DNA of 64,000 bases. It comes from an uncultured Candidatus Binatia bacterium (lineage in GTDB: Bacteria; Desulfobacterota; Binatia; UBA9968; JAJDTQ01). The stretch covers positions 2,048,001-2,112,000 of the forward strand of contig OZ251459.1 of NCBI GenBank assembly GCA_965242525.1, written 5' to 3'. Positions within the stretch are counted from its first letter, which is position 1; each line of letters starts with the position of its first letter. The notes beneath the pieces were generated by a model that worked only from the letters and a program-made list of their open reading frames with translations, ran no database searches and was not told the DNA's origin. Shown in pieces: positions 1-64,000 of this stretch. Both the position numbers and the translations under genes were made by a program.

Positions 1-1
1 C

Positions 2-85
2 CGCGCCGCCGGGAAACTCCGGCTCGAAGGCAAAGGCTACGTGGTTCAGGATGGCGACGTGATGCACATACGATTCAACGTGTGA
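2..85 (+). CDS. ychF: Redox-regulated ATPase YchF, C-terminal fragment (5' end outside window)
   Basis: Translates RAAGKLRLEGKGYVVQDGDVMHIRFNV*, the characteristic YchF C-terminus. Confidence 0.9.
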   Translation, partial: RAAGKLRLEGKGYVVQDGDVMHIRFNV

Positions 86-120
86 CGGGAACCGGTCAGC
101 TTTCGGTGCTCTTTCCGGCG

Positions 121-448
121 CTTCAGGAATTCGTGTGGGTTGAGACACTCCCCACGCACGCGACGAAATCCGCTTCCCTCCCATTCCGACCATGCCGTCC
201 TCGGTTTGGCGGCGCGGACGCCCCATCCCGTCATTCCCGCGAAAGCGGGAATCCATCCTTGTGAAAACTCCCCGTGCTTCCATCCTTCCGACCCAACCCC
301 ATGGCGCCATGCATGAGAACAATGAAACTGGATTCCCGCTTTCGCGGGAATGACGGGGCAGGCGTCTGCGGGGCAATGACGGCATGACCCCTTTCCCTCC
401 CCTTTCGCTCATCTTTCCCTTCTACCTTACCCACACAAAAGCCGGAAG
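121..448. mobile_element. Family A miniature element: imperfect TIRs (CTTCxGGxxTTxGTGTGGGT) around an inverted pair of CGTCATTCCCGCGAAAGCGGGAATCC REP-like hairpins
   Basis: REP at about 228-255 and its reverse complement at about 330-356; ends and internal sequence shared with copies at 15427-15708, 20323-20730 and 49806-49868. Confidence 0.75.
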
Positions 449-475
449 ACCAACAATCCAACCACCGCAACGACC

Positions 476-1636
476 CTACCCGGCCACGAGGTCGCCGCGC
501 CAGAGGCGGGCCAAGAAGGTGGAGGCCGGCAACACGTCGATGCCGTCGTCCGTCCGTCTTCCCCGGGGCTCCAGACAGACCACCACACGCCGGCCGACGC
601 CCGGATACTCCGCGGCCAGGCTCCGCAGTCCCCTCAGATGGTTCTGCGTGATCCGGGCGCTGGCCTTGGCTTCCACCGCGAGACGCATGTCGCCGAGCAC
701 GAAATCCACCTCGGTGCCGCCAGCGAGGCGCCAGTAGGACAACTCGTCGTCCAGCTCCCGGTAGGCGCGGAAGGCGGAAAGCTCGTGGAAGACCCAGTTC
801 TCGAACGCCTTTCCGTAGAGCGCCGAACCCGGGACCAGCGTGCCCCTTCGGGCCAGCCGGTTTACCACGCCGACGTCCGCGAAGTAGAACTTCGGCGCGC
901 GCACCGTTCGCCGTTTGCGGCGTTTCCGCCAAGCCGGCAGCCGGCGCCCCAACAGGGTGTCTTCGAGGATCTCGAAATAACCCTTGGCCGTGTGGCTGGA
1001 CACCGCGCACTCGCTGGCGATGTTGGAGAAGTTGACCATCTCTCCGTCGCTCAGGGCCGCGGCGTCCAGAAAACCCGAGAAGGCCGGCAGGTTGCGGACC
1101 AGGCCCTCCGCGGCCACTTCCTCCTTGAGGTAGTCGGCCACGTACCCGTCCAGCAGCCGTTCCGGTCGGCTGGCCTCGTACATGCGCGGCAGGTAGCCGC
1201 GGTTCAGCAGCCGGGTCAGGTCGAAGCCGCTGCCGACCTCGTCCGCGGTGAGGCCGTGCAGCTCGTACCGCACCGCCCTTCCGCCGAGCAGGTTGGCGGC
1301 GCCGCGCCTCACCTTGCGCGCGCTGGACCCGCACAGGGCGAAGCACAGCCCGCGGTTCTCCATCAACCAGTGGACCTCGTCCAGCAGCGCGGGAACCTTC
1401 TGGACCTCGTCGATGACGACCCGGCTGCCGGCCGGCAGTCCTTCCGCCTCGACTTCCTCGCGCAGCCGCTCGGGATGGACCGCGTAGCGCCGGAACTCGT
1501 CGGTCTTCAGCAGGTCGAGCCAGCGGACCCGCGGGTAGCGCTGCCGCAGCAGCGTGCTCTTGCCGGTCTGGCGCGCTCCCCACAGGAAGAAGGTCTCCTG
1601 CCCCGGACCGGGCAGGGAGAGGTTTCGTTGGAACAT
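476..1636 (-). CDS. AAA+ ATPase with DUF4143 C-terminal domain
   Basis: Walker A GARQTGKS, Walker B IDEVQK, GSS motif, PKFYFADVG, C-terminal EVDF...EAK. Confidence 0.85.
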   Translation of the reverse strand: MFQRNLSLPGPGQETFFLWGARQTGKSTLLRQRYPRVRWLDLLKTDEFRRYAVHPERLREEVEAEGLPAGSRVVIDEVQKVPALLDEVHWLMENRGLCFALCGSSARKVRRGAANLLGGRAVRYELHGLTADEVGSGFDLTRLLNRGYLPRMYEASRPERLLDGYVADYLKEEVAAEGLVRNLPAFSGFLDAAALSDGEMVNFSNIASECAVSSHTAKGYFEILEDTLLGRRLPAWRKRRKRRTVRAPKFYFADVGVVNRLARRGTLVPGSALYGKAFENWVFHELSAFRAYRELDDELSYWRLAGGTEVDFVLGDMRLAVEAKASARITQNHLRGLRSLAAEYPGVGRRVVVCLEPRGRRTDDGIDVLPASTFLARLWRGDLVAG

Positions 1637-1689
1637 GTGCTTCAGCTTATCATGTTAATTGGAATCGCTGCTTCAAATTATCACAGCAG

Positions 1690-1900
1690 AAAACCCTGGA
1701 CAATTACCCCCGTTCGCTTTCCTGCGGGAGAGGAAGTTGAAGCCGGAATTGGTCAGGGTTTCCCGTAATCGGAACATCTGGACAACCGAGACATCCGGAA
1801 TAGATCCCCTTGCCCTGGCCCTCCCATCCCCGCTCGTCCTGAGCGTAGCGTAGCGGAGTCAAAGGACGCGCCCTTGCTCCTCCGATTGTTCCGGGGTTCC
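1690..1900. repeat. Two adjacent family B elements: a core-less copy at about 1690-1763 and a full copy at 1771-1900
   Basis: Degenerate GGAACxxCTGxACAA...TTGTTCxGGGGTTCC ends and TCGTCCTGAGCGTAGCG core. Confidence 0.65.
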
Positions 1901-1912
1901 GATCGAAAGGTC

Positions 1913-3217
1913 TCAACGGATCATGGTGTTCGGCAGGAACAGGGCGATGTCCGGGAAGGCCACGAGGATCGCCAGGCACACGGCCATGGCGATCCAGAAG
2001 GGCAGGATGCCGGCGAATATCTGCGTCATGGGCACGTCTTCGGCGATGCCCTTGACCACGAAGACGTTGACCCCCACCGGGGGGCTGATGAGTCCCATCT
2101 CCAGCACGATGACCATGACCACGCCGAACCAGATGGGGTCGTATCCCAGGGTCAGGATGATGGGATGCACGATGGGGAGGGTGAGCACCAGCATGGCGAA
2201 GCCCTCCAGGAACATCCCGAGCACGATGTAGGCGGCCAGCAGGATGGCGAGCACCGCCAGCCGGGGCAGCTCCATGCCCACCAGCGTCTCGGCCAGGTCC
2301 GTGGGGATGTGGGTCAACGCCAGGAACGGGTTGAAGATGTGGGCGCCCACCAGGATGAGGAAGACCAGGGCGGTGGTGCGCACGCTCTCCAGGGACAGGG
2401 ACGAAAGCGACGCCCACGACAGGCGGCCCCGCACCAGGGCCAGCAGCAGGGCCAGGAAGGCCCCCACGCCCGCGGCCTCGGTGGGGGTGAAGAGGCCCGC
2501 GTAGATGCCGCCGATGGTCAGGGCCACGATGCCGATCATGGCGCTGGCCTGCCGGACCGCCCGGACCCGGTCACGGACCGGGGAAGCCGGACCCGGGGGT
2601 CCCAGGTGCGGACGGATGCGGGTCTGGATGAATATGGACAGGATGAACAGCCCGGTGAGCAGCAGCCCCGGGAAGACCCCGGCCAGGAACAGGCGCCCGA
2701 TGGATTCCTCGGTCAGGATGGCGTAGATCACGAAGCCGGTGCTCGGAGGGATGAGGATGCCCAGGGTGCCGCCCGCGGCGATGGCGCCCGTGGCCAGGCG
2801 CGGGTCGTAGCGGTAGGCGCGCATCTCCGGCAGCGACACCTTGCCCATGGTCACGGCCGCTGCCACCGAAGACCCGGACAGGGCCGCGAACCCGGCGCAC
2901 GCGGCAATGGTGGCCGAGGCCAGGCCGCCGCGCCAGTGGCCGAACCAGACGTAGGCCGCGGCGTAGAGGTCGCGGCTCATGCCGGAGACCGTGGCGAAGT
3001 TCCCCATGAGCACGAACAACGGTATGACGATGAGCTCGTAGTTGGTGGCGATGACGAAGGGCTCGCTGCCCAGCATGGCCAGGGCCGGCCCCCAGCCGTT
3101 GAGGGCGCCGAACCCCAGGAGGCCCACGAGCATCATGGCGATGCCCACGGGCATACGGAGGGCCAGCAGCACGAACAGCCCCGCCAACCCCAGCAGCCCC
3201 GCGCCCGTGGGACTCAT
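1913..3217 (-). CDS. dctM: TRAP transporter large permease (DctM family)
   Basis: Highly hydrophobic; motifs GGTLGILIPPS, FTPTEAA, GLISPPVG; start taken at MSPTGAG, overlapping the dctQ stop. Confidence 0.92.
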   Translation of the reverse strand: MSPTGAGLLGLAGLFVLLALRMPVGIAMMLVGLLGFGALNGWGPALAMLGSEPFVIATNYELIVIPLFVLMGNFATVSGMSRDLYAAAYVWFGHWRGGLASATIAACAGFAALSGSSVAAAVTMGKVSLPEMRAYRYDPRLATGAIAAGGTLGILIPPSTGFVIYAILTEESIGRLFLAGVFPGLLLTGLFILSIFIQTRIRPHLGPPGPASPVRDRVRAVRQASAMIGIVALTIGGIYAGLFTPTEAAGVGAFLALLLALVRGRLSWASLSSLSLESVRTTALVFLILVGAHIFNPFLALTHIPTDLAETLVGMELPRLAVLAILLAAYIVLGMFLEGFAMLVLTLPIVHPIILTLGYDPIWFGVVMVIVLEMGLISPPVGVNVFVVKGIAEDVPMTQIFAGILPFWIAMAVCLAILVAFPDIALFLPNTMIR

Positions 3218-3732
3218 TCCGCTTTCTCTCGGGGACCCCGGAGGATGCCCGCGGCCCCCTGGATCAGCAGCACCAGGGCGAACAGCAACCAGCCGAAGCT
3301 CATCAGGAACACGAAGGGATGGTGCGGGATCTCCACCAGGTTGGACGCCTCGCCGTACTCCAGGGCGTCCAGCCCCTGCCCCAGGGCCTGCACCGAGACG
3401 TAGCCGAACAGGACCGCGCCCGCGAGCCGCATCAAGGCGTCGGTGTAGCGCAACCGGCTCTCGTCCACCACCGAACTGATGAGGTCCACCGCCACGTGGC
3501 CGCCGGTCCAGCCGCAGTAGGGTATCCCCAGGAAGACCACCACCGCCAGGCTCAACTCGGAGATGTCCTGGGCGCCGAGGATGGGCGCGTTGAAGACGTA
3601 ACGCATCACCACCGCGGCCACCGTCAGCCCCATGAGCCACAGGAGCGCGGCCCCGGCCGCGTATGCCAGGAGGCGGGTGGTCCGGCCCGCGGTCGCGCCC
3701 CCCGGCAACGCAGAGCCCGGTTCGCTATGCAT
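3214..3732 (-). CDS. dctQ: TRAP transporter small permease (DctQ family)
   Basis: Four TM segments, VVMRYVFNAP and GHVAVD motifs; lies between dctP and dctM. Confidence 0.9.
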   Translation of the reverse strand: MHSEPGSALPGGATAGRTTRLLAYAAGAALLWLMGLTVAAVVMRYVFNAPILGAQDISELSLAVVVFLGIPYCGWTGGHVAVDLISSVVDESRLRYTDALMRLAGAVLFGYVSVQALGQGLDALEYGEASNLVEIPHHPFVFLMSFGWLLFALVLLIQGAAGILRGPREKAE

Positions 3733-3738
3733 GGCGAA

Positions 3739-3848
3739 GGAACCTCTGGTCCATTCCGGCGTGAGGCGCCTCTCCCTATGGGAAAGCGCGTCCTTCGACT
3801 TCGCTTCGCTGCGCTCGGGACGAACGGAGGCAACCGTTCCGAGTTTCC
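3739..3848. repeat. Family B miniature element
   Basis: GGAACCTCTG...GAGTTTCC ends with CTTCGACTTCGCTTCGCTGCGCTCGGGACGAACGG core. Confidence 0.7.
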
Positions 3849-3865
3849 CGAACGCCGTTACCGGC

Positions 3866-4885
3866 TCATCCGCCCATGCCCATGGCCGCGAGGACCTTGC
3901 CCGCGTCGATGTCCTTGGCCGAGAGGGCCTCGACCGTCTTGCTGCGGACGCCGCTCAATGCCTGGCGGAAGCGCTTGTCCTCCGCGTCGGACAGGCGGAT
4001 GACCTCGCCCCTTCCGCTCTTCTCCTCCCCCGCCAGCGAGCTTGCCCCGGCCTTCTTGTAGATGCCCGCGGCCTTGACGCTCAGGGCCTCGCCCGAGGTC
4101 TCGTCCACGATCTTCCTGTGCTCGGCCGAAAGGCCGTCGTAGGCCTTGCGGTTCATCACCAGGAAGAACGCGGTGTTGGCGAAGGGTCCCACCGTATAGT
4201 ACTTGGCCACTTCGCCGATCTTGAAGCTGCGGATGACGCTCGGCGCCACCAGCAGCCCGTCCACCACCCCGGTCTTGAGGGCGTTGTACATGCGCGTGAC
4301 GGGCATGGCCACGGGAGTGGCCCCCAGCGCCGAGATGATGTCGCCCTGGAGCTTGGAGGGAGTGCGGATCTTCATGCCCTTCACGTCGTCCAGGGTCCGC
4401 ACCGCCTTGTTCCTGGTCATGATGACGGCCCTGTCGTTGGTCCACAGGGCGAGGATCCGGGTGCGGTCGTATTCCCCCTCCACCGCGCCCACAGCCTTCC
4501 ACAGCATCCTGGTGGCCGCCACCGCGTCCGGGGCGATCCCCGGCAACTCCACCAGCAGCGTCCTCGGGAAGAGCGATGACGTGTATCCCTGCAACCCGAA
4601 GGTGATGTCCGCGATGCCGTCCACCGCCCGCTTGTACTGGGCCGCCGGCCCCTTGCCCAGCTCCCCGCCGGGGTAGATCCGCACCGTCAACGAACCGTTG
4701 CTGCGCTTCGCCACCTCGTCCCCCCACGGCCGCATCACCAGCCGGTCCATGGGGTGCTTGGGAGACGTGAAGTGGGCGAGCTTGAGCTCCACCGCGTGCG
4801 CCGCCACCCCCAGCGCCGCGAGCCAGCCGCACAACGCGGCCGCCGCCGCCAACGTCCTGAAACAGCTTCCGAGTGATTGGGACAT
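3866..4885 (-). CDS. dctP: TRAP transporter substrate-binding protein (DctP family)
   Basis: Signal peptide, IYPGGELG, DVKGMKIR, ALKTGVVDG; AAAGGAGG RBS before MSQSL. Confidence 0.9.
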   Translation of the reverse strand: MSQSLGSCFRTLAAAAALCGWLAALGVAAHAVELKLAHFTSPKHPMDRLVMRPWGDEVAKRSNGSLTVRIYPGGELGKGPAAQYKRAVDGIADITFGLQGYTSSLFPRTLLVELPGIAPDAVAATRMLWKAVGAVEGEYDRTRILALWTNDRAVIMTRNKAVRTLDDVKGMKIRTPSKLQGDIISALGATPVAMPVTRMYNALKTGVVDGLLVAPSVIRSFKIGEVAKYYTVGPFANTAFFLVMNRKAYDGLSAEHRKIVDETSGEALSVKAAGIYKKAGASSLAGEEKSGRGEVIRLSDAEDKRFRQALSGVRSKTVEALSAKDIDAGKVLAAMGMGG

Positions 4886-4928
4886 GGTCCGTCCTCCTTT
4901 CGACACATGCACGATTGCAAGCGGAAGC

Positions 4929-4958
4929 AGACTAACCGAACCGTTGCACGAGTGTCAA
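4929..4958 (-). promoter_or_regulatory. Candidate sigma70 promoter for the TRAP operon
   Basis: TTGACA-N18-TAGTCT on the minus strand upstream of dctP. Confidence 0.4.
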
Positions 4959-5037
4959 CGAAACGCCACTGCCGCGGGCGCACGGCAGCAGCGCGCTCGC
5001 TCCCCCGCCGAAGCTCGCGGCCGCCTTCCGCCGTATA

Positions 5038-5178
5038 GGAACCTCTGAACAATCGAGAGATCCAGGATGGATCCCCGCTTCCCTCACCCTGACGCCCCTA
5101 TCCCCGTTCGTCCTGAGCGTAGCGAAGCGAAGTCGAAGGACGCGCTTATGCCCCCTGTCCCGATCGTTCGGAGGTTCC
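5038..5178. mobile_element. Family B miniature element flanked by TATA on both sides
   Basis: tata|GGAACCTCTGAACAATCG...CGATCGTTCGGAGGTTCC|tata with GTTCGTCCTGAGCGTAGCGAAGCGAAGTCGAAGGACG core. Confidence 0.8.
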
Positions 5179-5209
5179 TATACTGTTTCCGTGCCGCGTC
5201 CGGTATAAA

Positions 5210-5337
5210 GGAACCCTGAACAATCGAGCCGTGGATGGGGCTATTCCCTCACGTGACCTTCCCATCCCCGTTCGTCCTGAGCGTAGCGAAGCGAAGTCGA
5301 AGGGCGCGCTCTTCCCTCGGGACCGTTCAGGGTTTCC
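5210..5337. repeat. Family B miniature element
   Basis: GGAACCCTGAACAATCG...GTTCAGGGTTTCC with the same core. Confidence 0.75.
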
Positions 5338-5388
5338 ACAAACGGGGCAGCGGGGCGCGCAAGGCTTTCGTCAACCGGAAGGAACTCC

Positions 5389-6807
5389 ATGGGGAAGGTT
5401 ACCGAGTCCCTGGCGGTCTATTGGGAGCGGCGCATGGCGCGCATCCTGCTGCTCGGGGTCGTCAGCGGTTTCCCCTGGGTGCTCATCGGCAGCAGCCTCA
5501 ACCTCTGGCTGAAGGAAGACGGCCTCAGCCGCAGCACCATCGGCTGGGCCGGGCTGATCTTCGGGGTCTATGCCTTCAACTTCCTGTGGGCGCCGCTCAT
5601 CGACCGCGTCCGCATACCTTGGCTCACGGGCCGATTGGGCCAGCGCCGGGCCTGGATCGTCACGCTCCAGGCGGTGATCGTGGCGTGCCTGCTCCTGTGG
5701 AGCGCTGTCGATCCCACCGCCAACTTGGCGGCGGTGGTGGGCATCGGCCTGGCCATCGCCGTCGCCTCCGCCACCCAGGACATCGCGGTGGACGCGCTCC
5801 GCATCGAGCAGGTGGGAACCACGGAAGCGGAGGCCATGGCCGCGGGGGCCGCCACCGCGGTGGTGGGCTGGTGGACCGGTTACAAGCTCGGCGGCATCGC
5901 CGCCCTGGAGACCGCGACCGCGTTCCAGAACGCCGGGGTCGAGGACTACTGGCAGGCCACCTTCGTAGTGCTCGGGGCGCTGGTGGTCCTCACCAACGTG
6001 GGCCTCCTGTTCGTGCGCGAGCAGGGGACCGCGGAACGCATGGCGGTGCAGGCCGCGGAGGAGAGCCGCATCGCCTCCCGCCTCGGGGTCTCCGGCGGGC
6101 TCGGCCGCGCCGCGGCGTGGCTCGGGGGCACGGTGGCGAGCCCCCTGCTGAGCTTCTTCCGGCGCAACGGCTTCGCCATCGCCCTGACCGTCCTGGGCTT
6201 CATCTTCCTGTTCAAGATCGGCGAGGCGTTCATGGGGCGCATGTCCCTGGTCTTCTACAAGGAGATCGGCTTCTCCAAGTCCGAGATCGCCCTCTACTCC
6301 AAGGGACTCGGCTGGGTCACCACCGTGACGTTCACCGTGCTGGGCGGGTTCTTCGCCATCCGCATGGGACTCGTGCGGGCCATGCTGCTGTCCGGCGTCG
6401 CCATGGCCTCCACCAACCTCCTGTTCGCGGCGCTGGCCTGGGCCGGCAAGTCGGAAGCCCTGTTCGCCGCCGCGGTGGTCATGGACGACCTCACCAGCGC
6501 CTTCGCCACGGTCATATTCGTGGCCTTCATCTCCATGCTGGTGGACCGGACCTACACCGCCACGCAATACGCCCTGCTGGCTTCCATCGGCACCGCGGGC
6601 CGGACCCTGTTCGCCGCCTCCTCCGGCGCGCTGGTGGACTGGCTGGACGGCGACTGGGGAACCTTCTTCGTCATCACGACCCTGATGGTGCTCCCCTCCC
6701 TGGTGTGCCTGTGGGCCATCCGCCGGAAACTCGGAGACCTGCTGGCCGACGCGCGAGTACGCCTCTCGCGCCGGGACGCGGAAGACGCCGCGGAAGGAGC
6801 GGGATGA
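5389..6807 (+). CDS. ampG: AmpG-like MFS permease (muropeptide transporter family)
   Basis: SGFPW, FLWAPLID, LGQRRAWI, SATQDIAVDALRIE, TATQYALLAS motifs. Confidence 0.85.
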   Translation: MGKVTESLAVYWERRMARILLLGVVSGFPWVLIGSSLNLWLKEDGLSRSTIGWAGLIFGVYAFNFLWAPLIDRVRIPWLTGRLGQRRAWIVTLQAVIVACLLLWSAVDPTANLAAVVGIGLAIAVASATQDIAVDALRIEQVGTTEAEAMAAGAATAVVGWWTGYKLGGIAALETATAFQNAGVEDYWQATFVVLGALVVLTNVGLLFVREQGTAERMAVQAAEESRIASRLGVSGGLGRAAAWLGGTVASPLLSFFRRNGFAIALTVLGFIFLFKIGEAFMGRMSLVFYKEIGFSKSEIALYSKGLGWVTTVTFTVLGGFFAIRMGLVRAMLLSGVAMASTNLLFAALAWAGKSEALFAAAVVMDDLTSAFATVIFVAFISMLVDRTYTATQYALLASIGTAGRTLFAASSGALVDWLDGDWGTFFVITTLMVLPSLVCLWAIRRKLGDLLADARVRLSRRDAEDAAEGAG

Positions 6808-6967
6808 CCGGCGCGTCCGTTCCGAGGGCAACGTTGCGAATTGACCGGGACGACGATTTTCATATACTTTGTAACGCGTCCTGGATGCTCCCTGGCCAGG
6901 ACCAATCGAAGAGTCGCGTGTGACAGCGCCCATCCGCGAAAGAGATCTCCCCGCCCGGAAGGGCAAC

Positions 6968-9466
6968 GTGGATAACGCAACGGCGCCCACTGCCGGCGCC
7001 GTCTTCCATCGGTGCGCGCTGCAGGTGAACCCATCCCGCTACGGCGGAACGTATCGCGGTCGGGCAACCGATGCCGATGCCCTGTCCCACGCCAGGGCCA
7101 TCGTCGAGAAGGCCGCTGAAGTCGGCGTTTCCGTCCTCGCGGTCACCGACCACGACAACGTGGGCGGCGTGGCCGCGTTCCGGGACGCTGCCGAGGGCCG
7201 CGGCATTACGGTATTCCCCGGTTTCGAGATCACGTCCTCCGAAGGCGTCCACGTCCTCTGCATCTACCCGCCGGAGGTCGAGGAAGAGGCCCTTGGCCGG
7301 TTCCTCCGCGGATTCGGCATCCACAAGACCGCTCCATCCTCGGACCTGTCCGGCCAGCCTTTCGAAGGAGTGATCGAGGCGGTCCGAACCCAGGGCGGCA
7401 TCGCCATCGCCGCCCCCGCGGTGGCCGCGGTCAACGCCAGGGACGTGGTGGAACCCGAAGACCTGGAGGACCCCGCGGCAACCTGCTGGATCAAGATGTC
7501 CGAGGTGGGCGTCGAGGGACTGCGACAGGCGTTTCTGGACCCGGGTTCACGGGTCCGCCTCAATCCCCGCAACGGCGAGACGGAGATGGAAGAGCACGCC
7601 GAGTTGGTGGAACTCGCCTGGGAAGGAGGGTTTCTCGATGGCGCAAGGGTGCGCTGGAACCCGAACCTCAACGTCCTCATCGGCGGACGCGGCGCCGGCA
7701 AGTCCACGGTCATCGAGAGCCTGCGTTACGTACTGAACGTGGACCCCGTGGGAGAGGACGCGCACAAGGCCCACCAGGGGATCGTGCGCCAAGTGCTGCG
7801 CAGCGGCGCCAAGCTGTCGCTTCGCGTCCGCTCCGTTCACCCGGAGCGGCGCGAATACCGGATCGAACGCACCGTGCCGAACCCGCCGGTGGTGCGCAAC
7901 GAGAGCGGCCAAGTCTCGAACCTGCTTCCCGAAGACGTGCTGCCGGGGGTGGAGGTGTACGGGCAGCACGAGATCTCCGAGTTGACCGGGAGCCGGGAGA
8001 AGCTCACCCGTCTCCTCCACCGCTTCGTCGAGCGCGATCCCTCGCTGCCCGGACGCAAGGCCGACATCCGTCGGGACCTGGAAAAGACCAGGCAGTCGAT
8101 CCTGGACGTGCGCGCCGAGCTCGGACAGGTCGAGGAACGGCTGGCAAGGCTTCCCGGCCTCGAAGAAACCCTCGAACGTTTCCGAGAGGCGGGGCTCGAA
8201 GACCGTCTCCGGGAGCGCAGCCTGCTCGTCCGCGAGGAAGGCGTGCTCGATTCGATTCCCGAGCGGCTGGAGCCTTTCCATGAGGGCCTGGCGAGCCTCC
8301 GCCATGCAACCCCCATCGACCGGGTGTTCCTGTCGCCGAAAGCGCTCGATGAACTGCCGGGAAAGGAGATACTGGCGGACGCCGACGGGGTCCTCGAACG
8401 CTTGAGCCGGGACATGGACGACTTGGCGCGCCGATGGGAGGAAGCGCTCACGCGGGCCGACGAAGCCGTGGCCGAAATCCGCTCCCGCTGGGACGAGCGC
8501 AAACGGGAAGTCCAGGAAGCCTACGAGGGAATCCTGCGCGAACTCCGGAAGTCCGCGGTGGACGGCGAGGAGTTCATCCGCCTGCAGCGCGAGATCGAGG
8601 GCCTGCGCCCGTTGCGAGAGCGCGAGTCCCTGCTGCGGCGGCTGGAACACGAGCACATGGAGCGGCGGCGGGCGCTGCTCGTCGAGTGGGAGGACCTCAA
8701 GGCCGAGGACTTCCGGCTCCTGGACCGGGCCGCGAAGGACGTCAACGGGAAGCTGCGCGACCGTGTTCGAATCGAGGTTACGGCCGCGGGAGACCGGGAG
8801 CCTCTGCTCCGGCTCGTCCGCGACGAGGTCGGCGGTCACATCGCGGAGGCCGTCGAGGCCCTCGACAAGGCCGACGACTTCTCGCTGACGCAGTTCGTCG
8901 AGAACTGCCGGGCGGGCGCTGACGCCGTCCGGAAGGCATACTCGGCGCCGCCGGCCCAATCGCAACGCCTTGCCGAGGCGCCTGCGGAGTTCCTGATGCT
9001 CGCGGAGGAGCTGGAGTTGCCGCCCACCACCGCCGTCCGACTCAATTTGGCGCCGACCGGCGAACCCCCGTCGTGGCGAGCGCTCGAAGACCTCTCGACC
9101 GGGCAGAAGGCCACCGCGGTGTTGCTGCTCCTGCTGCTCGAATCCAACGCCCCCCTGATCGTGGACCAGCCCGAGGACGACCTCGACAACCGCTTCATCA
9201 CCGAAGGCGTCGTCCCCCGGATGCGCGAGGAGAAACGTCGGCGGCAGTTCATCCTTTCGACCCACAACGCCAACATCCCGGTGCTGGGCGACGCCGAGTT
9301 GATACTCGGGCTCACCGCGTCCGGCGAAGCGGACGGAGGAAAGGCGCGGATCGCGCCGGAACACATGGGAGCCATCGACGCACGGCCGGTGCGAGAGTTG
9401 GTGGAGGACCTCCTCGAAGGGGGCAAGGACGCCTTCGAGACGAGACGGCTCAAGTACGGGTTCTGA
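6968..9466 (+). CDS. PHP phosphoesterase fused to SMC-like ABC ATPase (Ppl/TrlF-like); probable in-frame deletion in the PHP domain
   Basis: AVTDHD and PGFEI...EGVHVL PHP motifs; Walker A GGRGAGKS; coiled coil; LSTGQ; IVDQPEDDLDN; STHNANI. Confidence 0.8.
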   Translation: MDNATAPTAGAVFHRCALQVNPSRYGGTYRGRATDADALSHARAIVEKAAEVGVSVLAVTDHDNVGGVAAFRDAAEGRGITVFPGFEITSSEGVHVLCIYPPEVEEEALGRFLRGFGIHKTAPSSDLSGQPFEGVIEAVRTQGGIAIAAPAVAAVNARDVVEPEDLEDPAATCWIKMSEVGVEGLRQAFLDPGSRVRLNPRNGETEMEEHAELVELAWEGGFLDGARVRWNPNLNVLIGGRGAGKSTVIESLRYVLNVDPVGEDAHKAHQGIVRQVLRSGAKLSLRVRSVHPERREYRIERTVPNPPVVRNESGQVSNLLPEDVLPGVEVYGQHEISELTGSREKLTRLLHRFVERDPSLPGRKADIRRDLEKTRQSILDVRAELGQVEERLARLPGLEETLERFREAGLEDRLRERSLLVREEGVLDSIPERLEPFHEGLASLRHATPIDRVFLSPKALDELPGKEILADADGVLERLSRDMDDLARRWEEALTRADEAVAEIRSRWDERKREVQEAYEGILRELRKSAVDGEEFIRLQREIEGLRPLRERESLLRRLEHEHMERRRALLVEWEDLKAEDFRLLDRAAKDVNGKLRDRVRIEVTAAGDREPLLRLVRDEVGGHIAEAVEALDKADDFSLTQFVENCRAGADAVRKAYSAPPAQSQRLAEAPAEFLMLAEELELPPTTAVRLNLAPTGEPPSWRALEDLSTGQKATAVLLLLLLESNAPLIVDQPEDDLDNRFITEGVVPRMREEKRRRQFILSTHNANIPVLGDAELILGLTASGEADGGKARIAPEHMGAIDARPVRELVEDLLEGGKDAFETRRLKYGF

Positions 9467-9473
9467 GAGCGCG

Positions 9474-10697
9474 ATGAACAAGGCCGAACTGATCGAGCTG
9501 ATCCGCAACCACGAGAACTCGGGCGTAGAGTTCAAACGCGACGACATCACGCCGGAGAAGCTGGCCGGAGAGATGGCGGCCCTGCTGAACCTGGAAGGCG
9601 GCCATATCCTCCTCGGCGTGGAAAAGGACCAGACCGTCAGCGGCCTGACCCGGGACCGGGCCAAGGCCGAGGAATGGGTCATGGAGACGGCCCGGACACA
9701 CGTGCAGCCTGCCGCGACCCCTTACTGGGAGACCATCCATTGGGATGGCGGCAAAGTGGTGGGCGTCGTGTCCCTCCCCGCGGACGCGCCGGACAAGCCC
9801 TACAAGGCGAAACACCGATCGGTCTGGGTCACGAAGATGCGGGTCGGAACCACCACGCGCGACGCGACGCGGGAGGAAGAGGAACGTCTCTACCAGCAAT
9901 CCGGGCGGCTTCGGTACGGCCTCAAGCCCGTGCCCGGGGCCGCCATCGACACACTCGACCCGCGTCGTCTGCGGGACTACTTCGGTCGTGTCCTGGGAGG
10001 CGATGCCCCGGGCGGCGGCGACGTCGACGGGTGGCGCACGCTGCTGTCGAACCTGGACTTGGCGGCCGCTTCCGCGGGACGAACGGTTGCGACCATCGAC
10101 GGGACGCTGCTGTTCGGGAAGAACCCCAAACGCGCCCTTCCCCAATCGGGCGTCCGGGGCGTCTGCTACCTTGGCGAGGCGCCGGACTACGCCGCGCGCG
10201 CCGACGAGGACCTGAAGGGACCCCTGGCGCCGCTGGGCGCTCACGACGGCTCGATGGCGGAGCCCGGGTTGGTGGACCAGGCATGGGACTTCGTGCGCCG
10301 GAACACGACCCCCTCCGCTCGGCTGGAAGGCGCGCGCAGGGTGGACCGTTGGGAATACCCCGAAGCCGTCGTGCGCGAGGCCGTGGGCAACGCCCTGGTC
10401 CACCGCGACTACAGCGTGGCGGGGACCGACGTGCTGCTTGCGATCTTCCCCGACCGCCTCGAAATCACGAGCCCCGGACGCTTGCCCAACACGGTGACGC
10501 CGGAGGGAATGAAACTGGGCATGCGCTATGCCCGCAACCAGACGCTGGTCAACGTAATGCGTGACTATGGGTACGTGGATGCCCGCGGCATGGGCGTGCG
10601 CAACAAGATCATCCCCGGGATGCGCGCCCACAACGGCACCGAGCCGGACCTGGTCGAAGAGGAGAACCGCTTCACCGTCCGGTTGTGGAAGGCATGA
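9474..10697 (+). CDS. Schlafen AlbA_2 domain + HATPase_c_4 (RecG C-terminal-like) protein
   Basis: ENSGVEFKRD, LNLEGGHILLGV, REAVGNALVHRDY, LEITSPG, RN, GMGV. Confidence 0.85.
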   Translation: MNKAELIELIRNHENSGVEFKRDDITPEKLAGEMAALLNLEGGHILLGVEKDQTVSGLTRDRAKAEEWVMETARTHVQPAATPYWETIHWDGGKVVGVVSLPADAPDKPYKAKHRSVWVTKMRVGTTTRDATREEEERLYQQSGRLRYGLKPVPGAAIDTLDPRRLRDYFGRVLGGDAPGGGDVDGWRTLLSNLDLAAASAGRTVATIDGTLLFGKNPKRALPQSGVRGVCYLGEAPDYAARADEDLKGPLAPLGAHDGSMAEPGLVDQAWDFVRRNTTPSARLEGARRVDRWEYPEAVVREAVGNALVHRDYSVAGTDVLLAIFPDRLEITSPGRLPNTVTPEGMKLGMRYARNQTLVNVMRDYGYVDARGMGVRNKIIPGMRAHNGTEPDLVEEENRFTVRLWKA

Positions 10698-10699
10698 AC

Positions 10700-10791
10700 T
10701 GGCGGAGGGGGCGAGATTCGAACTCGCGGTCCGCGGTCAAGCGGACTCCGGTTTTCAAGACCGGCGCCTTAAACCACTCGGCCACCCCTCC
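10700..10791 (-). tRNA. tRNA-Ser (TGA)
   Basis: GGAGGGGTGGCCGAGTGGTTTAAGGCG-CCGGT-CTTGAAA-ACCGG, long variable arm, GTTCGAATC T-loop, CCCCTCC-GCCA end. Confidence 0.97.
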
Positions 10792-10829
10792 GTATGCGGG
10801 AAACCGCAGGCCCCGTCGGCCATAGGACG

Positions 10830-11309
10830 TCACGGACCCTTGGGGGGATTCTGCCACTTGGCGAACGGATTTGCCACAAGGTTGGCGTTGTAGAACCGGG
10901 GGTCATGGGTGACTTCTTCCCCCACCCATGACGGTTTCGTCAGTGGCCGGTCTTCCCGGTCGAGCTCGACCTCGGCCACCACCAGGCCCCGGTTGTCGCC
11001 GAGGAACTCGTCCACTTCCCAGACCAGGCCGTCGTGCTCCACCCGCCGGCGCACCTTTTCCACCAGGGGTTGCTCGCACAAACGCAGCAATTCGCCCGCG
11101 TCCTCCGGCGGGATCTCGTACTCGAACTCGGTGCGCGCCGCGCCCCGGTTGATCCCCTTGACGGCGAGGGTGGCCTTCCCGCCCTCGACGCGCACGCGCA
11201 CCGTGCTTTCCGGCCGGGTGCACAGGTAGCCCTGCCGAAGGACCACCCCTTCGGCGCGGCGCCATTGGTCGCCGGTGACCAGGAACTTGCGCTCCACCTC
11301 CAGCGCCAT
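10830..11309 (-). CDS. CYTH domain protein (triphosphate tunnel metalloenzyme)
   Basis: EVERKFLV, QGYL, VRVR, EFEYEIP, WEVDEF, AEVEL. Confidence 0.92.
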   Translation of the reverse strand: MALEVERKFLVTGDQWRRAEGVVLRQGYLCTRPESTVRVRVEGGKATLAVKGINRGAARTEFEYEIPPEDAGELLRLCEQPLVEKVRRRVEHDGLVWEVDEFLGDNRGLVVAEVELDREDRPLTKPSWVGEEVTHDPRFYNANLVANPFAKWQNPPKGP

Positions 11310-11337
11310 GCGGTCCCCGCTGCCGCGCCTCCGGCGG

Positions 11338-12333
11338 CTACTTCAGCCGGCGCAGCACGTTCCCGGCCAAGCCTTGCAGGTATTCCTTTCGGCCGGACAG
11401 GTCCTTGGGCATGTTGAGCAGGGTCATCCCCACGTACTCCACGCCGTCGTCGGCCAGCCGTCCGAGCCGCTCCAGGCAATCGTCGCCGTTCCCGGCCACG
11501 GCCCAGGCGCCGACCTCGGAGTCCGAGGCGATGTTGATCTTGACCATGGTGTCTTCCTGCATGTTCCAACTGCTGTACATCTTGTAGGAAGACGCCGCGG
11601 ACTCCCGGGCCTCGGCGATGGCGGTCTCCCGGTCCCGGGCGAAGGCCACGCCCCGGGAGATGGTGATCCTGCCGGCGTCCTGCCCGGTGGCGCTGCGCTC
11701 GTCCCGGTAGATGGAGATCAGGCGGGCCACGTCGTCGAAGCCCACCTGGGGCGCCAGGTACGCGGCGTCGGCGATGCGCGCGGACCGGCGCACCGCCCCT
11801 TCGCTCTGGCACGCGATCCAGATGGGCGGATGGGGCTTCTGGATGGGCGTGAACCCCATCCTGGCCCCGTGCACGGTCCAGTACTTCCCTTCGTAGTCGA
11901 TCTCCTCCCCGGTCCACAGGCGCTTCATCACCTCGATGGACTCGGCGAGCCGCGAGACCCGCTGCTTGCGGTTCGACCCCACCGCCTCCAGCTCGGTATC
12001 GCGGTAGCCCAGGCCCACGCCCAGGACGAACCGGCCCTTGGCGATGTGGTCCAGGGTCGCCACGTCTTCGGCCACCTGGAGCGGGTTGTGCAGCGGCAGC
12101 AGCACGATGCCGGTCTGCAACCGCATCTCCCCCACTTCCGGCGCCAGCCGCGCCAGCATGGGGAAGGGCTGCGGCCAGATGGTGGGGTGCGAGACCCAGT
12201 GCTGGGGCATGGTGATGGCGGCGAAGCCGCAGTCCCGCGCCACGTGGCAGATCTCCACCGCGTCGTCGATCTGCTCGTGCAGGGGCCGCGCCGGATCGGT
12301 AAAGAAAGAACGGAAATAGATGCCGAGTTCCAC
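11338..12333 (-). CDS. LLM-class flavin-dependent oxidoreductase
   Basis: PLHNPLQVAEDVATLD, GRFVLGVGLGYR, PIQKPHPPIWI. Confidence 0.9.
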   Translation of the reverse strand: MELGIYFRSFFTDPARPLHEQIDDAVEICHVARDCGFAAITMPQHWVSHPTIWPQPFPMLARLAPEVGEMRLQTGIVLLPLHNPLQVAEDVATLDHIAKGRFVLGVGLGYRDTELEAVGSNRKQRVSRLAESIEVMKRLWTGEEIDYEGKYWTVHGARMGFTPIQKPHPPIWIACQSEGAVRRSARIADAAYLAPQVGFDDVARLISIYRDERSATGQDAGRITISRGVAFARDRETAIAEARESAASSYKMYSSWNMQEDTMVKINIASDSEVGAWAVAGNGDDCLERLGRLADDGVEYVGMTLLNMPKDLSGRKEYLQGLAGNVLRRLK

Positions 12334-12517
12334 GAAAGAATCCTCCTCGAACGAACGGATGGTTTCAAGAGGCTCCCGGAGGGTCCCGCGCGCCCCTCCC
12401 GGGACCGCGAGCGCGTCGCAAGGTTTCCGTCACAAGGCACGGGTACGCTGCAAGGTCCGGCGAACGCGGTCGAAAGGCCGCCTCCCCTTCATGGCAAGCA
12501 AGACCCGCCCTTGTCAA

Positions 12518-12627
12518 GGAAACCTCGAACAACGAACCCCGTCCATCCTGAGCGTAGCGAAGCGAAGTCGAAGGACGCGCTTTCGCATAGGGAAAGGGGA
12601 CGCAAACCGGAATGGATCGGACGTTCC
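12518..12627. repeat. Family B miniature element in a divergent promoter region
   Basis: GGAAACCTCGAACAA...GGACGTTCC ends; CCTGAGCGTAGCGAAGCGAAGTCGAAGGACG core. Confidence 0.7.
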
Positions 12628-12733
12628 TCGACTTGCCGCCGGCGGCGCCGGGCCGGAAGCCGTCCCGCACGGCCCGGGACGCAAGCGCACGGCAAGTTGA
12701 CAGAACCCCGCGGGTCCTCTAACAGATAGCCCC

Positions 12734-14152
12734 ATGGTTTCATCATCCACGGGAAGCGGACCGGGAAAGGCTCCCGACGTGGACGTGCTCATCGCGGGCG
12801 GAGGCAACGCCGCCATGTGCGCCGCCCTCATGGCCCGCCACGGGGGCGCCAGCGTGCTGGTGCTGGAGGCCGCGCCCCAGGCGTTTCGCGGCGGCAACAG
12901 CCGCCACACCCGCAACCTCCGCTACATGCACGAAGGCGAGGACGGGTTCCTCACCGGCTCCTACCCGGAGGAAGAGTTCTGGAACGACCTCCTGCGCGTG
13001 ACCGGCGGCGACACCAACGAGGAACTGGCGCGCTTCACAATCCGCGAGTCCCGGGACGCGGGCGACTGGATGGCCGCCCACGGGGTCCGCTGGCAGCCGT
13101 CGCTTCGCGGCACCCTCCAGTTGTCGCGCACCAACGCGTTCTTCCTGGGCGGCGGCAAGGCCCTGGTCAACGCCTACTACGAGACCGCCCGGAAGATGGG
13201 CGTCCGGGTGGAGTACGAGACCGAGGTGCGGGATCTGGACATCGAGGACGGCGTGTTCCGCTCCGCGGTGGTGGAGCACCGCGGCCAGGCGCGGGAAGTG
13301 GCGGCCAAGGCGTTCGTCGGGGCCTCCGGCGGCTTCGAGGCCAACGTCCCGTGGCTCAAGGAGTACTGGGGCGAGGCCGCGGAGAACTTCGTCATCCGGG
13401 GCACCCCCTACAACAAGGGGCGGGTGCTGCGCCAGCTCCTGGACAACGGCGCGCGGCCGGTGGGGCGGCCCAAGGGCTTCCACGCCATCGCCCTGGACGC
13501 GCGCGCGCCCAAGTTCGACGGCGGCATCGTCACGCGGCTGGACAGCGTCCCCTTCGGAGTCGTGGTCAACCGGAACGCCGAGCGCTTCTACGACGAGGGC
13601 GAAGACTTCTGGCCCAAGCGCTACGCCATCTGGGGTACGCTCATCGCCGGCCAACCCGACCAGGAGGCGTATTCCATCGTAGACGCCAAGTCCATCGACC
13701 TCTTCCTGCCGTCGGTCTTTCCGCCGGTGCAGGCGGACTCCGTCCGGCAACTGGCCGCGGCCCTGGACCTCAACCCGGCCAAGCTGGAGGCCACGGTGGA
13801 GGCGTTCAACCGCGCGGTCCGGCCCGGGGCCTTCGACCCCACGGAGTTGGACGACTGCGCCACCGAAGGCATGGACCCGCCCAAAAGCCACTGGGCGCGT
13901 CCCATCGACACCCCGCCGTTCTACGGCTACCCGCTGCGGCCGGGCATCACGTTCACCTACCTGGGGGTCACCGTGAACCGGCAGGCGCAGGTGGTGTTCG
14001 GCGAGGACCGGCCCTCTCCCAACGTCTTTGCGGCCGGGGAGATGATGTCGGGAAACATCCTGGGAAAGGGCTATCTGGCGGGGTTCGGCATGACCATCGG
14101 AACGGTGTTCGGCCGCATCGCCGGAAGGGAGGCTGCGCGTGCCGTCGTCTGA
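12734..14152 (+). CDS. tcuA: FAD-dependent tricarballylate dehydrogenase TcuA
   Basis: GGGNAA FAD motif, RGGNSRHTRNLR, RTNAFFLGGGKAL, DARAPKFDGGIVTRLD. Confidence 0.93.
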   Translation: MVSSSTGSGPGKAPDVDVLIAGGGNAAMCAALMARHGGASVLVLEAAPQAFRGGNSRHTRNLRYMHEGEDGFLTGSYPEEEFWNDLLRVTGGDTNEELARFTIRESRDAGDWMAAHGVRWQPSLRGTLQLSRTNAFFLGGGKALVNAYYETARKMGVRVEYETEVRDLDIEDGVFRSAVVEHRGQAREVAAKAFVGASGGFEANVPWLKEYWGEAAENFVIRGTPYNKGRVLRQLLDNGARPVGRPKGFHAIALDARAPKFDGGIVTRLDSVPFGVVVNRNAERFYDEGEDFWPKRYAIWGTLIAGQPDQEAYSIVDAKSIDLFLPSVFPPVQADSVRQLAAALDLNPAKLEATVEAFNRAVRPGAFDPTELDDCATEGMDPPKSHWARPIDTPPFYGYPLRPGITFTYLGVTVNRQAQVVFGEDRPSPNVFAAGEMMSGNILGKGYLAGFGMTIGTVFGRIAGREAARAVV

Positions 14153-15257
14153 GAATCTCAAGGAAGCCGACCGGGTCATGACCATCTGCAACGCCTGCCG
14201 CTACTGCGCGGGCTTCTGCGCGGTGTTCCCGGCCATGGAGCGGCGGCGCACCTTCGACGCCAAGGATCTGGTCTATCTGTCCAACCTGTGCTTCGAGTGC
14301 CGGGCCTGCTACTACGCCTGCCAGTACGCGCCGCCCCACGAGTTCGCGGTCAACGTGCCCCAGGCCCTGTCCCGGCTCCGGGCCGACACCTACGCGGACT
14401 ACGCCTGGCCCCGGATCCTGTCCGGCCTGTACCGCAACAACGCCTTCCTGGTGGGGCTCGTCACCACCGTGTGCGTGGTCGCGGCCTTCGTGCTCACCCT
14501 CGCCTACCAGGGCAGCTCGACCCTGTTCTCGGCCCACCAGGGCGACGGCGCGTTCTACGCGGTGGTGCCCTACGGCGCCATGGTGCTGCCGGCCATGGTG
14601 ATGTTCTTCTACGCCATTTTCGCGCTGCTGGCGGGGTTCGTCAGCTTCTGGCGGCGGACCCGCGGCAGCCTCGCGGACCTCATCGACCTGCCCGCCTTCG
14701 CGCGCGCCATGAAGGACGCCTTCGGCCTGCAATACATGAAGGGCGGAGGAGACGGGTGCAACTACCCCGACGAGAAGTTCTCCAAGAGCCGCATGTGGCA
14801 CCACCACCTGGTGTTCTACGGCTTCCTGCTGGACTTCGCGGCCACCACCACCGCGGCCTTCTACCACCACTTCCTGCACCTGGAAGCGCCCTACCCCTAC
14901 CTCAGCGCGCCCGTGGTGCTGGGGACCGTGGGCGGCGTCATGATGTGCATCGGCACGGTGGGGCTCCTGTGGCTCAAGCACGGGAGCGACCGGGAACCGG
15001 CCGAGGAGAAGATGCTCAGCCTGGACAGGACCTTCCTGGTCATGCTCTTCCTCACCAGCTTTACCGGGCTGCTGCTGCTGGTCTTCCGCGAGACCTCGTT
15101 CATGGGGACGCTGCTGGTCATCCACCTGGGCGTGGTAGCCGGACTCTTCCTGACCTTGCCCTACAGCAAGTTCGCCCACGCCGTATATCGCTACGGGGCG
15201 CTGATCCAGAACGCCATCGAGTTGCGGGAAGAGAACAGCCGCGTAGTGCTCGGCTGA
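14139..15257 (+). CDS. tcuB: Tricarballylate utilization 4Fe-4S membrane protein TcuB
   Basis: ICNACRYC..FCAVFPAM, NLCFECRACYYACQYAPPHEF, TM helices, PYSKFAH. Confidence 0.93.
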   Translation: MPSSENLKEADRVMTICNACRYCAGFCAVFPAMERRRTFDAKDLVYLSNLCFECRACYYACQYAPPHEFAVNVPQALSRLRADTYADYAWPRILSGLYRNNAFLVGLVTTVCVVAAFVLTLAYQGSSTLFSAHQGDGAFYAVVPYGAMVLPAMVMFFYAIFALLAGFVSFWRRTRGSLADLIDLPAFARAMKDAFGLQYMKGGGDGCNYPDEKFSKSRMWHHHLVFYGFLLDFAATTTAAFYHHFLHLEAPYPYLSAPVVLGTVGGVMMCIGTVGLLWLKHGSDREPAEEKMLSLDRTFLVMLFLTSFTGLLLLVFRETSFMGTLLVIHLGVVAGLFLTLPYSKFAHAVYRYGALIQNAIELREENSRVVLG

Positions 15258-15302
15258 CCCGAACCGCGTCCGCGGTCGCCGATGGACGGAGACGCCCGTT
15301 CG

Positions 15303-15731
15303 GGAGACCTCGAACAATCGGCAGAGGGCATGCGTGCGTCCTTCGACTTCGCTTCGCTACGCTCAGGACGAACGGGGAAAGGAGGGTCAAGGTGAGGGAA
15401 TCCATCCTCCTGTCTCAATTGAGGCTCTTCCAGCTTTCGTGTGGGTAAGGTAGGAGGGAAAGGGAACGAAAAGGATCCGCGGTCATTGCTCCCAGACACC
15501 TGCCCCGTCATTCCCGCAGCCGCCCACCATTCCCGCAGCCGCCCGCTCCCGTCATTCCCGCGAAAGCGGGAATCCAGACCCTGCGAGCAAACCACATGGG
15601 CGCCCTGTATGAGAGGTTTGTACAACGAGAGCGATGAAACCGGATGGATTCCCGCTTTCGCGGGAATGACGGGAGCGGGAGTGTCGCAACCCACACGAAT
15701 TCCGGAAGCGCCTCGTTCGTCCGGACGTTCC
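15303..15731. mobile_element. Family B element interrupted by a family A element (15427-15708)
   Basis: B left TIR and core at 15303-15420; A with TIRs GAGGCTCTTCC...GGAAGCGCCTC and a REP doublet; residual B-like end GGACGTTCC. Confidence 0.7.
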
Positions 15732-15732
15732 T

Positions 15733-16731
15733 TCAGTAGGTGTCCAGCATCCGCTGGATGGAGTCCGGGTCGTGGGTGACGCTCAGGGCCAGGGCCAGCA
15801 GCACCCGGGCTTTCCAGGGTTGGAGATTGTCCGCGGCCACGACTCCCCGGGCGCGCAGCGACGGGCTGCGCGCCACCCGGCCGGAACCCACCCGGCTGCC
15901 GATGCAGATCATCACGCCCTTGCGGCGGGCGCGCTCCAGCGCCTCGTCCTGCGCCGGGGTGGGCCGGCCCGCCCCGGTGGCGGCGCAGACGATGCCCTTG
16001 GCGCCCGCGGCCACGCTGGCGTCGATCATGGCGCCGTCCGCTCCCGCGTGTGACACCACCACGTCCACCCGAGGCAGCGCCTCCAACCCGCTCACGTCGA
16101 ACTCGGTCCCGGTGGTGTGCGGCTTGACCGTGCGGTGGTAGTAGCGCACGCGGCCGTCCGCGTCGGCAAAGCCCAGGGGTCCCAGGTCCCGCCCCTGGAA
16201 CGCTTCCACGCGGTAGGTGGCCGTCTTGGTCAGGTCCCGGGCGCCGTAGATGCGGTCGTTCATCACCGCCAGCACACCGCACCCGCGGGAATGGGGCTCC
16301 GCGGCCACCCGCACGGCGTTGAGCAGGTTCAGGTAACCGTCCGCGCTCAACGCCGACGCCGGCCGCATGGACCCCACCAGCACCACCGGCCGGTCCGTCT
16401 TGAGGACCAAGTTCAGGAAGTAGGCCGTCTCTTCGAGGGTGTTGGTGCCGTGGGTGACGACCGCGCCGTCGGCTCGGTCCTGCGCAAAGACCTCGTGCAG
16501 CAGCTCCGTCAGGTCGAGCCAGTCCCGATCCGTCAGTGCGTGGCTCGGCAACCGCCGAAACAGCGTTTCCTCCACCGAGGCGATGTCCGCAAGCTCCGGG
16601 ACCGAGCCCACGAGATCCCCCGCATCGAGCCGCCGGTTGTTCTCGATGTACCAGGCAAGGTCCAGGCGGTCGGCTCCCACCGAGTCGATGGTGCCGCCGG
16701 TGACGATCAAGGCAACTCTGGGTAAGGCCAT
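15733..16731 (-). CDS. Asparaginase/glutaminase family protein
   Basis: TGGTI, HGTNTLEETAY, GSMRP, SADG, KAR; start taken at MALPRV. Confidence 0.9.
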   Translation of the reverse strand: MALPRVALIVTGGTIDSVGADRLDLAWYIENNRRLDAGDLVGSVPELADIASVEETLFRRLPSHALTDRDWLDLTELLHEVFAQDRADGAVVTHGTNTLEETAYFLNLVLKTDRPVVLVGSMRPASALSADGYLNLLNAVRVAAEPHSRGCGVLAVMNDRIYGARDLTKTATYRVEAFQGRDLGPLGFADADGRVRYYHRTVKPHTTGTEFDVSGLEALPRVDVVVSHAGADGAMIDASVAAGAKGIVCAATGAGRPTPAQDEALERARRKGVMICIGSRVGSGRVARSPSLRARGVVAADNLQPWKARVLLALALSVTHDPDSIQRMLDTY

Positions 16732-16822
16732 GTGGTCGCTTGGAGTCAGGACGGATGGGAAGGGAGAGAAGATACGCCGCCCACGGGCAACCTTGCGCCC
16801 TGGGCGGCGTTTTTTCCGCGGG

Positions 16823-17989
16823 TCAGGGACCGTCAGGGACCAGCTTTCCCCCGAATGCCCCGAAGTGATAAGCCGTATAGGCCGAACGGGGCCTGTTAAC
16901 GAAGATCCCCCCCACTTCGCCACCTTGATAAAACCTACCCTCCACTCTGCCAGGGCCATCTACAGGGGTAATCTGTCGTATGCCATTATCGAACGCCCCT
17001 TCATTATCAACGGGAATGTTCGACCAAGTCACTGGATAACCCGGGGTTGGAAAGTCTATCTCCAGGTTTAGTTGACCCCCTGTAGCACCCCTCGTATATG
17101 TCAACTCGAACTGTCCCACAGAGCCTTGGTACATCATGGTCTTTCCCCGATATACCCCGACAACGGGGGTGGTATCCATTATGCCCATGGAAATCATACG
17201 AGCATAAGTATTTAGACTGTAGAAATCGGACGGTGAGCTCTCACCGCTTGGCCTGGGTGTCTCCTCTAGAATAAATATGCTATTACTGAGCCAACGACCC
17301 CAATATCTCCTGGGGCCGGGCCTATCCTCCTCAAACCATCCTTCGATACTACCCACGGATAGAGCCCATTCTTCCCTTCTCGCTTCAGTCAGTAGTTCAG
17401 TCAGTGGCTTTGCGTTCGCAAGCATCTCTTTCACGACGGCTTGGCAGGCCGCAACGCCGCCGTCACATGTCGCTCCTGGAAAGTCGCTTGCTCGTGCGTG
17501 CGTCCGGTGGTTCATACGACCGATCAGACTAGGCAGTTCCCGCCAATCAACAAGCGGAGGTTCAACAGCCGGGGGTTCAATAACCGGATGGGCAAACTGG
17601 TCTCCGCCATCATCTGGCGGCGTTGTCGGAGTAGTCGGAGTTACAACCCGGACGCCTTGAATTTCAATCCGGAGGCTACCGGCCAGCAAGGTAACGGTAC
17701 CGTCGGCCGCAACCGTGATCCTGCAGTTTTCGCTGCCGGCAGAACACCTGATCACCGTCTCCATGCCGTCGGCTTCCCGAACCGGCAGGGACTCATCAGC
17801 AGGGATAGTGACAGTACCTGTCTGCAACGTATGACCCGGGGGCAAGGGTATAGGTCCCGGCCCAAAGGTTGGCGTAGGTGTCGGTGAAGCCCCACCTGCC
17901 ATGGACGCGCCCCTGCTACCGCCACCGCACCCGGCCAGCATCAACGCGCCTGCTACTGCCAACGCCAGGATGGTTCCTTTCATGTCCAT
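16823..17989 (-). CDS. Putative surface lipoprotein with a TbpB-like C-terminal barrel
   Basis: Lipobox LAGC then a Gly/Ser/Pro-Thr linker; ends GRFY..GEVGGIF...GAFGGK; visibly lower GC. Confidence 0.6.
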   Translation of the reverse strand: MDMKGTILALAVAGALMLAGCGGGSRGASMAGGASPTPTPTFGPGPIPLPPGHTLQTGTVTIPADESLPVREADGMETVIRCSAGSENCRITVAADGTVTLLAGSLRIEIQGVRVVTPTTPTTPPDDGGDQFAHPVIEPPAVEPPLVDWRELPSLIGRMNHRTHARASDFPGATCDGGVAACQAVVKEMLANAKPLTELLTEARREEWALSVGSIEGWFEEDRPGPRRYWGRWLSNSIFILEETPRPSGESSPSDFYSLNTYARMISMGIMDTTPVVGVYRGKTMMYQGSVGQFELTYTRGATGGQLNLEIDFPTPGYPVTWSNIPVDNEGAFDNGIRQITPVDGPGRVEGRFYQGGEVGGIFVNRPRSAYTAYHFGAFGGKLVPDGP

Positions 17990-18288
17990 TCCTCCCGTCT
18001 ATTCAGGCTCGAAGCCCTGCCGCTGTTCATGGCGGCGGCGTGCAGCGTAGGGTTTGACGAGGGATGAAGGGTCCCCCGGTAGTGGAACCACACGCCGCCA
18101 AGCCCCGCAGCCCACTACCGATCCCATATCCCACAGGGAGAGAAGATTCAAGCCGGAATTGTTCAGAGTTTCCGTAAGGGAGTCGGGAGGGAGGAACGGC
18201 GCTGGCGCGGGCAGGCTCGGAGGGCGGGTGGCGGCGGTCCGGGCGTGTTGGGAGAGACAGCGCAGGCGCGCTGGCGCGGGCGGCCCGG

Positions 18289-20250
18289 TCAGGGCCGGCG
18301 GGGAAGGCGCAGGCGCGCCAGCACCGGGTCGTGGTCGCTGGCCCGGGCCGGGGTTGCCGCGAACTCCGCGTTGACGTGCACCACGTCCACCTCGGCCGAA
18401 GCGATCAGGGAGCCGCTGACCAGGATGTGGTCCAAGGCCTGTGCGTTGCCGTCGAAGACGTAGCTGTAGCGCTCGTTCGCGGGCAGCTTCCCGGTGAGGT
18501 TGTGGAGGCTCCGTTCGAGGATCTTCAGGGGGGAGACGAATTCGAGCTCGTTGAAGTCGCCCAGCACCACCACCGGGCCGCCGTCGCGGGCCTCGAGGGC
18601 GTTGGCTACGAACGCATGGACCGCGCGGGCCTGGGCCCGGCGCCGCTCCACGCCGCGGTTCACACGAGGGTCTTCCTGAAGCTCCGTCCAAGGCTGGATG
18701 CGGCCGAACGACGGGCTGCCGCCGATCCTGGCCCTGAAGTGGACGTTGACCACCGTCACCGGGCGGGCGGGCGGGTGGGCAGAAGCGCGCAACCGGAAAC
18801 CGGCCACCAGGGGCAGCACGCTCTTGAAGAAAGGGTTGCGCGGACGGGTGCGCTGGTTCCGGGGCTCGGTGACCGTGGCCACCGAGCCCGGCGCGAGCCG
18901 CACGCGCTTGGGGTTGTACAGGAAGGCCGCGCGGATGTTGCCGCCGGGCCGGCCGCCGCTGGTGTCGTCGCCGATGAAGGGGTTGTCGATGAACCTGTAA
19001 GCCGGCCCGCCCGCCGCGGCGATGCGCGCCGTCAGCAACCGCAAGGTCCGGTCGGCCGCGGTCACGGCCGTGTTGGCCGTGCCGTCGTTGTCCTGGACCT
19101 CCTGGAGGGCCACCACGTCGGGACCCCGCAGGTTCCGGGCGATGACCGAGGCCACCGCGTCGAAGCGGCCGTCCGCCACGTCCGCGTCGCCATCGGCGTC
19201 GTTGGGGTCCAGGTTGAGCACGTTGAAGGAGGCGATGGTCAGGTAACCGTCGCGCGGGACCAAGCGCGTGGTCTCCGGCTCCAACCGCCCCCGCGGGGGC
19301 GTCACCGCCTCGGTCCCCCGCACCTCGCTGCGAGCGGGGCGAGGACGTGGACTTCCGCGCCAAGGCGTCACCGCCTCGGTGAGCCGCACCTCGTAGTTGC
19401 CGAAGCCGTAGCTCATGACGCCCGTAGCATCGCCCAGGGAATCGCCCACGTTGACGCGCGGCATGGGCCGCGGGTGGAGTCCGGGGTCGTCGTCGAGCTG
19501 GATGCGCTCGGGGTTGAAGTCGTGCGGGGCCACATTCAGGGCGCCGCGCCGGCTCAGGCCCGAAGGAGAGGTCCCGCGGGCCACCACGAAGACCTCGCCA
19601 TAGCCGCTGGTGGGGCTGACGGCCACCGCGTCCCTCACCATGACCCGCATGCCTTCCAGGGTCTCGTAGAAGTCGATGCCGTCCTCTCCCGGGTCGAAGA
19701 CCGCGAAGTTGTCGTTGTCGATGACCTCCGTGGGCGGGAGGCGTCCGCCGCTCCCCAGCACCGCGGGCGCGGGAAGGCGGTTGCCGCGCGACGTGCGCGC
19801 CACGCGCGGGCGCGTCAACTGCGTGAGTGTCAGGTTGTGGGTCGATGGCCCGCCGGGCTGGTATTCGGTCACCACTCCGCGCACGCACAGCCCGTCGCCC
19901 GCCTTCACCCCGGGCCTCCGCCGGGTGAAGACGAAGATGCCTTCCGAGGTATGTGGGTCGCCGTCTCCCGCGGGGTCCTGCAGGTAGAACCCGTCGGTGT
20001 CCACCGCGGTCACCACGCCGCCGGTGGTGACCGTGCGCCCACGGAGCGGCGATGTATGGGTCCGGCCCTGGATGCTCGCGATGGGAGTCGCCTTCGAGCC
20101 CCCGGAGATGCGGCCCTTGCAGGCCGGACCCGCCGCCCAGGCGCCGACCACCCCCTCCGCCGCACCCGCGAGCAGCAGGACGGCCGTCACCGCAGCCGTC
20201 ACTGCGTGGCAGCCGAACCGCGTGACCCATCGGAGCGCCCTTCCCGTCAT
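18289..20250 (-). CDS. Secreted endonuclease/exonuclease/phosphatase (OB-fold + EEP, ExeM/YhcR-like)
   Basis: Signal peptide; IASIQG, GFYLQD, SEGIFV, ETLEGMRV, SFNVLNL, ALQEV, GDFN, LDHIL, SDHDP. Confidence 0.88.
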   Translation of the reverse strand: MTGRALRWVTRFGCHAVTAAVTAVLLLAGAAEGVVGAWAAGPACKGRISGGSKATPIASIQGRTHTSPLRGRTVTTGGVVTAVDTDGFYLQDPAGDGDPHTSEGIFVFTRRRPGVKAGDGLCVRGVVTEYQPGGPSTHNLTLTQLTRPRVARTSRGNRLPAPAVLGSGGRLPPTEVIDNDNFAVFDPGEDGIDFYETLEGMRVMVRDAVAVSPTSGYGEVFVVARGTSPSGLSRRGALNVAPHDFNPERIQLDDDPGLHPRPMPRVNVGDSLGDATGVMSYGFGNYEVRLTEAVTPWRGSPRPRPARSEVRGTEAVTPPRGRLEPETTRLVPRDGYLTIASFNVLNLDPNDADGDADVADGRFDAVASVIARNLRGPDVVALQEVQDNDGTANTAVTAADRTLRLLTARIAAAGGPAYRFIDNPFIGDDTSGGRPGGNIRAAFLYNPKRVRLAPGSVATVTEPRNQRTRPRNPFFKSVLPLVAGFRLRASAHPPARPVTVVNVHFRARIGGSPSFGRIQPWTELQEDPRVNRGVERRRAQARAVHAFVANALEARDGGPVVVLGDFNELEFVSPLKILERSLHNLTGKLPANERYSYVFDGNAQALDHILVSGSLIASAEVDVVHVNAEFAATPARASDHDPVLARLRLPRRP

Positions 20251-20322
20251 GGGTAACCGAATACCACGCGCCGTCTGGCAGGGCCAAGGCGCCGACCTCG
20301 TAATTCCCACAGACGCACACGC

Positions 20323-20730
20323 CCCGTCATTCCCGCGAAAGCGGGAATCCATTTTCCTCGACCTCGTTGTACAAACATCTCCAGGTCGGAGGACTCTTCT
20401 CGATCAACCCGATCTTCCATGCCCGATTCCATTTCCTGACCGCCTCTTCTCTCTGGATAGCGATTTCCATGGATTCAGGAACCCCGTATCCAATCCACTG
20501 GTCACAGTGATGCAGGGCGCCATGAGGTTCGCTCGCAGGGATGGAAACACGGGGGTTTTCAATGGGAATGGATGGATTCCTGCTTTCGCGGGAATGACGG
20601 GGTGGGCGTCCGCGGCGCCTGCCTCCAGGCTTACTGCCTGATGGGGCAGGTCCGCAGAAACGGTGGAATGACGGCGTGATCCCTGCCTCTCCCCTTTCCC
20701 TCCTGCCTTACCCACACGAAAGCCGGAAGA
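20323..20730. mobile_element. Family A element carrying a GIY-YIG nuclease remnant between inverted REPs
   Basis: REPs at about 20325-20350 and 20574-20599; right end CCTTACCCACACGAAAGCCGGAAG. Confidence 0.7.
20327..20470 (-). pseudogene. GIY-YIG nuclease (small UPF0213-like) C-terminal half
   Basis: Translates MEIAIQREEAVRKWNRAWKIGLIEKSPPTWRCLY, matching the AIxREKxxKxWxRxWKxxLIExxNPxWxDLY family signature; GIY/YIG N-terminus absent. Confidence 0.8.
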
Positions 20731-20801
20731 GACCGAGAGTTCTCCCCTGCCTCCACGTGCGGCCGGTTGCCCAGGGTTCGCGCTTGCGGGTATGATCGGA
20801 A

Positions 20802-21006
20802 GGAACGTCCGATCAATTCCGGCTCGAGGTCCTTCTCCCGGTGGGAAAGGGCGTCCTTCGACTTCGCTTCGCTACGCTCAGGACGAACGGAGGACTCGTT
20901 TTGCTACGCTCAGGATGAACGGAGGTTCGCTACTCTACGCTCAGGATGAGCGGAGGACTTCGCTTCGCTACCCTCGGGACGAACGGGGATATCGTTCAGG
21001 GTTTCC
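20802..21006. repeat. Family B element with four tandem degenerate cores
   Basis: Four copies of about 31-35 bp, CTACGCTCAGGA(C/T)GAACGG-like, head to tail between TIRs. Confidence 0.75.
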
Positions 21007-21176
21007 GGAAGCCGGTTTCAGGAAGATTTGGCCTATCGACCACGGAAAGGAGGGCTTGTCGTCAAGGAACCGACCATGCGGCCGGCGGCGACAGGCGAGA
21101 CCCGTTGAGCGCTGATACCACCATCCGGGAAGGACGGCTTCGACCTGTTCCTGACCCGGGAGAGAGTCGAGGCAGG

Positions 21177-24100
21177 TTGAGCGACGATACCACCATCCGG
21201 GAAGGACAGGTCCTGACCGGGCCGCTGTTCAGCGAGCCCATGCGGGTGGAGACCTTGCGGCCCATCGGGCCTGACGCCCTGGAAGCGGGGCTGGTGGGGC
21301 AGCGGACGGAACGGTTCCGGCGGGTCACGCTGACCGGGAGCGACCTGCGGGGACTGGCCATCGCCAACCCGTCTCCTTCCTACGACGGCGACGGAGGGCT
21401 GCTGCGGCTTGGGCTCCAGGCATACTCCCTGGGCATCGCCTACGAGTTCGACCCCTGTTTCGGGCTGTCCGTCTCGCGGGTGGACCCCCTGCCCCACCAG
21501 TTGGAAGCGGTCTATGACCATCTCCTCAAGCTCCCCAGCGTCCGGTTCCTGCTGGCCGACGACGCCGGCGCCGGCAAGACCATCATGGCGGGCCTGCTGG
21601 TGCGCGAGCTCAAGCTGCGCGGCCTGGTGGAGCGCGTCCTGGTGGTCTGCCCCGCGAACCTGACCTTCCAGTGGCAGCGGGAGCTCAGGGAGAAGTTCGA
21701 CGAGAAGTTTTCCGTGTTCAGGGGCAGCGACATCCACAACCAGTTCGGACTGAACCAGTGGATCGAACAGAGGCAGGTCATCACCTCCCTCGACTTGGCC
21801 AAGCGCTCCGACATCCTGCCGTCACTGCGCCAAGCGCATTGGGACCTGGTGATCGTGGACGAGGCCCACCGCATGTCGGCGCGGGACGAGACCCACAAGA
21901 GCCAGCGCTACCGGCTGGGGGAGATCCTCCGGGACAGCGCGGACAACGTGTTGCTGCTCACCGCCACCCCGCACAAGGGCGACCCCCACAACTTCACACT
22001 GTTCCTGCAACTGCTGGACCGGGACGCCTACGCCGACGTGCGCTCCATCCGAGAGGCCATGGAGCGGCGGCGCGCCCCCTTCTACCTGCGCCGGACCAAG
22101 GAGGCCATGTGCTACTTTCCGGAGCGCCGGACGGACGGGGGATGGGCCGCCAAGCCCGTGTTCACCAAACGCATCACGCACACCGCGGGCTTCGCCATGG
22201 ACGGCGCCGAGTTCGAGCTGTACCAGGCGGTCACCCGCTTCGTGAAGCGGCAGAGCGCCCGGGCCGCGGCCCAGGGCGACGACCCGCGGGCCCGGGCCGT
22301 GGGCTTCCTCATGTCGTTGTACCAGCGGCGTCTGGCCTCCAGCGCCTACGCCATGCGGCGGTCCCTGGAGAACCGGGCCCGACGCCTGGAGGAGGGCCTC
22401 GACCGCGCCCGGGAGCTGGCGCGAACGGCGCCGCCGGACCTTCCCGACCCGGAAGAACTGGAGGAGATGGAGGACGCCGAGCGCGAACGCCTGGAACGGC
22501 TGCTGGAGGCGGTCACGCTGGCGGGCAACGCCGAACAGGTCCGTGAGGAAGCGGCCGAACTCCGCCAGCTTGCCGAAGCGGCGAAGGCGGTCGAAGGCCC
22601 CGAAGGCCAGGCGAAACTGGGACGCCTCCGGGACATCATGCAGGACCAGGGGTTCTTCGACCGCCCCGACCAGCGGTTGCTGGTCTTCACCGAGTTCAGG
22701 GACACCCTGGACTACCTGACGGACCAACTGAAGGCGTGGGGGTTCAAGGTCGGGTGCATCCACGGCGGCATGAAGGGCGGCTCGCGGGACGAACCGGGCT
22801 CGCGGGTCCATGCGGAACAGCAGTTCCGGGACGGCGAAGTCCAGGTGCTGGTGGCCACCGAAGCGGCCGGCGAAGGCATCAACCTCCAGTGCTGCCACAT
22901 CCTCTTCAACTACGACATCCCCTGGAACCCCAACCGGCTGGAACAGCGCATGGGCCGCATCCACCGCTACGGACAGCGCTCGGACTGCCTGATCTTCAAC
23001 TTCGTGGCCGCCAACACCATCGAAGGCCGGGTGCTCCGGCGCCTGCTGGACAAGCTCCAGGAGATCCGCGACGCCCTGGACGACGACGCGGTGTTCAACG
23101 TGGTGGGCGAGGTCTTGCCCTCCGCCCACGTGGAGCGGGTGCTGCGGGACTACTACGCGGGCAGGCTGGGGGACGCCGACCTGGAGGACCGGCTCCTGAA
23201 GGACGTGGACGAAGGGCGCTTCCGGGCCATCTGCCAGACGGCCCTGGAGGGCTTGGCCGCCAAGAAGCTGGACCTGGACATGCTCGTGGAGCGCCGCGCC
23301 CGGGCACGGGAACGGCGCGTGGTGCCCGAGACCCTGGCGCGTTTCCTCGCCGCAAGCGCCCCCGAGGCGGGCCTCACCCTCGACTTGGCCCCCGGCCTGC
23401 CCCATACCTTCGACCCGGGCCGGACGCCCACCGCGTTGAAGCGCTACGAACGGGAACCGGACTGGAGGCTTCCGGGACTCGTCTCCCGCTACCCTCGCCT
23501 GTCCACGGACCGGGGCGCCGCGGAGGCGCGCCACCTGGAATGGGTCACTCCCGGCCATCCCCTGTTCGAGGCCCTGCGCCGCCACAGTTTCGACCTGGCC
23601 CGGGATGCCTTCGCCAAAGGGGCCTGCTTCCATTCCCTGGAGCACCAAGCCCCGGCGCGGCTCGACTTCTACCGGGCGCGGGTGGTGGACGGCCTGGGGC
23701 GCGTGGTCCACGAACGGCTGTTCGCCCTGGAGTTGGCGGACGGCCGCGAGCCGCGCCTCCGGGAACCCGACGTCCTCGGCAACCTGACCCCTGCCGCGGC
23801 TTCGCACCCCCTGCCCGCGGCGGCCGCGCTTCCCGAAGCCGCGGCGTGGCTCAACGAGCACGCGCTCACGCCATTCCTCCAGGAGGTCCGGGAGGAGCGG
23901 GTCACCGAGATCGACCGCATCGCCGAGCACGTGGAGATGTCGCTCACCGAGGTGCTGCAACGCACGGACCGGGAGATGGGCCACGCCGCGGAGGAGGCGA
24001 AGAAACAGGCCACCGGCGCCGAAGGACGCATGGCGCAGGCCTACGCCCGCCACGACGAGGCCACGGCCCGGCGCGACCGGCGCAGGCAGGAACTCGACCG

Positions 24101-24620
24101 GCAACGGGCGTTGACCCTCCAGGGGGTCGAGCGGCTGGCCAGCGTCCTGGTGCTGCCCCATCCCGACGGCGAGACCCCCGAAGTGCGGCGGCTGCGCCCC
24201 AACCCGGAGACCGAACACACCGCCATGCAGGTGGCCATGGAGCACGAGAAGGCCCAGGGCCGCCAAGTCTTCGACGTCCACGAGAAGAACCTGGGCTACG
24301 ACGTGACCAGCCTGGACCTGGTATCGGGCGAACTGCGGCTGATCGAGGTCAAGGGACTCGCCGGGGCCAGGGGCGCGGTCCTGCTCACCCCCAACGAGCG
24401 GCGCGTGGCCGAGGACCGCCGGGACTGCTACTGGCTCTACGTGGTCACGGACTGCGCCGCGGAACCGGCCTTGCAGGACCCCATCCGGGACCCGGCCCGC
24501 TTCCCCTGGCGCGAGGTCCGCAAGGTGGCCCATTACTACCTGGGCGTGGATGCCCTGAAGCAGCCCACGGAGGTCCGGGAGGATGCGCCGTCTTACGACG
24601 GAGAGGACGGGGCGTCCTGA
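21177..24620 (+). CDS. SNF2-family helicase with C-terminal DUF3883 (PD-(D/E)XK-like) domain
   Basis: PLPHQLEAVY, ADDAGAGKT, DEAH, LTATPH, EGINLQ, WNPNRLEQRMGRIHR, GYDVTS...IEVKG; TTG start uncertain because the 5' end is duplicated. Confidence 0.9.
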   Translation: MSDDTTIREGQVLTGPLFSEPMRVETLRPIGPDALEAGLVGQRTERFRRVTLTGSDLRGLAIANPSPSYDGDGGLLRLGLQAYSLGIAYEFDPCFGLSVSRVDPLPHQLEAVYDHLLKLPSVRFLLADDAGAGKTIMAGLLVRELKLRGLVERVLVVCPANLTFQWQRELREKFDEKFSVFRGSDIHNQFGLNQWIEQRQVITSLDLAKRSDILPSLRQAHWDLVIVDEAHRMSARDETHKSQRYRLGEILRDSADNVLLLTATPHKGDPHNFTLFLQLLDRDAYADVRSIREAMERRRAPFYLRRTKEAMCYFPERRTDGGWAAKPVFTKRITHTAGFAMDGAEFELYQAVTRFVKRQSARAAAQGDDPRARAVGFLMSLYQRRLASSAYAMRRSLENRARRLEEGLDRARELARTAPPDLPDPEELEEMEDAERERLERLLEAVTLAGNAEQVREEAAELRQLAEAAKAVEGPEGQAKLGRLRDIMQDQGFFDRPDQRLLVFTEFRDTLDYLTDQLKAWGFKVGCIHGGMKGGSRDEPGSRVHAEQQFRDGEVQVLVATEAAGEGINLQCCHILFNYDIPWNPNRLEQRMGRIHRYGQRSDCLIFNFVAANTIEGRVLRRLLDKLQEIRDALDDDAVFNVVGEVLPSAHVERVLRDYYAGRLGDADLEDRLLKDVDEGRFRAICQTALEGLAAKKLDLDMLVERRARARERRVVPETLARFLAASAPEAGLTLDLAPGLPHTFDPGRTPTALKRYEREPDWRLPGLVSRYPRLSTDRGAAEARHLEWVTPGHPLFEALRRHSFDLARDAFAKGACFHSLEHQAPARLDFYRARVVDGLGRVVHERLFALELADGREPRLREPDVLGNLTPAAASHPLPAAAALPEAAAWLNEHALTPFLQEVREERVTEIDRIAEHVEMSLTEVLQRTDREMGHAAEEAKKQATGAEGRMAQAYARHDEATARRDRRRQELDRQRALTLQGVERLASVLVLPHPDGETPEVRRLRPNPETEHTAMQVAMEHEKAQGRQVFDVHEKNLGYDVTSLDLVSGELRLIEVKGLAGARGAVLLTPNERRVAEDRRDCYWLYVVTDCAAEPALQDPIRDPARFPWREVRKVAHYYLGVDALKQPTEVREDAPSYDGEDGAS

Positions 24621-24641
24621 ACCGAGGTCGGAACGATGACG

Positions 24642-24772
24642 GGAACCTCTGAACAATCGGGAGAGAGCGTCCTTCGACTTCGCTTCGCTACGCTCAGGAC
24701 GAACGGGGATAGGGGCGTCAGGGTGAGGGAATCGGGAATCCATCCCGGATGTCTCGATTGTTCAGAGGTTCC
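24642..24772. mobile_element. Family B miniature element with perfect 18-bp TIRs
   Basis: GGAACCTCTGAACAATCG ... CGATTGTTCAGAGGTTCC. Confidence 0.85.
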
Positions 24773-24799
24773 GACGATAGCCGAGCACGAGGAGACCCG

Positions 24800-26048
24800 G
24801 TGATCGAGCGCGTGACCATACGGCATTTCAAACGGTTTCGGGACCAGAGCTTCGACTTGGCCGAATCGGTGGTGCTCGCCGGACCGAACAACGCCGGCAA
24901 GTCCACGCTGCTACAGGCCATAGCCGCCTGGAAGATGGGGCTGGACCGATGGGTGGCGCAGCGCGGGGGCAGCAAGGCGGCCACGCGGTCCGGCGTAGCC
25001 ATCACGCGCAACGACTTTACCGCAGTGCCGCTCCGCGAGATGAACCTGTTGTGGGAGGACCGGAAGGTGACCGGCCAGGCGGGGACGGCGGGAGCGCCCA
25101 GACCCATCGAGATCGTCGTCAGGGGAAAGGCCGGAGAGGCAACGTGGAACTGCGGGATGGAGTTCCAGTACGCCAACCGGGACCTGGTGTACGTGCGGCC
25201 CCGCGGCGCCAAGGACCTCGACCGCGAAGCCATCCGGAACTTTCCGCCCGCGGCTGCCAGGGACCTCGGCATCGTCCATGTGCCGCCGCTCTTCGGCATC
25301 GAGCGCGACGAGCCGCGGCGCGACCGCGGCATGCAGGACCTGCTGGTGGGTCAGGGGCGTCCGGGCGAAATCATCCGGAACCTCCTGCTGGAGATTGCCG
25401 AGAACGACCCGGAAGGCTGGCTGTCGCTCGGAGAGTTCTTCAGGGACCTCTTCCGTATCGACCTGCTGAAACCCGACTACTCGCCAGCGCAACCCTACAT
25501 CGTGTGCGAGTACCGCGAGCCGGACCATAGCCGGCCGCTGGACCTGTCCAACGCCGGGAGCGGAACGCTCCAGGTCCTGCTCCTGCTGGCGTTCCTGTAC
25601 GCGCGGCCGGCCACGGTCATCCTGCTCGACGAACCGGACGCGCACCAGCACGTCATCCTGCAACGACAGGTGTACGACCTGCTTCGCAAGGTGGCCCGGG
25701 ACCGCGGGGGGCAGGTGGTCATTGCCACCCACTCCGAGGTGGTGATCGACGCGACGGAGCCCACACGGGTGCTCGCGTTCCTGGGACAGGAGCCGCGCCC
25801 GCTCACCGACCGAAACGAACGAGACCGGCTCCGGGAGGCGCTCAAGCGGGTGACCACCAACCCTCGTGCCCCTTCTCGATGACATGGACCTCCCGACGCC
25901 CAAGCGGGATCTCTACCTGCTGGCCGAGAAGATGGCCGCGGAAGAAATCCACCCCGAAGTCATCGAGAAGCTGGACCGGCTGGCGGAGGTGCTGCTTCCC
26001 TCAAAGTTCGAGGCGGTTGGCAACGGTCACGGAGGACCGGACTCTTGA
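24800..26048 (+). pseudogene. OLD-like ABC ATPase; C-terminal (TOPRIM) region apparently deleted, leaving an out-of-frame tail at 25866-26048
   Basis: GAGGAG RBS; FKRF, GPNNAGKS, GSG, LLDEPDAHQH, ATHS; frame ends soon after LREALKRVTT; tail PKRDLYLLA...EIHPEVIEKLD. Confidence 0.7.
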
Positions 26049-27739
26049 CCCCTGAAAGCATCGAGGCGCTCATCCAAGGCGGCGAGACGCTTGCGGTGGA
26101 GTTCGAGGGGGAGGATGCCCGCCCCTTCTCCGACCGTGAGCTGGTCGAAACGGTCGTCTGTCTCGCCAACCGGAGCGACGACGGCGACGGCTGGCTGCTG
26201 GTCGGCGTCGAGGACGACGGGCGCGTGAGCGGCGCCCGGCCCCGCCATGAAGCAGGCGGGACCGACCCCGGACGGGTACGGGCCCTCGTCGCGAGCCGCA
26301 CCCGTCCGTCCCTCTCCGTCCGCGCCGAAGTGGTGGCGCTGGCAGGCCGGGAGGTCCTCGTCATCGAGGTCCCGTCCGTGCGCCAACCCACCGGCGTCTC
26401 GGACGGCCGCTACCTGCGCCGCGCCATCGGCGGGGACGGCAAGCCTTGCTGCGTCCCGTTCCACTTCCACGAGATGCAGGCGCAGCAGGCCGACCGCGGT
26501 CTGCTCGATTACTCGGCGCTGCGGCTGGACGGCGTCGGAACGGAGGCGCTGGACCCGCTGGAGTTCGAGCGCTTCCGCCGCATGATCCGGGAGAACCTGA
26601 GCTGCGGGGACGCGGCCCTGCTCGAACTCAGCGACCTGGAGCTCGCCAAGGCGCTGGGCGCAGTCGAATGCGGCAACGGCGAGGTCTCGGTCAGGGTTCT
26701 GGGACTCCTGCTCTTCGGTCGAACGGATGCCCTGGCTTCCATGCTTCCCGCGCACGAGGTCGCGTTCCAAATGCTTTCCGGCACGGAGGTGGAGGTCAAC
26801 GACTTCTTCCGCTGGCCCCTGCTCCGGGTCATGGAGGAGTTGGAGGCGCGCTTCCGGGCGCACAACCGGGAGCGGGAAATCTTCGTCGGGATGGTGCGCA
26901 TCGGAGTGCCCGATTACCCGGAGCGCGCCTTCCGCGAAGGCGTCGCCAACGCCTTGATCCACCGGGATTACACGAGCCTCGGCGCCGTCCACGTGCAGTG
27001 GCGGGAGGACCGGATGGAGATCTCGAACCCCGGCGGGTTTCCGTCGGGCGTGCGCCTGGACAACCTGCTGGTGACCGGACCGCGGCCCCGCAACCCGCTG
27101 TTGGCCGACGCCTTCAAGCGCGCCGGCATCGTGGAGCGCACCGCCCGCGGCATCGACACCATCTTCCACGAACAACTCCGCAACGGCCGCCCCGCACCCT
27201 CCTACGAACGCAGCACCGAGGCCGGCGTCACCCTGGCGCTGCCCGGCGGCGAACCCAACCTCGATTTCGTGCGTCTGGCAGCGGAAGAAGGACGACAGGG
27301 CCGGCCCCTCTCCCCGGATGAACTGCTGCTCCTGAACGCACTGGAGCGCGAGCCGCGGCTGACCGCCGTGCGGGCGGCTGCAACGATCCAGAGGGGAAAC
27401 GGCGAGGCGGAGGCCGTTTTGCGAAAGCTGTGCGAGCGCGGTATCGTCGAGGCCCGGGGCGCCGCTCCGCGGCAGACGTTCAGGCTCTCCGAAGCCGCTA
27501 TTCGGCGGCTCGGGGGCCGAAGGGCCGCTGGCGAGGGACGGGGGGCATCCGCTCGGCACGACGAGAAGATACGCCGGTACGTCGAGGAACACGGCTCGAT
27601 CTCGCGGAGGGAGGCCGCGGAACTCTGCGCCATCGACGCGCCTCGGGCCTACAGGTTGCTGAAGAAGATGGAGACGGACGGGGTTCTTCGCCGTGTCGGG
27701 ACCAACGGAAGGGGCGCTCGCTATGAAAGAAACGCATAG
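26045..27739 (+). CDS. Schlafen AlbA_2 + HATPase_c_4 + winged-HTH protein
   Basis: VEFEGE, CLAN, LLVGVEDDG, REGVANALIHRDY, SNPGGF, RNP, C-terminal HGSISRREAAELC. Confidence 0.85.
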   Translation: MTPESIEALIQGGETLAVEFEGEDARPFSDRELVETVVCLANRSDDGDGWLLVGVEDDGRVSGARPRHEAGGTDPGRVRALVASRTRPSLSVRAEVVALAGREVLVIEVPSVRQPTGVSDGRYLRRAIGGDGKPCCVPFHFHEMQAQQADRGLLDYSALRLDGVGTEALDPLEFERFRRMIRENLSCGDAALLELSDLELAKALGAVECGNGEVSVRVLGLLLFGRTDALASMLPAHEVAFQMLSGTEVEVNDFFRWPLLRVMEELEARFRAHNREREIFVGMVRIGVPDYPERAFREGVANALIHRDYTSLGAVHVQWREDRMEISNPGGFPSGVRLDNLLVTGPRPRNPLLADAFKRAGIVERTARGIDTIFHEQLRNGRPAPSYERSTEAGVTLALPGGEPNLDFVRLAAEEGRQGRPLSPDELLLLNALEREPRLTAVRAAATIQRGNGEAEAVLRKLCERGIVEARGAAPRQTFRLSEAAIRRLGGRRAAGEGRGASARHDEKIRRYVEEHGSISRREAAELCAIDAPRAYRLLKKMETDGVLRRVGTNGRGARYERNA

Positions 27740-28061
27740 AAACGCACCGCTCGACCAGAAGACGTTGGACGACGTTATCCGGCGGGTCGTCGGAGCGGCT
27801 CAACCGGAAAAGATCATCCTCTTCGGGTCCGCGGCCCGGGGCACCATGGGACCGGACAGCGACGTGGACCTCCTCGTCGTCAAAGAGGGCGCAGACCCCC
27901 TCGACCTCACGGCTCGGATCTACAGGAAGCTGTACGGGGTCGGCGTACCCGTCGATGCCATCGTCGTCACCCCCGCGGACATGGAGCGCTTCAAGGACAG
28001 TCACGCCCTGGTCATCAAACCCGCTCTCCGGGAGGGACGGGTCGTATATGAAGCCGCCTGA
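27723..28061 (+). CDS. Minimal nucleotidyltransferase (MNT antitoxin)
   Basis: IILFGSAARG...DSDVDLLVV, VD. Confidence 0.9.
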   Translation: MKETHRNAPLDQKTLDDVIRRVVGAAQPEKIILFGSAARGTMGPDSDVDLLVVKEGADPLDLTARIYRKLYGVGVPVDAIVVTPADMERFKDSHALVIKPALREGRVVYEAA

Positions 28062-28440
28062 ACGTTTTCCGCCCGATGATCCGCGGGAATGGTTGAATCG
28101 CGCCAGAAGCAACTTGGCGTTGGCGGAGACTCGTACCGCCGGCGTCTATCTGGAAGACCTGTGTTTCGAGGCCCAGCAGGCGGCAGAGAAGGCCATCAAG
28201 TCGGTGATGATAAAGCGTAACCTCGAATATCCCTACCTGCATGACTTGTCTCACCTGTTGTCGCTCCTTGAAGAAGCAGGCGAGACGATCCCGGACATGG
28301 TCCGCAAGGCCGGGGAATTGGCTCCATATGCGGTGAGCATACGCTATCCCGGAACTACCAGACCAGTCGCCGTACACGAGTACGAGAAAGTGATCGAGAT
28401 TGCTGCGGCCGTCGTCCGGTGGGCTGAGAGAGTCCGATGA
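28048..28440 (+). CDS. HEPN domain protein (toxin partner)
   Basis: EWLNRARSNL, CFEAQQAAEKAIK, HDL, RYP; overlaps the MNT stop. Confidence 0.9.
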   Translation: MKPPERFPPDDPREWLNRARSNLALAETRTAGVYLEDLCFEAQQAAEKAIKSVMIKRNLEYPYLHDLSHLLSLLEEAGETIPDMVRKAGELAPYAVSIRYPGTTRPVAVHEYEKVIEIAAAVVRWAERVR

Positions 28441-28456
28441 CACCCGAACAATGCAA

Positions 28457-28589
28457 GGAACTTCTGAACAATCGAAACAGAGGCAAGAGCCCGTCCTTCG
28501 ACTCCGCTTCGCTACGCTCAGGACGAACGGGGATAGGACGGTCAGGGTGAGGGAATCCATCCGGGATGTCTCGATTGTTCAGAGGTTCC
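28457..28589. mobile_element. Family B miniature element
   Basis: GGAACTTCTGAACAATCG...CGATTGTTCAGAGGTTCC. Confidence 0.82.
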
Positions 28590-28598
28590 ACAAGCAGG

Positions 28599-28726
28599 TC
28601 TTCGCCGTGTCCGGGTCATCGAAGGGGCTCTCGCCACGAAAGAAACACACGGAAACGCACACCGTGCGTTTCCTGAACACATCTGTGCGTTTAACGCGTG
28701 CGTTTCATCGGACAGCCGTGCGTTTC
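28599..28726. repeat. Degenerate duplicate of the AlbA gene 3' end followed by a GAAACGCAC/GTGCGTTT motif array
   Basis: 28599-28660 resembles 27685-27747; GTGCGTTT at 28664, 28685, 28698, 28718. Confidence 0.75.
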
Positions 28727-28800
28727 CATAGGGTTCAAGCGGCGAGGTTCCGAACGCTCTCCGACCGATATCCCGTTCGCCTGCTTGCAGACGGGTAAGG

Positions 28801-28908
28801 GGAACTCTGAACGGTTGCCCCCGTTCGTCCTGAGCGTAGCGAAGCGAAGTCGAAGGACGCGCTTTCCCACAGGGAGAGGAAGTTCAAGCCGGGATTGATC
28901 CGAGGCTC
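28801..28908. repeat. Family B element directly upstream of the methyltransferase
   Basis: GGAACTCTGAAC end and GTTCGTCCTGAGCGTAGCGAAGCGAAGTCGAAGGACG core. Confidence 0.7.
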
Positions 28909-28923
28909 ACAAGGATTCGATTT

Positions 28924-31900
28924 GTGATTCCCAGGGAGTGCAGGCGTCTGGCGGAGGTGGACTTCCCCATTGCCGAGGTTTCGCGGCACGCGGCGCGGGA
29001 GAAGTCCATCCGGCATGGGCACCCTTCCACGCTGCATCTCTGGTGGGCGCGACGGCCGCTGGCCTCCTCCCGGGCCATGCTGATGGCGCTGCTGCTGCCG
29101 GACCCGTGCGACCCGCATTGCCCGGAAGCCTTCAAGCGGGAGGCGCGGCGGATCCTCCTCGAGATGCACGGGCGGCCGGAAGGGTGGATCGAGGCCGTCG
29201 AATCGGATGAGGGCTTGCGGCGGGTCCTGCTCAAGTTCATCGCCGACTTCGCCAACTGGAGCCTCGCCGCAAACGGCGTCCGGCTCGAAACGGCCCGGGC
29301 GCTGGTGAAGGCGGCCCACGGCGCGGAGCCGCCCCTGGTGGTGGATCCGTTCGCGGGCGGCGGCTCGATTCCGCTGGAGGCATTGCGGGTGGGCTGTGAT
29401 GCGTTCGCCAGCGACCTGAACCCGGTGGCCTGCCTGATCCTCAAGGTGGTGCTGGAGGACATCCCCCGCCACGGCCCGGGGCTGGCCGACGAGTTGCGCA
29501 AGGTCGGCAGCAAGGTCAAGCAGGCTGCGGAACGGAAACTGGCCGACCTCTACCCTGCGGACCCGGACGGGAGCACGCCCATCGCCTACCTGTGGGCGCG
29601 CACGGTGCGGTGCGAAGCTCCGAACTGCGGGGCGGAGATCCCCTTGCTGCGGTCCCTGTGGTTGGCGAAGAAGGGGGTCTTCAAGAGGGAGGGCGGCAAG
29701 CGAATCAAGGTCCGGGGCCGTCAGGCGCTCCGGTATCGGGTGGTGCGGCCGGCCAAGGAGCCGCCGCGTGTCGAGTTGGAGGTGTTCGAGCCGGAAACCG
29801 ACAAGGATGTGCGCGGGGGCACGGTGACGCGGGCAAAAGCGACCTGCTTGTGTTGCAGCGCCGTGTTACCGCCGGAACGGGTGCGGGCGCAACTTTCCGA
29901 GCAACACGGCGGCGCGGACGTGATCTTCGATGGCAAAGGGAAGCGCATGGGCGGCGCGCGCATGACCGCTGTGGTGACGCTGAAGGAGGACGAGCCTGGC
30001 CGGCGCTATCGGCTGCCGACGGATGCCGATTACGCGGCGGTGCACGAGGCGCAGGCGCGGCTGGCGGGGATTCTCGACGAATGGGAGCGGGGCGGGAGGC
30101 AGGGGCTTTGTCCTGTGCCGGACGAGCCGACACCTGCCGGCGGGGGTTCGGGGGCCGGTCGTGCGTTCAGCTTGCATCGGTACGGGATGATGCAATGGAG
30201 CAATCTGTTCACGGCGCGCCAGAAGGTGGCGCTGGTGGAGCTATTATGCTCGATCTCGAAACAGTCGCCAGAGGTTGATGGATTAGTATTGTTGATAGGC
30301 AAAGTTCTTCGACATTGCAATGTCATTGCTAAATGGCATACAGGAAGCGAGACCGTTGCAGGCGCATTCGCAATGGGAACCGTCCCCATGTCCTGGGATT
30401 TTCCTGAAATGTACCCTTTTGTCTCCTACGCCGGGGGTATCGAGAATGCCATACGAGATGTTATCGATCCAATTGACCACTTAGGAATCTCACTTGATCG
30501 ATCTGGCGAAATTCAACTCGCCGACGCAATGGACCACCCACTGCCCGATCAAAGTGGCGGCATATGGTTTACCGATCCGCCCTACTACGATGCCATTCCC
30601 TACGCTGATTTGTCTGACTTCTTCTTCGTCTGGCTGAGACATATACTCCCGGACCGTTCGTTGTTTCGTGACCCATTCGATGCAGACAATCCGCTCTCTC
30701 CCAAAGAGCGTGAAGCAGTATGGGATGAGACCAAGCGATACAAAACGAGAGTCAAGGATCGGGACTTTTTTGAAGATGCAATGAGCTACGCTTTCGCTGA
30801 AGGCCACCGCGTACTACGCGAAGACGGCATCGGCTCTATTGTCTTCGCTCACAAGACTACGGAAGGTTGGGAAGCCTTGTTGTCTGGATTGATTCGCGGC
30901 GGTTGGACGATCACAGGATCATGGCCGATTGCTACCGAGCGAGGAGCGCGCCTTCGCGCCCGCGATTCCGCGGCGCTCGCCACCAGCGTCCACCTGGTCT
31001 GCCGTCCCCGGCCCGACGACGCGCCGGTGGGCGATTGGGCGGACGTGCTGCGCGAACTGCCGGTCCGCGTGGGCGAATGGATGGAACGGCTGCAAGGCGA
31101 GGGAGTGCGGGGCGCGGACCTGGTCTTCGCCTGCATCGGCCCGGCCTTGGAGATATACAGCCGCTACCGGCAGGTGGAGACCGCGGAGGGGCGTCAGGTG
31201 GGCCTGCCGGAGTACCTGGAACGGGTGTGGGAAGTGGTCGGGCGCACCGCGCTGGAAAACGTCCTCGGGGCCGCGGAGGCGAAGGCGCGCAACGGCATGG
31301 CCGGAGCGCTGGAAGAGGACACCCGCCTGACCGCCCTGTTCCTCTGGACCCTGCAAAGCACCGGAGCAGACGACGCCTCCGAAGACGATGACAACGTTGC
31401 GGAGGACGATGACCACGAGTCGGACGACGCGCCCCGCGACAAGCCCGGGGGCTACAGTCTCGTATTCGACGTGGCGCGCCGCTTGGCCCAGCCCCTGGGC
31501 ATCGAACTGTCCAAGTGGGAGGGGCGGATCATCGAGACGGACAAGGGCGTGGTGCGGCTGATAAACGCCACGGAACGAGGGAAACAGCTTTTCGGCGAAG
31601 ACGGCGCAGACACGGCCGCGGAATGGTTGGAGCGCGACCCGAAGGTTACCGTCCAGCAGGCGCTTTTCCCCGAAATGGAGTCTGCTCCCCGGAAGAAGCG
31701 CGCCCGAAGCCGCGGGGGGAAGGTCCTCGTTGCGGACGACGCGGAGATGCAGGCCCCGGACGCCACTACGCTGGACCGGGTCCACGCGGCCATGCTCTTG
31801 CAGGCGTCGGGCCGCAGCCAGGCCCTGCGCAACCTGCTGAAGGCGGAACACGAGCGCGGCCCCGACTTCCTGCGCCTTGCCAACGCCCTGTCCGCTCTGT

Positions 31901-31962
31901 ACCCTTCCGTGAGCGAAGAAAAGCGCCTGCTGGACGCCATGCTGCTGGCAGCGCCGCGGTAG
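28924..31962 (+). CDS. DUF1156 amino-DNA methyltransferase with Zn-ribbon (COG1743-like)
   Basis: LHLWWARRPL, DPFAGGGSIPLE, DLNPVA, CEAPNC/CLCC, TDPPYYD, SWPI.TE. Confidence 0.92.
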   Translation: MIPRECRRLAEVDFPIAEVSRHAAREKSIRHGHPSTLHLWWARRPLASSRAMLMALLLPDPCDPHCPEAFKREARRILLEMHGRPEGWIEAVESDEGLRRVLLKFIADFANWSLAANGVRLETARALVKAAHGAEPPLVVDPFAGGGSIPLEALRVGCDAFASDLNPVACLILKVVLEDIPRHGPGLADELRKVGSKVKQAAERKLADLYPADPDGSTPIAYLWARTVRCEAPNCGAEIPLLRSLWLAKKGVFKREGGKRIKVRGRQALRYRVVRPAKEPPRVELEVFEPETDKDVRGGTVTRAKATCLCCSAVLPPERVRAQLSEQHGGADVIFDGKGKRMGGARMTAVVTLKEDEPGRRYRLPTDADYAAVHEAQARLAGILDEWERGGRQGLCPVPDEPTPAGGGSGAGRAFSLHRYGMMQWSNLFTARQKVALVELLCSISKQSPEVDGLVLLIGKVLRHCNVIAKWHTGSETVAGAFAMGTVPMSWDFPEMYPFVSYAGGIENAIRDVIDPIDHLGISLDRSGEIQLADAMDHPLPDQSGGIWFTDPPYYDAIPYADLSDFFFVWLRHILPDRSLFRDPFDADNPLSPKEREAVWDETKRYKTRVKDRDFFEDAMSYAFAEGHRVLREDGIGSIVFAHKTTEGWEALLSGLIRGGWTITGSWPIATERGARLRARDSAALATSVHLVCRPRPDDAPVGDWADVLRELPVRVGEWMERLQGEGVRGADLVFACIGPALEIYSRYRQVETAEGRQVGLPEYLERVWEVVGRTALENVLGAAEAKARNGMAGALEEDTRLTALFLWTLQSTGADDASEDDDNVAEDDDHESDDAPRDKPGGYSLVFDVARRLAQPLGIELSKWEGRIIETDKGVVRLINATERGKQLFGEDGADTAAEWLERDPKVTVQQALFPEMESAPRKKRARSRGGKVLVADDAEMQAPDATTLDRVHAAMLLQASGRSQALRNLLKAEHERGPDFLRLANALSALYPSVSEEKRLLDAMLLAAPR

Positions 31963-31980
31963 GCAAGAGGAACAGTCGCC

Positions 31981-33276
31981 GTGGCAAAGATCGAAGGAAT
32001 CTGGATCAGGAATTACCGGGTGTTGAGGCACATCGTACTCGGAAGACTAGCGTCTATGCGGCAAGCTCAACCCTTGACCCCGATAACCGCGGTGATTGGC
32101 AAAAACGGGGTTGGCAAGAGTTCTCTATTCGATGCGTTCGGGTTTCTTTCAGACTGCCTGAAATTGGGCGTCGAAGATGCATGCGACGCCCGAGGACGGG
32201 GAGGATTCGAGCGTGTCCATTCCCAGGGAAGCGACGGCCCGATTATCTTCGAGGTCTGTTATAGGGAAAATCCCCACAGCCAGCCCATTACATACGATCT
32301 GCTGATCAAGAAAGACGATTCTGGCAGACCCTACGTAGAGCGTGAAATCCTTCACCAGCGCGATGAAGCACAGGGAAGCGGCAGACCTTTTTTCATCTTC
32401 ACAATGCATCAGGGTCAAGGATACGCCTGGAAAGGGTATGCCCAAGGGCAACAAATTGAAGAGAACGATCCCATTCTATCGGATCTGATGGCATTGCCTG
32501 ACCAGAGCAAGGATCAATCGACCGGCGAGAACGGCACAGAAAGGGAAGACTTCGAACTCCATGACAACCGCAAACTCGGCATCGCAACCCTCGGCGCGTT
32601 GAGGGATCACCCTCGGATCGCGGCGTTTCGCCAGTTCCTCGAAGACTGGTATCTGAGCTACTTCACGCCGGACGCGGCCCGCGGTCTGCCCTTGGCCGGT
32701 CCCCAGAGGCGCTTGAACGTCCACGGCGACAACCTCGGCAACGTCGTCCAGTTCATGCAGCGTGAACACCCCGACCGATTCAAGACCATCCTGGAGCGGA
32801 TTGCCAAGCAGGTTCCGGGCATCGACCGCATCGACACGCAACAAAGCCCGGACGGGCGGTTGCTGCTGCGCTTCAACGACAAGGGCTTCACCGACCCGTT
32901 CTACGCGCAACAGATGTCCGACGGGACCTTGAAGGTCTTTGCTTACCTGTTGATGCTGCACGATCCGTCGCCGCCGCCGTTCATCTGCATCGAGGAACCG
33001 GAGAACGGCCTGTACCACAAGCTGCTGGAAGTCCTAGCCGCGGAGTTTCGCAGCCGCGCCACCGGCGAACAGAACACGCCGCAGATCTTCGTGACCACCC
33101 ACCAGCCCTATCTCATCGACGCGCTCACGCCCGAGGAAACCTGGATCCTGGAAAAGGGAGAGGACGGCTTTGCGGCCATCAGCAGGGCCAGCGACGACCC
33201 GACGGTCAGGGCCATGGTGGAGGAGGGGTTGCCGCTCGGCAGTCTGTGGTACAGCGACTACCTGGACCCGAGGTAG
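31981..33276 (+). CDS. ABC-type (AAA_21) ATPase
   Basis: GKNGVGKS, MSDGT, IEEPENGL, TTHQP, LGSLWYS. Confidence 0.88.
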   Translation: MAKIEGIWIRNYRVLRHIVLGRLASMRQAQPLTPITAVIGKNGVGKSSLFDAFGFLSDCLKLGVEDACDARGRGGFERVHSQGSDGPIIFEVCYRENPHSQPITYDLLIKKDDSGRPYVEREILHQRDEAQGSGRPFFIFTMHQGQGYAWKGYAQGQQIEENDPILSDLMALPDQSKDQSTGENGTEREDFELHDNRKLGIATLGALRDHPRIAAFRQFLEDWYLSYFTPDAARGLPLAGPQRRLNVHGDNLGNVVQFMQREHPDRFKTILERIAKQVPGIDRIDTQQSPDGRLLLRFNDKGFTDPFYAQQMSDGTLKVFAYLLMLHDPSPPPFICIEEPENGLYHKLLEVLAAEFRSRATGEQNTPQIFVTTHQPYLIDALTPEETWILEKGEDGFAAISRASDDPTVRAMVEEGLPLGSLWYSDYLDPR

Positions 33277-33280
33277 GCCG

Positions 33281-33934
33281 GTGCATTTCGAGGTGCTGGC
33301 GGAAGACAGGTCGGAGAGCATCGCGCTCGAACACGTCCTGGAGAAGATCCTTGGCCCGAACAACGCCGCCCATTCCTGGAGGGTCCATCCCTACAGGGGT
33401 ATCGGGCGCATTCCGAAGGACTTGCGGAGCGGAAAGGACCCGAAGAAACGGCTTCTCCTGAATCGACTGCCAGGAATCCTGCAAGGATATGGGCGCAGCC
33501 TCGGCGACATGGGCCCTGCCGCGGTCATTGTCGTCGTCGATTCGGACGCCAGGGATTGCAGGGCGTTCAAGCGGGAACTGCTCCACGTGCTGGACGCCTG
33601 CAACCCTCGCCCAAGGACGCTGTTCAGGATCGCCGTCGAGGAAAGCGAGGCGTGGCTGTTGGGAGACCGTGACGCAGTGAAGGCCGCCTATCCCGGCGCA
33701 AGGGATTCCGTTCTGGACGGGTACGTGCAGGACAGCATATGCGGCACCTGGGAACTGCTTGCGGACGCCATCCATCCCGGCGGGTCGCCGGCCCTTGGGA
33801 AGTGGCCCGCGTCCGGGCAGGCGAAATGCGAATGGGCCGAAAGGATCGCCCCTCGGATGGACGTGGACCGCAACCGGTCGAGGAGCTTCCGGGTCTTTCG
33901 AGACGGGGTTAGGAAACTTGCGGGAATCTGCTAG
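33281..33934 (+). CDS. DUF4276-like TOPRIM-fold partner (intact)
   Basis: FEVLAED, VVDSDARDC, EESEAWLLGD, NRSRSF. Confidence 0.75.
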   Translation: MHFEVLAEDRSESIALEHVLEKILGPNNAAHSWRVHPYRGIGRIPKDLRSGKDPKKRLLLNRLPGILQGYGRSLGDMGPAAVIVVVDSDARDCRAFKRELLHVLDACNPRPRTLFRIAVEESEAWLLGDRDAVKAAYPGARDSVLDGYVQDSICGTWELLADAIHPGGSPALGKWPASGQAKCEWAERIAPRMDVDRNRSRSFRVFRDGVRKLAGIC

Positions 33935-33984
33935 AAACACCGGACGCCCCCCGGCGGTGCTAAGGCAAAGCAAGGGTTAGTCCC

Positions 33985-35328
33985 ATGGACCGGATCACAC
34001 TGAAGAACTTCCGCTGCTTCCGCGAGGAGCAGACCGCCCGCCTTGCGCCCCTGACCCTGCTCGTGGGCGAGAACAGCACCGGCAAGACCTCCTTCCTGGC
34101 CCTGATCCGCGCACTGTGGGACGTGGCCTACCGGTCTCGCGTTCCCGACTTCAAGGAAGACCCCTATGATCTCGGCAGCTTCGACGAGATCGCCCATCAC
34201 CGGGGAGCACGGGGAAGCAGAGCAGAGACCTTTGAGGGCGGGTTTGATGTTACCCTGGAGAAAGGACGAAGTGAACTGACAAACCGCTATCGGTTCGAGG
34301 CAACCTTTGGGAAAGAGGGCGTCGTTCCCGTTCCCGTGAGGAGGTTTCTTTCCGATATGGATAAGACTGGTTGGGTCGAATATGGCTCTCAAGAAGATCC
34401 AATCCGTTTCGGCACCACCAGGGGCGCTTGGGCGTGGAAAGATCTGGATGGTTTCAACCGTCAATTGAAAAAGGATGACCGCGTACTTCCGTTCTACCAC
34501 CTTGTTATGAGCAGATACCGACGAAGAACACCCCTTGATCTGACGACGCTGGACGGCCCAAAACAACCAAGCAGCAATGATTGGAAAGTGATCGACCTGA
34601 TTTGCGATGCTATGGCCTCCTTCATCAACTTCCCGGAGCGGCTGTATGCTGGCGCTCCGGTCCGCTCCAAGCCGCGCCGAACATATGACCCTTCACGTAC
34701 CACACGAGACCCTGAAGGCGATTACGTCCCGATGTATCTTGCCCATGTACACTTTCAGGACAAGGAAAAATGGAACAGACTCAAAATTGCCCTCGAAAAC
34801 TTTGGGAAGGCATCCGGCCTCTTCAACGAAATATCGGTGAAGCCTTTGGGCCACAAGGAAAGCGGACCCTTTCAGATACAGGTCAGGGGGTTCGGGAAAG
34901 CGAGGCGAAAAGGACCGCAACGGAACCTGATCGACGTGGGCTATGGCGTCAGCCAAGTACTGTCGGTTATCATCGAACCCCTACGTAGCGACGCCCCGCA
35001 AAGGTTTCTGCTGCAACAGCCCGAAGCGCACCTCCACCCCAGCGCCCAAGCTGCTCTCGGAAGCCTGTTCTGCCAAATCGCCGGACCGGAACGTCAACTG
35101 GTGGTCGAAACGCACAGCGACCACCTGATCGACCGTGTACGCATGGACGTGCGCGACGGCAAGACAAAACTGAAACCCGAAGATGTTTCCATTCTGTACT
35201 TCGAGCGGAACGATTTGGATGTACACATCCATTCCTTGCGTTTCGATGAAGACGGGAATGTCCTGGACGCTCCCGATGGCTATCGTCAATTCTTTCTGGA
35301 AGAAACGCGAAAATCCCTGGGGCTGTAG
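33985..35328 (+). CDS. ABC-type ATPase with DUF3696-like C-terminus
   Basis: NFRCF, GENSTGKT, DVGYGVSQVL, QQPEAHLHP, ETHSDHL, FDEDG..P.G..FF. Confidence 0.85.
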   Translation: MDRITLKNFRCFREEQTARLAPLTLLVGENSTGKTSFLALIRALWDVAYRSRVPDFKEDPYDLGSFDEIAHHRGARGSRAETFEGGFDVTLEKGRSELTNRYRFEATFGKEGVVPVPVRRFLSDMDKTGWVEYGSQEDPIRFGTTRGAWAWKDLDGFNRQLKKDDRVLPFYHLVMSRYRRRTPLDLTTLDGPKQPSSNDWKVIDLICDAMASFINFPERLYAGAPVRSKPRRTYDPSRTTRDPEGDYVPMYLAHVHFQDKEKWNRLKIALENFGKASGLFNEISVKPLGHKESGPFQIQVRGFGKARRKGPQRNLIDVGYGVSQVLSVIIEPLRSDAPQRFLLQQPEAHLHPSAQAALGSLFCQIAGPERQLVVETHSDHLIDRVRMDVRDGKTKLKPEDVSILYFERNDLDVHIHSLRFDEDGNVLDAPDGYRQFFLEETRKSLGL

Positions 35329-35331
35329 AAG

Positions 35332-35383
35332 ATGTGTGCAATCTTCCGTCGCAGTCATCGGGACATGCTGAGAAGGAACCCCC
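35332..35383 (+). pseudogene. Possible collapsed partner gene (MCAI|FRRSHRDMLRRN)
   Basis: ATG 3 nt after the ATPase stop; resembles, from recall only, the joined N- and C-termini of small PIN-like partners of such ATPases. Confidence 0.35.
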
Positions 35384-36505
35384 ATGCCAAACTTGATCGA
35401 ATCCATACACATCAGAGGCTTCCGCTCCCTTGCGGACGTGGAAATCAACGAACTGCCCCGGGCCGCGGTGCTGATAGGAGGCAACGGCTCCGGCAAGTCC
35501 AACGTCATTCGCTTCTTCGAGATGCTGAGCTGGATGCTGCGGTCTCGCCACCTGGGTGACTTCATAGAGCGGCACGGAGGCGCTGACAACCAGTTGTTCG
35601 GCGGGAGCAGGGTCACCGCCCGCATGGAGGCCACACTGACCATGCGCACCCCGGTGGGTCGAAACGACTATCGGTTCGCGCTCGCTCACGTCCACCCGGA
35701 CCGTTTCATCTTTGCGGACGAGGCGTTCCGCTTCAGCCGGGACGATCATCCCGACGAAGCCGAGTGGCAACACCTTGGGGGCAGCCATTCGGAAGCGAAG
35801 ATCGTCGAGGCCGCGCAATCGCCCCAGTTCGGGGGCAATCGGACCACGGCGCGGGTCCTCCTCCATCTCCTGCGCAACTGCGCAGTCTATCAGTTCCAGG
35901 ACACCTCCGACCGATCCGGTTTCAATATCCGATGGGACGCAGAGGACAATAACTACCTCCGTTCGGACGGGAGCAACCTGGCCGCGGTGCTGCTCCGCCT
36001 GGAACGCGAAGACCCTCAACGCTTCGAGACGATCTGCCGCCACGTCGAACGGGTGCTGCCGGTCTTCGACCGTTTCCGGATCGAAGACCGCTATGGAAAA
36101 GCCCTGCTCGGATGGAAGGCCAAGGGGATGGACAAGACCTTTGGCGCGCACCTGACCTCCGACGGCTCGCTGCGTCTCTTCGCCCTGGTGACGCTGCTGA
36201 ACCTCCCGCCCGATATGCTGCCCGACGTCATCCTGCTGGACCAGCCGGAGTTGGGGCTGCATTCCGCGGCAATCACCCTGCTGGGCAGCATGATCCGGTC
36301 GCTCTCCACGGACAGGCAGATCATCGTGGCAACCCAATCCCCCCTGCTCGTGGACGGGTTCGATCTCGACCAGATCCTGGTGCTGGACCTGCACGAGGGC
36401 CGGACGGAGGTCCGCCGGCTCGACGAAAACGACTACCGCCACTGGCTGGAAGAATACACGACAGGCGAACTGTGGCAGAAGAAGCTGCCTGGGGGGCGCC
36501 CGTGA
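35384..36505 (+). CDS. ABC-type (AAA_21) ATPase, paralog A, Walker B DQP
   Basis: GGNGSGKS, SDGS, LLDQPELGLHS, ATQSP. Confidence 0.88.
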   Translation: MPNLIESIHIRGFRSLADVEINELPRAAVLIGGNGSGKSNVIRFFEMLSWMLRSRHLGDFIERHGGADNQLFGGSRVTARMEATLTMRTPVGRNDYRFALAHVHPDRFIFADEAFRFSRDDHPDEAEWQHLGGSHSEAKIVEAAQSPQFGGNRTTARVLLHLLRNCAVYQFQDTSDRSGFNIRWDAEDNNYLRSDGSNLAAVLLRLEREDPQRFETICRHVERVLPVFDRFRIEDRYGKALLGWKAKGMDKTFGAHLTSDGSLRLFALVTLLNLPPDMLPDVILLDQPELGLHSAAITLLGSMIRSLSTDRQIIVATQSPLLVDGFDLDQILVLDLHEGRTEVRRLDENDYRHWLEEYTTGELWQKKLPGGRP

Positions 36506-36623
36506 TCCATCTCGATACCGAAAGCCTCTTGACGGTCCTCTGGCAGCAACGCAGGTTGGCTTGGCCGCGATCCGCGCGCAATACCCGCGCTTCAACGATT
36601 GGGTGAGGCGCCTGGAATTGTAG
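36502..36623 (+). pseudogene. DUF4276 partner reduced to its first codons and 3' end
   Basis: GTGATCC start as at 37773, joined directly to sequence matching about 38296-38400 (CCTCTTGACGG...TTCAACGATTGGGTGA.GCGCCTGGA). Confidence 0.88.
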
Positions 36624-36654
36624 TTTACAAGCGCCTGCTTAGCAGGAAAAATCT

Positions 36655-37776
36655 ATGCCGAACCTGATTGACTCCATCCACGTCAAAGGCTTCCGCTCCC
36701 TGGCGGACGTGGAAATCAATGAACTGCCCGGGGCCGCGGTGCTGATAGGATGCAACGGCTCTGGCAAGTCCAACGTCATTCGCTTCTTCGAGATGCTGAG
36801 CTGGATGCTGCGGTCTCACCGTCTGGGTGATTTCATGGTACGGCAGGGCGGTGCTGACGACCAGTTATTCGGTGGGAGCAAGGTCACTTCCCGTATAGAC
36901 GCCACACTGACCATACGTACCGAGGTAGGTCAAAACGATTATCAATTTGCACTCGATCACGTCCCCCCAGACCGCTTCGTCTTTGCGAAAGAGGCATTCC
37001 GCTTCAGTCGAGAGAATCATCCTCCCGAACCCGACTGGCAGCACCTTGGAAGCGGCCATTCGGAAGCGAAGATCGTCGAGGCAGCACAATCGTCCCAATT
37101 CGAGGGCAATCAGACGACAGCACGGGTCATCCTCCATTTACTACGCGGTTGCGCGGTCCATCAGTTTCACGACACCTCTGACCGATCGAATTTTAAGCTC
37201 AGCGGGGACGTGGATGAAAATAACTACCTCCGTTCGAACGGGAGTAATCTGCCCGCGATACTGCTCCGCTTGGAACGCGAAGACTTCCGACGTTTCGAGA
37301 TGATCTGCCGCCACATCAGCCGGGTACTGCCGGTCTTCGACCGCTTCCAGATCGAAGAGAGCTATGGAAAAGTTCTGCTCAGATGGAAAGCCAAGGGGAT
37401 GGATAAGACCATTGGGGCGCACTTGACCTCCGACGGCTCCCTGCGTTTCTTCGCCCTGGTGACGCTGCTGAACCTCCCACCGGAGATGCTGCCCGACGTC
37501 ATCCTGCTGGACGAGCCGGAGTTGGGGCTGCATCCCGCGGCGATCACCCTGCTGGGCGCCATGATCCGGTCGCTCTCCACGGACAGACAGATCATCGTAG
37601 CAACCCAATCCCCCTTGCTCGTGGACGGGTTCGATCTCGACCAGATTCTGGTGCTGGACCTGCAGGAGGGCCGGACGGAGATCCGCCGGCTCGACGAAAA
37701 CGACTACCGCCACTGGCTGGAGGAATACACGACGGGCGAACTGTGGCAGAAAAACCTGCTTGGAGGGAATCCGTGA
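36655..37776 (+). CDS. ABC-type (AAA_21) ATPase, paralog B
   Basis: Collinear 373-aa twin of 35384-36505; LLDEPELGLHP intact. Confidence 0.9.
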   Translation: MPNLIDSIHVKGFRSLADVEINELPGAAVLIGCNGSGKSNVIRFFEMLSWMLRSHRLGDFMVRQGGADDQLFGGSKVTSRIDATLTIRTEVGQNDYQFALDHVPPDRFVFAKEAFRFSRENHPPEPDWQHLGSGHSEAKIVEAAQSSQFEGNQTTARVILHLLRGCAVHQFHDTSDRSNFKLSGDVDENNYLRSNGSNLPAILLRLEREDFRRFEMICRHISRVLPVFDRFQIEESYGKVLLRWKAKGMDKTIGAHLTSDGSLRFFALVTLLNLPPEMLPDVILLDEPELGLHPAAITLLGAMIRSLSTDRQIIVATQSPLLVDGFDLDQILVLDLQEGRTEIRRLDENDYRHWLEEYTTGELWQKNLLGGNP

Positions 37777-38411
37777 TCCGTCTCGCCCTTTCGGTAGAAG
37801 GTCTAACTGAGGAGGAGTTCGTCAAGTCCGTCCTTGCCGACCACCTGTGGACAGCGAAGGTTTATGCAATTCCGGTCAAGCTTGGCCGTGCTCGCGGTAG
37901 CGGTCCTGACGGCGGCAACGTCAGCGTTAAACGACTCGTCTCGGACATGAGCCTCCTGTACTGGTCCTTTGATTTCGTGACCTCACTCGTCGATTTCTAC
38001 GGATTTCGCGACAAGGGAAAAATGACGGTAGAGGAATTGGAGGAACGTCTCACCCGGGAAATCCAAGCTCAAATCCCTCGCGGTTGGGACCAGAGAAGGG
38101 TAATTGCCTATGTTCAGAGACATGAGTTCGAGGGTCTGCTGTTCTCGGACGTCACGGCGTTCGGAACCTCGATAGACGCATCGAACCAAAGCATAACGCA
38201 ACTTCAAGAGACTCGTTCAGCATTTCCGACGCCGGAAGACATCAACGACAACAAAGAAACGGCGCCGAGCAAGCGTATCGCGAAAGCCATATCGACATAC
38301 CAAAAACCTCTTGACGGCCCCCTGGTGGCAATGCAGATTGGCTTGGATAAGATCCGCGCACAATGTCCGCGGTTCAACGATTGGGTGACGCGCCTGGAGA
38401 CCCTGGCGTGA
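37773..38411 (+). CDS. DUF4276 TOPRIM-fold protein (intact)
   Basis: VEGLTEEEFV, LVDFYG, HEFEGLLFSD, PEDIND, APSKR, CPRFNDW; GTGA-coupled to the ATPase. Confidence 0.88.
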   Translation: MIRLALSVEGLTEEEFVKSVLADHLWTAKVYAIPVKLGRARGSGPDGGNVSVKRLVSDMSLLYWSFDFVTSLVDFYGFRDKGKMTVEELEERLTREIQAQIPRGWDQRRVIAYVQRHEFEGLLFSDVTAFGTSIDASNQSITQLQETRSAFPTPEDINDNKETAPSKRIAKAISTYQKPLDGPLVAMQIGLDKIRAQCPRFNDWVTRLETLA

Positions 38412-39363
38412 CCGTGCCCATGCTTCACAGGTTGTCCCTGCTCCATTTCCGAAGTCTTCCGGCTGCGGAATTGGAGTTCGACAACCCGACCTTTCTGGTG
38501 GGCCAGAACGGCGCCGGAAAGAGCAAACGAGATGCAACGGTCAACGAAACTGCTTCGACCGCTCGGAAGGCACATGGAAGAGCAGCGAAAAATCCTTGGA
38601 TCCGGCCTTGGAATCACGGTCCTTGGCCCTTCCGGTAGTCGCAGGCGACACGCGGTTTGCTGCGGTATGGCGGTTTCTGTCGGAGATGCGGGTGTACCGG
38701 ATCGAACCGGGTGTCCTCCGAGAGATGCAGGACCCGGATGGCGGGGGCCGGCTGCGAATCGACGGAAGCAACGCCGCGAGCGTGCTGCGCGAGATCATGC
38801 GCGATTCGCCGGACGACTGGGAGAACATCCGCGGCCTTCTCGAAAGTATCGTCCCCGGCGTGATGGACGTGAAACCGAAGAAGCTCGGCAACAAACTGGG
38901 GCTGGAGTTCACGCAGGAATGGCTGACGTCGAGACCCCTCAAGTTCGAGGCGTACAACATGTCCGACGGAACGTTGCGAGTCTTGGGCATGCTTGCCGCA
39001 GTCTTTCAACGGCCGGCGCCCTCGGCCCTGGTCATCGAAGAGCCGGAAGCCACGATACATCCCGGAGCGCTCGGCTCGGTGCTCGACCTGCTGCGACACG
39101 CAGGGCGCTTTACCCAGACGGTGGCGACGACCCACAGCCCGGATATTCTCGACGCCTCATGGATCGAGGATCGCCATCTACGGATCGTAGGCTGGGACCG
39201 GGGAGCGACACAGGTAGCGCCCGTCTCCGAACCTGTACGCAAGGCGCTGAAAGAGCACCTGATGGGCGCAGGGGAGATGATGCGCTCCAACGCCCTGACG
39301 GCCGCCGAAGGGTCCAACCCCGACCCGGCCGCAATCTCGTTGTTCGAGGATGTTGCCGAATGA
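38408..39363 (+). pseudogene. ABC-type ATPase broken by an internal deletion/frameshift just after Walker A
   Basis: MLHRLSLLHFRS...GQNGAGKS in one frame; DGSNAAS, MSDGT, IEEPEATIHP, TTHSP in another. Confidence 0.85.
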
Positions 39364-39455
39364 TGATCCAACCCCGCGCCTTCGGCGCCCTGCTGCGCGC
39401 AATGGGGCGGGAAGTGGCCCCGTGGCCTCCTCCCGCCTGGAGGGAGGAGGTGTAG
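39360..39455 (+). pseudogene. Collapsed partner gene (31-aa in-frame mini-ORF)
   Basis: ATGA overlap; MMIQP|RAFGALLRAMGREVAPWPPPAWREEV*; stop abuts the DUF499 ATG. Confidence 0.6.
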
Positions 39456-42257
39456 ATGGACCCCTGGTACAAGGTCGTCACTCCCCGCAAGGAGGTCCGC
39501 GAAGGCCGGTCGTTCAGCCCGGACGAGTTCGCCATTGCGCTGGAACAGGTGGTGGCCGGGACCGCGCCGCCGGACTACCGGGACCCGGCGCAGTTCTTCT
39601 CGCGCACCTGCTTCACCCGGGCCTTGACGGATCATTCCGGCATGGTGCTGCGGCGCCTGGCCGGACGGACCGAGAACACCGCCCCGGTGCTGACCCTGAT
39701 TACCCAGTTCGGCGGCGGCAAGACGCATACGCTGACCTCCCTCTACCACCTGGCCCGGTCCGGGGCCGGCGCGTCCGGGCTGCCCGGGGTCCCGGGGCTG
39801 TTGCGCGACGCGGGCATGGCCGAAGCTCCGGCCGCCCGGGTCGGCGTCTTCGTGGGCAACGCCTGGGACCCCGCGGAGGGGCGGGAGACGCCTTGGATCG
39901 ACTTGGCGCGCCAGCTTGCCGGCGACGCGGGGGCGGCCGCCCTCGGCCCCTCGGCCAGGGACACGCCGCCGGGGACCGAAGCGCTGGCCAAGGTGTTTGC
40001 GGCCGCGGGGGCGCCGGTGCTGCTGCTGTTCGACGAGGTGCTGAACTTCGTCAACCGCCACCGGGGCATGGCCGAGGGCTTCCATGCCTTCGTACAGAAC
40101 CTGACGGTGGCGGTCACCGGCGCGACCCGGGCCGCGGCGGTCATCAGCCTGCCGCGCAGCCAGGTGGAGATGACCGACTGGGACCAGCAGTGGCAGGACC
40201 GGCTCACCAAGGTGGTGCGCCGGGTGGCACGGGACTTGATCGCCAACGACGAGGCCGAGATCGGCGAGGTGGTGCGCCGCCGGCTGTTCGAGGACCTGGG
40301 CCCGGAGCGCGCCCGCAGGAAGGTCGCCCGGACCTATGCGGACTGGTGCTTCGAGCGCACCGCCCGGCTGCCCGCGGAGTGGACCGCGGTGGACGCCGCG
40401 GCCGAGACCCGGGCGCGGGACTTCCTGCGCGGGCGGTTCGAGGGCTGTTACCCCTTCCATCCGGCCACGCTGTCGGTGTTCCAGCGCAAGTGGCGCGCGC
40501 TGACGCAGTTCCAGCAGACCCGCGGCACGCTGGCCATGCTGGCCCAGTGGATCTCCTGGGCGGCCCGGGAGGGCTTCCAGCAGGCCCGGCGGGAGCCGCT
40601 CATCACCCTGGGGTCGGCGCCGCTGCATGTGCCGGAGTTCCGCGCCGTCCTCCTCGGCCAACTGGGCGAGTCGCGGCTCGACACCGCCATCGACGCGGAC
40701 TTGGCAGGGCTGGCCCCGCGCGCCAGGGCGCTGGACGTGGACACCCGAGGGCCGCTCCGGGACATCCATCGCCGGGTAGGCGCGACGATCCTGTTCGAGT
40801 CGTCCGGCGGGCAGGTGGACAAGGTGGCCCACCTGCCGGAGTTGCGCTTCGCCCTCGGTGAACCGGAAGTCGATACCACCTCCATCGACAGCGCCGCGGC
40901 GGCCCTTGAAGCCGCGGGGTTCTTCATCCGCAAGGTCGGCTCCGACGGTTTCCGCATCCACCACCAGGCGACCCTGAAGAAAGTGGCCAGCGACCGGCGC
41001 GCCTCCCTGGACGAGGAAACGGAGATCAAGCCCGCCATGCGGAAGCTGATCGAGGGCGCGTTCCAGCGCGGGGCCAGCGTGCCGCTGGTCCTCTTTCCGC
41101 AGGACGGCGCCGCGGTCCAGGATTCGCCCCGGCTGACGCTGGTGGTGGTGGACCCGGACGTGGAATGGGAGGGCCGGGGCGTCGAGCGCATCCGCAGGTG
41201 GACCACCGAGCGCGGCTCCTCCCCGAGGCTGTACCCGGGCGCGCTGGTGTGGTGCGCCAAGAAGCCGGGACGGGAACTGCGGGAACGGGTCGCCACTTGG
41301 CTGGCCTGGGAGCGCGTGGCCGGAGAGATGGCCGAAGGCGTCCTTGGCGCCGAGTTCGACCGGAGGGAACGCGACGAGTTGCGGTCCAAGGTCAGGGAGG
41401 CGAAGGAAGAGGCCGTGGACGAGGTGTGGGCCGGCTACCGCTTCGCGACGTTGACCGACGCCAAGGCGGAGACCGGCCTCAAGACCCTGGACCTGGGCGC
41501 GGGCCACGCCAGCGCCAGCGACACGCTGTGCGGGCGGGTGATCGGGACCTTGAAGGCCGAGGCCCTGCTGAACGAGTCGGTGGGGGCCGGCTACATCGAC
41601 CGGAACTGGCCGCCGGCCTTCGAGGGCACGGGGGCCTGGCCCCTGGCCGGCCTGCGCCAGAGCTTCCTGAACGGCTCGTTGACGCGGCTGCTGGACCCGG
41701 ACGCGGTTCTTCGCCGGAAGGTGGTCGAGTTCGTGGCCAACGGAGACTTCGGCTTGGCTTCCGGGGAAAGCGGCAACGGCCGATACCGGAGGGTGTGGTA
41801 CCAGGAGCCGGTGGCCCCGGAAGAGGTGGCCTTCGAGTCGAACGTCTTCCTGCTGGGCAAGGCCAGAGCCGAAGCGCTTCGAGCGCCCGAGACCCCGCCC
41901 GAGCCGCAACCCGATCTTCCTCCGGACCGGGACGACCGCCCCGAATTGAAGCCGGACCCCGATCCCGACACCCGGCCCGTCTCGCCCCCCGCGCAGACCG
42001 GGGGCGAGACGACGTTGCGGCTCACCGGCGTCGTGCCCCTCGAAGCGTGGAACAAGGTCGGGATCCGAATCCTGCCGAAGCTCCGGTCCGGCAACGATCT
42101 GAGCCTGGGCATCGAGTTCTCCGTGAACGTCGAGTCACGACTCTCCGGGAACCTGGAGTCGGAATTGAAACAGGCCCTCGCCGAACTCGGCCTCGGGGAC
42201 CAGGTGGACATCAAGAGCCGGGACCGAGGTTCCGAAGATGACCGAAAGACTCATTGA
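39456..42257 (+). CDS. DUF499 AAA+ ATPase (COG1483-like)
   Basis: PWYKVVTPR, FA..L, TQFGGGKTH, FDE, VVRRRLF, YPFHP, FQQTRG.L. Confidence 0.92.
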   Translation: MDPWYKVVTPRKEVREGRSFSPDEFAIALEQVVAGTAPPDYRDPAQFFSRTCFTRALTDHSGMVLRRLAGRTENTAPVLTLITQFGGGKTHTLTSLYHLARSGAGASGLPGVPGLLRDAGMAEAPAARVGVFVGNAWDPAEGRETPWIDLARQLAGDAGAAALGPSARDTPPGTEALAKVFAAAGAPVLLLFDEVLNFVNRHRGMAEGFHAFVQNLTVAVTGATRAAAVISLPRSQVEMTDWDQQWQDRLTKVVRRVARDLIANDEAEIGEVVRRRLFEDLGPERARRKVARTYADWCFERTARLPAEWTAVDAAAETRARDFLRGRFEGCYPFHPATLSVFQRKWRALTQFQQTRGTLAMLAQWISWAAREGFQQARREPLITLGSAPLHVPEFRAVLLGQLGESRLDTAIDADLAGLAPRARALDVDTRGPLRDIHRRVGATILFESSGGQVDKVAHLPELRFALGEPEVDTTSIDSAAAALEAAGFFIRKVGSDGFRIHHQATLKKVASDRRASLDEETEIKPAMRKLIEGAFQRGASVPLVLFPQDGAAVQDSPRLTLVVVDPDVEWEGRGVERIRRWTTERGSSPRLYPGALVWCAKKPGRELRERVATWLAWERVAGEMAEGVLGAEFDRRERDELRSKVREAKEEAVDEVWAGYRFATLTDAKAETGLKTLDLGAGHASASDTLCGRVIGTLKAEALLNESVGAGYIDRNWPPAFEGTGAWPLAGLRQSFLNGSLTRLLDPDAVLRRKVVEFVANGDFGLASGESGNGRYRRVWYQEPVAPEEVAFESNVFLLGKARAEALRAPETPPEPQPDLPPDRDDRPELKPDPDPDTRPVSPPAQTGGETTLRLTGVVPLEAWNKVGIRILPKLRSGNDLSLGIEFSVNVESRLSGNLESELKQALAELGLGDQVDIKSRDRGSEDDRKTH

Positions 42258-42763
42258 GCCATGAAACCCAGGAACGCGACGAGTCCAAGCACGATAGCCA
42301 ATGTCACGTAGCTGACCTGCTTCACCTTCTGTATCTGATGAAACTGACGTTCGACAACTTCCCCGAGCGCTCTTCGGGTTTCCTGACTACTCTCCTCGAT
42401 TCGTGTACCGACCTTGCCGATCTCATCGAACTGCTCACGCATGTGGCGTTCGACAACTTCCCCGAGCGCCCTTCGAGTTTCCTGACCGCTCTCCTCGATT
42501 CGCGCGCTGACCTTGCCGATCTCATCCAGTACGCCCCTGGGGTCGTGTCGCTTGAACGCCTCTACAGCCTCTCGAAACGACCCCAGGGCGCTGTGGAGAG
42601 ACTCCACGGCTCCTTTCGTCGATCTGGCGAGACTGCGGATGTCAGCGCCGGCCTTGGTCAGTGATTTTTCGAGAGAAACCTGCTGTTCGAGATGCCCGAG
42701 CAACTCCTTGACTCGCTTCTCCGTATCCGTGATCCGCTCGCTAACCTCTGTCATCAAGTCCAT
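42251..42763 (-). CDS. Coiled-coil protein with a 33-aa tandem repeat and C-terminal TM anchor
   Basis: GGAGGAG RBS; DEIGKV..RIEES.QETRRALGEVVER twice (99-bp period); hydrophobic tail. Confidence 0.6.
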   Translation of the reverse strand: MDLMTEVSERITDTEKRVKELLGHLEQQVSLEKSLTKAGADIRSLARSTKGAVESLHSALGSFREAVEAFKRHDPRGVLDEIGKVSARIEESGQETRRALGEVVERHMREQFDEIGKVGTRIEESSQETRRALGEVVERQFHQIQKVKQVSYVTLAIVLGLVAFLGFMAQ

Positions 42764-45700
42764 GTGAAACTCCTCCAAGCGCCCGCGCCACTCCCCGCGC
42801 GCCATACCCTTGAATCACGCGGTCCACCGCGGACTCCATCCTGTGGACCATTCCATGGAGTATCTGCGCTGTCATCGCCGCCGACACACGCGGGTCGGCA
42901 AGACCCCTCGCTCTCTCCCTTCCCCTTTTCAGAACATGCTCGAACTCGGTTCCCTCCGAGTCAAGATCAAGCAGAGCAACGGTCAAGGGCAAACCAAGAC
43001 CCGGTGCACGAGTGTGCGCAAAATCGAACAGACCGTCGATGACCGCGGCAACGTCTTCCTGCGCAAGCTGGTAATCGTGAATACCCTTGCGCATCGATGC
43101 GCCGATTCCCCGGGAGCTGACCCGATCGTCATGATCGGAGCACATCGATTCGGCAACGGCCCGCGCCAAAAGCAGCCCCGGATGGTCCGGATACGACTCC
43201 AGTGCGCGGATGCAGAGACCGCGCAACTCGCCCGCGTCCATGGGTGTCTGGACCTTGTAGACAAGCTCACTCCAGGCCGGCAGATCGATCTCTTCGTCGT
43301 CGAGCAGTTGGGCGATACGCTCGGCGCCGATACCCTCCTGAAGATAGTCGAGCAACCGCACGCGGATCTCCGCGTCATTCCTTGCCTGACGGGCCAGCAA
43401 GACGGATTCCTGAATCATCCGACGACGCGAACGCTCGATGACGTCGTAAGTAAACTCGATCAGTATCCGGGCAAGACCGGAAATGAGGTCGAATGGCCTA
43501 CCCTTGTTGATCTGCTCCAGCCTGCGAGCAACTATCTTGCTCTTTGCCGGTTGCGCTGCATGGATATGGTCAAAGAGTTTCTTCTTGCAGTGACCGAGAT
43601 CGAACGCCTTGACGTGGACGTTGAACTTGCGTGAGCCGTAGTCCACCTCATAGTCGTCAATCACCCCGATCCTAAGCAGCCGATGGATCGCCCTTTCCTT
43701 GTGAACCTGTTCGCTTTCGAAAGGCAACTCCACCAGTCGGCGTGCAGAGAGCTTGCCCATCTCTGTGAGAACGCCCTCAACGTCACTGAGTTCCTGATAG
43801 GCTCCGCTGAAAGATTGAAGATGGAACCAGAGAGATAAAGTCACGTCGTCTCCGGTCTTGCGTTGGTCGTTGGCTTGGTTGAAACGCTCACGGACCGTTT
43901 CGAGGTCGAGATCTGGATCGAGCAACTCGTCCGAGCGATTCGCATCGTACTCGGAAAACACCATGACACATCGAGCAGATTGTCGGTCTCTGCCGGCGCG
44001 GCCTGCTTCCTGATAGAAGCCCTCAAGCGAGGACGGCATACCAAAATGCACCGTGTAACGGATGTTCGGCTTGTCAATGCCCATGCCGAAGGCCTTGGTG
44101 GCGACAAGGACAGGTGCGCGGTTTCGCTTGAACTGGCGTGCGTTCTCGCGCTTCACGGCGTCCCAGGTGGCCTTGTCCTTCGATCTTGGCGGCAGACCGG
44201 AATAAACGGTGACCTGCGCGCCCGTCGCGGTTCTCGCGGCCGCGCGTGCATCGTCCACGCCGTGAACCCGCCCATTGACCGTAGGCACGAACACGATCCC
44301 GGACGCCGTACTGCGGCCAGAGGGATGGAAGAACTCCGTTCGCGGGAGTCCGAACTTTGCTGGCAGCTTGTTCAGGACGCCGCGAAGCGCCGCCGTTGCG
44401 TCTTCGCTTGGCGAGGTCCTTACGATTTCAAAGTGGAGTTCGGGGCGATCAAATGATTCAGGCCGAATTAGTGCGTCGGACCGATTCCGGTCGATGTCCA
44501 GCACCGTGAGCATGTCGATAAGGACCACACGCGAAGCCGTGCCGGTGAGGGCAAGGAGCGGAGGGATATTTTTCTCCCGGTCTGCACAGAAACGACGCAG
44601 GTTGTTTGCAAGATTGAGATACGCAGGTCTGAAATCATGCCCCCAATCCGATACACAGTGCGCTTCGTCGATGACCGCAAGATTGACAAGAGAGGTCTCT
44701 GCCAATGCCCGAAGGGTGCTTCGGAACTGCGGTGACTGCAATCGTTCCGGCGAAAGCAGAACGAATTGGTACTCGCCACGTTCGACACGCAACAGGACAT
44801 GTTTCCGTTCGACAGGGGTGGCGAGACTGCGGGCGATCGGCGCTGCACGATCGATTCCGTAAGCCTGCAACCCCTCGACTTGATCCTCGATCAAGGAAAC
44901 CAGCGGATCTACCACCAGCGTAATGCCCGGCATCAGAAGGCCGGCAAGCTGGTAGATAAGGCTCTTGCCTGCGCCGGTGGGCAGAAGCACCACACAATCG
45001 TTTTGGCGCAGTATGTTGAAGATTGCCTCTCCCTGGTTTGCCCGGAACTCGAACTTGCGGAAGATGTTCTGAAGGAAGGTCTTGAGAGGCGCATGGGCCT
45101 GATCGTAACTCGACGGTGCAATGGCCTTGCGCTCGAAGTCGAAGGTGTTCTCGGTTGCGAACGCCGCTGGCACGTATGCGGGTCGGATCACGAAATCCGT
45201 TCGCTCGTCGTGATGGACTTGATGAAATGGGCTTGCCGTGGATTCGACGACGATTCGGAGATCTTCACCCTGCGCTTCGCAGTCCGCGGCTTCACGCCAA
45301 CCACCATCGACGTCGCGAATCTCCGTTACCGTAAATCCGTCATCCGCTCGGACGGTGCAGCGTACCGGAACCGAACATCCGTCATACAGGGCATCGAATC
45401 CGCCAAGCAGCCTCAGTATATCCCGCACGCCTTGAGCCGCCACGGAACCGGCGCCGACCAGATCGATCCGCCATACCTCGTCAGCCGTCAGCCAACCAAA
45501 GGCGATAGCACGCGCTATGGCAAACTGCACCTTTGCAGCCACCGCACAATCGATGACGAAAGAAGCGAATTTCCTGTCCACGGAGGACGACCCGCAAGCT
45601 GTCAACGCACCCTCGCATCGGCGACGGATTTCGTCGAGAACTTTTCCGCTGCCGGAAACGACTTCTTCGTTGCTCACGCGAAGCACGTCGATGCCGATGT

Positions 45701-46610
45701 TGTGCAAGGACTCATCGCGCAGTTTATCGACAAGTTCCGACGAACCGTGTTCGGGGCCGTCTATTTCGATGGCGAGAGCAGAACCTCCGGGGTGATCGAA
45801 CAGAAAGTCAACACGTCGTGCGCTGCCGTCATCGTGCTCACCCGACGATTCGAGTAGCTTGTCGAGGGGAGCTTGAGGCGTGAACCAATGACCTGCTGGC
45901 GGCCCGAGGACGTCGGGAACCCAACCATCGAGGAAGCGCATCTCGGCATCACTGCCCAACAGTCCGGTTTCGGAACCGCGTACAAAACTGAATGCCGGGT
46001 CAAGGACAAAGGGCTTCCGCTCGGCAAGGACTGCCAACACATTCTCCGGCGTTACGGGTCGCCGTACTCCGGGCCGCAACTCCCAGCCAACCTCATGGCC
46101 TTCGACTTCGAGGTCCTGTACCTCGTCCATGAGTCCGTGCGCCTGGAGCGCCTCGCGTTCGACTTCGAGTGTAGGCAAGGGAGTCCGCCCGCGTTGCAGG
46201 ACCTTGACGAGCAGCGCGCTCACGAAGCGAGCGTGGTCCGACGGATGACGAGAGCGGCCTCGACCTGAAAGCACAATGCACTGGCTGAGAGCTTGCTCGA
46301 GACGTTTATCCTGATGCAATTGCTCTCGTAACAAGCCGGGCATGGCCCCAACCGATACGTACTCCGAGACGAAATCGAGGCGCCGGACACCCTCTTGCCA
46401 TGAGACGGGCAACGCTGCGAGGGAATGGGCCTTGACTTCCGCAGTTGACCCCACATCTGTTATCGGAGGCTGGTCTTCGGCATCCCGTGTTCCCCTGCAA
46501 TCCGGAAACCGCGTGCAGCCCCAAAAATGGCTGCCCGCTTTGCGGCCCTGCCTCGCGGTGCGAAGCGCCATCGGAGCAGAACACTTGGGGCAAGGAGGAG
46601 ATTCTGACAC
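42741..46610 (-). CDS. RecQ-family helicase fused to a topoisomerase-type C4 Zn ribbon and a DUF559-like endonuclease
   Basis: CPKC...FWGCTRFPDC; VDF...IEIDGPEH...RD; PTGAGKS, DEAHCVSDWGHDFRP, ALTGTA, AFGMGIDKPN, QEAGRAGRD. Confidence 0.85.
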   Translation of the reverse strand: MSESPPCPKCSAPMALRTARQGRKAGSHFWGCTRFPDCRGTRDAEDQPPITDVGSTAEVKAHSLAALPVSWQEGVRRLDFVSEYVSVGAMPGLLREQLHQDKRLEQALSQCIVLSGRGRSRHPSDHARFVSALLVKVLQRGRTPLPTLEVEREALQAHGLMDEVQDLEVEGHEVGWELRPGVRRPVTPENVLAVLAERKPFVLDPAFSFVRGSETGLLGSDAEMRFLDGWVPDVLGPPAGHWFTPQAPLDKLLESSGEHDDGSARRVDFLFDHPGGSALAIEIDGPEHGSSELVDKLRDESLHNIGIDVLRVSNEEVVSGSGKVLDEIRRRCEGALTACGSSSVDRKFASFVIDCAVAAKVQFAIARAIAFGWLTADEVWRIDLVGAGSVAAQGVRDILRLLGGFDALYDGCSVPVRCTVRADDGFTVTEIRDVDGGWREAADCEAQGEDLRIVVESTASPFHQVHHDERTDFVIRPAYVPAAFATENTFDFERKAIAPSSYDQAHAPLKTFLQNIFRKFEFRANQGEAIFNILRQNDCVVLLPTGAGKSLIYQLAGLLMPGITLVVDPLVSLIEDQVEGLQAYGIDRAAPIARSLATPVERKHVLLRVERGEYQFVLLSPERLQSPQFRSTLRALAETSLVNLAVIDEAHCVSDWGHDFRPAYLNLANNLRRFCADREKNIPPLLALTGTASRVVLIDMLTVLDIDRNRSDALIRPESFDRPELHFEIVRTSPSEDATAALRGVLNKLPAKFGLPRTEFFHPSGRSTASGIVFVPTVNGRVHGVDDARAAARTATGAQVTVYSGLPPRSKDKATWDAVKRENARQFKRNRAPVLVATKAFGMGIDKPNIRYTVHFGMPSSLEGFYQEAGRAGRDRQSARCVMVFSEYDANRSDELLDPDLDLETVRERFNQANDQRKTGDDVTLSLWFHLQSFSGAYQELSDVEGVLTEMGKLSARRLVELPFESEQVHKERAIHRLLRIGVIDDYEVDYGSRKFNVHVKAFDLGHCKKKLFDHIHAAQPAKSKIVARRLEQINKGRPFDLISGLARILIEFTYDVIERSRRRMIQESVLLARQARNDAEIRVRLLDYLQEGIGAERIAQLLDDEEIDLPAWSELVYKVQTPMDAGELRGLCIRALESYPDHPGLLLARAVAESMCSDHDDRVSSRGIGASMRKGIHDYQLAQEDVAAVIDGLFDFAHTRAPGLGLPLTVALLDLDSEGTEFEHVLKRGRERARGLADPRVSAAMTAQILHGMVHRMESAVDRVIQGYGARGVARALGGVSHGLDDRG

Positions 46611-46702
46611 GGTATTGTCGCCGTTCTGAACGCCGGAAGCCGGGAATCATCCCGGAGCGAGGCAGGCATGTACGGACACGCGCCCTGATGCTATGCGACC
46701 CG

Positions 46703-46731
46703 ATTATAGAGCCACGAACGGCCAAGCGCAA
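46703..46731 (-). promoter_or_regulatory. Sigma70 promoter upstream of the RecQ-like gene
   Basis: TTGCGC-N17-TATAAT on the minus strand. Confidence 0.6.
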
Positions 46732-47032
46732 GTCACAGCCCGCCAACGAAACAAGGGAGCGACCCGGCATCCTTCCCGTCATGGTTGACCCATGCTGCGC
46801 AACGGCTGAATGGACCACGTCGACGGCCACGGCGTCCCTTCGGACGCCGAACGAGCTTCCCTGCTTTCAGGCATGGTCCGTGCCTGTCGGTTGCCCAGGA
46901 CCCGTCCTTGCAAGTATGATCAGAAGCGCGGTTCAGGAACGTTCCGCGTACCGTTTCCGACGGAAAGCTACGAGGGTGTCTCAGGGGCGTAAGCGCCGCG
47001 GACGGTCACCCTGGCCCCGCACCGAGGAACCC

Positions 47033-49783
47033 ATGCACGAGAATGAGATCCGGTTCGAGTTGAACGGCAGGACGCGCCGGGCCGCGGTGGCCCCGGAACT
47101 GCTGCTGTCGGACTTCCTGCGGCGCTCGTTGGGGCTTCGGGGCGTCAAGACCAGTTGCGAGGTGGAGGTGTGCGGCGCCTGCACGGTGCTGCTGGACGGC
47201 CGCCCGGTGAGTTCCTGCGCCACCCTGGCCCGGGAGATCGACGGCCGCTCGCTGGTGACCATCGAGGGGTTGGCCGACGGGGACGAGCTGCACCCGGTGC
47301 AGGAGGCGTTCTGGGAAGAAGCGGGGTTCGAGTGCGGCTTCTGCACGCCGGGCATGGTCCTTGCGGCCTGCGCCCTGCTCCACGAGAACCCGGACCCGTC
47401 GGAGGACGCGATCAAGGCCGCGCTGGACGGCAACATCTGCCGCTGTACCGGCTACCTTTCCATCATCCGGTCGGTGCGGAGGGCCGCGGAGTTGCTGCGC
47501 GGGCAGGGGGCAGCCCCTGCGAGGCCCGCGGACGAGCGCCGGCTCGACGGCGCCGCCAAGGTGCGGGGGGAGCCGGTGTACACCGCGGACCTGACGCGCC
47601 CGGACATGCTCCATGCGCGGGTACTGCGCAGTCCCCACGCCCACGCCCGCATCCTGGGCATCGACACCGCGGCCGCGGAGGCCCATCTCGGGGTGGCCGC
47701 GGTGCTCACGTCCGCGGACCTGCAGGACATCTCCCCCTACTACGGCCCGCTGGTGAAGGACATCCCGGTGCTGGCCGTGGACAAGGTCCGCTATGAAGGA
47801 GACCCGGTGGCGGCCGTGGCCGCGGAGACCCCGGAGGCGGCGACCGAGGCGCTGGGGCTCATCCGCGTGGAGTACGAGCCGCTGCCGGCGCTCCTGACCC
47901 TGGATGCGGCCCTGGACCCCGACGCCCCTCCCCTGCACGAGTCCGTGAGCGAGCACGGCACGAAATACCCCGGTTATCCCGACATCGACGACGAGGCCCG
48001 GAAGCACGCCAACGTGAGCTTCCACTACGAGCGCAGCCAGGGCAGCGTCGAGGAAGGGTTCGCCGCCTCGGAACGGGTCTTCGAGCACACCTTCGAGTTC
48101 CCCAAGGTCTCCCACTACTCCATGGAGCCGCAACTGGTCCTGGCCGAGTGGCGCGACGACGGCGTCACCGTATGGGCCTCGACCCAGCACCCGTTCCTCA
48201 TCCGCCGGGAGTTGGCCGAGATGTTCGGCCTGCCGCAGGAGCGCGTGCGGCTGGTGGCGCCGCTGGTGGGCGGGACCTACGGCAACAAGAACCACACCAA
48301 GCTCGAACCCCTGGCGGTGGCCCTGGCGCGCAAGGCGCGGCGTCCGGTGTTCCTGCACCTCTCCCTCGAAGAGGAGTCCCGCACCGTGGGCAAACCGGCC
48401 ATGCGCGTCCGGCTCCGCACCGGGGTCGATGGGGACGGCCGCCTGCTGGCGCGGGATTGCCTGGTGCACGTGGACGGCGGGGCCTACTCGGACTCGGGAC
48501 CCCGGGTGACCCAGAAAGCGGGCTACCGGGCGCCCGGACCCTACCGTATCCCCCATCTCCGGTCCCACGCCTATACCGTCTATACCAACACGGTCCCCGC
48601 GGGCGCCTTCCGCGGCATGGGCACGCCCCAGGTGGTGTGGGCCTACGAGTCCCAGATGGACATGATAGCCCATGAGATGGGATGGGACCCGGTGGAGTTC
48701 CGGCTCGGGAACTTCCTTCGGAAGGGGGAAGCTTTCGCGCCGGGGGAGACGCCCCTCGACTGCGACTTGGCACAGGGCCTGCTGCGGGCCGCCCGGGAGA
48801 TCGGCTGGGGCGAGGAGGGAGCCGCGGACGCGGACTGCGGCATCGGCTTCAGTTGCGGGGTTAAGGACGGCGGCGGCAACTACAAGGTCTCGTGTGCGCG
48901 GGTGGAGATCGACGACGCCGGAACGGTCACGCTGCACGAAGGCACGGTGGAGATCGGACAGGGCTCCCACACCGCCCTCTCCCGGATCGTTGCGCGCGAG
49001 CTCGGGGCGGCGCCGTCCGCGGTGCGGCTGGCCCCGCTGGACACGGACTCGACGCCCTTCGACATGGGGACCTACGCCAGCAGCGGAACCACGGTCATGG
49101 GCCTCGCGGTCCAGAAGGCCGCGCAGGCGGTCCGGCGGCAGCTCGTCGAGGCCGCCCGTTCACTGGCCGGGAACCCTGCCGCCACCGTGATCCTCCGGCG
49201 CGGCGAGGCGCGCGTGGGGGAGGTCGCCTTTCCGTTCTCGACGCTGGTGCAGCGCCTGAAGGGCGCCGGGGGCGCCATCGTGGGAGAAGGCCGGCAGGAA
49301 AGCCCGCAGGACCCCGATGCCCCCCTCGGTGCGCGGGCGCCGTTCTGGGAAGTGGGATGGGGCGCCGCCAAGGTCCGCGTGGACCGGGAAACGGGCGAAG
49401 TCCGGGTCCTCAAGTACGTGTCCATCGCGGACGCGGGCAAGGCCATCAACCCCCAGCAGTGCCACACCCAGGAACAGGGCGCCTTCCTGCAGGGCCTGGG
49501 ACAGGCCCTGTTCGAGGAGACCGTCTATGAGAACGGCCTGATGCTGACGCCCGACGCCCTCACCTACCGGCTCCCCAAGGTCTCCGACCTGCCGGACGCT
49601 CTGGTGAACGTCATCTTCGAGGACGGCAACGGCGCCGGCCCCTACGGCGCCAAGGGGTTGGGGGAAAGCGGCATCCTCACCGTCCCGTCCGCCATCGCCA
49701 ACGCCGTGGCCCGGGCCGTGGGCGTGCGTATCACCCGCCTGCCGCTCACCGGCGAAAAGGTCTGGCGCGCCCTGAAGGGGTGA
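47033..49783 (+). CDS. Xanthine dehydrogenase-family molybdoenzyme with fused (2Fe-2S) subunit
   Basis: CEVEVCGACTV, CGFCTPG, CRCTGY; LRSPHAHARI, GAFRGMG, EIGQG, GAKGLGE; GAGGA RBS before MHENE. Confidence 0.9.
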   Translation: MHENEIRFELNGRTRRAAVAPELLLSDFLRRSLGLRGVKTSCEVEVCGACTVLLDGRPVSSCATLAREIDGRSLVTIEGLADGDELHPVQEAFWEEAGFECGFCTPGMVLAACALLHENPDPSEDAIKAALDGNICRCTGYLSIIRSVRRAAELLRGQGAAPARPADERRLDGAAKVRGEPVYTADLTRPDMLHARVLRSPHAHARILGIDTAAAEAHLGVAAVLTSADLQDISPYYGPLVKDIPVLAVDKVRYEGDPVAAVAAETPEAATEALGLIRVEYEPLPALLTLDAALDPDAPPLHESVSEHGTKYPGYPDIDDEARKHANVSFHYERSQGSVEEGFAASERVFEHTFEFPKVSHYSMEPQLVLAEWRDDGVTVWASTQHPFLIRRELAEMFGLPQERVRLVAPLVGGTYGNKNHTKLEPLAVALARKARRPVFLHLSLEEESRTVGKPAMRVRLRTGVDGDGRLLARDCLVHVDGGAYSDSGPRVTQKAGYRAPGPYRIPHLRSHAYTVYTNTVPAGAFRGMGTPQVVWAYESQMDMIAHEMGWDPVEFRLGNFLRKGEAFAPGETPLDCDLAQGLLRAAREIGWGEEGAADADCGIGFSCGVKDGGGNYKVSCARVEIDDAGTVTLHEGTVEIGQGSHTALSRIVARELGAAPSAVRLAPLDTDSTPFDMGTYASSGTTVMGLAVQKAAQAVRRQLVEAARSLAGNPAATVILRRGEARVGEVAFPFSTLVQRLKGAGGAIVGEGRQESPQDPDAPLGARAPFWEVGWGAAKVRVDRETGEVRVLKYVSIADAGKAINPQQCHTQEQGAFLQGLGQALFEETVYENGLMLTPDALTYRLPKVSDLPDALVNVIFEDGNGAGPYGAKGLGESGILTVPSAIANAVARAVGVRITRLPLTGEKVWRALKG

Positions 49784-49805
49784 CCCTGCCCCGTCTTTTC
49801 GGGCG

Positions 49806-49868
49806 CTTCCGGAGTTCGTGCGAGTTGCGACACTCCCCATCCCGTCATTCCCGCGAAAGCGGGAATCC
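49806..49868. repeat. Partial family A element (left TIR + one REP)
   Basis: CTTCCGGAGTTCGTGCGAGTTGCGACACTCCC then CGTCATTCCCGCGAAAGCGGGAATCC. Confidence 0.7.
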
Positions 49869-50012
49869 AGACGGACGGCTACGGTTGGACGGACGGCCGC
49901 CTCGAACGTGGCTTTGGCGGTGGGTTTGGGCTATAGATCGTCGGTAGTCTTGGCCGGTCGGGAGGAGCGCAATGAAGGAGACAATCGGGTTTGCCGCGGG
50001 AAGGAGTTGCGA

Positions 50013-50240
50013 GTGATACGCGTGGATCCCCACAAGTGCGACGGATGCGGCATCTGCGTGTACGACTGCGGGGCCGACGTCTTCCGCTTCACCAACAAGA
50101 AGGACAAGGTCTTCCCCTTCGGCAACAAGTACTGCGTCAACTGCTTCCTGTGCGAACTGGTCTGCCCGGAAGACGCCATCGAGGTGGTGCTGCGGCCCGG
50201 CAAGAGGAAGGCCCCGGCGGACTCCCCGGCAGGAGAGTGA
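50013..50240 (+). CDS. 2x[4Fe-4S] ferredoxin
   Basis: CDGCGICVYDC and CVNCFLCELVCP; AAGGAG RBS. Confidence 0.88.
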   Translation: MIRVDPHKCDGCGICVYDCGADVFRFTNKKDKVFPFGNKYCVNCFLCELVCPEDAIEVVLRPGKRKAPADSPAGE

Positions 50241-51910
50241 TGGATCCGGTCCCCACCACCGACTGCGACGTCCTCATCATCGGCGGCGGGCTGGCCGCGT
50301 GCATGGCGGCGCTGGAAGCGTCCAAGCGCAACATGGAAGTGGTGCTGGTGGACAAGGGGCGGCTCGGGCGAAGCGGCTCCAGCCCCACCTCCGGCGGCGT
50401 GCCCCAGGCGGCCTTCGGCCACGCCGACCCCCGTGACAGCAAGGAGATGCACTTCCGGGACACGGTGGTGGGGGGCGACTTCATCCCCGACCAGAAGATC
50501 GTCCGCGCCATCGTCGAGGACGTCACCGGGCGGGTCGTCGAACTGGAAGAGATGGGCCTGCGCTTCAAGAAGACCCCGGACGGCCTCAAGTTCTACCAGG
50601 AGAAGCGGCTCGGCAGTTCCTTCGCGCGCAGTTGTCCGCCAGTGGGGGGCAGCGTGGGCATGCTGGGGTCCCTCCGCAAGGAGGTGTTCAACCGGGAAGT
50701 GCAGGTGCACCAGTGGACAATGGTCACCAAGCTGTTCCGCGGGGACGGCCGCGTGACCGGGGCCTTCGGCGTCAACGTCCAGAACGGCGCCTACCGCGCG
50801 TACCGCGCCAGAGCGGTGGTGCTGGCCGCGGGCAGCGCCATCGCCATCCAGAAATACGCCAGCGCCAACTTCCTGACCACCGGCGACGCCTACGTGGCGG
50901 CCTTCGACGCCGGAGCCTCCCTGGCGAACCTGGAGTTCCTGGAGTTCACGCTGATCCCCGCTCCCGGGGGCGAGGCCATCTCCATGGCCGGGTTGTCCCC
51001 CTTCACCAGCAAGGGCGGCCGGTTCTTCAACGCGCTGGGAGAACGGTTCCTGGAACGGTACGACCCGGCGCGGCTCGAAGGCACGACCCGGGCCATACTC
51101 GTGGGCGCCGCCTACAAGGAGATGCTCGAAGGGCGCGGCCCGGTCTATCTGGACCCGTCCTACATCCCCGACGAGAAATGGGACGACGAGATCCAGTTCG
51201 AGTACTGCCCCAAGCTGGCCAAGGCCGGCGTCAACGGCCGCTCGGACCGTTTCGAGTGGGTGCCGGCGTTGCATACCTTCCTGGGCGGCCTCCACATCAA
51301 CGAGCGGTGCGAGACCGGGCTGGAGGGCCTCTACGCCTCGGGGGAGTCCGCCACCGGAACCCACGGCTCCAACCGGTTGTCCGGCAACGCCATCGCCAGC
51401 GCGTTCGCCCTGGGCAGCCGCTCCGGCAAGTTCGCCGCCATCCGTGCCGCGGACGCGGAGTTGACCGACCTCGACCCGAGCGAGACCGAAGCGGAGATCC
51501 AACGGATCGAGGCTTTCCAGGGAGAAGGCGGCCTCGACCCTACCGAGCTGCAACGGGAGATCCGGGAGACCGCCTGGGAGAGCACCGGCGTGGTCCGCAA
51601 CGAGCGGGGACTGACCGCGGGCCTGGACTGCTTCCGGGAGATCCGCCGCGAGAAGGTCCCGAGACTCAAGGCCGCCAACGTCCGCGACCTCATCAAGTCG
51701 CTGGAATGCTCGAACCTCTCCCGGGTCGGCGAGATGGTGGCCCGCTGCGCCCTGGAGCGCCGGGAATCCCGCGGCCAGCACACCCGCGAAGACTACCCCG
51801 CCCGCGACGACGCCAACTACCTGACCTGGATCACCGTGGAGAAGGATGGCGACGACGTCCGAACCGTCGCCAAGCCCATCCCCTTCAAGGAAGACGACCT
51901 GAGACCGTGA
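50240..51910 (+). CDS. SdhA/FrdA/AprA-superfamily flavoprotein
   Basis: IIGGGLAA, TGD, HTFLGG, HGSNRLSGN, RRESRGQHTREDYP. Confidence 0.85.
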   Translation: MDPVPTTDCDVLIIGGGLAACMAALEASKRNMEVVLVDKGRLGRSGSSPTSGGVPQAAFGHADPRDSKEMHFRDTVVGGDFIPDQKIVRAIVEDVTGRVVELEEMGLRFKKTPDGLKFYQEKRLGSSFARSCPPVGGSVGMLGSLRKEVFNREVQVHQWTMVTKLFRGDGRVTGAFGVNVQNGAYRAYRARAVVLAAGSAIAIQKYASANFLTTGDAYVAAFDAGASLANLEFLEFTLIPAPGGEAISMAGLSPFTSKGGRFFNALGERFLERYDPARLEGTTRAILVGAAYKEMLEGRGPVYLDPSYIPDEKWDDEIQFEYCPKLAKAGVNGRSDRFEWVPALHTFLGGLHINERCETGLEGLYASGESATGTHGSNRLSGNAIASAFALGSRSGKFAAIRAADAELTDLDPSETEAEIQRIEAFQGEGGLDPTELQREIRETAWESTGVVRNERGLTAGLDCFREIRREKVPRLKAANVRDLIKSLECSNLSRVGEMVARCALERRESRGQHTREDYPARDDANYLTWITVEKDGDDVRTVAKPIPFKEDDLRP

Positions 51911-51957
51911 GTGGGCACGCAATTCCCCGTAATGGACAGCGGGAGACATCGACACGT

Positions 51958-52066
51958 GTCATTCCCGCAGACGCCCACCCCGTCATTCCCGCAGTGCCTA
52001 CCCACGTCATTCCCGCGAAAGCGGGAATCCAGACCTTGCGAGCAAAGCCCATGGCGCCCTGTAATG
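51958..52066. repeat. Family A-related REP cluster (three tandem GTCATTCCCGC units)
   Basis: Same REP and the ATGGCGCCCTGTA internal motif seen in other copies. Confidence 0.7.
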
Positions 52067-52161
52067 CTTTTCACGAAACCGGCGACCGGACGACGGTGCG
52101 GATCATCTCGGCACGGCCGGCTATGCGGAGCGAACAACGCCAGTTCGAGTCAGGTAGATGA
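52067..52161 (+). pseudogene. BrnT toxin C-terminal remnant
   Basis: ...VRIISARPAMRSEQRQFE, ATGA-coupled to the next gene; 5' part replaced by the REP element. Confidence 0.7.
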
Positions 52162-53017
52162 GACGAGAGTACGACTTTTCCAAGGGTGAGCGAGGCAAGT
52201 TCTACCGCCAGGACGCCAAGGTGAACCTGCCGCGTCCCACCCGACGCCCTGTCTGGGCCGGTGGCGAGAACCGGATCGCCGACTTCATCACGGAGCAAAC
52301 CGAGAACACCCTCCGCGCCTATCGAGAGCAACCGAATCTCGTGACCGAGCACGCCAACCACGAGCACGATACGGCTCACGGCGGCTATGCCGATCGGCAG
52401 CTCTTCGAGTTGGTCCAGAACGGTGCGGATGCGCTGACCCACTCGGAGGGCGCGAGCATCCTGGTGCGCCTGACCGGGGAGTACCTCTATTGCGCCGACG
52501 ACGGAAAGCCCATCGACGAAGACGGTGTTCGAGCGCTGATGTCCTCCCACATGTCGAACAAGCGGGACACCGGCGAGATCGGACGCTTCGGACTCGGCTT
52601 CAAGTCGGTGCTGGGCGTCACGGACTCGCCCGAGTTCTACAGCCGTCCCGGTTCTTTCCGGTTCGACAGGAAATACGCCGCAAAGCGCATAGCCGAGGTC
52701 GCGCCAGCAGACCGCTATCCGGTACTCCGGTTACCGGTTCCGGTGGATGCCGGCAAAGCGTCGGAGGGAGACGAGGACCTGCGCGAGATGATGACGTGGG
52801 CGACGAACATCGTCCGCCTGCCCCTCGAACCGGGCACACGGGAAGACTTGGCCGAACAACTCAAGGCCTTTCTCCCGGAGTCCCTGCTCTTCGGCGATCA
52901 CGTCCGCTATCTGACCCTGGAGGACGGGGAGTGGTCCCGGGATTTCGCCTTCAAAGGGTGAACGGCGAGCTTCGGCTCGACACCGGCGCAGGCTTCCCGA
53001 AACGGCACCGCACGTAG
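52158..53017 (+). pseudogene. BrnA-like N-terminal peptide fused to a sacsin/HSP90-like GHKL ATPase; frameshifted and truncated
   Basis: MRREYDFSKGERGKFY; ELVQNGADA, DDG, IGRFGLGFKSV, RLP; stop at 52961 with continuation in a shifted frame. Confidence 0.7.
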
Positions 53018-53032
53018 TGGATCCGCCCTTCC

Positions 53033-54040
53033 TCACACGTGCGGCAGCACGGCCGAGCCGAACAACTCCATGGACTGCAGGATGTCCCGTTGCTCCAGGC
53101 CCGGGGTCCAGTCGAAGCGGAGCAGGATCATGTCCGGTTCGAGGGATTCGGCGTAGGAGCGGATCTCGGCGATGCAGTCTGCGGGGGAGCCGAGGATGAA
53201 GCGGTGGCGGGCCAGGCGGTCGAAGTCCCAGGTGAGTTCGTCGGGGTTGGTCATGGCGTCGTCCTGGCCCCATTGGACGTACACGTCGCGGTAGAGCTTG
53301 TCGAGGCAGGGACGGGCCTTGGCCACGGCCTCGTCCCGGGTGGGGGCCACGAAGCATTCCCGGACCATGACGAGGGCGCCGGCGCCCGGTTTCTCCGTCT
53401 CCTTCCACGCCTGGCGGAACAGCGCCGCCTGGTCCCGCAGCTCCTCGATGGCGGAATGGGGTCCCACCAGCCAGCCGTCGCCGATGCGGGCCGCGCGCCG
53501 CACCCCCTTGTCGCCGTTGGCCGCGATCCACACGGGCGGGCGCGGCCGTTGCAGCGGCCGGGGCGCGATGGTCACGTCCTTCAGCCGGAACGCCTTGCCC
53601 GAGAACGACACGTGCTCCTCGGTCCACAGCCGCCGGACGATCTCCACCCCTTCCACGAAACGCTGGAACCGCTGTTGCCGGGTGAGGCCGAAGGCGTCCA
53701 ACTCCTGCTGCCGGTAGCCTAGCCCGAAGGAGAAGAACGAGCGCCCCTCGTTCATGACGTCGATGGTGGCCAGTTCCTTGGCGATGACCACCGGGTCGTG
53801 TAGCCCCAAGAGCGTGGCGGCCGTGCCCACCGCGCATTGGCGCGCTTCGGCGCAGAGCCGTCCCAGGAGCGGGACCTGGTGCAGCCGCTGGAAGCCCGGG
53901 ATGTTGTAGTGCTGCCCCATGGAGACGGCCTCGAAGCCTGCGGCGTCGGCCATCCGGACCTGCTCCGCCAGCGTGGGCAGGAGGGTCCGGGGCGGTTTTT
54001 CGATGGAAACCTGGGGGTTGAGCTGGATGCCGAACTTCAT
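53033..54040 (-). CDS. LLM-class flavin-dependent oxidoreductase
   Basis: MKFGI, AKELATID, GLGYR, PRPLQRPRPPVWI. Confidence 0.88.
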   Translation of the reverse strand: MKFGIQLNPQVSIEKPPRTLLPTLAEQVRMADAAGFEAVSMGQHYNIPGFQRLHQVPLLGRLCAEARQCAVGTAATLLGLHDPVVIAKELATIDVMNEGRSFFSFGLGYRQQELDAFGLTRQQRFQRFVEGVEIVRRLWTEEHVSFSGKAFRLKDVTIAPRPLQRPRPPVWIAANGDKGVRRAARIGDGWLVGPHSAIEELRDQAALFRQAWKETEKPGAGALVMVRECFVAPTRDEAVAKARPCLDKLYRDVYVQWGQDDAMTNPDELTWDFDRLARHRFILGSPADCIAEIRSYAESLEPDMILLRFDWTPGLEQRDILQSMELFGSAVLPHV

Positions 54041-54053
54041 CCCGGACTCCCGT

Positions 54054-54148
54054 GGAACCTCTGTTCCATTCCGGCTCGAATTCCTTCTCTCTCCGGGAAA
54101 GTGCGTCCTTCGACTTCGCTACGCTACGCTCAGGACGAACGGGAATCG
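54054..54148. repeat. Family B element (partial)
   Basis: GGAACCTCTG end and CTTCGACTTCGCTACGCTACGCTCAGGACGAACGG core. Confidence 0.7.
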
Positions 54149-54259
54149 TAGGGCGCCGTCACCCGGACGTCAGGCGTGGGAACCCCGAACATCTGCGCGA
54201 TCTCGGCGCGGATGAGGGACGGTGCGATGCGGCATGGCGGAGGCGGCGGTCCCGCGCCG

Positions 54260-54616
54260 TCACTTCCTGTCGTAGTAGCGCAGCTCGAAGGTGATGCAGC
54301 CGTTGGGGCTCTTGTAGGGGCCGTGCTTCATGCCCGGCGGGCGGCAGCCGTACATGCCCTTGGTGAACTCCTGGTTCAAGCGCGTGTCGATGAGGCTGCC
54401 CTCGACGATGATGACCTCTTCCCAGAAGTCGTGCTCGATGGTCTCGGTGGTCTCCACCCCGGCCGCGAAGTGGACCATGCGGGTGTAGTTGCCCGTGTCC
54501 TCGTCCTCGCTCAGGATCTTCTCGGTGACCCCGTCGGCCGCGGCTCCCGAGCCGGCGCCCACGGGGCGCCAGTCGATGGTGTCGGTGTCGAAGAACTCTC
54601 TTTCTTCCTTGGGCAT
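54260..54616 (-). CDS. Cupin domain protein (ChrR-like)
   Basis: HDFWEEV, GMYGCRPPGMKHGP; GGAG RBS before MPKEE. Confidence 0.85.
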   Translation of the reverse strand: MPKEEREFFDTDTIDWRPVGAGSGAAADGVTEKILSEDEDTGNYTRMVHFAAGVETTETIEHDFWEEVIIVEGSLIDTRLNQEFTKGMYGCRPPGMKHGPYKSPNGCITFELRYYDRK

Positions 54617-54633
54617 CTCTCCGCTCCCTCCCT

Positions 54634-55431
54634 TCAATCGATCAGGACCCGGTCGTGGAAACTCGTGAAGACCGACCGGGCCGCCCGGACCTGCGCCGCG
54701 TCGATCTCCGCGCGCACGATGCGCTCGCCGTCGCCCGCGGCCGCCAACGGCGTCCCCCAGGGGTCCGCCACCATGCTGTGCCCCACGAAGCCCTTGCCCC
54801 GGTTGGCGCCGGCGCAGTTGCTGGACACCAGGAAAACCTGGTTCTCCAGCGCACGGACCCGGTTGAACAGGAGCCACGCCTCCAGACGGGGATACGGCCA
54901 CGCCGAGGCCACCAGGAAGACCTCGGCCCCGGACACGGCCATGCCGCGGTAGAGCTCCGGGAACCGCAGGTCGTAGCAGGTGGAGAGGCCGAACGTCCCC
55001 AGTTCCGTTTCCACCACCGTCGGCGCGCGGCCCCGGGTCAGCAGCCTGGCTTCCTCGGACTGGTGGCCGAACAGGTGGATCTTGCGGTAGCTTCCGGCAA
55101 TGGCGCCCTGCCGGTCGATGAGCACGCTGGTGTTGTAGTACTCGCCCTGGTCCGCCTCCACGATGCTGCCGCCGAAGAGGAAGCAGCCCTTGGCCGACGC
55201 CTTCTCCCGCAGCATGGATACGGTGGGGCCGGAGAGGGTCTCGCTCTCGGCCCGGTAGGCGTCGAAGGCGAAGTAGCCGACGTTCCAGATCTCCGGGAGG
55301 AGGATCAGGTCCGCCCCGTCCACGCCGTCGATGAGCGCCGCGGCCCGGCGCAGGTTGGCCGCCTTGCCTCCGTCGTCCATCTTCATCTGGATGGACGCCA
55401 CGCGAATCCGTCGGTCTTTCTCCTTGCCCAC
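54634..55431 (-). CDS. Carbon-nitrogen hydrolase (nitrilase superfamily)
   Basis: LLPE, YRKIHLF, CYDLRFPE (E-K-C triad), RALENQ. Confidence 0.92.
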   Translation of the reverse strand: MGKEKDRRIRVASIQMKMDDGGKAANLRRAAALIDGVDGADLILLPEIWNVGYFAFDAYRAESETLSGPTVSMLREKASAKGCFLFGGSIVEADQGEYYNTSVLIDRQGAIAGSYRKIHLFGHQSEEARLLTRGRAPTVVETELGTFGLSTCYDLRFPELYRGMAVSGAEVFLVASAWPYPRLEAWLLFNRVRALENQVFLVSSNCAGANRGKGFVGHSMVADPWGTPLAAAGDGERIVRAEIDAAQVRAARSVFTSFHDRVLID

Positions 55432-55453
55432 TGCGTACCTCGGGTGGCCGCGG

Positions 55454-56161
55454 TCAGGCCAGCCAGTCCATGGGGCGGATGTCGTACCGGAACGACAGCT
55501 CCCGCCCGAGCGCTTCGTCGGAAAGGCGGCCCTCGAACGTGGGCGAGAACAGCAACTCCTTGCCCAGGGTCGGCATGGTGCCCATGTACAGCACCATACC
55601 GTCGAGGGAACCGTCTTTCACCACCGCCCTGACGCCATCGAGGAACTCATCCACCGGCAGGAAGCCGGACAGGGAACCCTGCTGGTAGAGCGTCCGCTTG
55701 CCCTCCGACTCCACCCAGCTCTCCAGCGTCAGCCGGTCCCAGTGCGGCGCCGCGTCCTCCAGTTTCCACACTTGGCGGGAGACCACCTTGGGGCAGATGA
55801 CCTTGGACCGGGGGATGCTGTCCTTCTCCAACTCCCGGTCCGTGTGGTCGCTGCCCACGGCCACGTAGGTCTGCTCCCCCCGGAACAGGAAGACCGCCTC
55901 CACCTCGCCGGAGGTGGCGCCGCCCAGCACCTCGATCTCGTCGTCGGTGGTGATCATCTCCCGGGCCACCGCGTAGTAGGCCGGGATGCGGTCCGGCGCG
56001 GACACGCCGTGGGCCTTGAGCTCCTCCACGTGCTTCATGGCCTCGGCCCGGTTCCGGCCGGTGAACCCCGCGTCCAGGATCCGCGCCACCGGGAACTCCA
56101 GGTCCGAGCGCGTCCCGTCCTCGTGGACCACCGTCAGCTCGAGCGTACGCACGCGCGTCAC
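55454..56161 (-). CDS. DUF2848 family protein
   Basis: AGFTGR, HVEEL, TSGEVE, GSDHTDR, SK..CPK, LYQ.G; GTGA-coupled. Confidence 0.85.
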   Translation of the reverse strand: MTRVRTLELTVVHEDGTRSDLEFPVARILDAGFTGRNRAEAMKHVEELKAHGVSAPDRIPAYYAVAREMITTDDEIEVLGGATSGEVEAVFLFRGEQTYVAVGSDHTDRELEKDSIPRSKVICPKVVSRQVWKLEDAAPHWDRLTLESWVESEGKRTLYQQGSLSGFLPVDEFLDGVRAVVKDGSLDGMVLYMGTMPTLGKELLFSPTFEGRLSDEALGRELSFRYDIRPMDWLA

Positions 56162-57168
56162 CCTCCTTCCCGCCGCCCGAAATGGGGCGCGATCCTCTCC
56201 GCGATCAAGTCCAGTTGGCGGATGTCCGGGGCCGCGGGTTGCAGGGTCACGTGCTCGACGCCGCACGCCTCCAGCACCTTCAGCTTCTCCACGATCTGGG
56301 GGATGCTGCCCACCATGTAGCACTCCCGGAGGTGGTCCCAACTCCGGTTGCTCCCCATCATGCGCTCCATGTGGGGCCGCTGGAGCCGCAGCGCTTCCTC
56401 CGGGTCCTCGGTATCCACCACGTAGGCGGCCTGCACGTGGGCGAAGCCCAGGGTGGCGGGGTCCCGGCCTACGGTCTTCAGGTAGGCGGCCACGGTCTCG
56501 AAGTCCCGCTGGACCCATTCGAGCTTCCCCGAGGCCCGGCAGGTGAAGACGTCCGCGTGCCGGGCGATGCGCTGCATCACGGTCTTCACCATGTAGGGCT
56601 TGTCGGGGGAAAGCTCGTCGGGGATGCGCGAGCCCCCGGCCACCCATACTTCGGGATACCGGGGAGGCATGGGGTCGATGGTGACGTCGTCGAACCGGAA
56701 GAACTCGCCCTCGAAGGAGACGTTCTTCCGAGTCAACAGGAGCTTCACCGCGTCCAGGATCTCGTCGGTGCGGCGGCCCCTCTCCCGCAGGTCGATGCCC
56801 ATGGCGTCGAACTCCGGCTTGCTCCATCCCGGCCCCACGCCGAAGAAGAACCGCCCGCCGGAGATGTAGTCGAGCGTCGCGACCTCCTTGGCCAGCAGCA
56901 CGGGATGGCGCAACGGCAACACGAGGATGTGCGTGCCCAGCCGGATGCGCTCGGTGCACGCCGCCGCGGCCGACAGGCAGACCAGGGGGTCCATCCACGA
57001 GCCGCCGTAGAGCCCCGGGGCGTCCGTCAGGTGGTCCCACACGGTCAGGGACTCGAACCCCAGTTCCTCCGTCCGTCTGGCGAACTCCTGCACCACGGTG
57101 TGCGCCATCCGGTAGTCCATGTCCGGCCACGTATAAGTGGGGATGGTAATGCCAAGCTTGAGACCCAC
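56158..57168 (-). CDS. LLM-class flavin-dependent oxidoreductase
   Basis: WDH, DPL, PLRHPVLLAKEVATLD, SGGR; GAGGAG RBS. Confidence 0.9.
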   Translation of the reverse strand: MGLKLGITIPTYTWPDMDYRMAHTVVQEFARRTEELGFESLTVWDHLTDAPGLYGGSWMDPLVCLSAAAACTERIRLGTHILVLPLRHPVLLAKEVATLDYISGGRFFFGVGPGWSKPEFDAMGIDLRERGRRTDEILDAVKLLLTRKNVSFEGEFFRFDDVTIDPMPPRYPEVWVAGGSRIPDELSPDKPYMVKTVMQRIARHADVFTCRASGKLEWVQRDFETVAAYLKTVGRDPATLGFAHVQAAYVVDTEDPEEALRLQRPHMERMMGSNRSWDHLRECYMVGSIPQIVEKLKVLEACGVEHVTLQPAAPDIRQLDLIAERIAPHFGRREGG

Positions 57169-57287
57169 GTTCGCTCCTCGGGCAGTCGGGCAACAGTTAG
57201 AGAGACTTGCCGGTAATGTCAAGGCGGCGGCGTCTTTGACACACCCTTACGACTGGGGTAGGCATCGGAACACGGAAGGAGCGATCC

Positions 57288-58325
57288 ATGGACAAGGTTC
57301 CCATCATCGACGCGGACGGCCACATACTCGAAGAGAACGACGAGATCGAGGAGTACTTCGAGGGTCCCTACGAGGGCCACCGCCGGCACAAGGTGTTCAC
57401 GCTGTTCCCCTCGCTGGACGGCTGGCCCCGGGGGGCGGTCAAGGGGCTCAGGAAGGCGACGCAGACCTCGCCCGAGAGCTGGATGGAGTTCATCGACGGG
57501 GCAGGCATCGACGCCGCGGTGCTCTATCCCACCGCGGGCCTGGGGTTCGGCCTGATCCAGGACTCCGACTGGGCGTGCGCGCTGGCCCGGGCCTACAACA
57601 ACTGGTTCCACGACAAGTACGCCCGCACCAGCCCGCGCCTCAAGGGGGTGGCGCTGCTGCCGGTGCACGACGTGCCGCAGGCGGCGGCGGAGCTGCGCCG
57701 GGCGGTGACGGAGCAGGGGATGGTTGCGGGACTGCTGCCCGCGGTCAACGTGCTCCACAAGGGGTTCGGACACTCCGACTTCCACCCTCTCTACGATGAG
57801 GCGCAACGGCTGGGCTGCCCGCTGGCCATCCACGGCGCCCCGAGCCAGGGGCTGGGGTTCGATTACCTGAAGACCATGTCCATGATCCACACCCTGGAGC
57901 ACCCCATCGCCCAGATGATCCAGCTCGCCAGCATGGTGCTCGACGGGGTGTTCGAACTCTTCCCCGACCTGCGGGTGGGCTATCTGGAAGCCGGCGCCGG
58001 CTGGGTGCCGTACATGATGGACCGCATGGACGACAAGTTCCACGTGGACCGCAAGCGCAAGCACTTCCCCCTCGGGAAGCTGCCCAGCGAGTACGTGCGG
58101 GGAGGCAACGTCTTCGTCACCTGCGAACTGGACGAGAAGGTCCTCGACGCGGTGGCCAGGGAGATGGGCGAGGACTGCCTCATGTATCCGTCGGACTTCC
58201 CGCACGAGAAGGCGGTGGGCGAGTTCGGCGCCGACATCCCCGAGTTCCTCCAACGGCCCGACCTGTCCGAGGGCCTCAAGAAGAAGGTCCTCTACGACAA
58301 CGCCAAGCGGTTCTACGGACTTTGA
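57288..58325 (+). CDS. Amidohydrolase_2 family protein
   Basis: IDADGH, YNNW, LEAGAGWVP, SDFPH, NAKRFY. Confidence 0.9.
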   Translation: MDKVPIIDADGHILEENDEIEEYFEGPYEGHRRHKVFTLFPSLDGWPRGAVKGLRKATQTSPESWMEFIDGAGIDAAVLYPTAGLGFGLIQDSDWACALARAYNNWFHDKYARTSPRLKGVALLPVHDVPQAAAELRRAVTEQGMVAGLLPAVNVLHKGFGHSDFHPLYDEAQRLGCPLAIHGAPSQGLGFDYLKTMSMIHTLEHPIAQMIQLASMVLDGVFELFPDLRVGYLEAGAGWVPYMMDRMDDKFHVDRKRKHFPLGKLPSEYVRGGNVFVTCELDEKVLDAVAREMGEDCLMYPSDFPHEKAVGEFGADIPEFLQRPDLSEGLKKKVLYDNAKRFYGL

Positions 58326-58340
58326 GGCGAACGGCCGCGG

Positions 58341-59783
58341 TCAACCCAGGCGCAGGGAGAGGTCCGGCCTGCGGATGAAGATCTGCCGAGTCTCGGAACG
58401 CTCGGTCAGGGACCGGATCAGCCCCACCAGGTTCCCGGCGTTGGCGGGCCGGCGCGGCGCCTGTTGCATGGCCCGGACGTCGTCCTCGGAGGTGAGGTAG
58501 CGCAACAGCAACTCGTCGTCCGACACGCCGGCGCCGCCGACCTGCCGCCGCAACTCCTCGACGGACGTCCGGGGCAGCTCCCAGTTCCGAAGCTCTCTGG
58601 CCCGGGGCCGGTCCAGGATACGGTCCCGGACGTCCGCGTCCATGGACGAGCTTTCCTCCTCCCCCCAGAAACCCAGGGCGTACTGGATCACCTCGTCGGT
58701 GACCTGCTCGTAGCGCCGGCCCAGGATCACGTTGATGGCGCACTGGGTCCCCACGAACTGGGAGTAGGGAGTGACCATGATGGGATAGCCGAACTCCGCC
58801 CGCACCCGGCATGCCTCTTCCAGCACCTCCCCCAGCCGCTCGCCCATGCCGATGCCGGCGAGCTGGTGCCGCAGGTTCGAGATCATCCCCCCGGGCACCT
58901 GGTGCACGAAGTGGTAAGCGTCGTAGTGGAGGGGAACCCCGACGGGGAAGCCCTCCCGCTTGGCCACACGGGTAAAATGCTCCGACACCGGGGCGAGGAC
59001 CTCCTCGTCGATGACCGGGGCGTAGCCCAGGGCCCGGGCGTTCCGGGCGACGCTGAACAGCGACGGGTTCGACGAACCGTTCGCCAGCGGGGGCAGCGCC
59101 GCATTGATGATGGGGATGCCGGCCCGGATGGCGTCCAGCGTGCACAGGGGACCGAGGCCGCTGTTGCAGTGGGTGTGGAACTCCACGGGAACGCCGCCGG
59201 CGTTTTCGAGCACCACCGGCGCCAGCGACCGGGTGCGCTCGGGGGTCAACAGGCCGCCGGGGTCCTTCAGGCAGATGCGCTTCACCGGGAGCCTGGCGGC
59301 TTCCCGGGTGCGTTCCGCGTAGTAGTCGTCCGTGTGTTTCGGCGAGATGGAGAAGATCAGGTTGACGATGGTCTCCAGGCCGGCCGCGGTGGCGGTGCGG
59401 ACCTGCTCGGCCCACACCGCGGGGGTGTTGGAAGGGTCGGAGGTCCGGGCCTCGCCGATGCCGTTGGCCGACAGGCGTTCGAGCCAGAGCTGGTTCACCT
59501 CCGGAGGGGTATGCTGGAACGCCGCCATGTAGCGGTTCCGGATCAGGCGCAGCGGGGTCCTGGGGACCAGTTCCTTCACCCGGCGAACGCGCTCCCAGGG
59601 GTCGTCCCTGAGCTCCCGCACGCACTTCTTGAAGAAGGCCGAGGCGATGATCTCCAGGGCCAGGAAACCGGCCTCGTCCATCCGGGAGGCCACCGGCAAG
59701 ATCATGTCCGTGGTGATGCCCATGGCCCAGAGGCTCGATGGACCGTCCCGCAGCGTGGTATCGACGAAATGGACTTCGTTCAT
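58341..59783 (-). CDS. Pyruvate carboxylase B / oxaloacetate decarboxylase alpha-like carboxyltransferase (no biotinyl domain)
   Basis: DTTLRDG, DPWER, LKDPGG, HTH, HQVPGGMISNL, GYPIMVTPYSQ. Confidence 0.85.
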   Translation of the reverse strand: MNEVHFVDTTLRDGPSSLWAMGITTDMILPVASRMDEAGFLALEIIASAFFKKCVRELRDDPWERVRRVKELVPRTPLRLIRNRYMAAFQHTPPEVNQLWLERLSANGIGEARTSDPSNTPAVWAEQVRTATAAGLETIVNLIFSISPKHTDDYYAERTREAARLPVKRICLKDPGGLLTPERTRSLAPVVLENAGGVPVEFHTHCNSGLGPLCTLDAIRAGIPIINAALPPLANGSSNPSLFSVARNARALGYAPVIDEEVLAPVSEHFTRVAKREGFPVGVPLHYDAYHFVHQVPGGMISNLRHQLAGIGMGERLGEVLEEACRVRAEFGYPIMVTPYSQFVGTQCAINVILGRRYEQVTDEVIQYALGFWGEEESSSMDADVRDRILDRPRARELRNWELPRTSVEELRRQVGGAGVSDDELLLRYLTSEDDVRAMQQAPRRPANAGNLVGLIRSLTERSETRQIFIRRPDLSLRLG

Positions 59784-59978
59784 GCCCGCCAGCATACAGG
59801 TTTCGGAAGCCGAGGGACAGCGCGCGTTGTGGATCCGCGGCGGACGTGGTAGTGGTTCAGCCGGAAGGGTCGAAGCCGCGGAGTCCTCGTTGCGTCCGTC
59901 TTGCGCCCGCGGCGGAGTGCCCCGTTCCCGGTTCGACCCGACCCTCGCCTCCCCCGTCCCCCGCGGGCGCAGACGAAC

Positions 59979-60863
59979 ATGGCCGCAAGCAAGAAGAAAT
60001 GGCTCGCGGGAACCGCGGTTCTCATGCTGCTGGCCGCGGCCGGCTTCGGCTTCTGGGTGTGGTCGTCGCTGGGCTACGTCACCACCGACGACGCCCGGGT
60101 CAAGGCCGACATCGTCACCATCAGCACGGAGGCGCCGGGCAGGATCCTGGCGCTGCGGAAGGACGAAGGCGACAGCGTGGAGCCCGGCGAGGTCATGGTG
60201 GAGCTCGACCCGCGCGAGGTCCGGATACGGATCGAACGACACCGGGCCGCGGTGGACCGGGCCCGGAGCCGGCTCCTGCAAGCGGAGCGGGAGGTCCGCC
60301 ACGCGCGCGCGAGGCGGCAACCGGAACTCGCCGAGGTCCGGGAGGCCGACCTGCTGGCCAGGAAGGCCCGGGTGCGGGAGGCGGAAGCCGAGTTGAAGGA
60401 GCTCCGGTTCCGGTTGGGCCTGATGAGCGTGCGCAGTCCGGTGAAAGGGCTGGTGGTGAAGAAGAACTCCCACCCCGGCGAGTTCGTGCAGCCCGGCCAA
60501 CCCGTGTTCATGGTGGTGGACTCCAGCCGTTACTGGGTGGAAGCCAACGTGGACGAGACCGAGATCCGTTTCGTCAAGCCCGGCAACAGGGCCGCGGTGC
60601 GGCTGGATTCGTATCCGGGAGTCCGGTTCGAGGGCAAGGTCGTGGACGTGGGGGGCGCCACCACGTCCGAGTTCTCCCTCTTCTCGCCCCACAAGCTCAC
60701 CGGGGTCTTCATCAAATCGACCCAGAAGCTACCGGTGAAGATCGCGGTCGAGGACACCGACGGGATACTGCGGGTGGGAATGCTCGCGGTGGTTCGGATC
60801 GAGAAGCCCGAAACCCGGCAGGATCGGCCGGAAGCCGGCGGCCGGCCGGGCTTGCAGCCGTGA
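59979..60863 (+). CDS. HlyD/EmrA-family membrane fusion protein
   Basis: N-terminal TM, TDDA, SPVKG, ANVDET, PVKI, GM. Confidence 0.88.
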   Translation: MAASKKKWLAGTAVLMLLAAAGFGFWVWSSLGYVTTDDARVKADIVTISTEAPGRILALRKDEGDSVEPGEVMVELDPREVRIRIERHRAAVDRARSRLLQAEREVRHARARRQPELAEVREADLLARKARVREAEAELKELRFRLGLMSVRSPVKGLVVKKNSHPGEFVQPGQPVFMVVDSSRYWVEANVDETEIRFVKPGNRAAVRLDSYPGVRFEGKVVDVGGATTSEFSLFSPHKLTGVFIKSTQKLPVKIAVEDTDGILRVGMLAVVRIEKPETRQDRPEAGGRPGLQP

Positions 60864-60916
60864 CGGGACCCGCCGGACGCTGACACGACCCTGCTCGCCA
60901 ACCCTCGTCCCCGCGC

Positions 60917-62524
60917 ATGATCCCTGCCGCGCCCCGCGTACAGAGCTACGACCCGGCCCACAAGTGGCCCGTCACCGTCACCCTGTCCCTGGGGATGATC
61001 GGCGTGGGCCTGGGCATCACCGGCATCGACATCGCCATCCCGGCCATGATGTCGTCCCTGGGCACCTCGCTGGACCGGATCCAGTGGGTGCTGATCGCCT
61101 TCATGATCACCCGCACGGTGCTCATCCCCTGCGTGGGCTGGCTGGGGCAGCGCATCGGCGACCGCAACCTCTTCATGTGGAGCGCCGCCACCTTCGCGCT
61201 GGGCTCGTTCCTGTGCTCCATCGCCTGGGACGTCAACTCCCTCGTCTTCTTCCGCATCCTGCAGGGCATGGGCGTGGGGCCGCTCATCGGCGTGTCCATG
61301 TCCATCATGTACGAGGCCTTCCCGCGCAACGAACGCGGGCTGGCCATGGGCCTGTTCATGACCGGCTGGTCGCTGGGTCCCTTCTTCGGACCCCTGGCGG
61401 GGGGCTACCTGGCCCAGTACGTAAGCTGGCGGACCATCTTCTACCTGCCCCTTCCCACCCTGGTCCTCAGCATCGCCGCGGCCGCCTTCGTCCTTCCCCG
61501 CAGGACCTCGGCCCACAACCCCCCGGCCTTCGACCTCCTGGGGTTCGCCACCCTCACCGGCGGACTGGTGGCCATGCTCCTGGGCCTCACCCAGGGACAG
61601 GAAGCGGGTTGGACCGACCGGCGCATCCTCTCCCTGTTCGGGGCCGCGGCGCTGCTCATCGCCCTGTTCATCGCCGCCGAGCTCCGGGCGGCGAACCCCT
61701 ACGTGCAACTCCGCTACTTCCGGAGCGCCAACTTCAGCATCTCCAACGTCATCGTGCTGGTGCGGGTCATGGGCTTTCGCGGCACCAGCTTCATACTGAA
61801 CCTGTTCCTCCAGCGGGCGCTCCACTACACGCCGTTCCAGGCGGGCGTCTTCATGCTTCCCGCGGCCATCGCCGTGGGCGTGGTCTCCCCTTTCGCCGGC
61901 ATGTTGTCGGACCGGTTCGGCCCGCGGCTCCTGCTGGTGCTGGGGCTCGTGCTCCTCGCCGGCACGCTGTTCGGACTCTCCACCGTCACCCTCTGGACCG
62001 GCGTGGGACTGATCTACTTCCTGGTGGTGCTCAAGAGCGTGGGGCAGTCCACCATCAACGCGCCGCTGAACTCCATCGCCCTGGGCGCGCTCCCCGAAGG
62101 CGAGTCGCGCATGGGGAGCGGCATCCTGGGGCTCAGCCGGGGCCTGGGCGAGGCGTTCGGCATCGCCACCCTGAGCTTCCTGCTCGAACGCCACGTCTTC
62201 TACAAGGTGGAAGCCATGACGCCGCTGCTGGGCGCCCGGCTGACCGAGGGCCTGCGCGACCACGTGATGGCCCAAATGCGCGCCCTGCTGCAGCACGCCG
62301 GCCAATACGGCGGCGCCCTGGAGGAAAGGGCCCAGTCCCTCTTGGGCTACAGCCTGCTCGGCGAGGGCGTAACCCAAGCCTACCACGAGATCTTCACCCT
62401 GATCGGCCTCGCGTACCTGGCCCTGGTGATCATGGTGTGGCTGCTCAGGACCGGGAAGGCGCAACCCGCTCCCGCCACGGAACCGACCCCCACCGGCGCC
62501 GTTCGATCAGCCGGAACCTCCTGA
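60917..62524 (+). CDS. DHA2/EmrB-family MFS efflux permease
   Basis: Multi-TM profile, QWV, GWL, FRILQG, FPRNERG, GPLAGG, FDLLG. Confidence 0.88.
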   Translation: MIPAAPRVQSYDPAHKWPVTVTLSLGMIGVGLGITGIDIAIPAMMSSLGTSLDRIQWVLIAFMITRTVLIPCVGWLGQRIGDRNLFMWSAATFALGSFLCSIAWDVNSLVFFRILQGMGVGPLIGVSMSIMYEAFPRNERGLAMGLFMTGWSLGPFFGPLAGGYLAQYVSWRTIFYLPLPTLVLSIAAAAFVLPRRTSAHNPPAFDLLGFATLTGGLVAMLLGLTQGQEAGWTDRRILSLFGAAALLIALFIAAELRAANPYVQLRYFRSANFSISNVIVLVRVMGFRGTSFILNLFLQRALHYTPFQAGVFMLPAAIAVGVVSPFAGMLSDRFGPRLLLVLGLVLLAGTLFGLSTVTLWTGVGLIYFLVVLKSVGQSTINAPLNSIALGALPEGESRMGSGILGLSRGLGEAFGIATLSFLLERHVFYKVEAMTPLLGARLTEGLRDHVMAQMRALLQHAGQYGGALEERAQSLLGYSLLGEGVTQAYHEIFTLIGLAYLALVIMVWLLRTGKAQPAPATEPTPTGAVRSAGTS

Positions 62525-62805
62525 CGGACGGAGCGCACGCTTCCGCCGGCCCGATGGAGTCGAGGCCGCGCCGGAAACTCGCCCTACCCTTCGACGACGT
62601 CCCCCGGTGAACGCGCCCTGCTCTTGCTTGTCAATACTTATGAAGTTGACCCGATCCCCCTGATGGTACAGAATCCCGCCAAGCACTTGGACCACGCCAA
62701 AAAGGTGGTCGTAGCGGCCCGATACTACGACCTGCCGGCCGACGCAGTGGAGCAAACGGCGTTCGGACAACGCGAGAGGCGAGGGTAGAGCAAGGACACA
62801 GCCGG

Positions 62806-64000
62806 ATGCGTGTAACACGAGTCGAGATCGAGAACTTTCGGTCGATAAAACACTTGGTCGTCGATCTCGGCGAAACGACGGTGTTCGTTGGCCCGAACAA
62901 CGCCGGCAAGACGGCGATCCTCGAAGCGTTGCGAATCGCCTTGATGCGCCGCTGGGGGCAGCATGGCACCGGATTCACCGAGTACGACGTGCACCTCACA
63001 AGCGATGCCGACGACCCCAAGACTTCCAAGGGCGTAAGCATTGAGCTCCACACGGAAGAGTCCAGGCCGGAAGAGTGGCCCGAAACCATCGGACAGGATC
63101 TCGAACAGATCGTGCAACTGAACCCGAATACGGGCGTCCGGTCCATTGCTTTGCGAGTGACGTGCGCCTGGAGCGAGGACAGCGCAGCGTTCGAGCCAAG
63201 TTGGGAGTTCCTCAACGCAGCCCGTGACCCACTCCCCGGCCGGAGCGCCCGCCGCATGAACCTCGAACGGTTCTGGCGCTATCTCCCGGTGTTCTATCTC
63301 AGCGCCTTGCGCCAAGTCGACGACGAGTTCTCCCCGCGTTCACAGTTCTGGGGACGGCTGCTCAAGGCCCTCGAGATTCCGGCAGGTCTGGAATCGCGGA
63401 TCATGAGGGTCCTCGACGTCCTCAACCGCCGTTTGCTGAACGCCGACCCACGCTTGCAGGAGATTGCCAAGACGTTGTCCGGAGCTACCCGGATCTCCGC
63501 CCGCGACAAACAGGGCGGCCTGGATCTGCGCATGGTCCCTCTGAAAACATGGGATCTGCTTTCGAAGGCGGAGATCATCCTGCGAAACGAATCCGATTGG
63601 CCGTGGCTGCCATTGCAACGGCAGGGTCAGGGAGTACAGAGCCTTTCGGTGATCTTCCTGTTCCAGGCATTCGTGGATCATCTTCTCCGGGAACTGTACG
63701 AGCAGGAAAGCGAACCGGTGCTGGCTCTCGAGGAGCCCGAAACCCACCTGCATCCCCAGGCCGCGCGCACCTTGTGGACGCATATCCGCGATCTGCCGGG
63801 CCAGAAGATCGTGACCACACACTCGCCGTACTTCGTCCAGCACGTCCCTTTTCGGAGTCTGCGTCTCGTGCGTCTCACCGAGCAGGGAACGGAAGTCAGA
63901 TGGTTGCCCGCGAGCTTCTCCGCGACGACGATTCCATTTGTGGATACCCTACGGACCGTTGTCGCGGGTTCGGGCGGAGCTCTCCACTACGAGGAGGCGT
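62806..64000 (+). CDS. OLD-family ATP-dependent endonuclease (GajA-like), runs off the window
   Basis: MRVTRVEIENFRSI, GPNNAGKT, QGQGVQSL, LEEPETHLHP, TTHSP; no stop before 64000, so absent from the ORF track. Confidence 0.85.
   Translation, partial: MRVTRVEIENFRSIKHLVVDLGETTVFVGPNNAGKTAILEALRIALMRRWGQHGTGFTEYDVHLTSDADDPKTSKGVSIELHTEESRPEEWPETIGQDLEQIVQLNPNTGVRSIALRVTCAWSEDSAAFEPSWEFLNAARDPLPGRSARRMNLERFWRYLPVFYLSALRQVDDEFSPRSQFWGRLLKALEIPAGLESRIMRVLDVLNRRLLNADPRLQEIAKTLSGATRISARDKQGGLDLRMVPLKTWDLLSKAEIILRNESDWPWLPLQRQGQGVQSLSVIFLFQAFVDHLLRELYEQESEPVLALEEPETHLHPQAARTLWTHIRDLPGQKIVTTHSPYFVQHVPFRSLRLVRLTEQGTEVRWLPASFSATTIPFVDTLRTVVAGSGGALHYEEA

Follow-up and report, generated by a model that had tools for sequence, protein, structure and literature searches.

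The locus comprises a predicted Hma system, also known as a Type-1 DUF499-centred BREX-related (BR) system, whose two intergenic intervals hold a total of eleven inserted genes, four between hmaA and hmaB and seven between hmaB and hmaC. Two complete HEC-01 pairs stand in this array beside four ABC ATPase genes that we interpret as relics, with a nuclease domain or partner removed by deletions and, in one case, a frameshift as well. The intervals are module sinks, as comparison with relatives shows, and we consider it likely that the array formed by serial gain and then decayed, with the effector lost first. Self-contained modules would have been inserted as cargo, and deletions would then have removed their nuclease parts. 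Judging from intact open reading frames (ORFs) and motifs only, the two HEC-01 pairs, an MNT-HEPN pair, and a Schlafen-type protein are probably working.

In the window (the whole stretch of 64,000 nucleotides that was analyzed), the ORF list and profile searches identified hmaA, hmaB, and hmaC as three co-oriented, uninterrupted ORFs in the order helicase, methylase, and ATPase, each with the domains of its Hma counterpart. All genes and gene remnants described here lie on the plus strand. hmaA (21177..24620) encodes an Snf2 helicase with a C-terminal NOV_C/PD-(D/E)xK nuclease domain (Pfam SNF2-rel_dom, 9e-17; Helicase_C, 6e-25; NOV_C/DUF3883, 4e-20), has GAGKT and DEAH motifs and a D...ExK tail, and matched the PADLOC HmaA profile at 6.2e-165 over profile positions 7-1130 of 1176. 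Its frame is open from 20946, and the alignments of homologues begin at about residue 27 to 85. hmaB (28924..31962) encodes a DUF1156 N6-adenine methyltransferase (Pfam DUF1156, 7e-22; PADLOC HmaB, 5.1e-99) with DPPY at residue 551; at 172.6 bits, it scored below the cut-off of 1000 and thus is not an NCBIfam DUF1156_antiphage equivalog. hmaC (39456..42257) encodes a DUF499 AAA+ ATPase (Pfam DUF499, 5e-13) whose translation shows a GGGKT P-loop and whose residues 1-812 aligned with positions 3-817 of 941 in the PADLOC HmaC profile (1.2e-87). The original prediction of three large, intact, co-oriented core genes forming an R-M/BREX-related system was therefore borne out, with the profile matches pointing to Hma.

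From what is known of these families, adenine methylation by HmaB would mark the cell's own DNA, the DUF499 ATPase HmaC would help to recognize foreign DNA, and HmaA, an Snf2 helicase with a PD-(D/E)xK nickase domain, would attack it. Halomonas HmaA alone protects E. coli from T4 and requires its nickase domain to do so (PMC11232893); published anti-phage activity for the system is limited to this case. The PD-(D/E)xK nuclease of the Type-1 BR Snf2 helicase is active (PMC12839542). The window shares with Type-1 BR systems, as set out in that report (NAR 2026), the DUF499 ATPase, the DUF1156 N6-methyltransferase, and the Snf2 protein with a C-terminal PD-(D/E)xK nuclease, but its HmaC (933 amino acids [aa]; match from profile position 3) differs in having no N-terminal HEPN fusion.

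We compared 80 loci from relatives, in which hmaA-hmaB pairs were seen in 70, hmaB-hmaC pairs in 62, and a bounded slot in 73. Gene order and strand were kept in all 70 and all 62 of these pairs, while the hmaA-hmaB slot ranged from 0 to 8097 bp (median, 1346; 70 loci) and the hmaB-hmaC slot from 54 to 5994 bp (median, 914; 62 loci). Slot content was not invariant: the 312 slot ORFs fell into 151 clusters, and the cargo included HEC-01, Septu-type and OLD-like ATPases, Dsr2, SIR2-HerA, Cas10/Cmr, ThsB-like proteins, AbiU, and TA pairs. The original prediction had placed an expandable slot between the methylase and the DUF499 gene; this interval does vary in content, but so does the one between hmaA and hmaB. 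The comparison thus shows that the two intervals both serve as recombination sinks, where self-contained defense modules have come in, been exchanged, and been deleted repeatedly.

The two closest relatives (loci L006 and L007) also carry the block of HEC-01A/B, ABC3, and HEC-01A found in the window. Identity to these two loci was 90% for hmaA, 86 to 89% for hmaC, and 82 to 87% for the first HEC-01 ATPase, HEC-01A-2. Synonymous divergence (dS) from L006 was 0.15 for hmaA, 0.21 for hmaC, 0.47 for hmaB, and 0.85 for ABC3, and GC content was 0.63 in hmaB and 0.58 to 0.64 in the 28-39 kb stretch versus 0.70 to 0.71 in hmaA and hmaC. We read these differences in dS and GC as mosaic divergence along the locus.

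The first gene of the hmaA-hmaB interval, ABC1 (24797..25882; AAA_21 and AAA_15), is an ATPase-only remnant of a fused ABC-ATPase-TOPRIM-like gene. All three of its homologues (561 to 587 aa) are about 205 aa longer and have Glu and DxD-type motifs in the extension. In tblastn searches, homologue residues 7-377 aligned in a single frame up to 25861. Residues ∼505-586 aligned at 25863-26012 in a different frame (E values of 1e-11 to 2e-15), within a C-terminal piece of this ancestral gene that is now out of frame (25863..26048). Between the two pieces, ∼154 residues have been deleted. By this alignment, ABC1 lost its fused TOPRIM-like domain through an internal out-of-frame deletion. The stop of the remnant overlaps by 4 nt the start of a gene for a Schlafen/AlbA_2 protein with HATPase_c_4 and winged-helix domains (26045..27739; Pfam), which is 92% identical to the gene immediately 3' of hmaA in L006; homologues lie 3' of hmaA in three further loci as well (L020, L028, and L048). 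An antitoxin-like MNT nucleotidyltransferase (27723..28061, start read from the sequence; PADLOC PDC-S09, 2.4e-11) and a HEPN protein (28048..28440; Pfam HEPN, 7.9e-24) follow, their genes overlapping by 14 nt. As regards assignment to type VII toxin-antitoxin (MntA/HepT) pairs, the HEPN match reached 84.5 bits against a Pfam cut-off of 22, and the MNT protein scored 34.7 bits against NCBIfam MntA, under the cut-off of 60. Both the AlbA_2 protein and the MNT-HEPN pair had been anticipated from the sequence.

The spacing of the array had been described as mostly overlaps or short gaps, which holds for the hmaB-hmaC interval (gaps of 18, 4, 50, 55, 149, and 92 nt, or 4-nt overlaps) but not for the 180 nt between hmaA and ABC1 or the 484 nt between the HEPN gene and hmaB. 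Both of these longer gaps contain copies of a REP-like repeat whose core motif occurs 761 times genome-wide, versus 0 for the control. One copy lies between hmaA and ABC1 (24631..24772; repeat families D2, D11, and D16). The spacer before hmaB (28446..28908) holds a second copy at 28446-28589, an inverted copy at 28818-28908, a duplicate of the 3' end of the AlbA_2 gene at ∼28590-28665, and a repeated 9-nt motif. Because the motif is present 761 times in the genome, we rejected the direct repeats at 24631-24772 and 28446-28589 as insertion scars of the first inserted block. Apparent read joints at 24662>28482 and 24706>28502 were likewise set aside as repeat noise because their sides comprise only 22 to 33 letters within those repeats. 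An ORF at 28400-28798 (132 aa) overlies the repeat copies, has no match in Pfam, PADLOC, or NCBIfam, and was considered spurious.

The hmaB-hmaC interval opens with a complete pair of HEC-01, a PADLOC candidate system, in which the ABC ATPase HEC-01A-2 (31981..33276; PADLOC PDLC04182, 4.1e-183) is followed by the DUF4276 TOPRIM-like partner HEC-01B-2 (33281..33934; PDLC04205, 1.5e-86), whose alignment contains invariant Glu residues. A second complete pair is formed by HEC-01A-5 (36655..37776; PDLC04175, 9e-118), which has a canonical Walker B motif, and HEC-01B-5 (37773..38411; DUF4276, 3.6e-49; PDLC04188, 2.2e-64), which joins the preceding gene by a GTGA overlap. The structure model of HEC-01B-5 (pLDDT, 90.4) had OLD-protein C-terminal regions as all five of its best matches in the PDB (E values of 1e-4 to 9e-4), and the modeled fold is a TOPRIM fold as in OLD TOPRIM regions. 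A HEC-01A gene followed by a DUF4276 HEC-01B gene was thus found at 31981-33934 and 36655-38411; the HEC-01A gene at 35384-36505 is followed by a stub, and the one at 38408-39363 is broken and has no partner. Such a pair would combine an OLD-type ABC ATPase sensor with a TOPRIM nuclease in a PARIS-like manner. In both PARIS and HEC-01, an OLD-family ABC ATPase gene precedes a gene for a TOPRIM-fold nuclease, and by analogy the sensor may release or activate the nuclease in each. The window ATPases matched the AriA profiles at E-24 to E-35 versus E-113 to E-183 for HEC-01A, and among their partners the Pfam and PADLOC profiles found no member of the AriB family, only DUF4276/HEC-01B. The resemblance to PARIS, as judged from these profiles, is one of architecture and fold and not of family membership.

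Between the two pairs lie two ATPase genes that appear to have lost their effectors. ABC3 (33985..35328; AAA_15 and DUF3696) is NsnB/HEC-03-like (NsnB, 2.8e-47). All four of its homologues (L006, L007, L011, and L064) have a PIN gene of 154 to 161 aa directly after the ATPase; in the window this PIN partner is absent, and the arrangement of a HEC-03-like or OLD-ABC ATPase followed by a PIN nuclease gene was not found, the next gene beginning 55 nt away. That next gene, HEC-01A-4 (35384..36505; PDLC04175, 9.5e-113), is an orphan ABC ATPase 82% identical to HEC-01A-5 and stands alone among 11 family members in having a Glu-to-Gln change in Walker B. Its partner, HEC-01B-4, is reduced to a stub (36502..36625) in which a few initial codons are fused to the final ∼100 nt of the gene, and 36515-36616 is 83% like 38297-38398. 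The L006 orthologue of HEC-01A-4 is likewise without a partner; in both genomes, the ATPase gene is followed by identical remains of the lost gene, its five initial codons.

The sixth ATPase gene (pseudo-HEC-01A-6, 38408..39363) follows the second pair and is broken by a 244-bp deletion at 38526/38527. Its Walker A part lies in one frame (38408-38526) and the remainder in another, up to 39363, with ∼85 residues missing. There is no partner gene, whereas HEC-01B comes next in five of six homologues. An ORF at 38532-39455 (307 aa) had been a candidate for a gene before hmaC but belongs to no family and is a wrong frame over the broken ATPase.

It is important to note that tandem modules of this kind could be an assembly artifact, produced by placing strain variants of one module in a row, with sequencing errors accounting for the frameshifts. 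The two HEC-01A copies in tandem are 82% identical, and the junction between HEC-01A-4 and HEC-01A-5 (36374-36788) is bridged by none of the contigs listed; the adjacency of these two copies is therefore supported by the assembly and the matching depths only. Both copies were found in runs of three studies at a contig depth equal to that of the flanks (in run X1, 10.5 and 12.3 versus 12.1 and 10.3; in run X2, 30.5 and 34.2 versus 34.9 and 36). Contigs from X7 and X8, which may derive from the original sample, bridge the junction of ABC3 and HEC-01A-4 and show 0 differences both there and at the sixth-gene break. Further, the deletions span 244 to ∼460 nt, unlike single-base errors. An artifact is thus very improbable.

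Altogether, four of the six ABC modules (ABC1, ABC3, HEC-01A-4, and the sixth) have lost a nuclease domain or partner or are broken, and the deletions fell in effectors in four of five cases (P of ∼0.04, a post hoc count). The original prediction had counted six ABC ATPases with TOPRIM-like partners. ABC-type sequence is indeed present at all six positions, but the sixth gene is frameshifted and the first is an internal-deletion derivative; two ATPases have a DUF4276/HEC-01B partner (33281-33934 and 37773-38411), but the other four do not.

It had further proposed that the slot stacks guard sensors onto one methylation system; in full form, all six ABC modules would be working guards, each of which would sense a different phage inhibitor of Hma and trigger a nuclease. 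In favor of this, the genes lie close together in one orientation, two HEC-01 pairs are complete, the six ABC ATPases exceed the number in any of 73 relatives (at most 4 per locus), and analogies with PrrC/EcoprrI and PARIS/Ocr are discussed in the Payne preprint and PMC12839542. Six working guards are nevertheless quite unlikely because four of the six modules lack the nuclease domain or partner present in their nearest homologues, one of these being frameshifted. In addition, the Walker B catalytic Glu is lost in HEC-01A-4, and none of our comparisons ties any module to Hma inhibition. Even the two intact HEC-01 pairs are unproven because HEC-01 gave no protection in the sole published test (Payne et al., bioRxiv 10.1101/2024.01.29.577857). 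The intact modules may guard Hma specifically or may merely ride along.

The three effector-less ATPases ABC1, ABC3, and HEC-01A-4 retain open frames, and dN/dS against orthologues was 0.18 to 0.34 for these genes, similar to the 0.23 to 0.30 of the core genes; this is as compatible with continued function as with a recent loss. We find it doubtful that these ATPase-only genes were kept on purpose, either as extra sensors acting in trans via the remaining TOPRIM proteins or as decoys or dampers, although three of the four relics have intact ORFs at this dN/dS, the L006 orthologue of HEC-01A-4 is also partnerless, and HEC-01A-4 is close in sequence to HEC-01A-5, which still has an intact partner. 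In ABC ATPases at large, replacement of the Walker B Glu by Gln traps the ATP-bound state. HEC-01A-4 might accordingly be a natural ATP-locked variant, and selection might retain nuclease-less sensors in the Hma operon as a shared bank for the two TOPRIM effectors or as dampers or decoys, but we give this little likelihood. The measured divergence may for the most part have arisen before the losses, cross-pairing is unsupported, and the sixth gene is clearly disrupted. At 38526/38527, a contig from run X2 has an additional 244 letters, so that a related strain still has the sixth gene undeleted, with 693 letters beyond it; at least the loss in the sixth gene is therefore recent. If such retention were real, modules would be disarmed and not discarded, a split between sensor and helper not yet described for OLD-ABC systems. 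Serial gain followed by effector-first decay remains the reading that we favor. Scans of 23000-42900 found 1 promoter-like site (shuffle mean, 2.1) and 8 terminator-like sites (shuffle mean, 15.4) and were uninformative on operon structure.

Hma, its embedded systems, the expandable slot, and the guard idea have all been published before (Payne 2024 preprint; Microb Biotechnol 2024; NAR 2026). In these sources, hma is described as an insertion hotspot, and embedded ABC-ATPase/TOPRIM modules are proposed as back-ups that counter anti-restriction proteins (bioRxiv 10.1101/2024.01.29.577857; PMC11232893; PMC12839542). In the preprint, 931 of 1485 Hma systems have embedded genes; its loci share with the window the hmaA-hmaB-hmaC core, co-oriented nested genes, and HEC-01 (ABC ATPase plus TOPRIM), which is the commonest cargo there. 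In that screen, no interval could hold more than three embedded genes, whereas the window has four and seven, and a pattern like its four effector-less modules does not appear in the portion of the preprint available. The Hma-Septu locus of Halomonas meridiana (PMC11232893) resembles the window in being an insertion hotspot and in its HmaA (Snf2 plus NOV_C, D...ExK), but it has one inserted system (PtuAB) and an experimentally proven HmaA, compared to eleven inserted genes known from sequence alone. In PMC12839542, OLD-type ABC plus TOPRIM/PIN, HEPN-MNT, and Schlafen-kinase-wHTH modules similar to those of the window occur in or beside core loci, but as single auxiliary modules and not as a decaying array of six.

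Judged against these reports, the locus is an extreme new instance of the published Hma pattern, and the supplementary tables of the three papers may list comparable arrays. The window and its two closest relatives form a natural series with a common core array and dated gains and losses, to which the sister strain in X2 adds an undeleted sixth gene. This raises the questions of whether embedded modules are maintained or passing through, whether toxic nuclease effectors are the first to go, and whether published screens with a limit of three embedded genes per interval are missing the largest arrays. Three more DUF499 systems occur in the same genome, and ABC ATPases are embedded in every one of them.

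The window was GC rich (GC content, ∼0.68), and its + strand carried a series of co-oriented ORFs from 20946 to 42257. Three large ORFs in this series, all uninterrupted, had Pfam matches to SNF2/Helicase_C/NOV_C (hmaA, 21177..24620), DUF1156 (hmaB, 28924..31962), and DUF499 (hmaC, 39456..42257) and matched the PADLOC profiles for HmaA (6.2e-165), HmaB (5.1e-99), and HmaC (1.2e-87). HmaA contained GAGKT, DEAH, and a C-terminal D...ExK nuclease motif, HmaB contained DPPY at residue 551, and HmaC contained the P-loop GGGKT. On the basis of these domains, profile matches, and motifs, we identified the trio as an Hma system, a type that a 2026 paper renamed the Type-1 DUF499-centred BREX-related system (PMC12839542). 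Ordinary genes flanked the locus, with an asparaginase gene and an endonuclease/exonuclease/phosphatase-family gene upstream and a xanthine-dehydrogenase-type gene downstream. Just past hmaC, on the opposite strand (42741-46610, −), lay a low-GC (0.585) gene for a 1289-aa protein with a Top1-type zinc ribbon, a DUF559 nuclease-like domain, and a RecQ/DpdF-like helicase. A separate two-gene module at 6920-10697 (+) encoded a PHP + ABC ATPase and then an AlbA_2 + HATPase_c_4 protein; the former resembled (76%) a Ppl-like gene lying within the hma slot of one compared Hma-type locus (L064), and the pair was likewise embedded in the hmaA-hmaB (A-B) slots of L045 and L064.

The A-B interval of the window (4303 bp) held four genes, encoding an ABC ATPase (ABC1, 24797..25882), a Schlafen/AlbA_2 + HATPase_c_4 + winged-helix protein, an MNT protein, and a HEPN protein whose gene overlapped the MNT gene by 14 nt. 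The hmaB-hmaC (B-C) interval (7493 bp) held seven genes and one gene stub: HEC-01A-2 (31981..33276) with HEC-01B-2; ABC3 (33985..35328), which is NsnB-like with AAA_15 and DUF3696 domains; HEC-01A-4 (35384..36505) with the stub of its partner; HEC-01A-5 (36655..37776) with HEC-01B-5; and a broken HEC-01A-6 (38408..39363). HEC denotes Hma-embedded candidate, and HEC-01 by definition pairs an ABC ATPase with a TOPRIM protein (Payne et al., bioRxiv 10.1101/2024.01.29.577857). A structure model of HEC-01B-5 (built from a 14-sequence alignment; pLDDT, 90.4) had five PDB matches with E values of ≤0.001, all to C-terminal TOPRIM regions of OLD proteins, and the term "TOPRIM-like partner" in the original prediction thus holds for two of the six ATPases but not for the other four.

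Four of the six ABC modules (ABC1, ABC3, HEC-01A-4, and HEC-01A-6) appear from their sequences to be relics. ABC1 stopped a few residues past the point from which its three nearest homologues (in L008, L064, and L079; 561 to 587 aa) run ∼205 residues further, and these extra residues carry Glu and DxD-type motifs. With tblastn, homologue residues 7 to 377 aligned in one frame, ending at 25861, and residues ∼505 to 586 aligned in a different frame at 25863-26012; therefore, an internal deletion that shifted the frame removed ∼154 residues of ABC1. The ancestral ABC1 frame ends in a stop that shares 4 nt with the start of the AlbA_2 gene. A PIN-domain gene (154 to 161 aa) came next after ABC3 homologues in all four loci (L006, L007, L011, and L064), and in its place the window had only 55 nt. 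HEC-01A-4 was followed by the first few HEC-01B codons fused to the last ∼100 nt of that gene, and it was the sole case among 11 family members with Walker B Glu replaced by Gln and a conserved Pro replaced by Ser. In HEC-01A-6, the Walker A segment and the remainder were in different frames with ∼85 residues absent; an HEC-01B gene came next after its homologues in five of six cases, and none followed it in the window. Nuclease parts, which make up about one-third of the sequence of these four modules, were removed in four of the five deletion events, an excess with a P value of ∼0.04 (post-hoc count). The dN/dS values were 0.18 to 0.34 for the orphan ATPases versus 0.23 to 0.30 for the core genes. 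The original observation was largely right, but it overstated intactness and partners.

Portions of 33900-39500 were found in 11 public sequencing runs from five studies. Contigs from two runs (X7 and X8), which may derive from the sample of origin, had zero differences from the window; they bridged the ABC1/AlbA_2/MNT/HEPN junctions and the ABC3/HEC-01A-4 junction and covered all of 37692-39725, including the HEC-01A-6 break. A contig from a different study (run X2; ∼97% alike) had 244 additional letters exactly between 38526 and 38527, indicating that the window strain bears a 244-bp frameshifting deletion that is absent from a sister strain. Past 39374, the same contig had 693 letters unlike the window. 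If two alleles had been merged into a false tandem, the HEC-01A duplication would be an assembly artifact; in runs X1 and X2, contig depth for both HEC-01A copies equaled that of the flanks, which argues against such a merger. None of the contigs listed bridged 36374-36788.

A HmaB scan with one genome per species confirmed 500 relatives, and we compared the best 80 of these, which spanned many phyla. The closest two were L006 and L007, from MAGs labelled Candidatus Binatia (identity to the window: HmaA, 90%; HmaB, 79 to 80%; HmaC, 86 to 89%). Gene order and strand were kept wherever the hma genes were seen among these 80. In L007, the second-closest relative, hmaB matched as two pieces ∼1.3 kb apart (L007:11539-12818), and an insertion appears to lie inside this methylase gene. 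Relatives had a median A-B interval of 1346 bp (0 to 8097; 70 loci) and a median B-C interval of 914 bp (54 to 5994; 62 loci), with longer intervals censored by a 10-kb flank limit. Within that limit, the B-C interval of the window exceeded those of all 62 relatives, and, among 59 loci, only L006 (12.1 kb) exceeded its summed intervals (11.8 kb). ABC-ATPase ORFs numbered zero in 51 of 73 relatives, one in 12, two in 6, three in 3, and four in 1, compared with six in the window.

The 312 slot ORFs of the relatives formed 151 clusters, and 150 cluster representatives were scanned for families. These included ATPases (several HEC-01 subtypes, NsnB-like, OLD-like, PDC-M38, and Ppl-like), Dsr2, SIR2 + HerA, Cas10/Cmr genes, ThsB-like TIR proteins, AbiU, HEC-06, HEC-08, HEC-09, and a type II methylase. 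One locus had a type III CRISPR effector set (Cas10 and Cmr1/3/4/5-like) between hmaA and hmaB (L057:1270-8521). In this Hma clade, the most frequent cargo was a DUF433 + DUF5615 (PIN-like) pair (24 and 20 members), located directly 3′ of hmaB in the B-C slot of 20 to 24 relatives (e.g., L056:12966-13358 and L043:14361-14756); no PADLOC model for it was found, and it was present in L006 and absent from the window. A block of HEC-01A/B-2, ABC3 + PIN, and HEC-01A was common to L006 and L007, with the partner of the last HEC-01A absent in L006 and split over two frames in L007. Among the relatives compared, ABC1 and HEC-01A-6 homologues occurred only in other phyla and other slot positions. The dS values against L006 were uneven (hmaA, 0.15; AlbA_2, 0.19; hmaC, 0.21; HEC-01A-4, 0.22; hmaB, 0.47; ABC3, 0.85), and GC content fell to 0.58 to 0.64 across 28 to 39 kb, which together mark the locus as a recombination mosaic.

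Payne et al. (10.1101/2024.01.29.577857) describe embedded genes in 931 of 1485 Hma systems, with ABC ATPases the commonest family, 96.7% of embedded genes co-oriented, and at most three per interval in their screen. Their discussion proposes two ideas, a genomic sink and a back-up that anti-defence proteins would set off; in their assay, HEC-01 was not protective. Halomonas HmaA protects Escherichia coli from T4 via Snf2 motif VI and a NOV_C nickase, and the same paper terms hma a defence-gene insertion hotspot (PMC11232893). For BREX and BR systems, PMC12839542 counts at least 1242 taxa with OLD-ABC modules whose partner is TOPRIM, PIN, or HNH; it also describes HEPN-MNT pairs, counts at least 1017 taxa with Schlafen-kinase-wHTH proteins, and reads PARIS-like modules as countermeasures to Ocr. 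Because of these proposals, the interpretation of the locus as a slot stacking guard modules is a hypothesis already in print, and its strong form, with six working modules, is weakened here. What this locus adds is the largest embedded ABC-ATPase count among the relatives sampled (six), a clear pattern of apparent effector-first decay, and between-strain polymorphism.

The 26-base core of a REP- or MITE-like repeat was counted 761 times genome-wide (350 forward and 411 reverse; ≤3 mismatches; reversed control, 0). Copies in the window lay at 18124-18173, 20803-21013, 24631-24772, 28446-28589, and 28818-28908 (inverted); within the hma locus, copies occupied the long spacers, and none lay within 28924-42257. 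Just 5′ of hmaB, 28590-28730 was a diverged duplicate of the AlbA_2 gene 3′ end and MNT start, followed by a 9-nt motif in four copies, with a perfect 10-bp stem formed by one pair of these; possible readings of this arrangement are an operator and an insertion scar. Sigma-70-like promoter matches in 23000-42900 were not above chance (one versus a shuffle mean of 2.1), the lone match being at 36624-36652, just 5′ of HEC-01A-5.

The same genome (C1 coordinates) had three more DUF499 systems, and ABC-ATPase genes were embedded in every one: L086 (C1:1478500-1498400), whose hmaB-hmaC interval includes a HEC-01A-like gene; L087 (C1:3745000-3764999), with HEC-01A/B, HEC-06, and a PD-T4-4-like ATPase; and L090 (C1:1421000-1440900), of the PLD-helicase type, with two Septu pairs (PtuAB) and a Menshen trio (NsnABC). 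Two HmaB paralogues (L088, C1:1634813-1638175; L089, C1:2202489-2205884) had no HmaA or HmaC nearby and shared 91 to 94% identity with the window HmaB over residues 1 to 272 and 78% over residues 464 to 1012. Since they are closer to the window than is the L006 orthologue (80%), there are hints that the HmaB paralogues of this genome exchange sequence.
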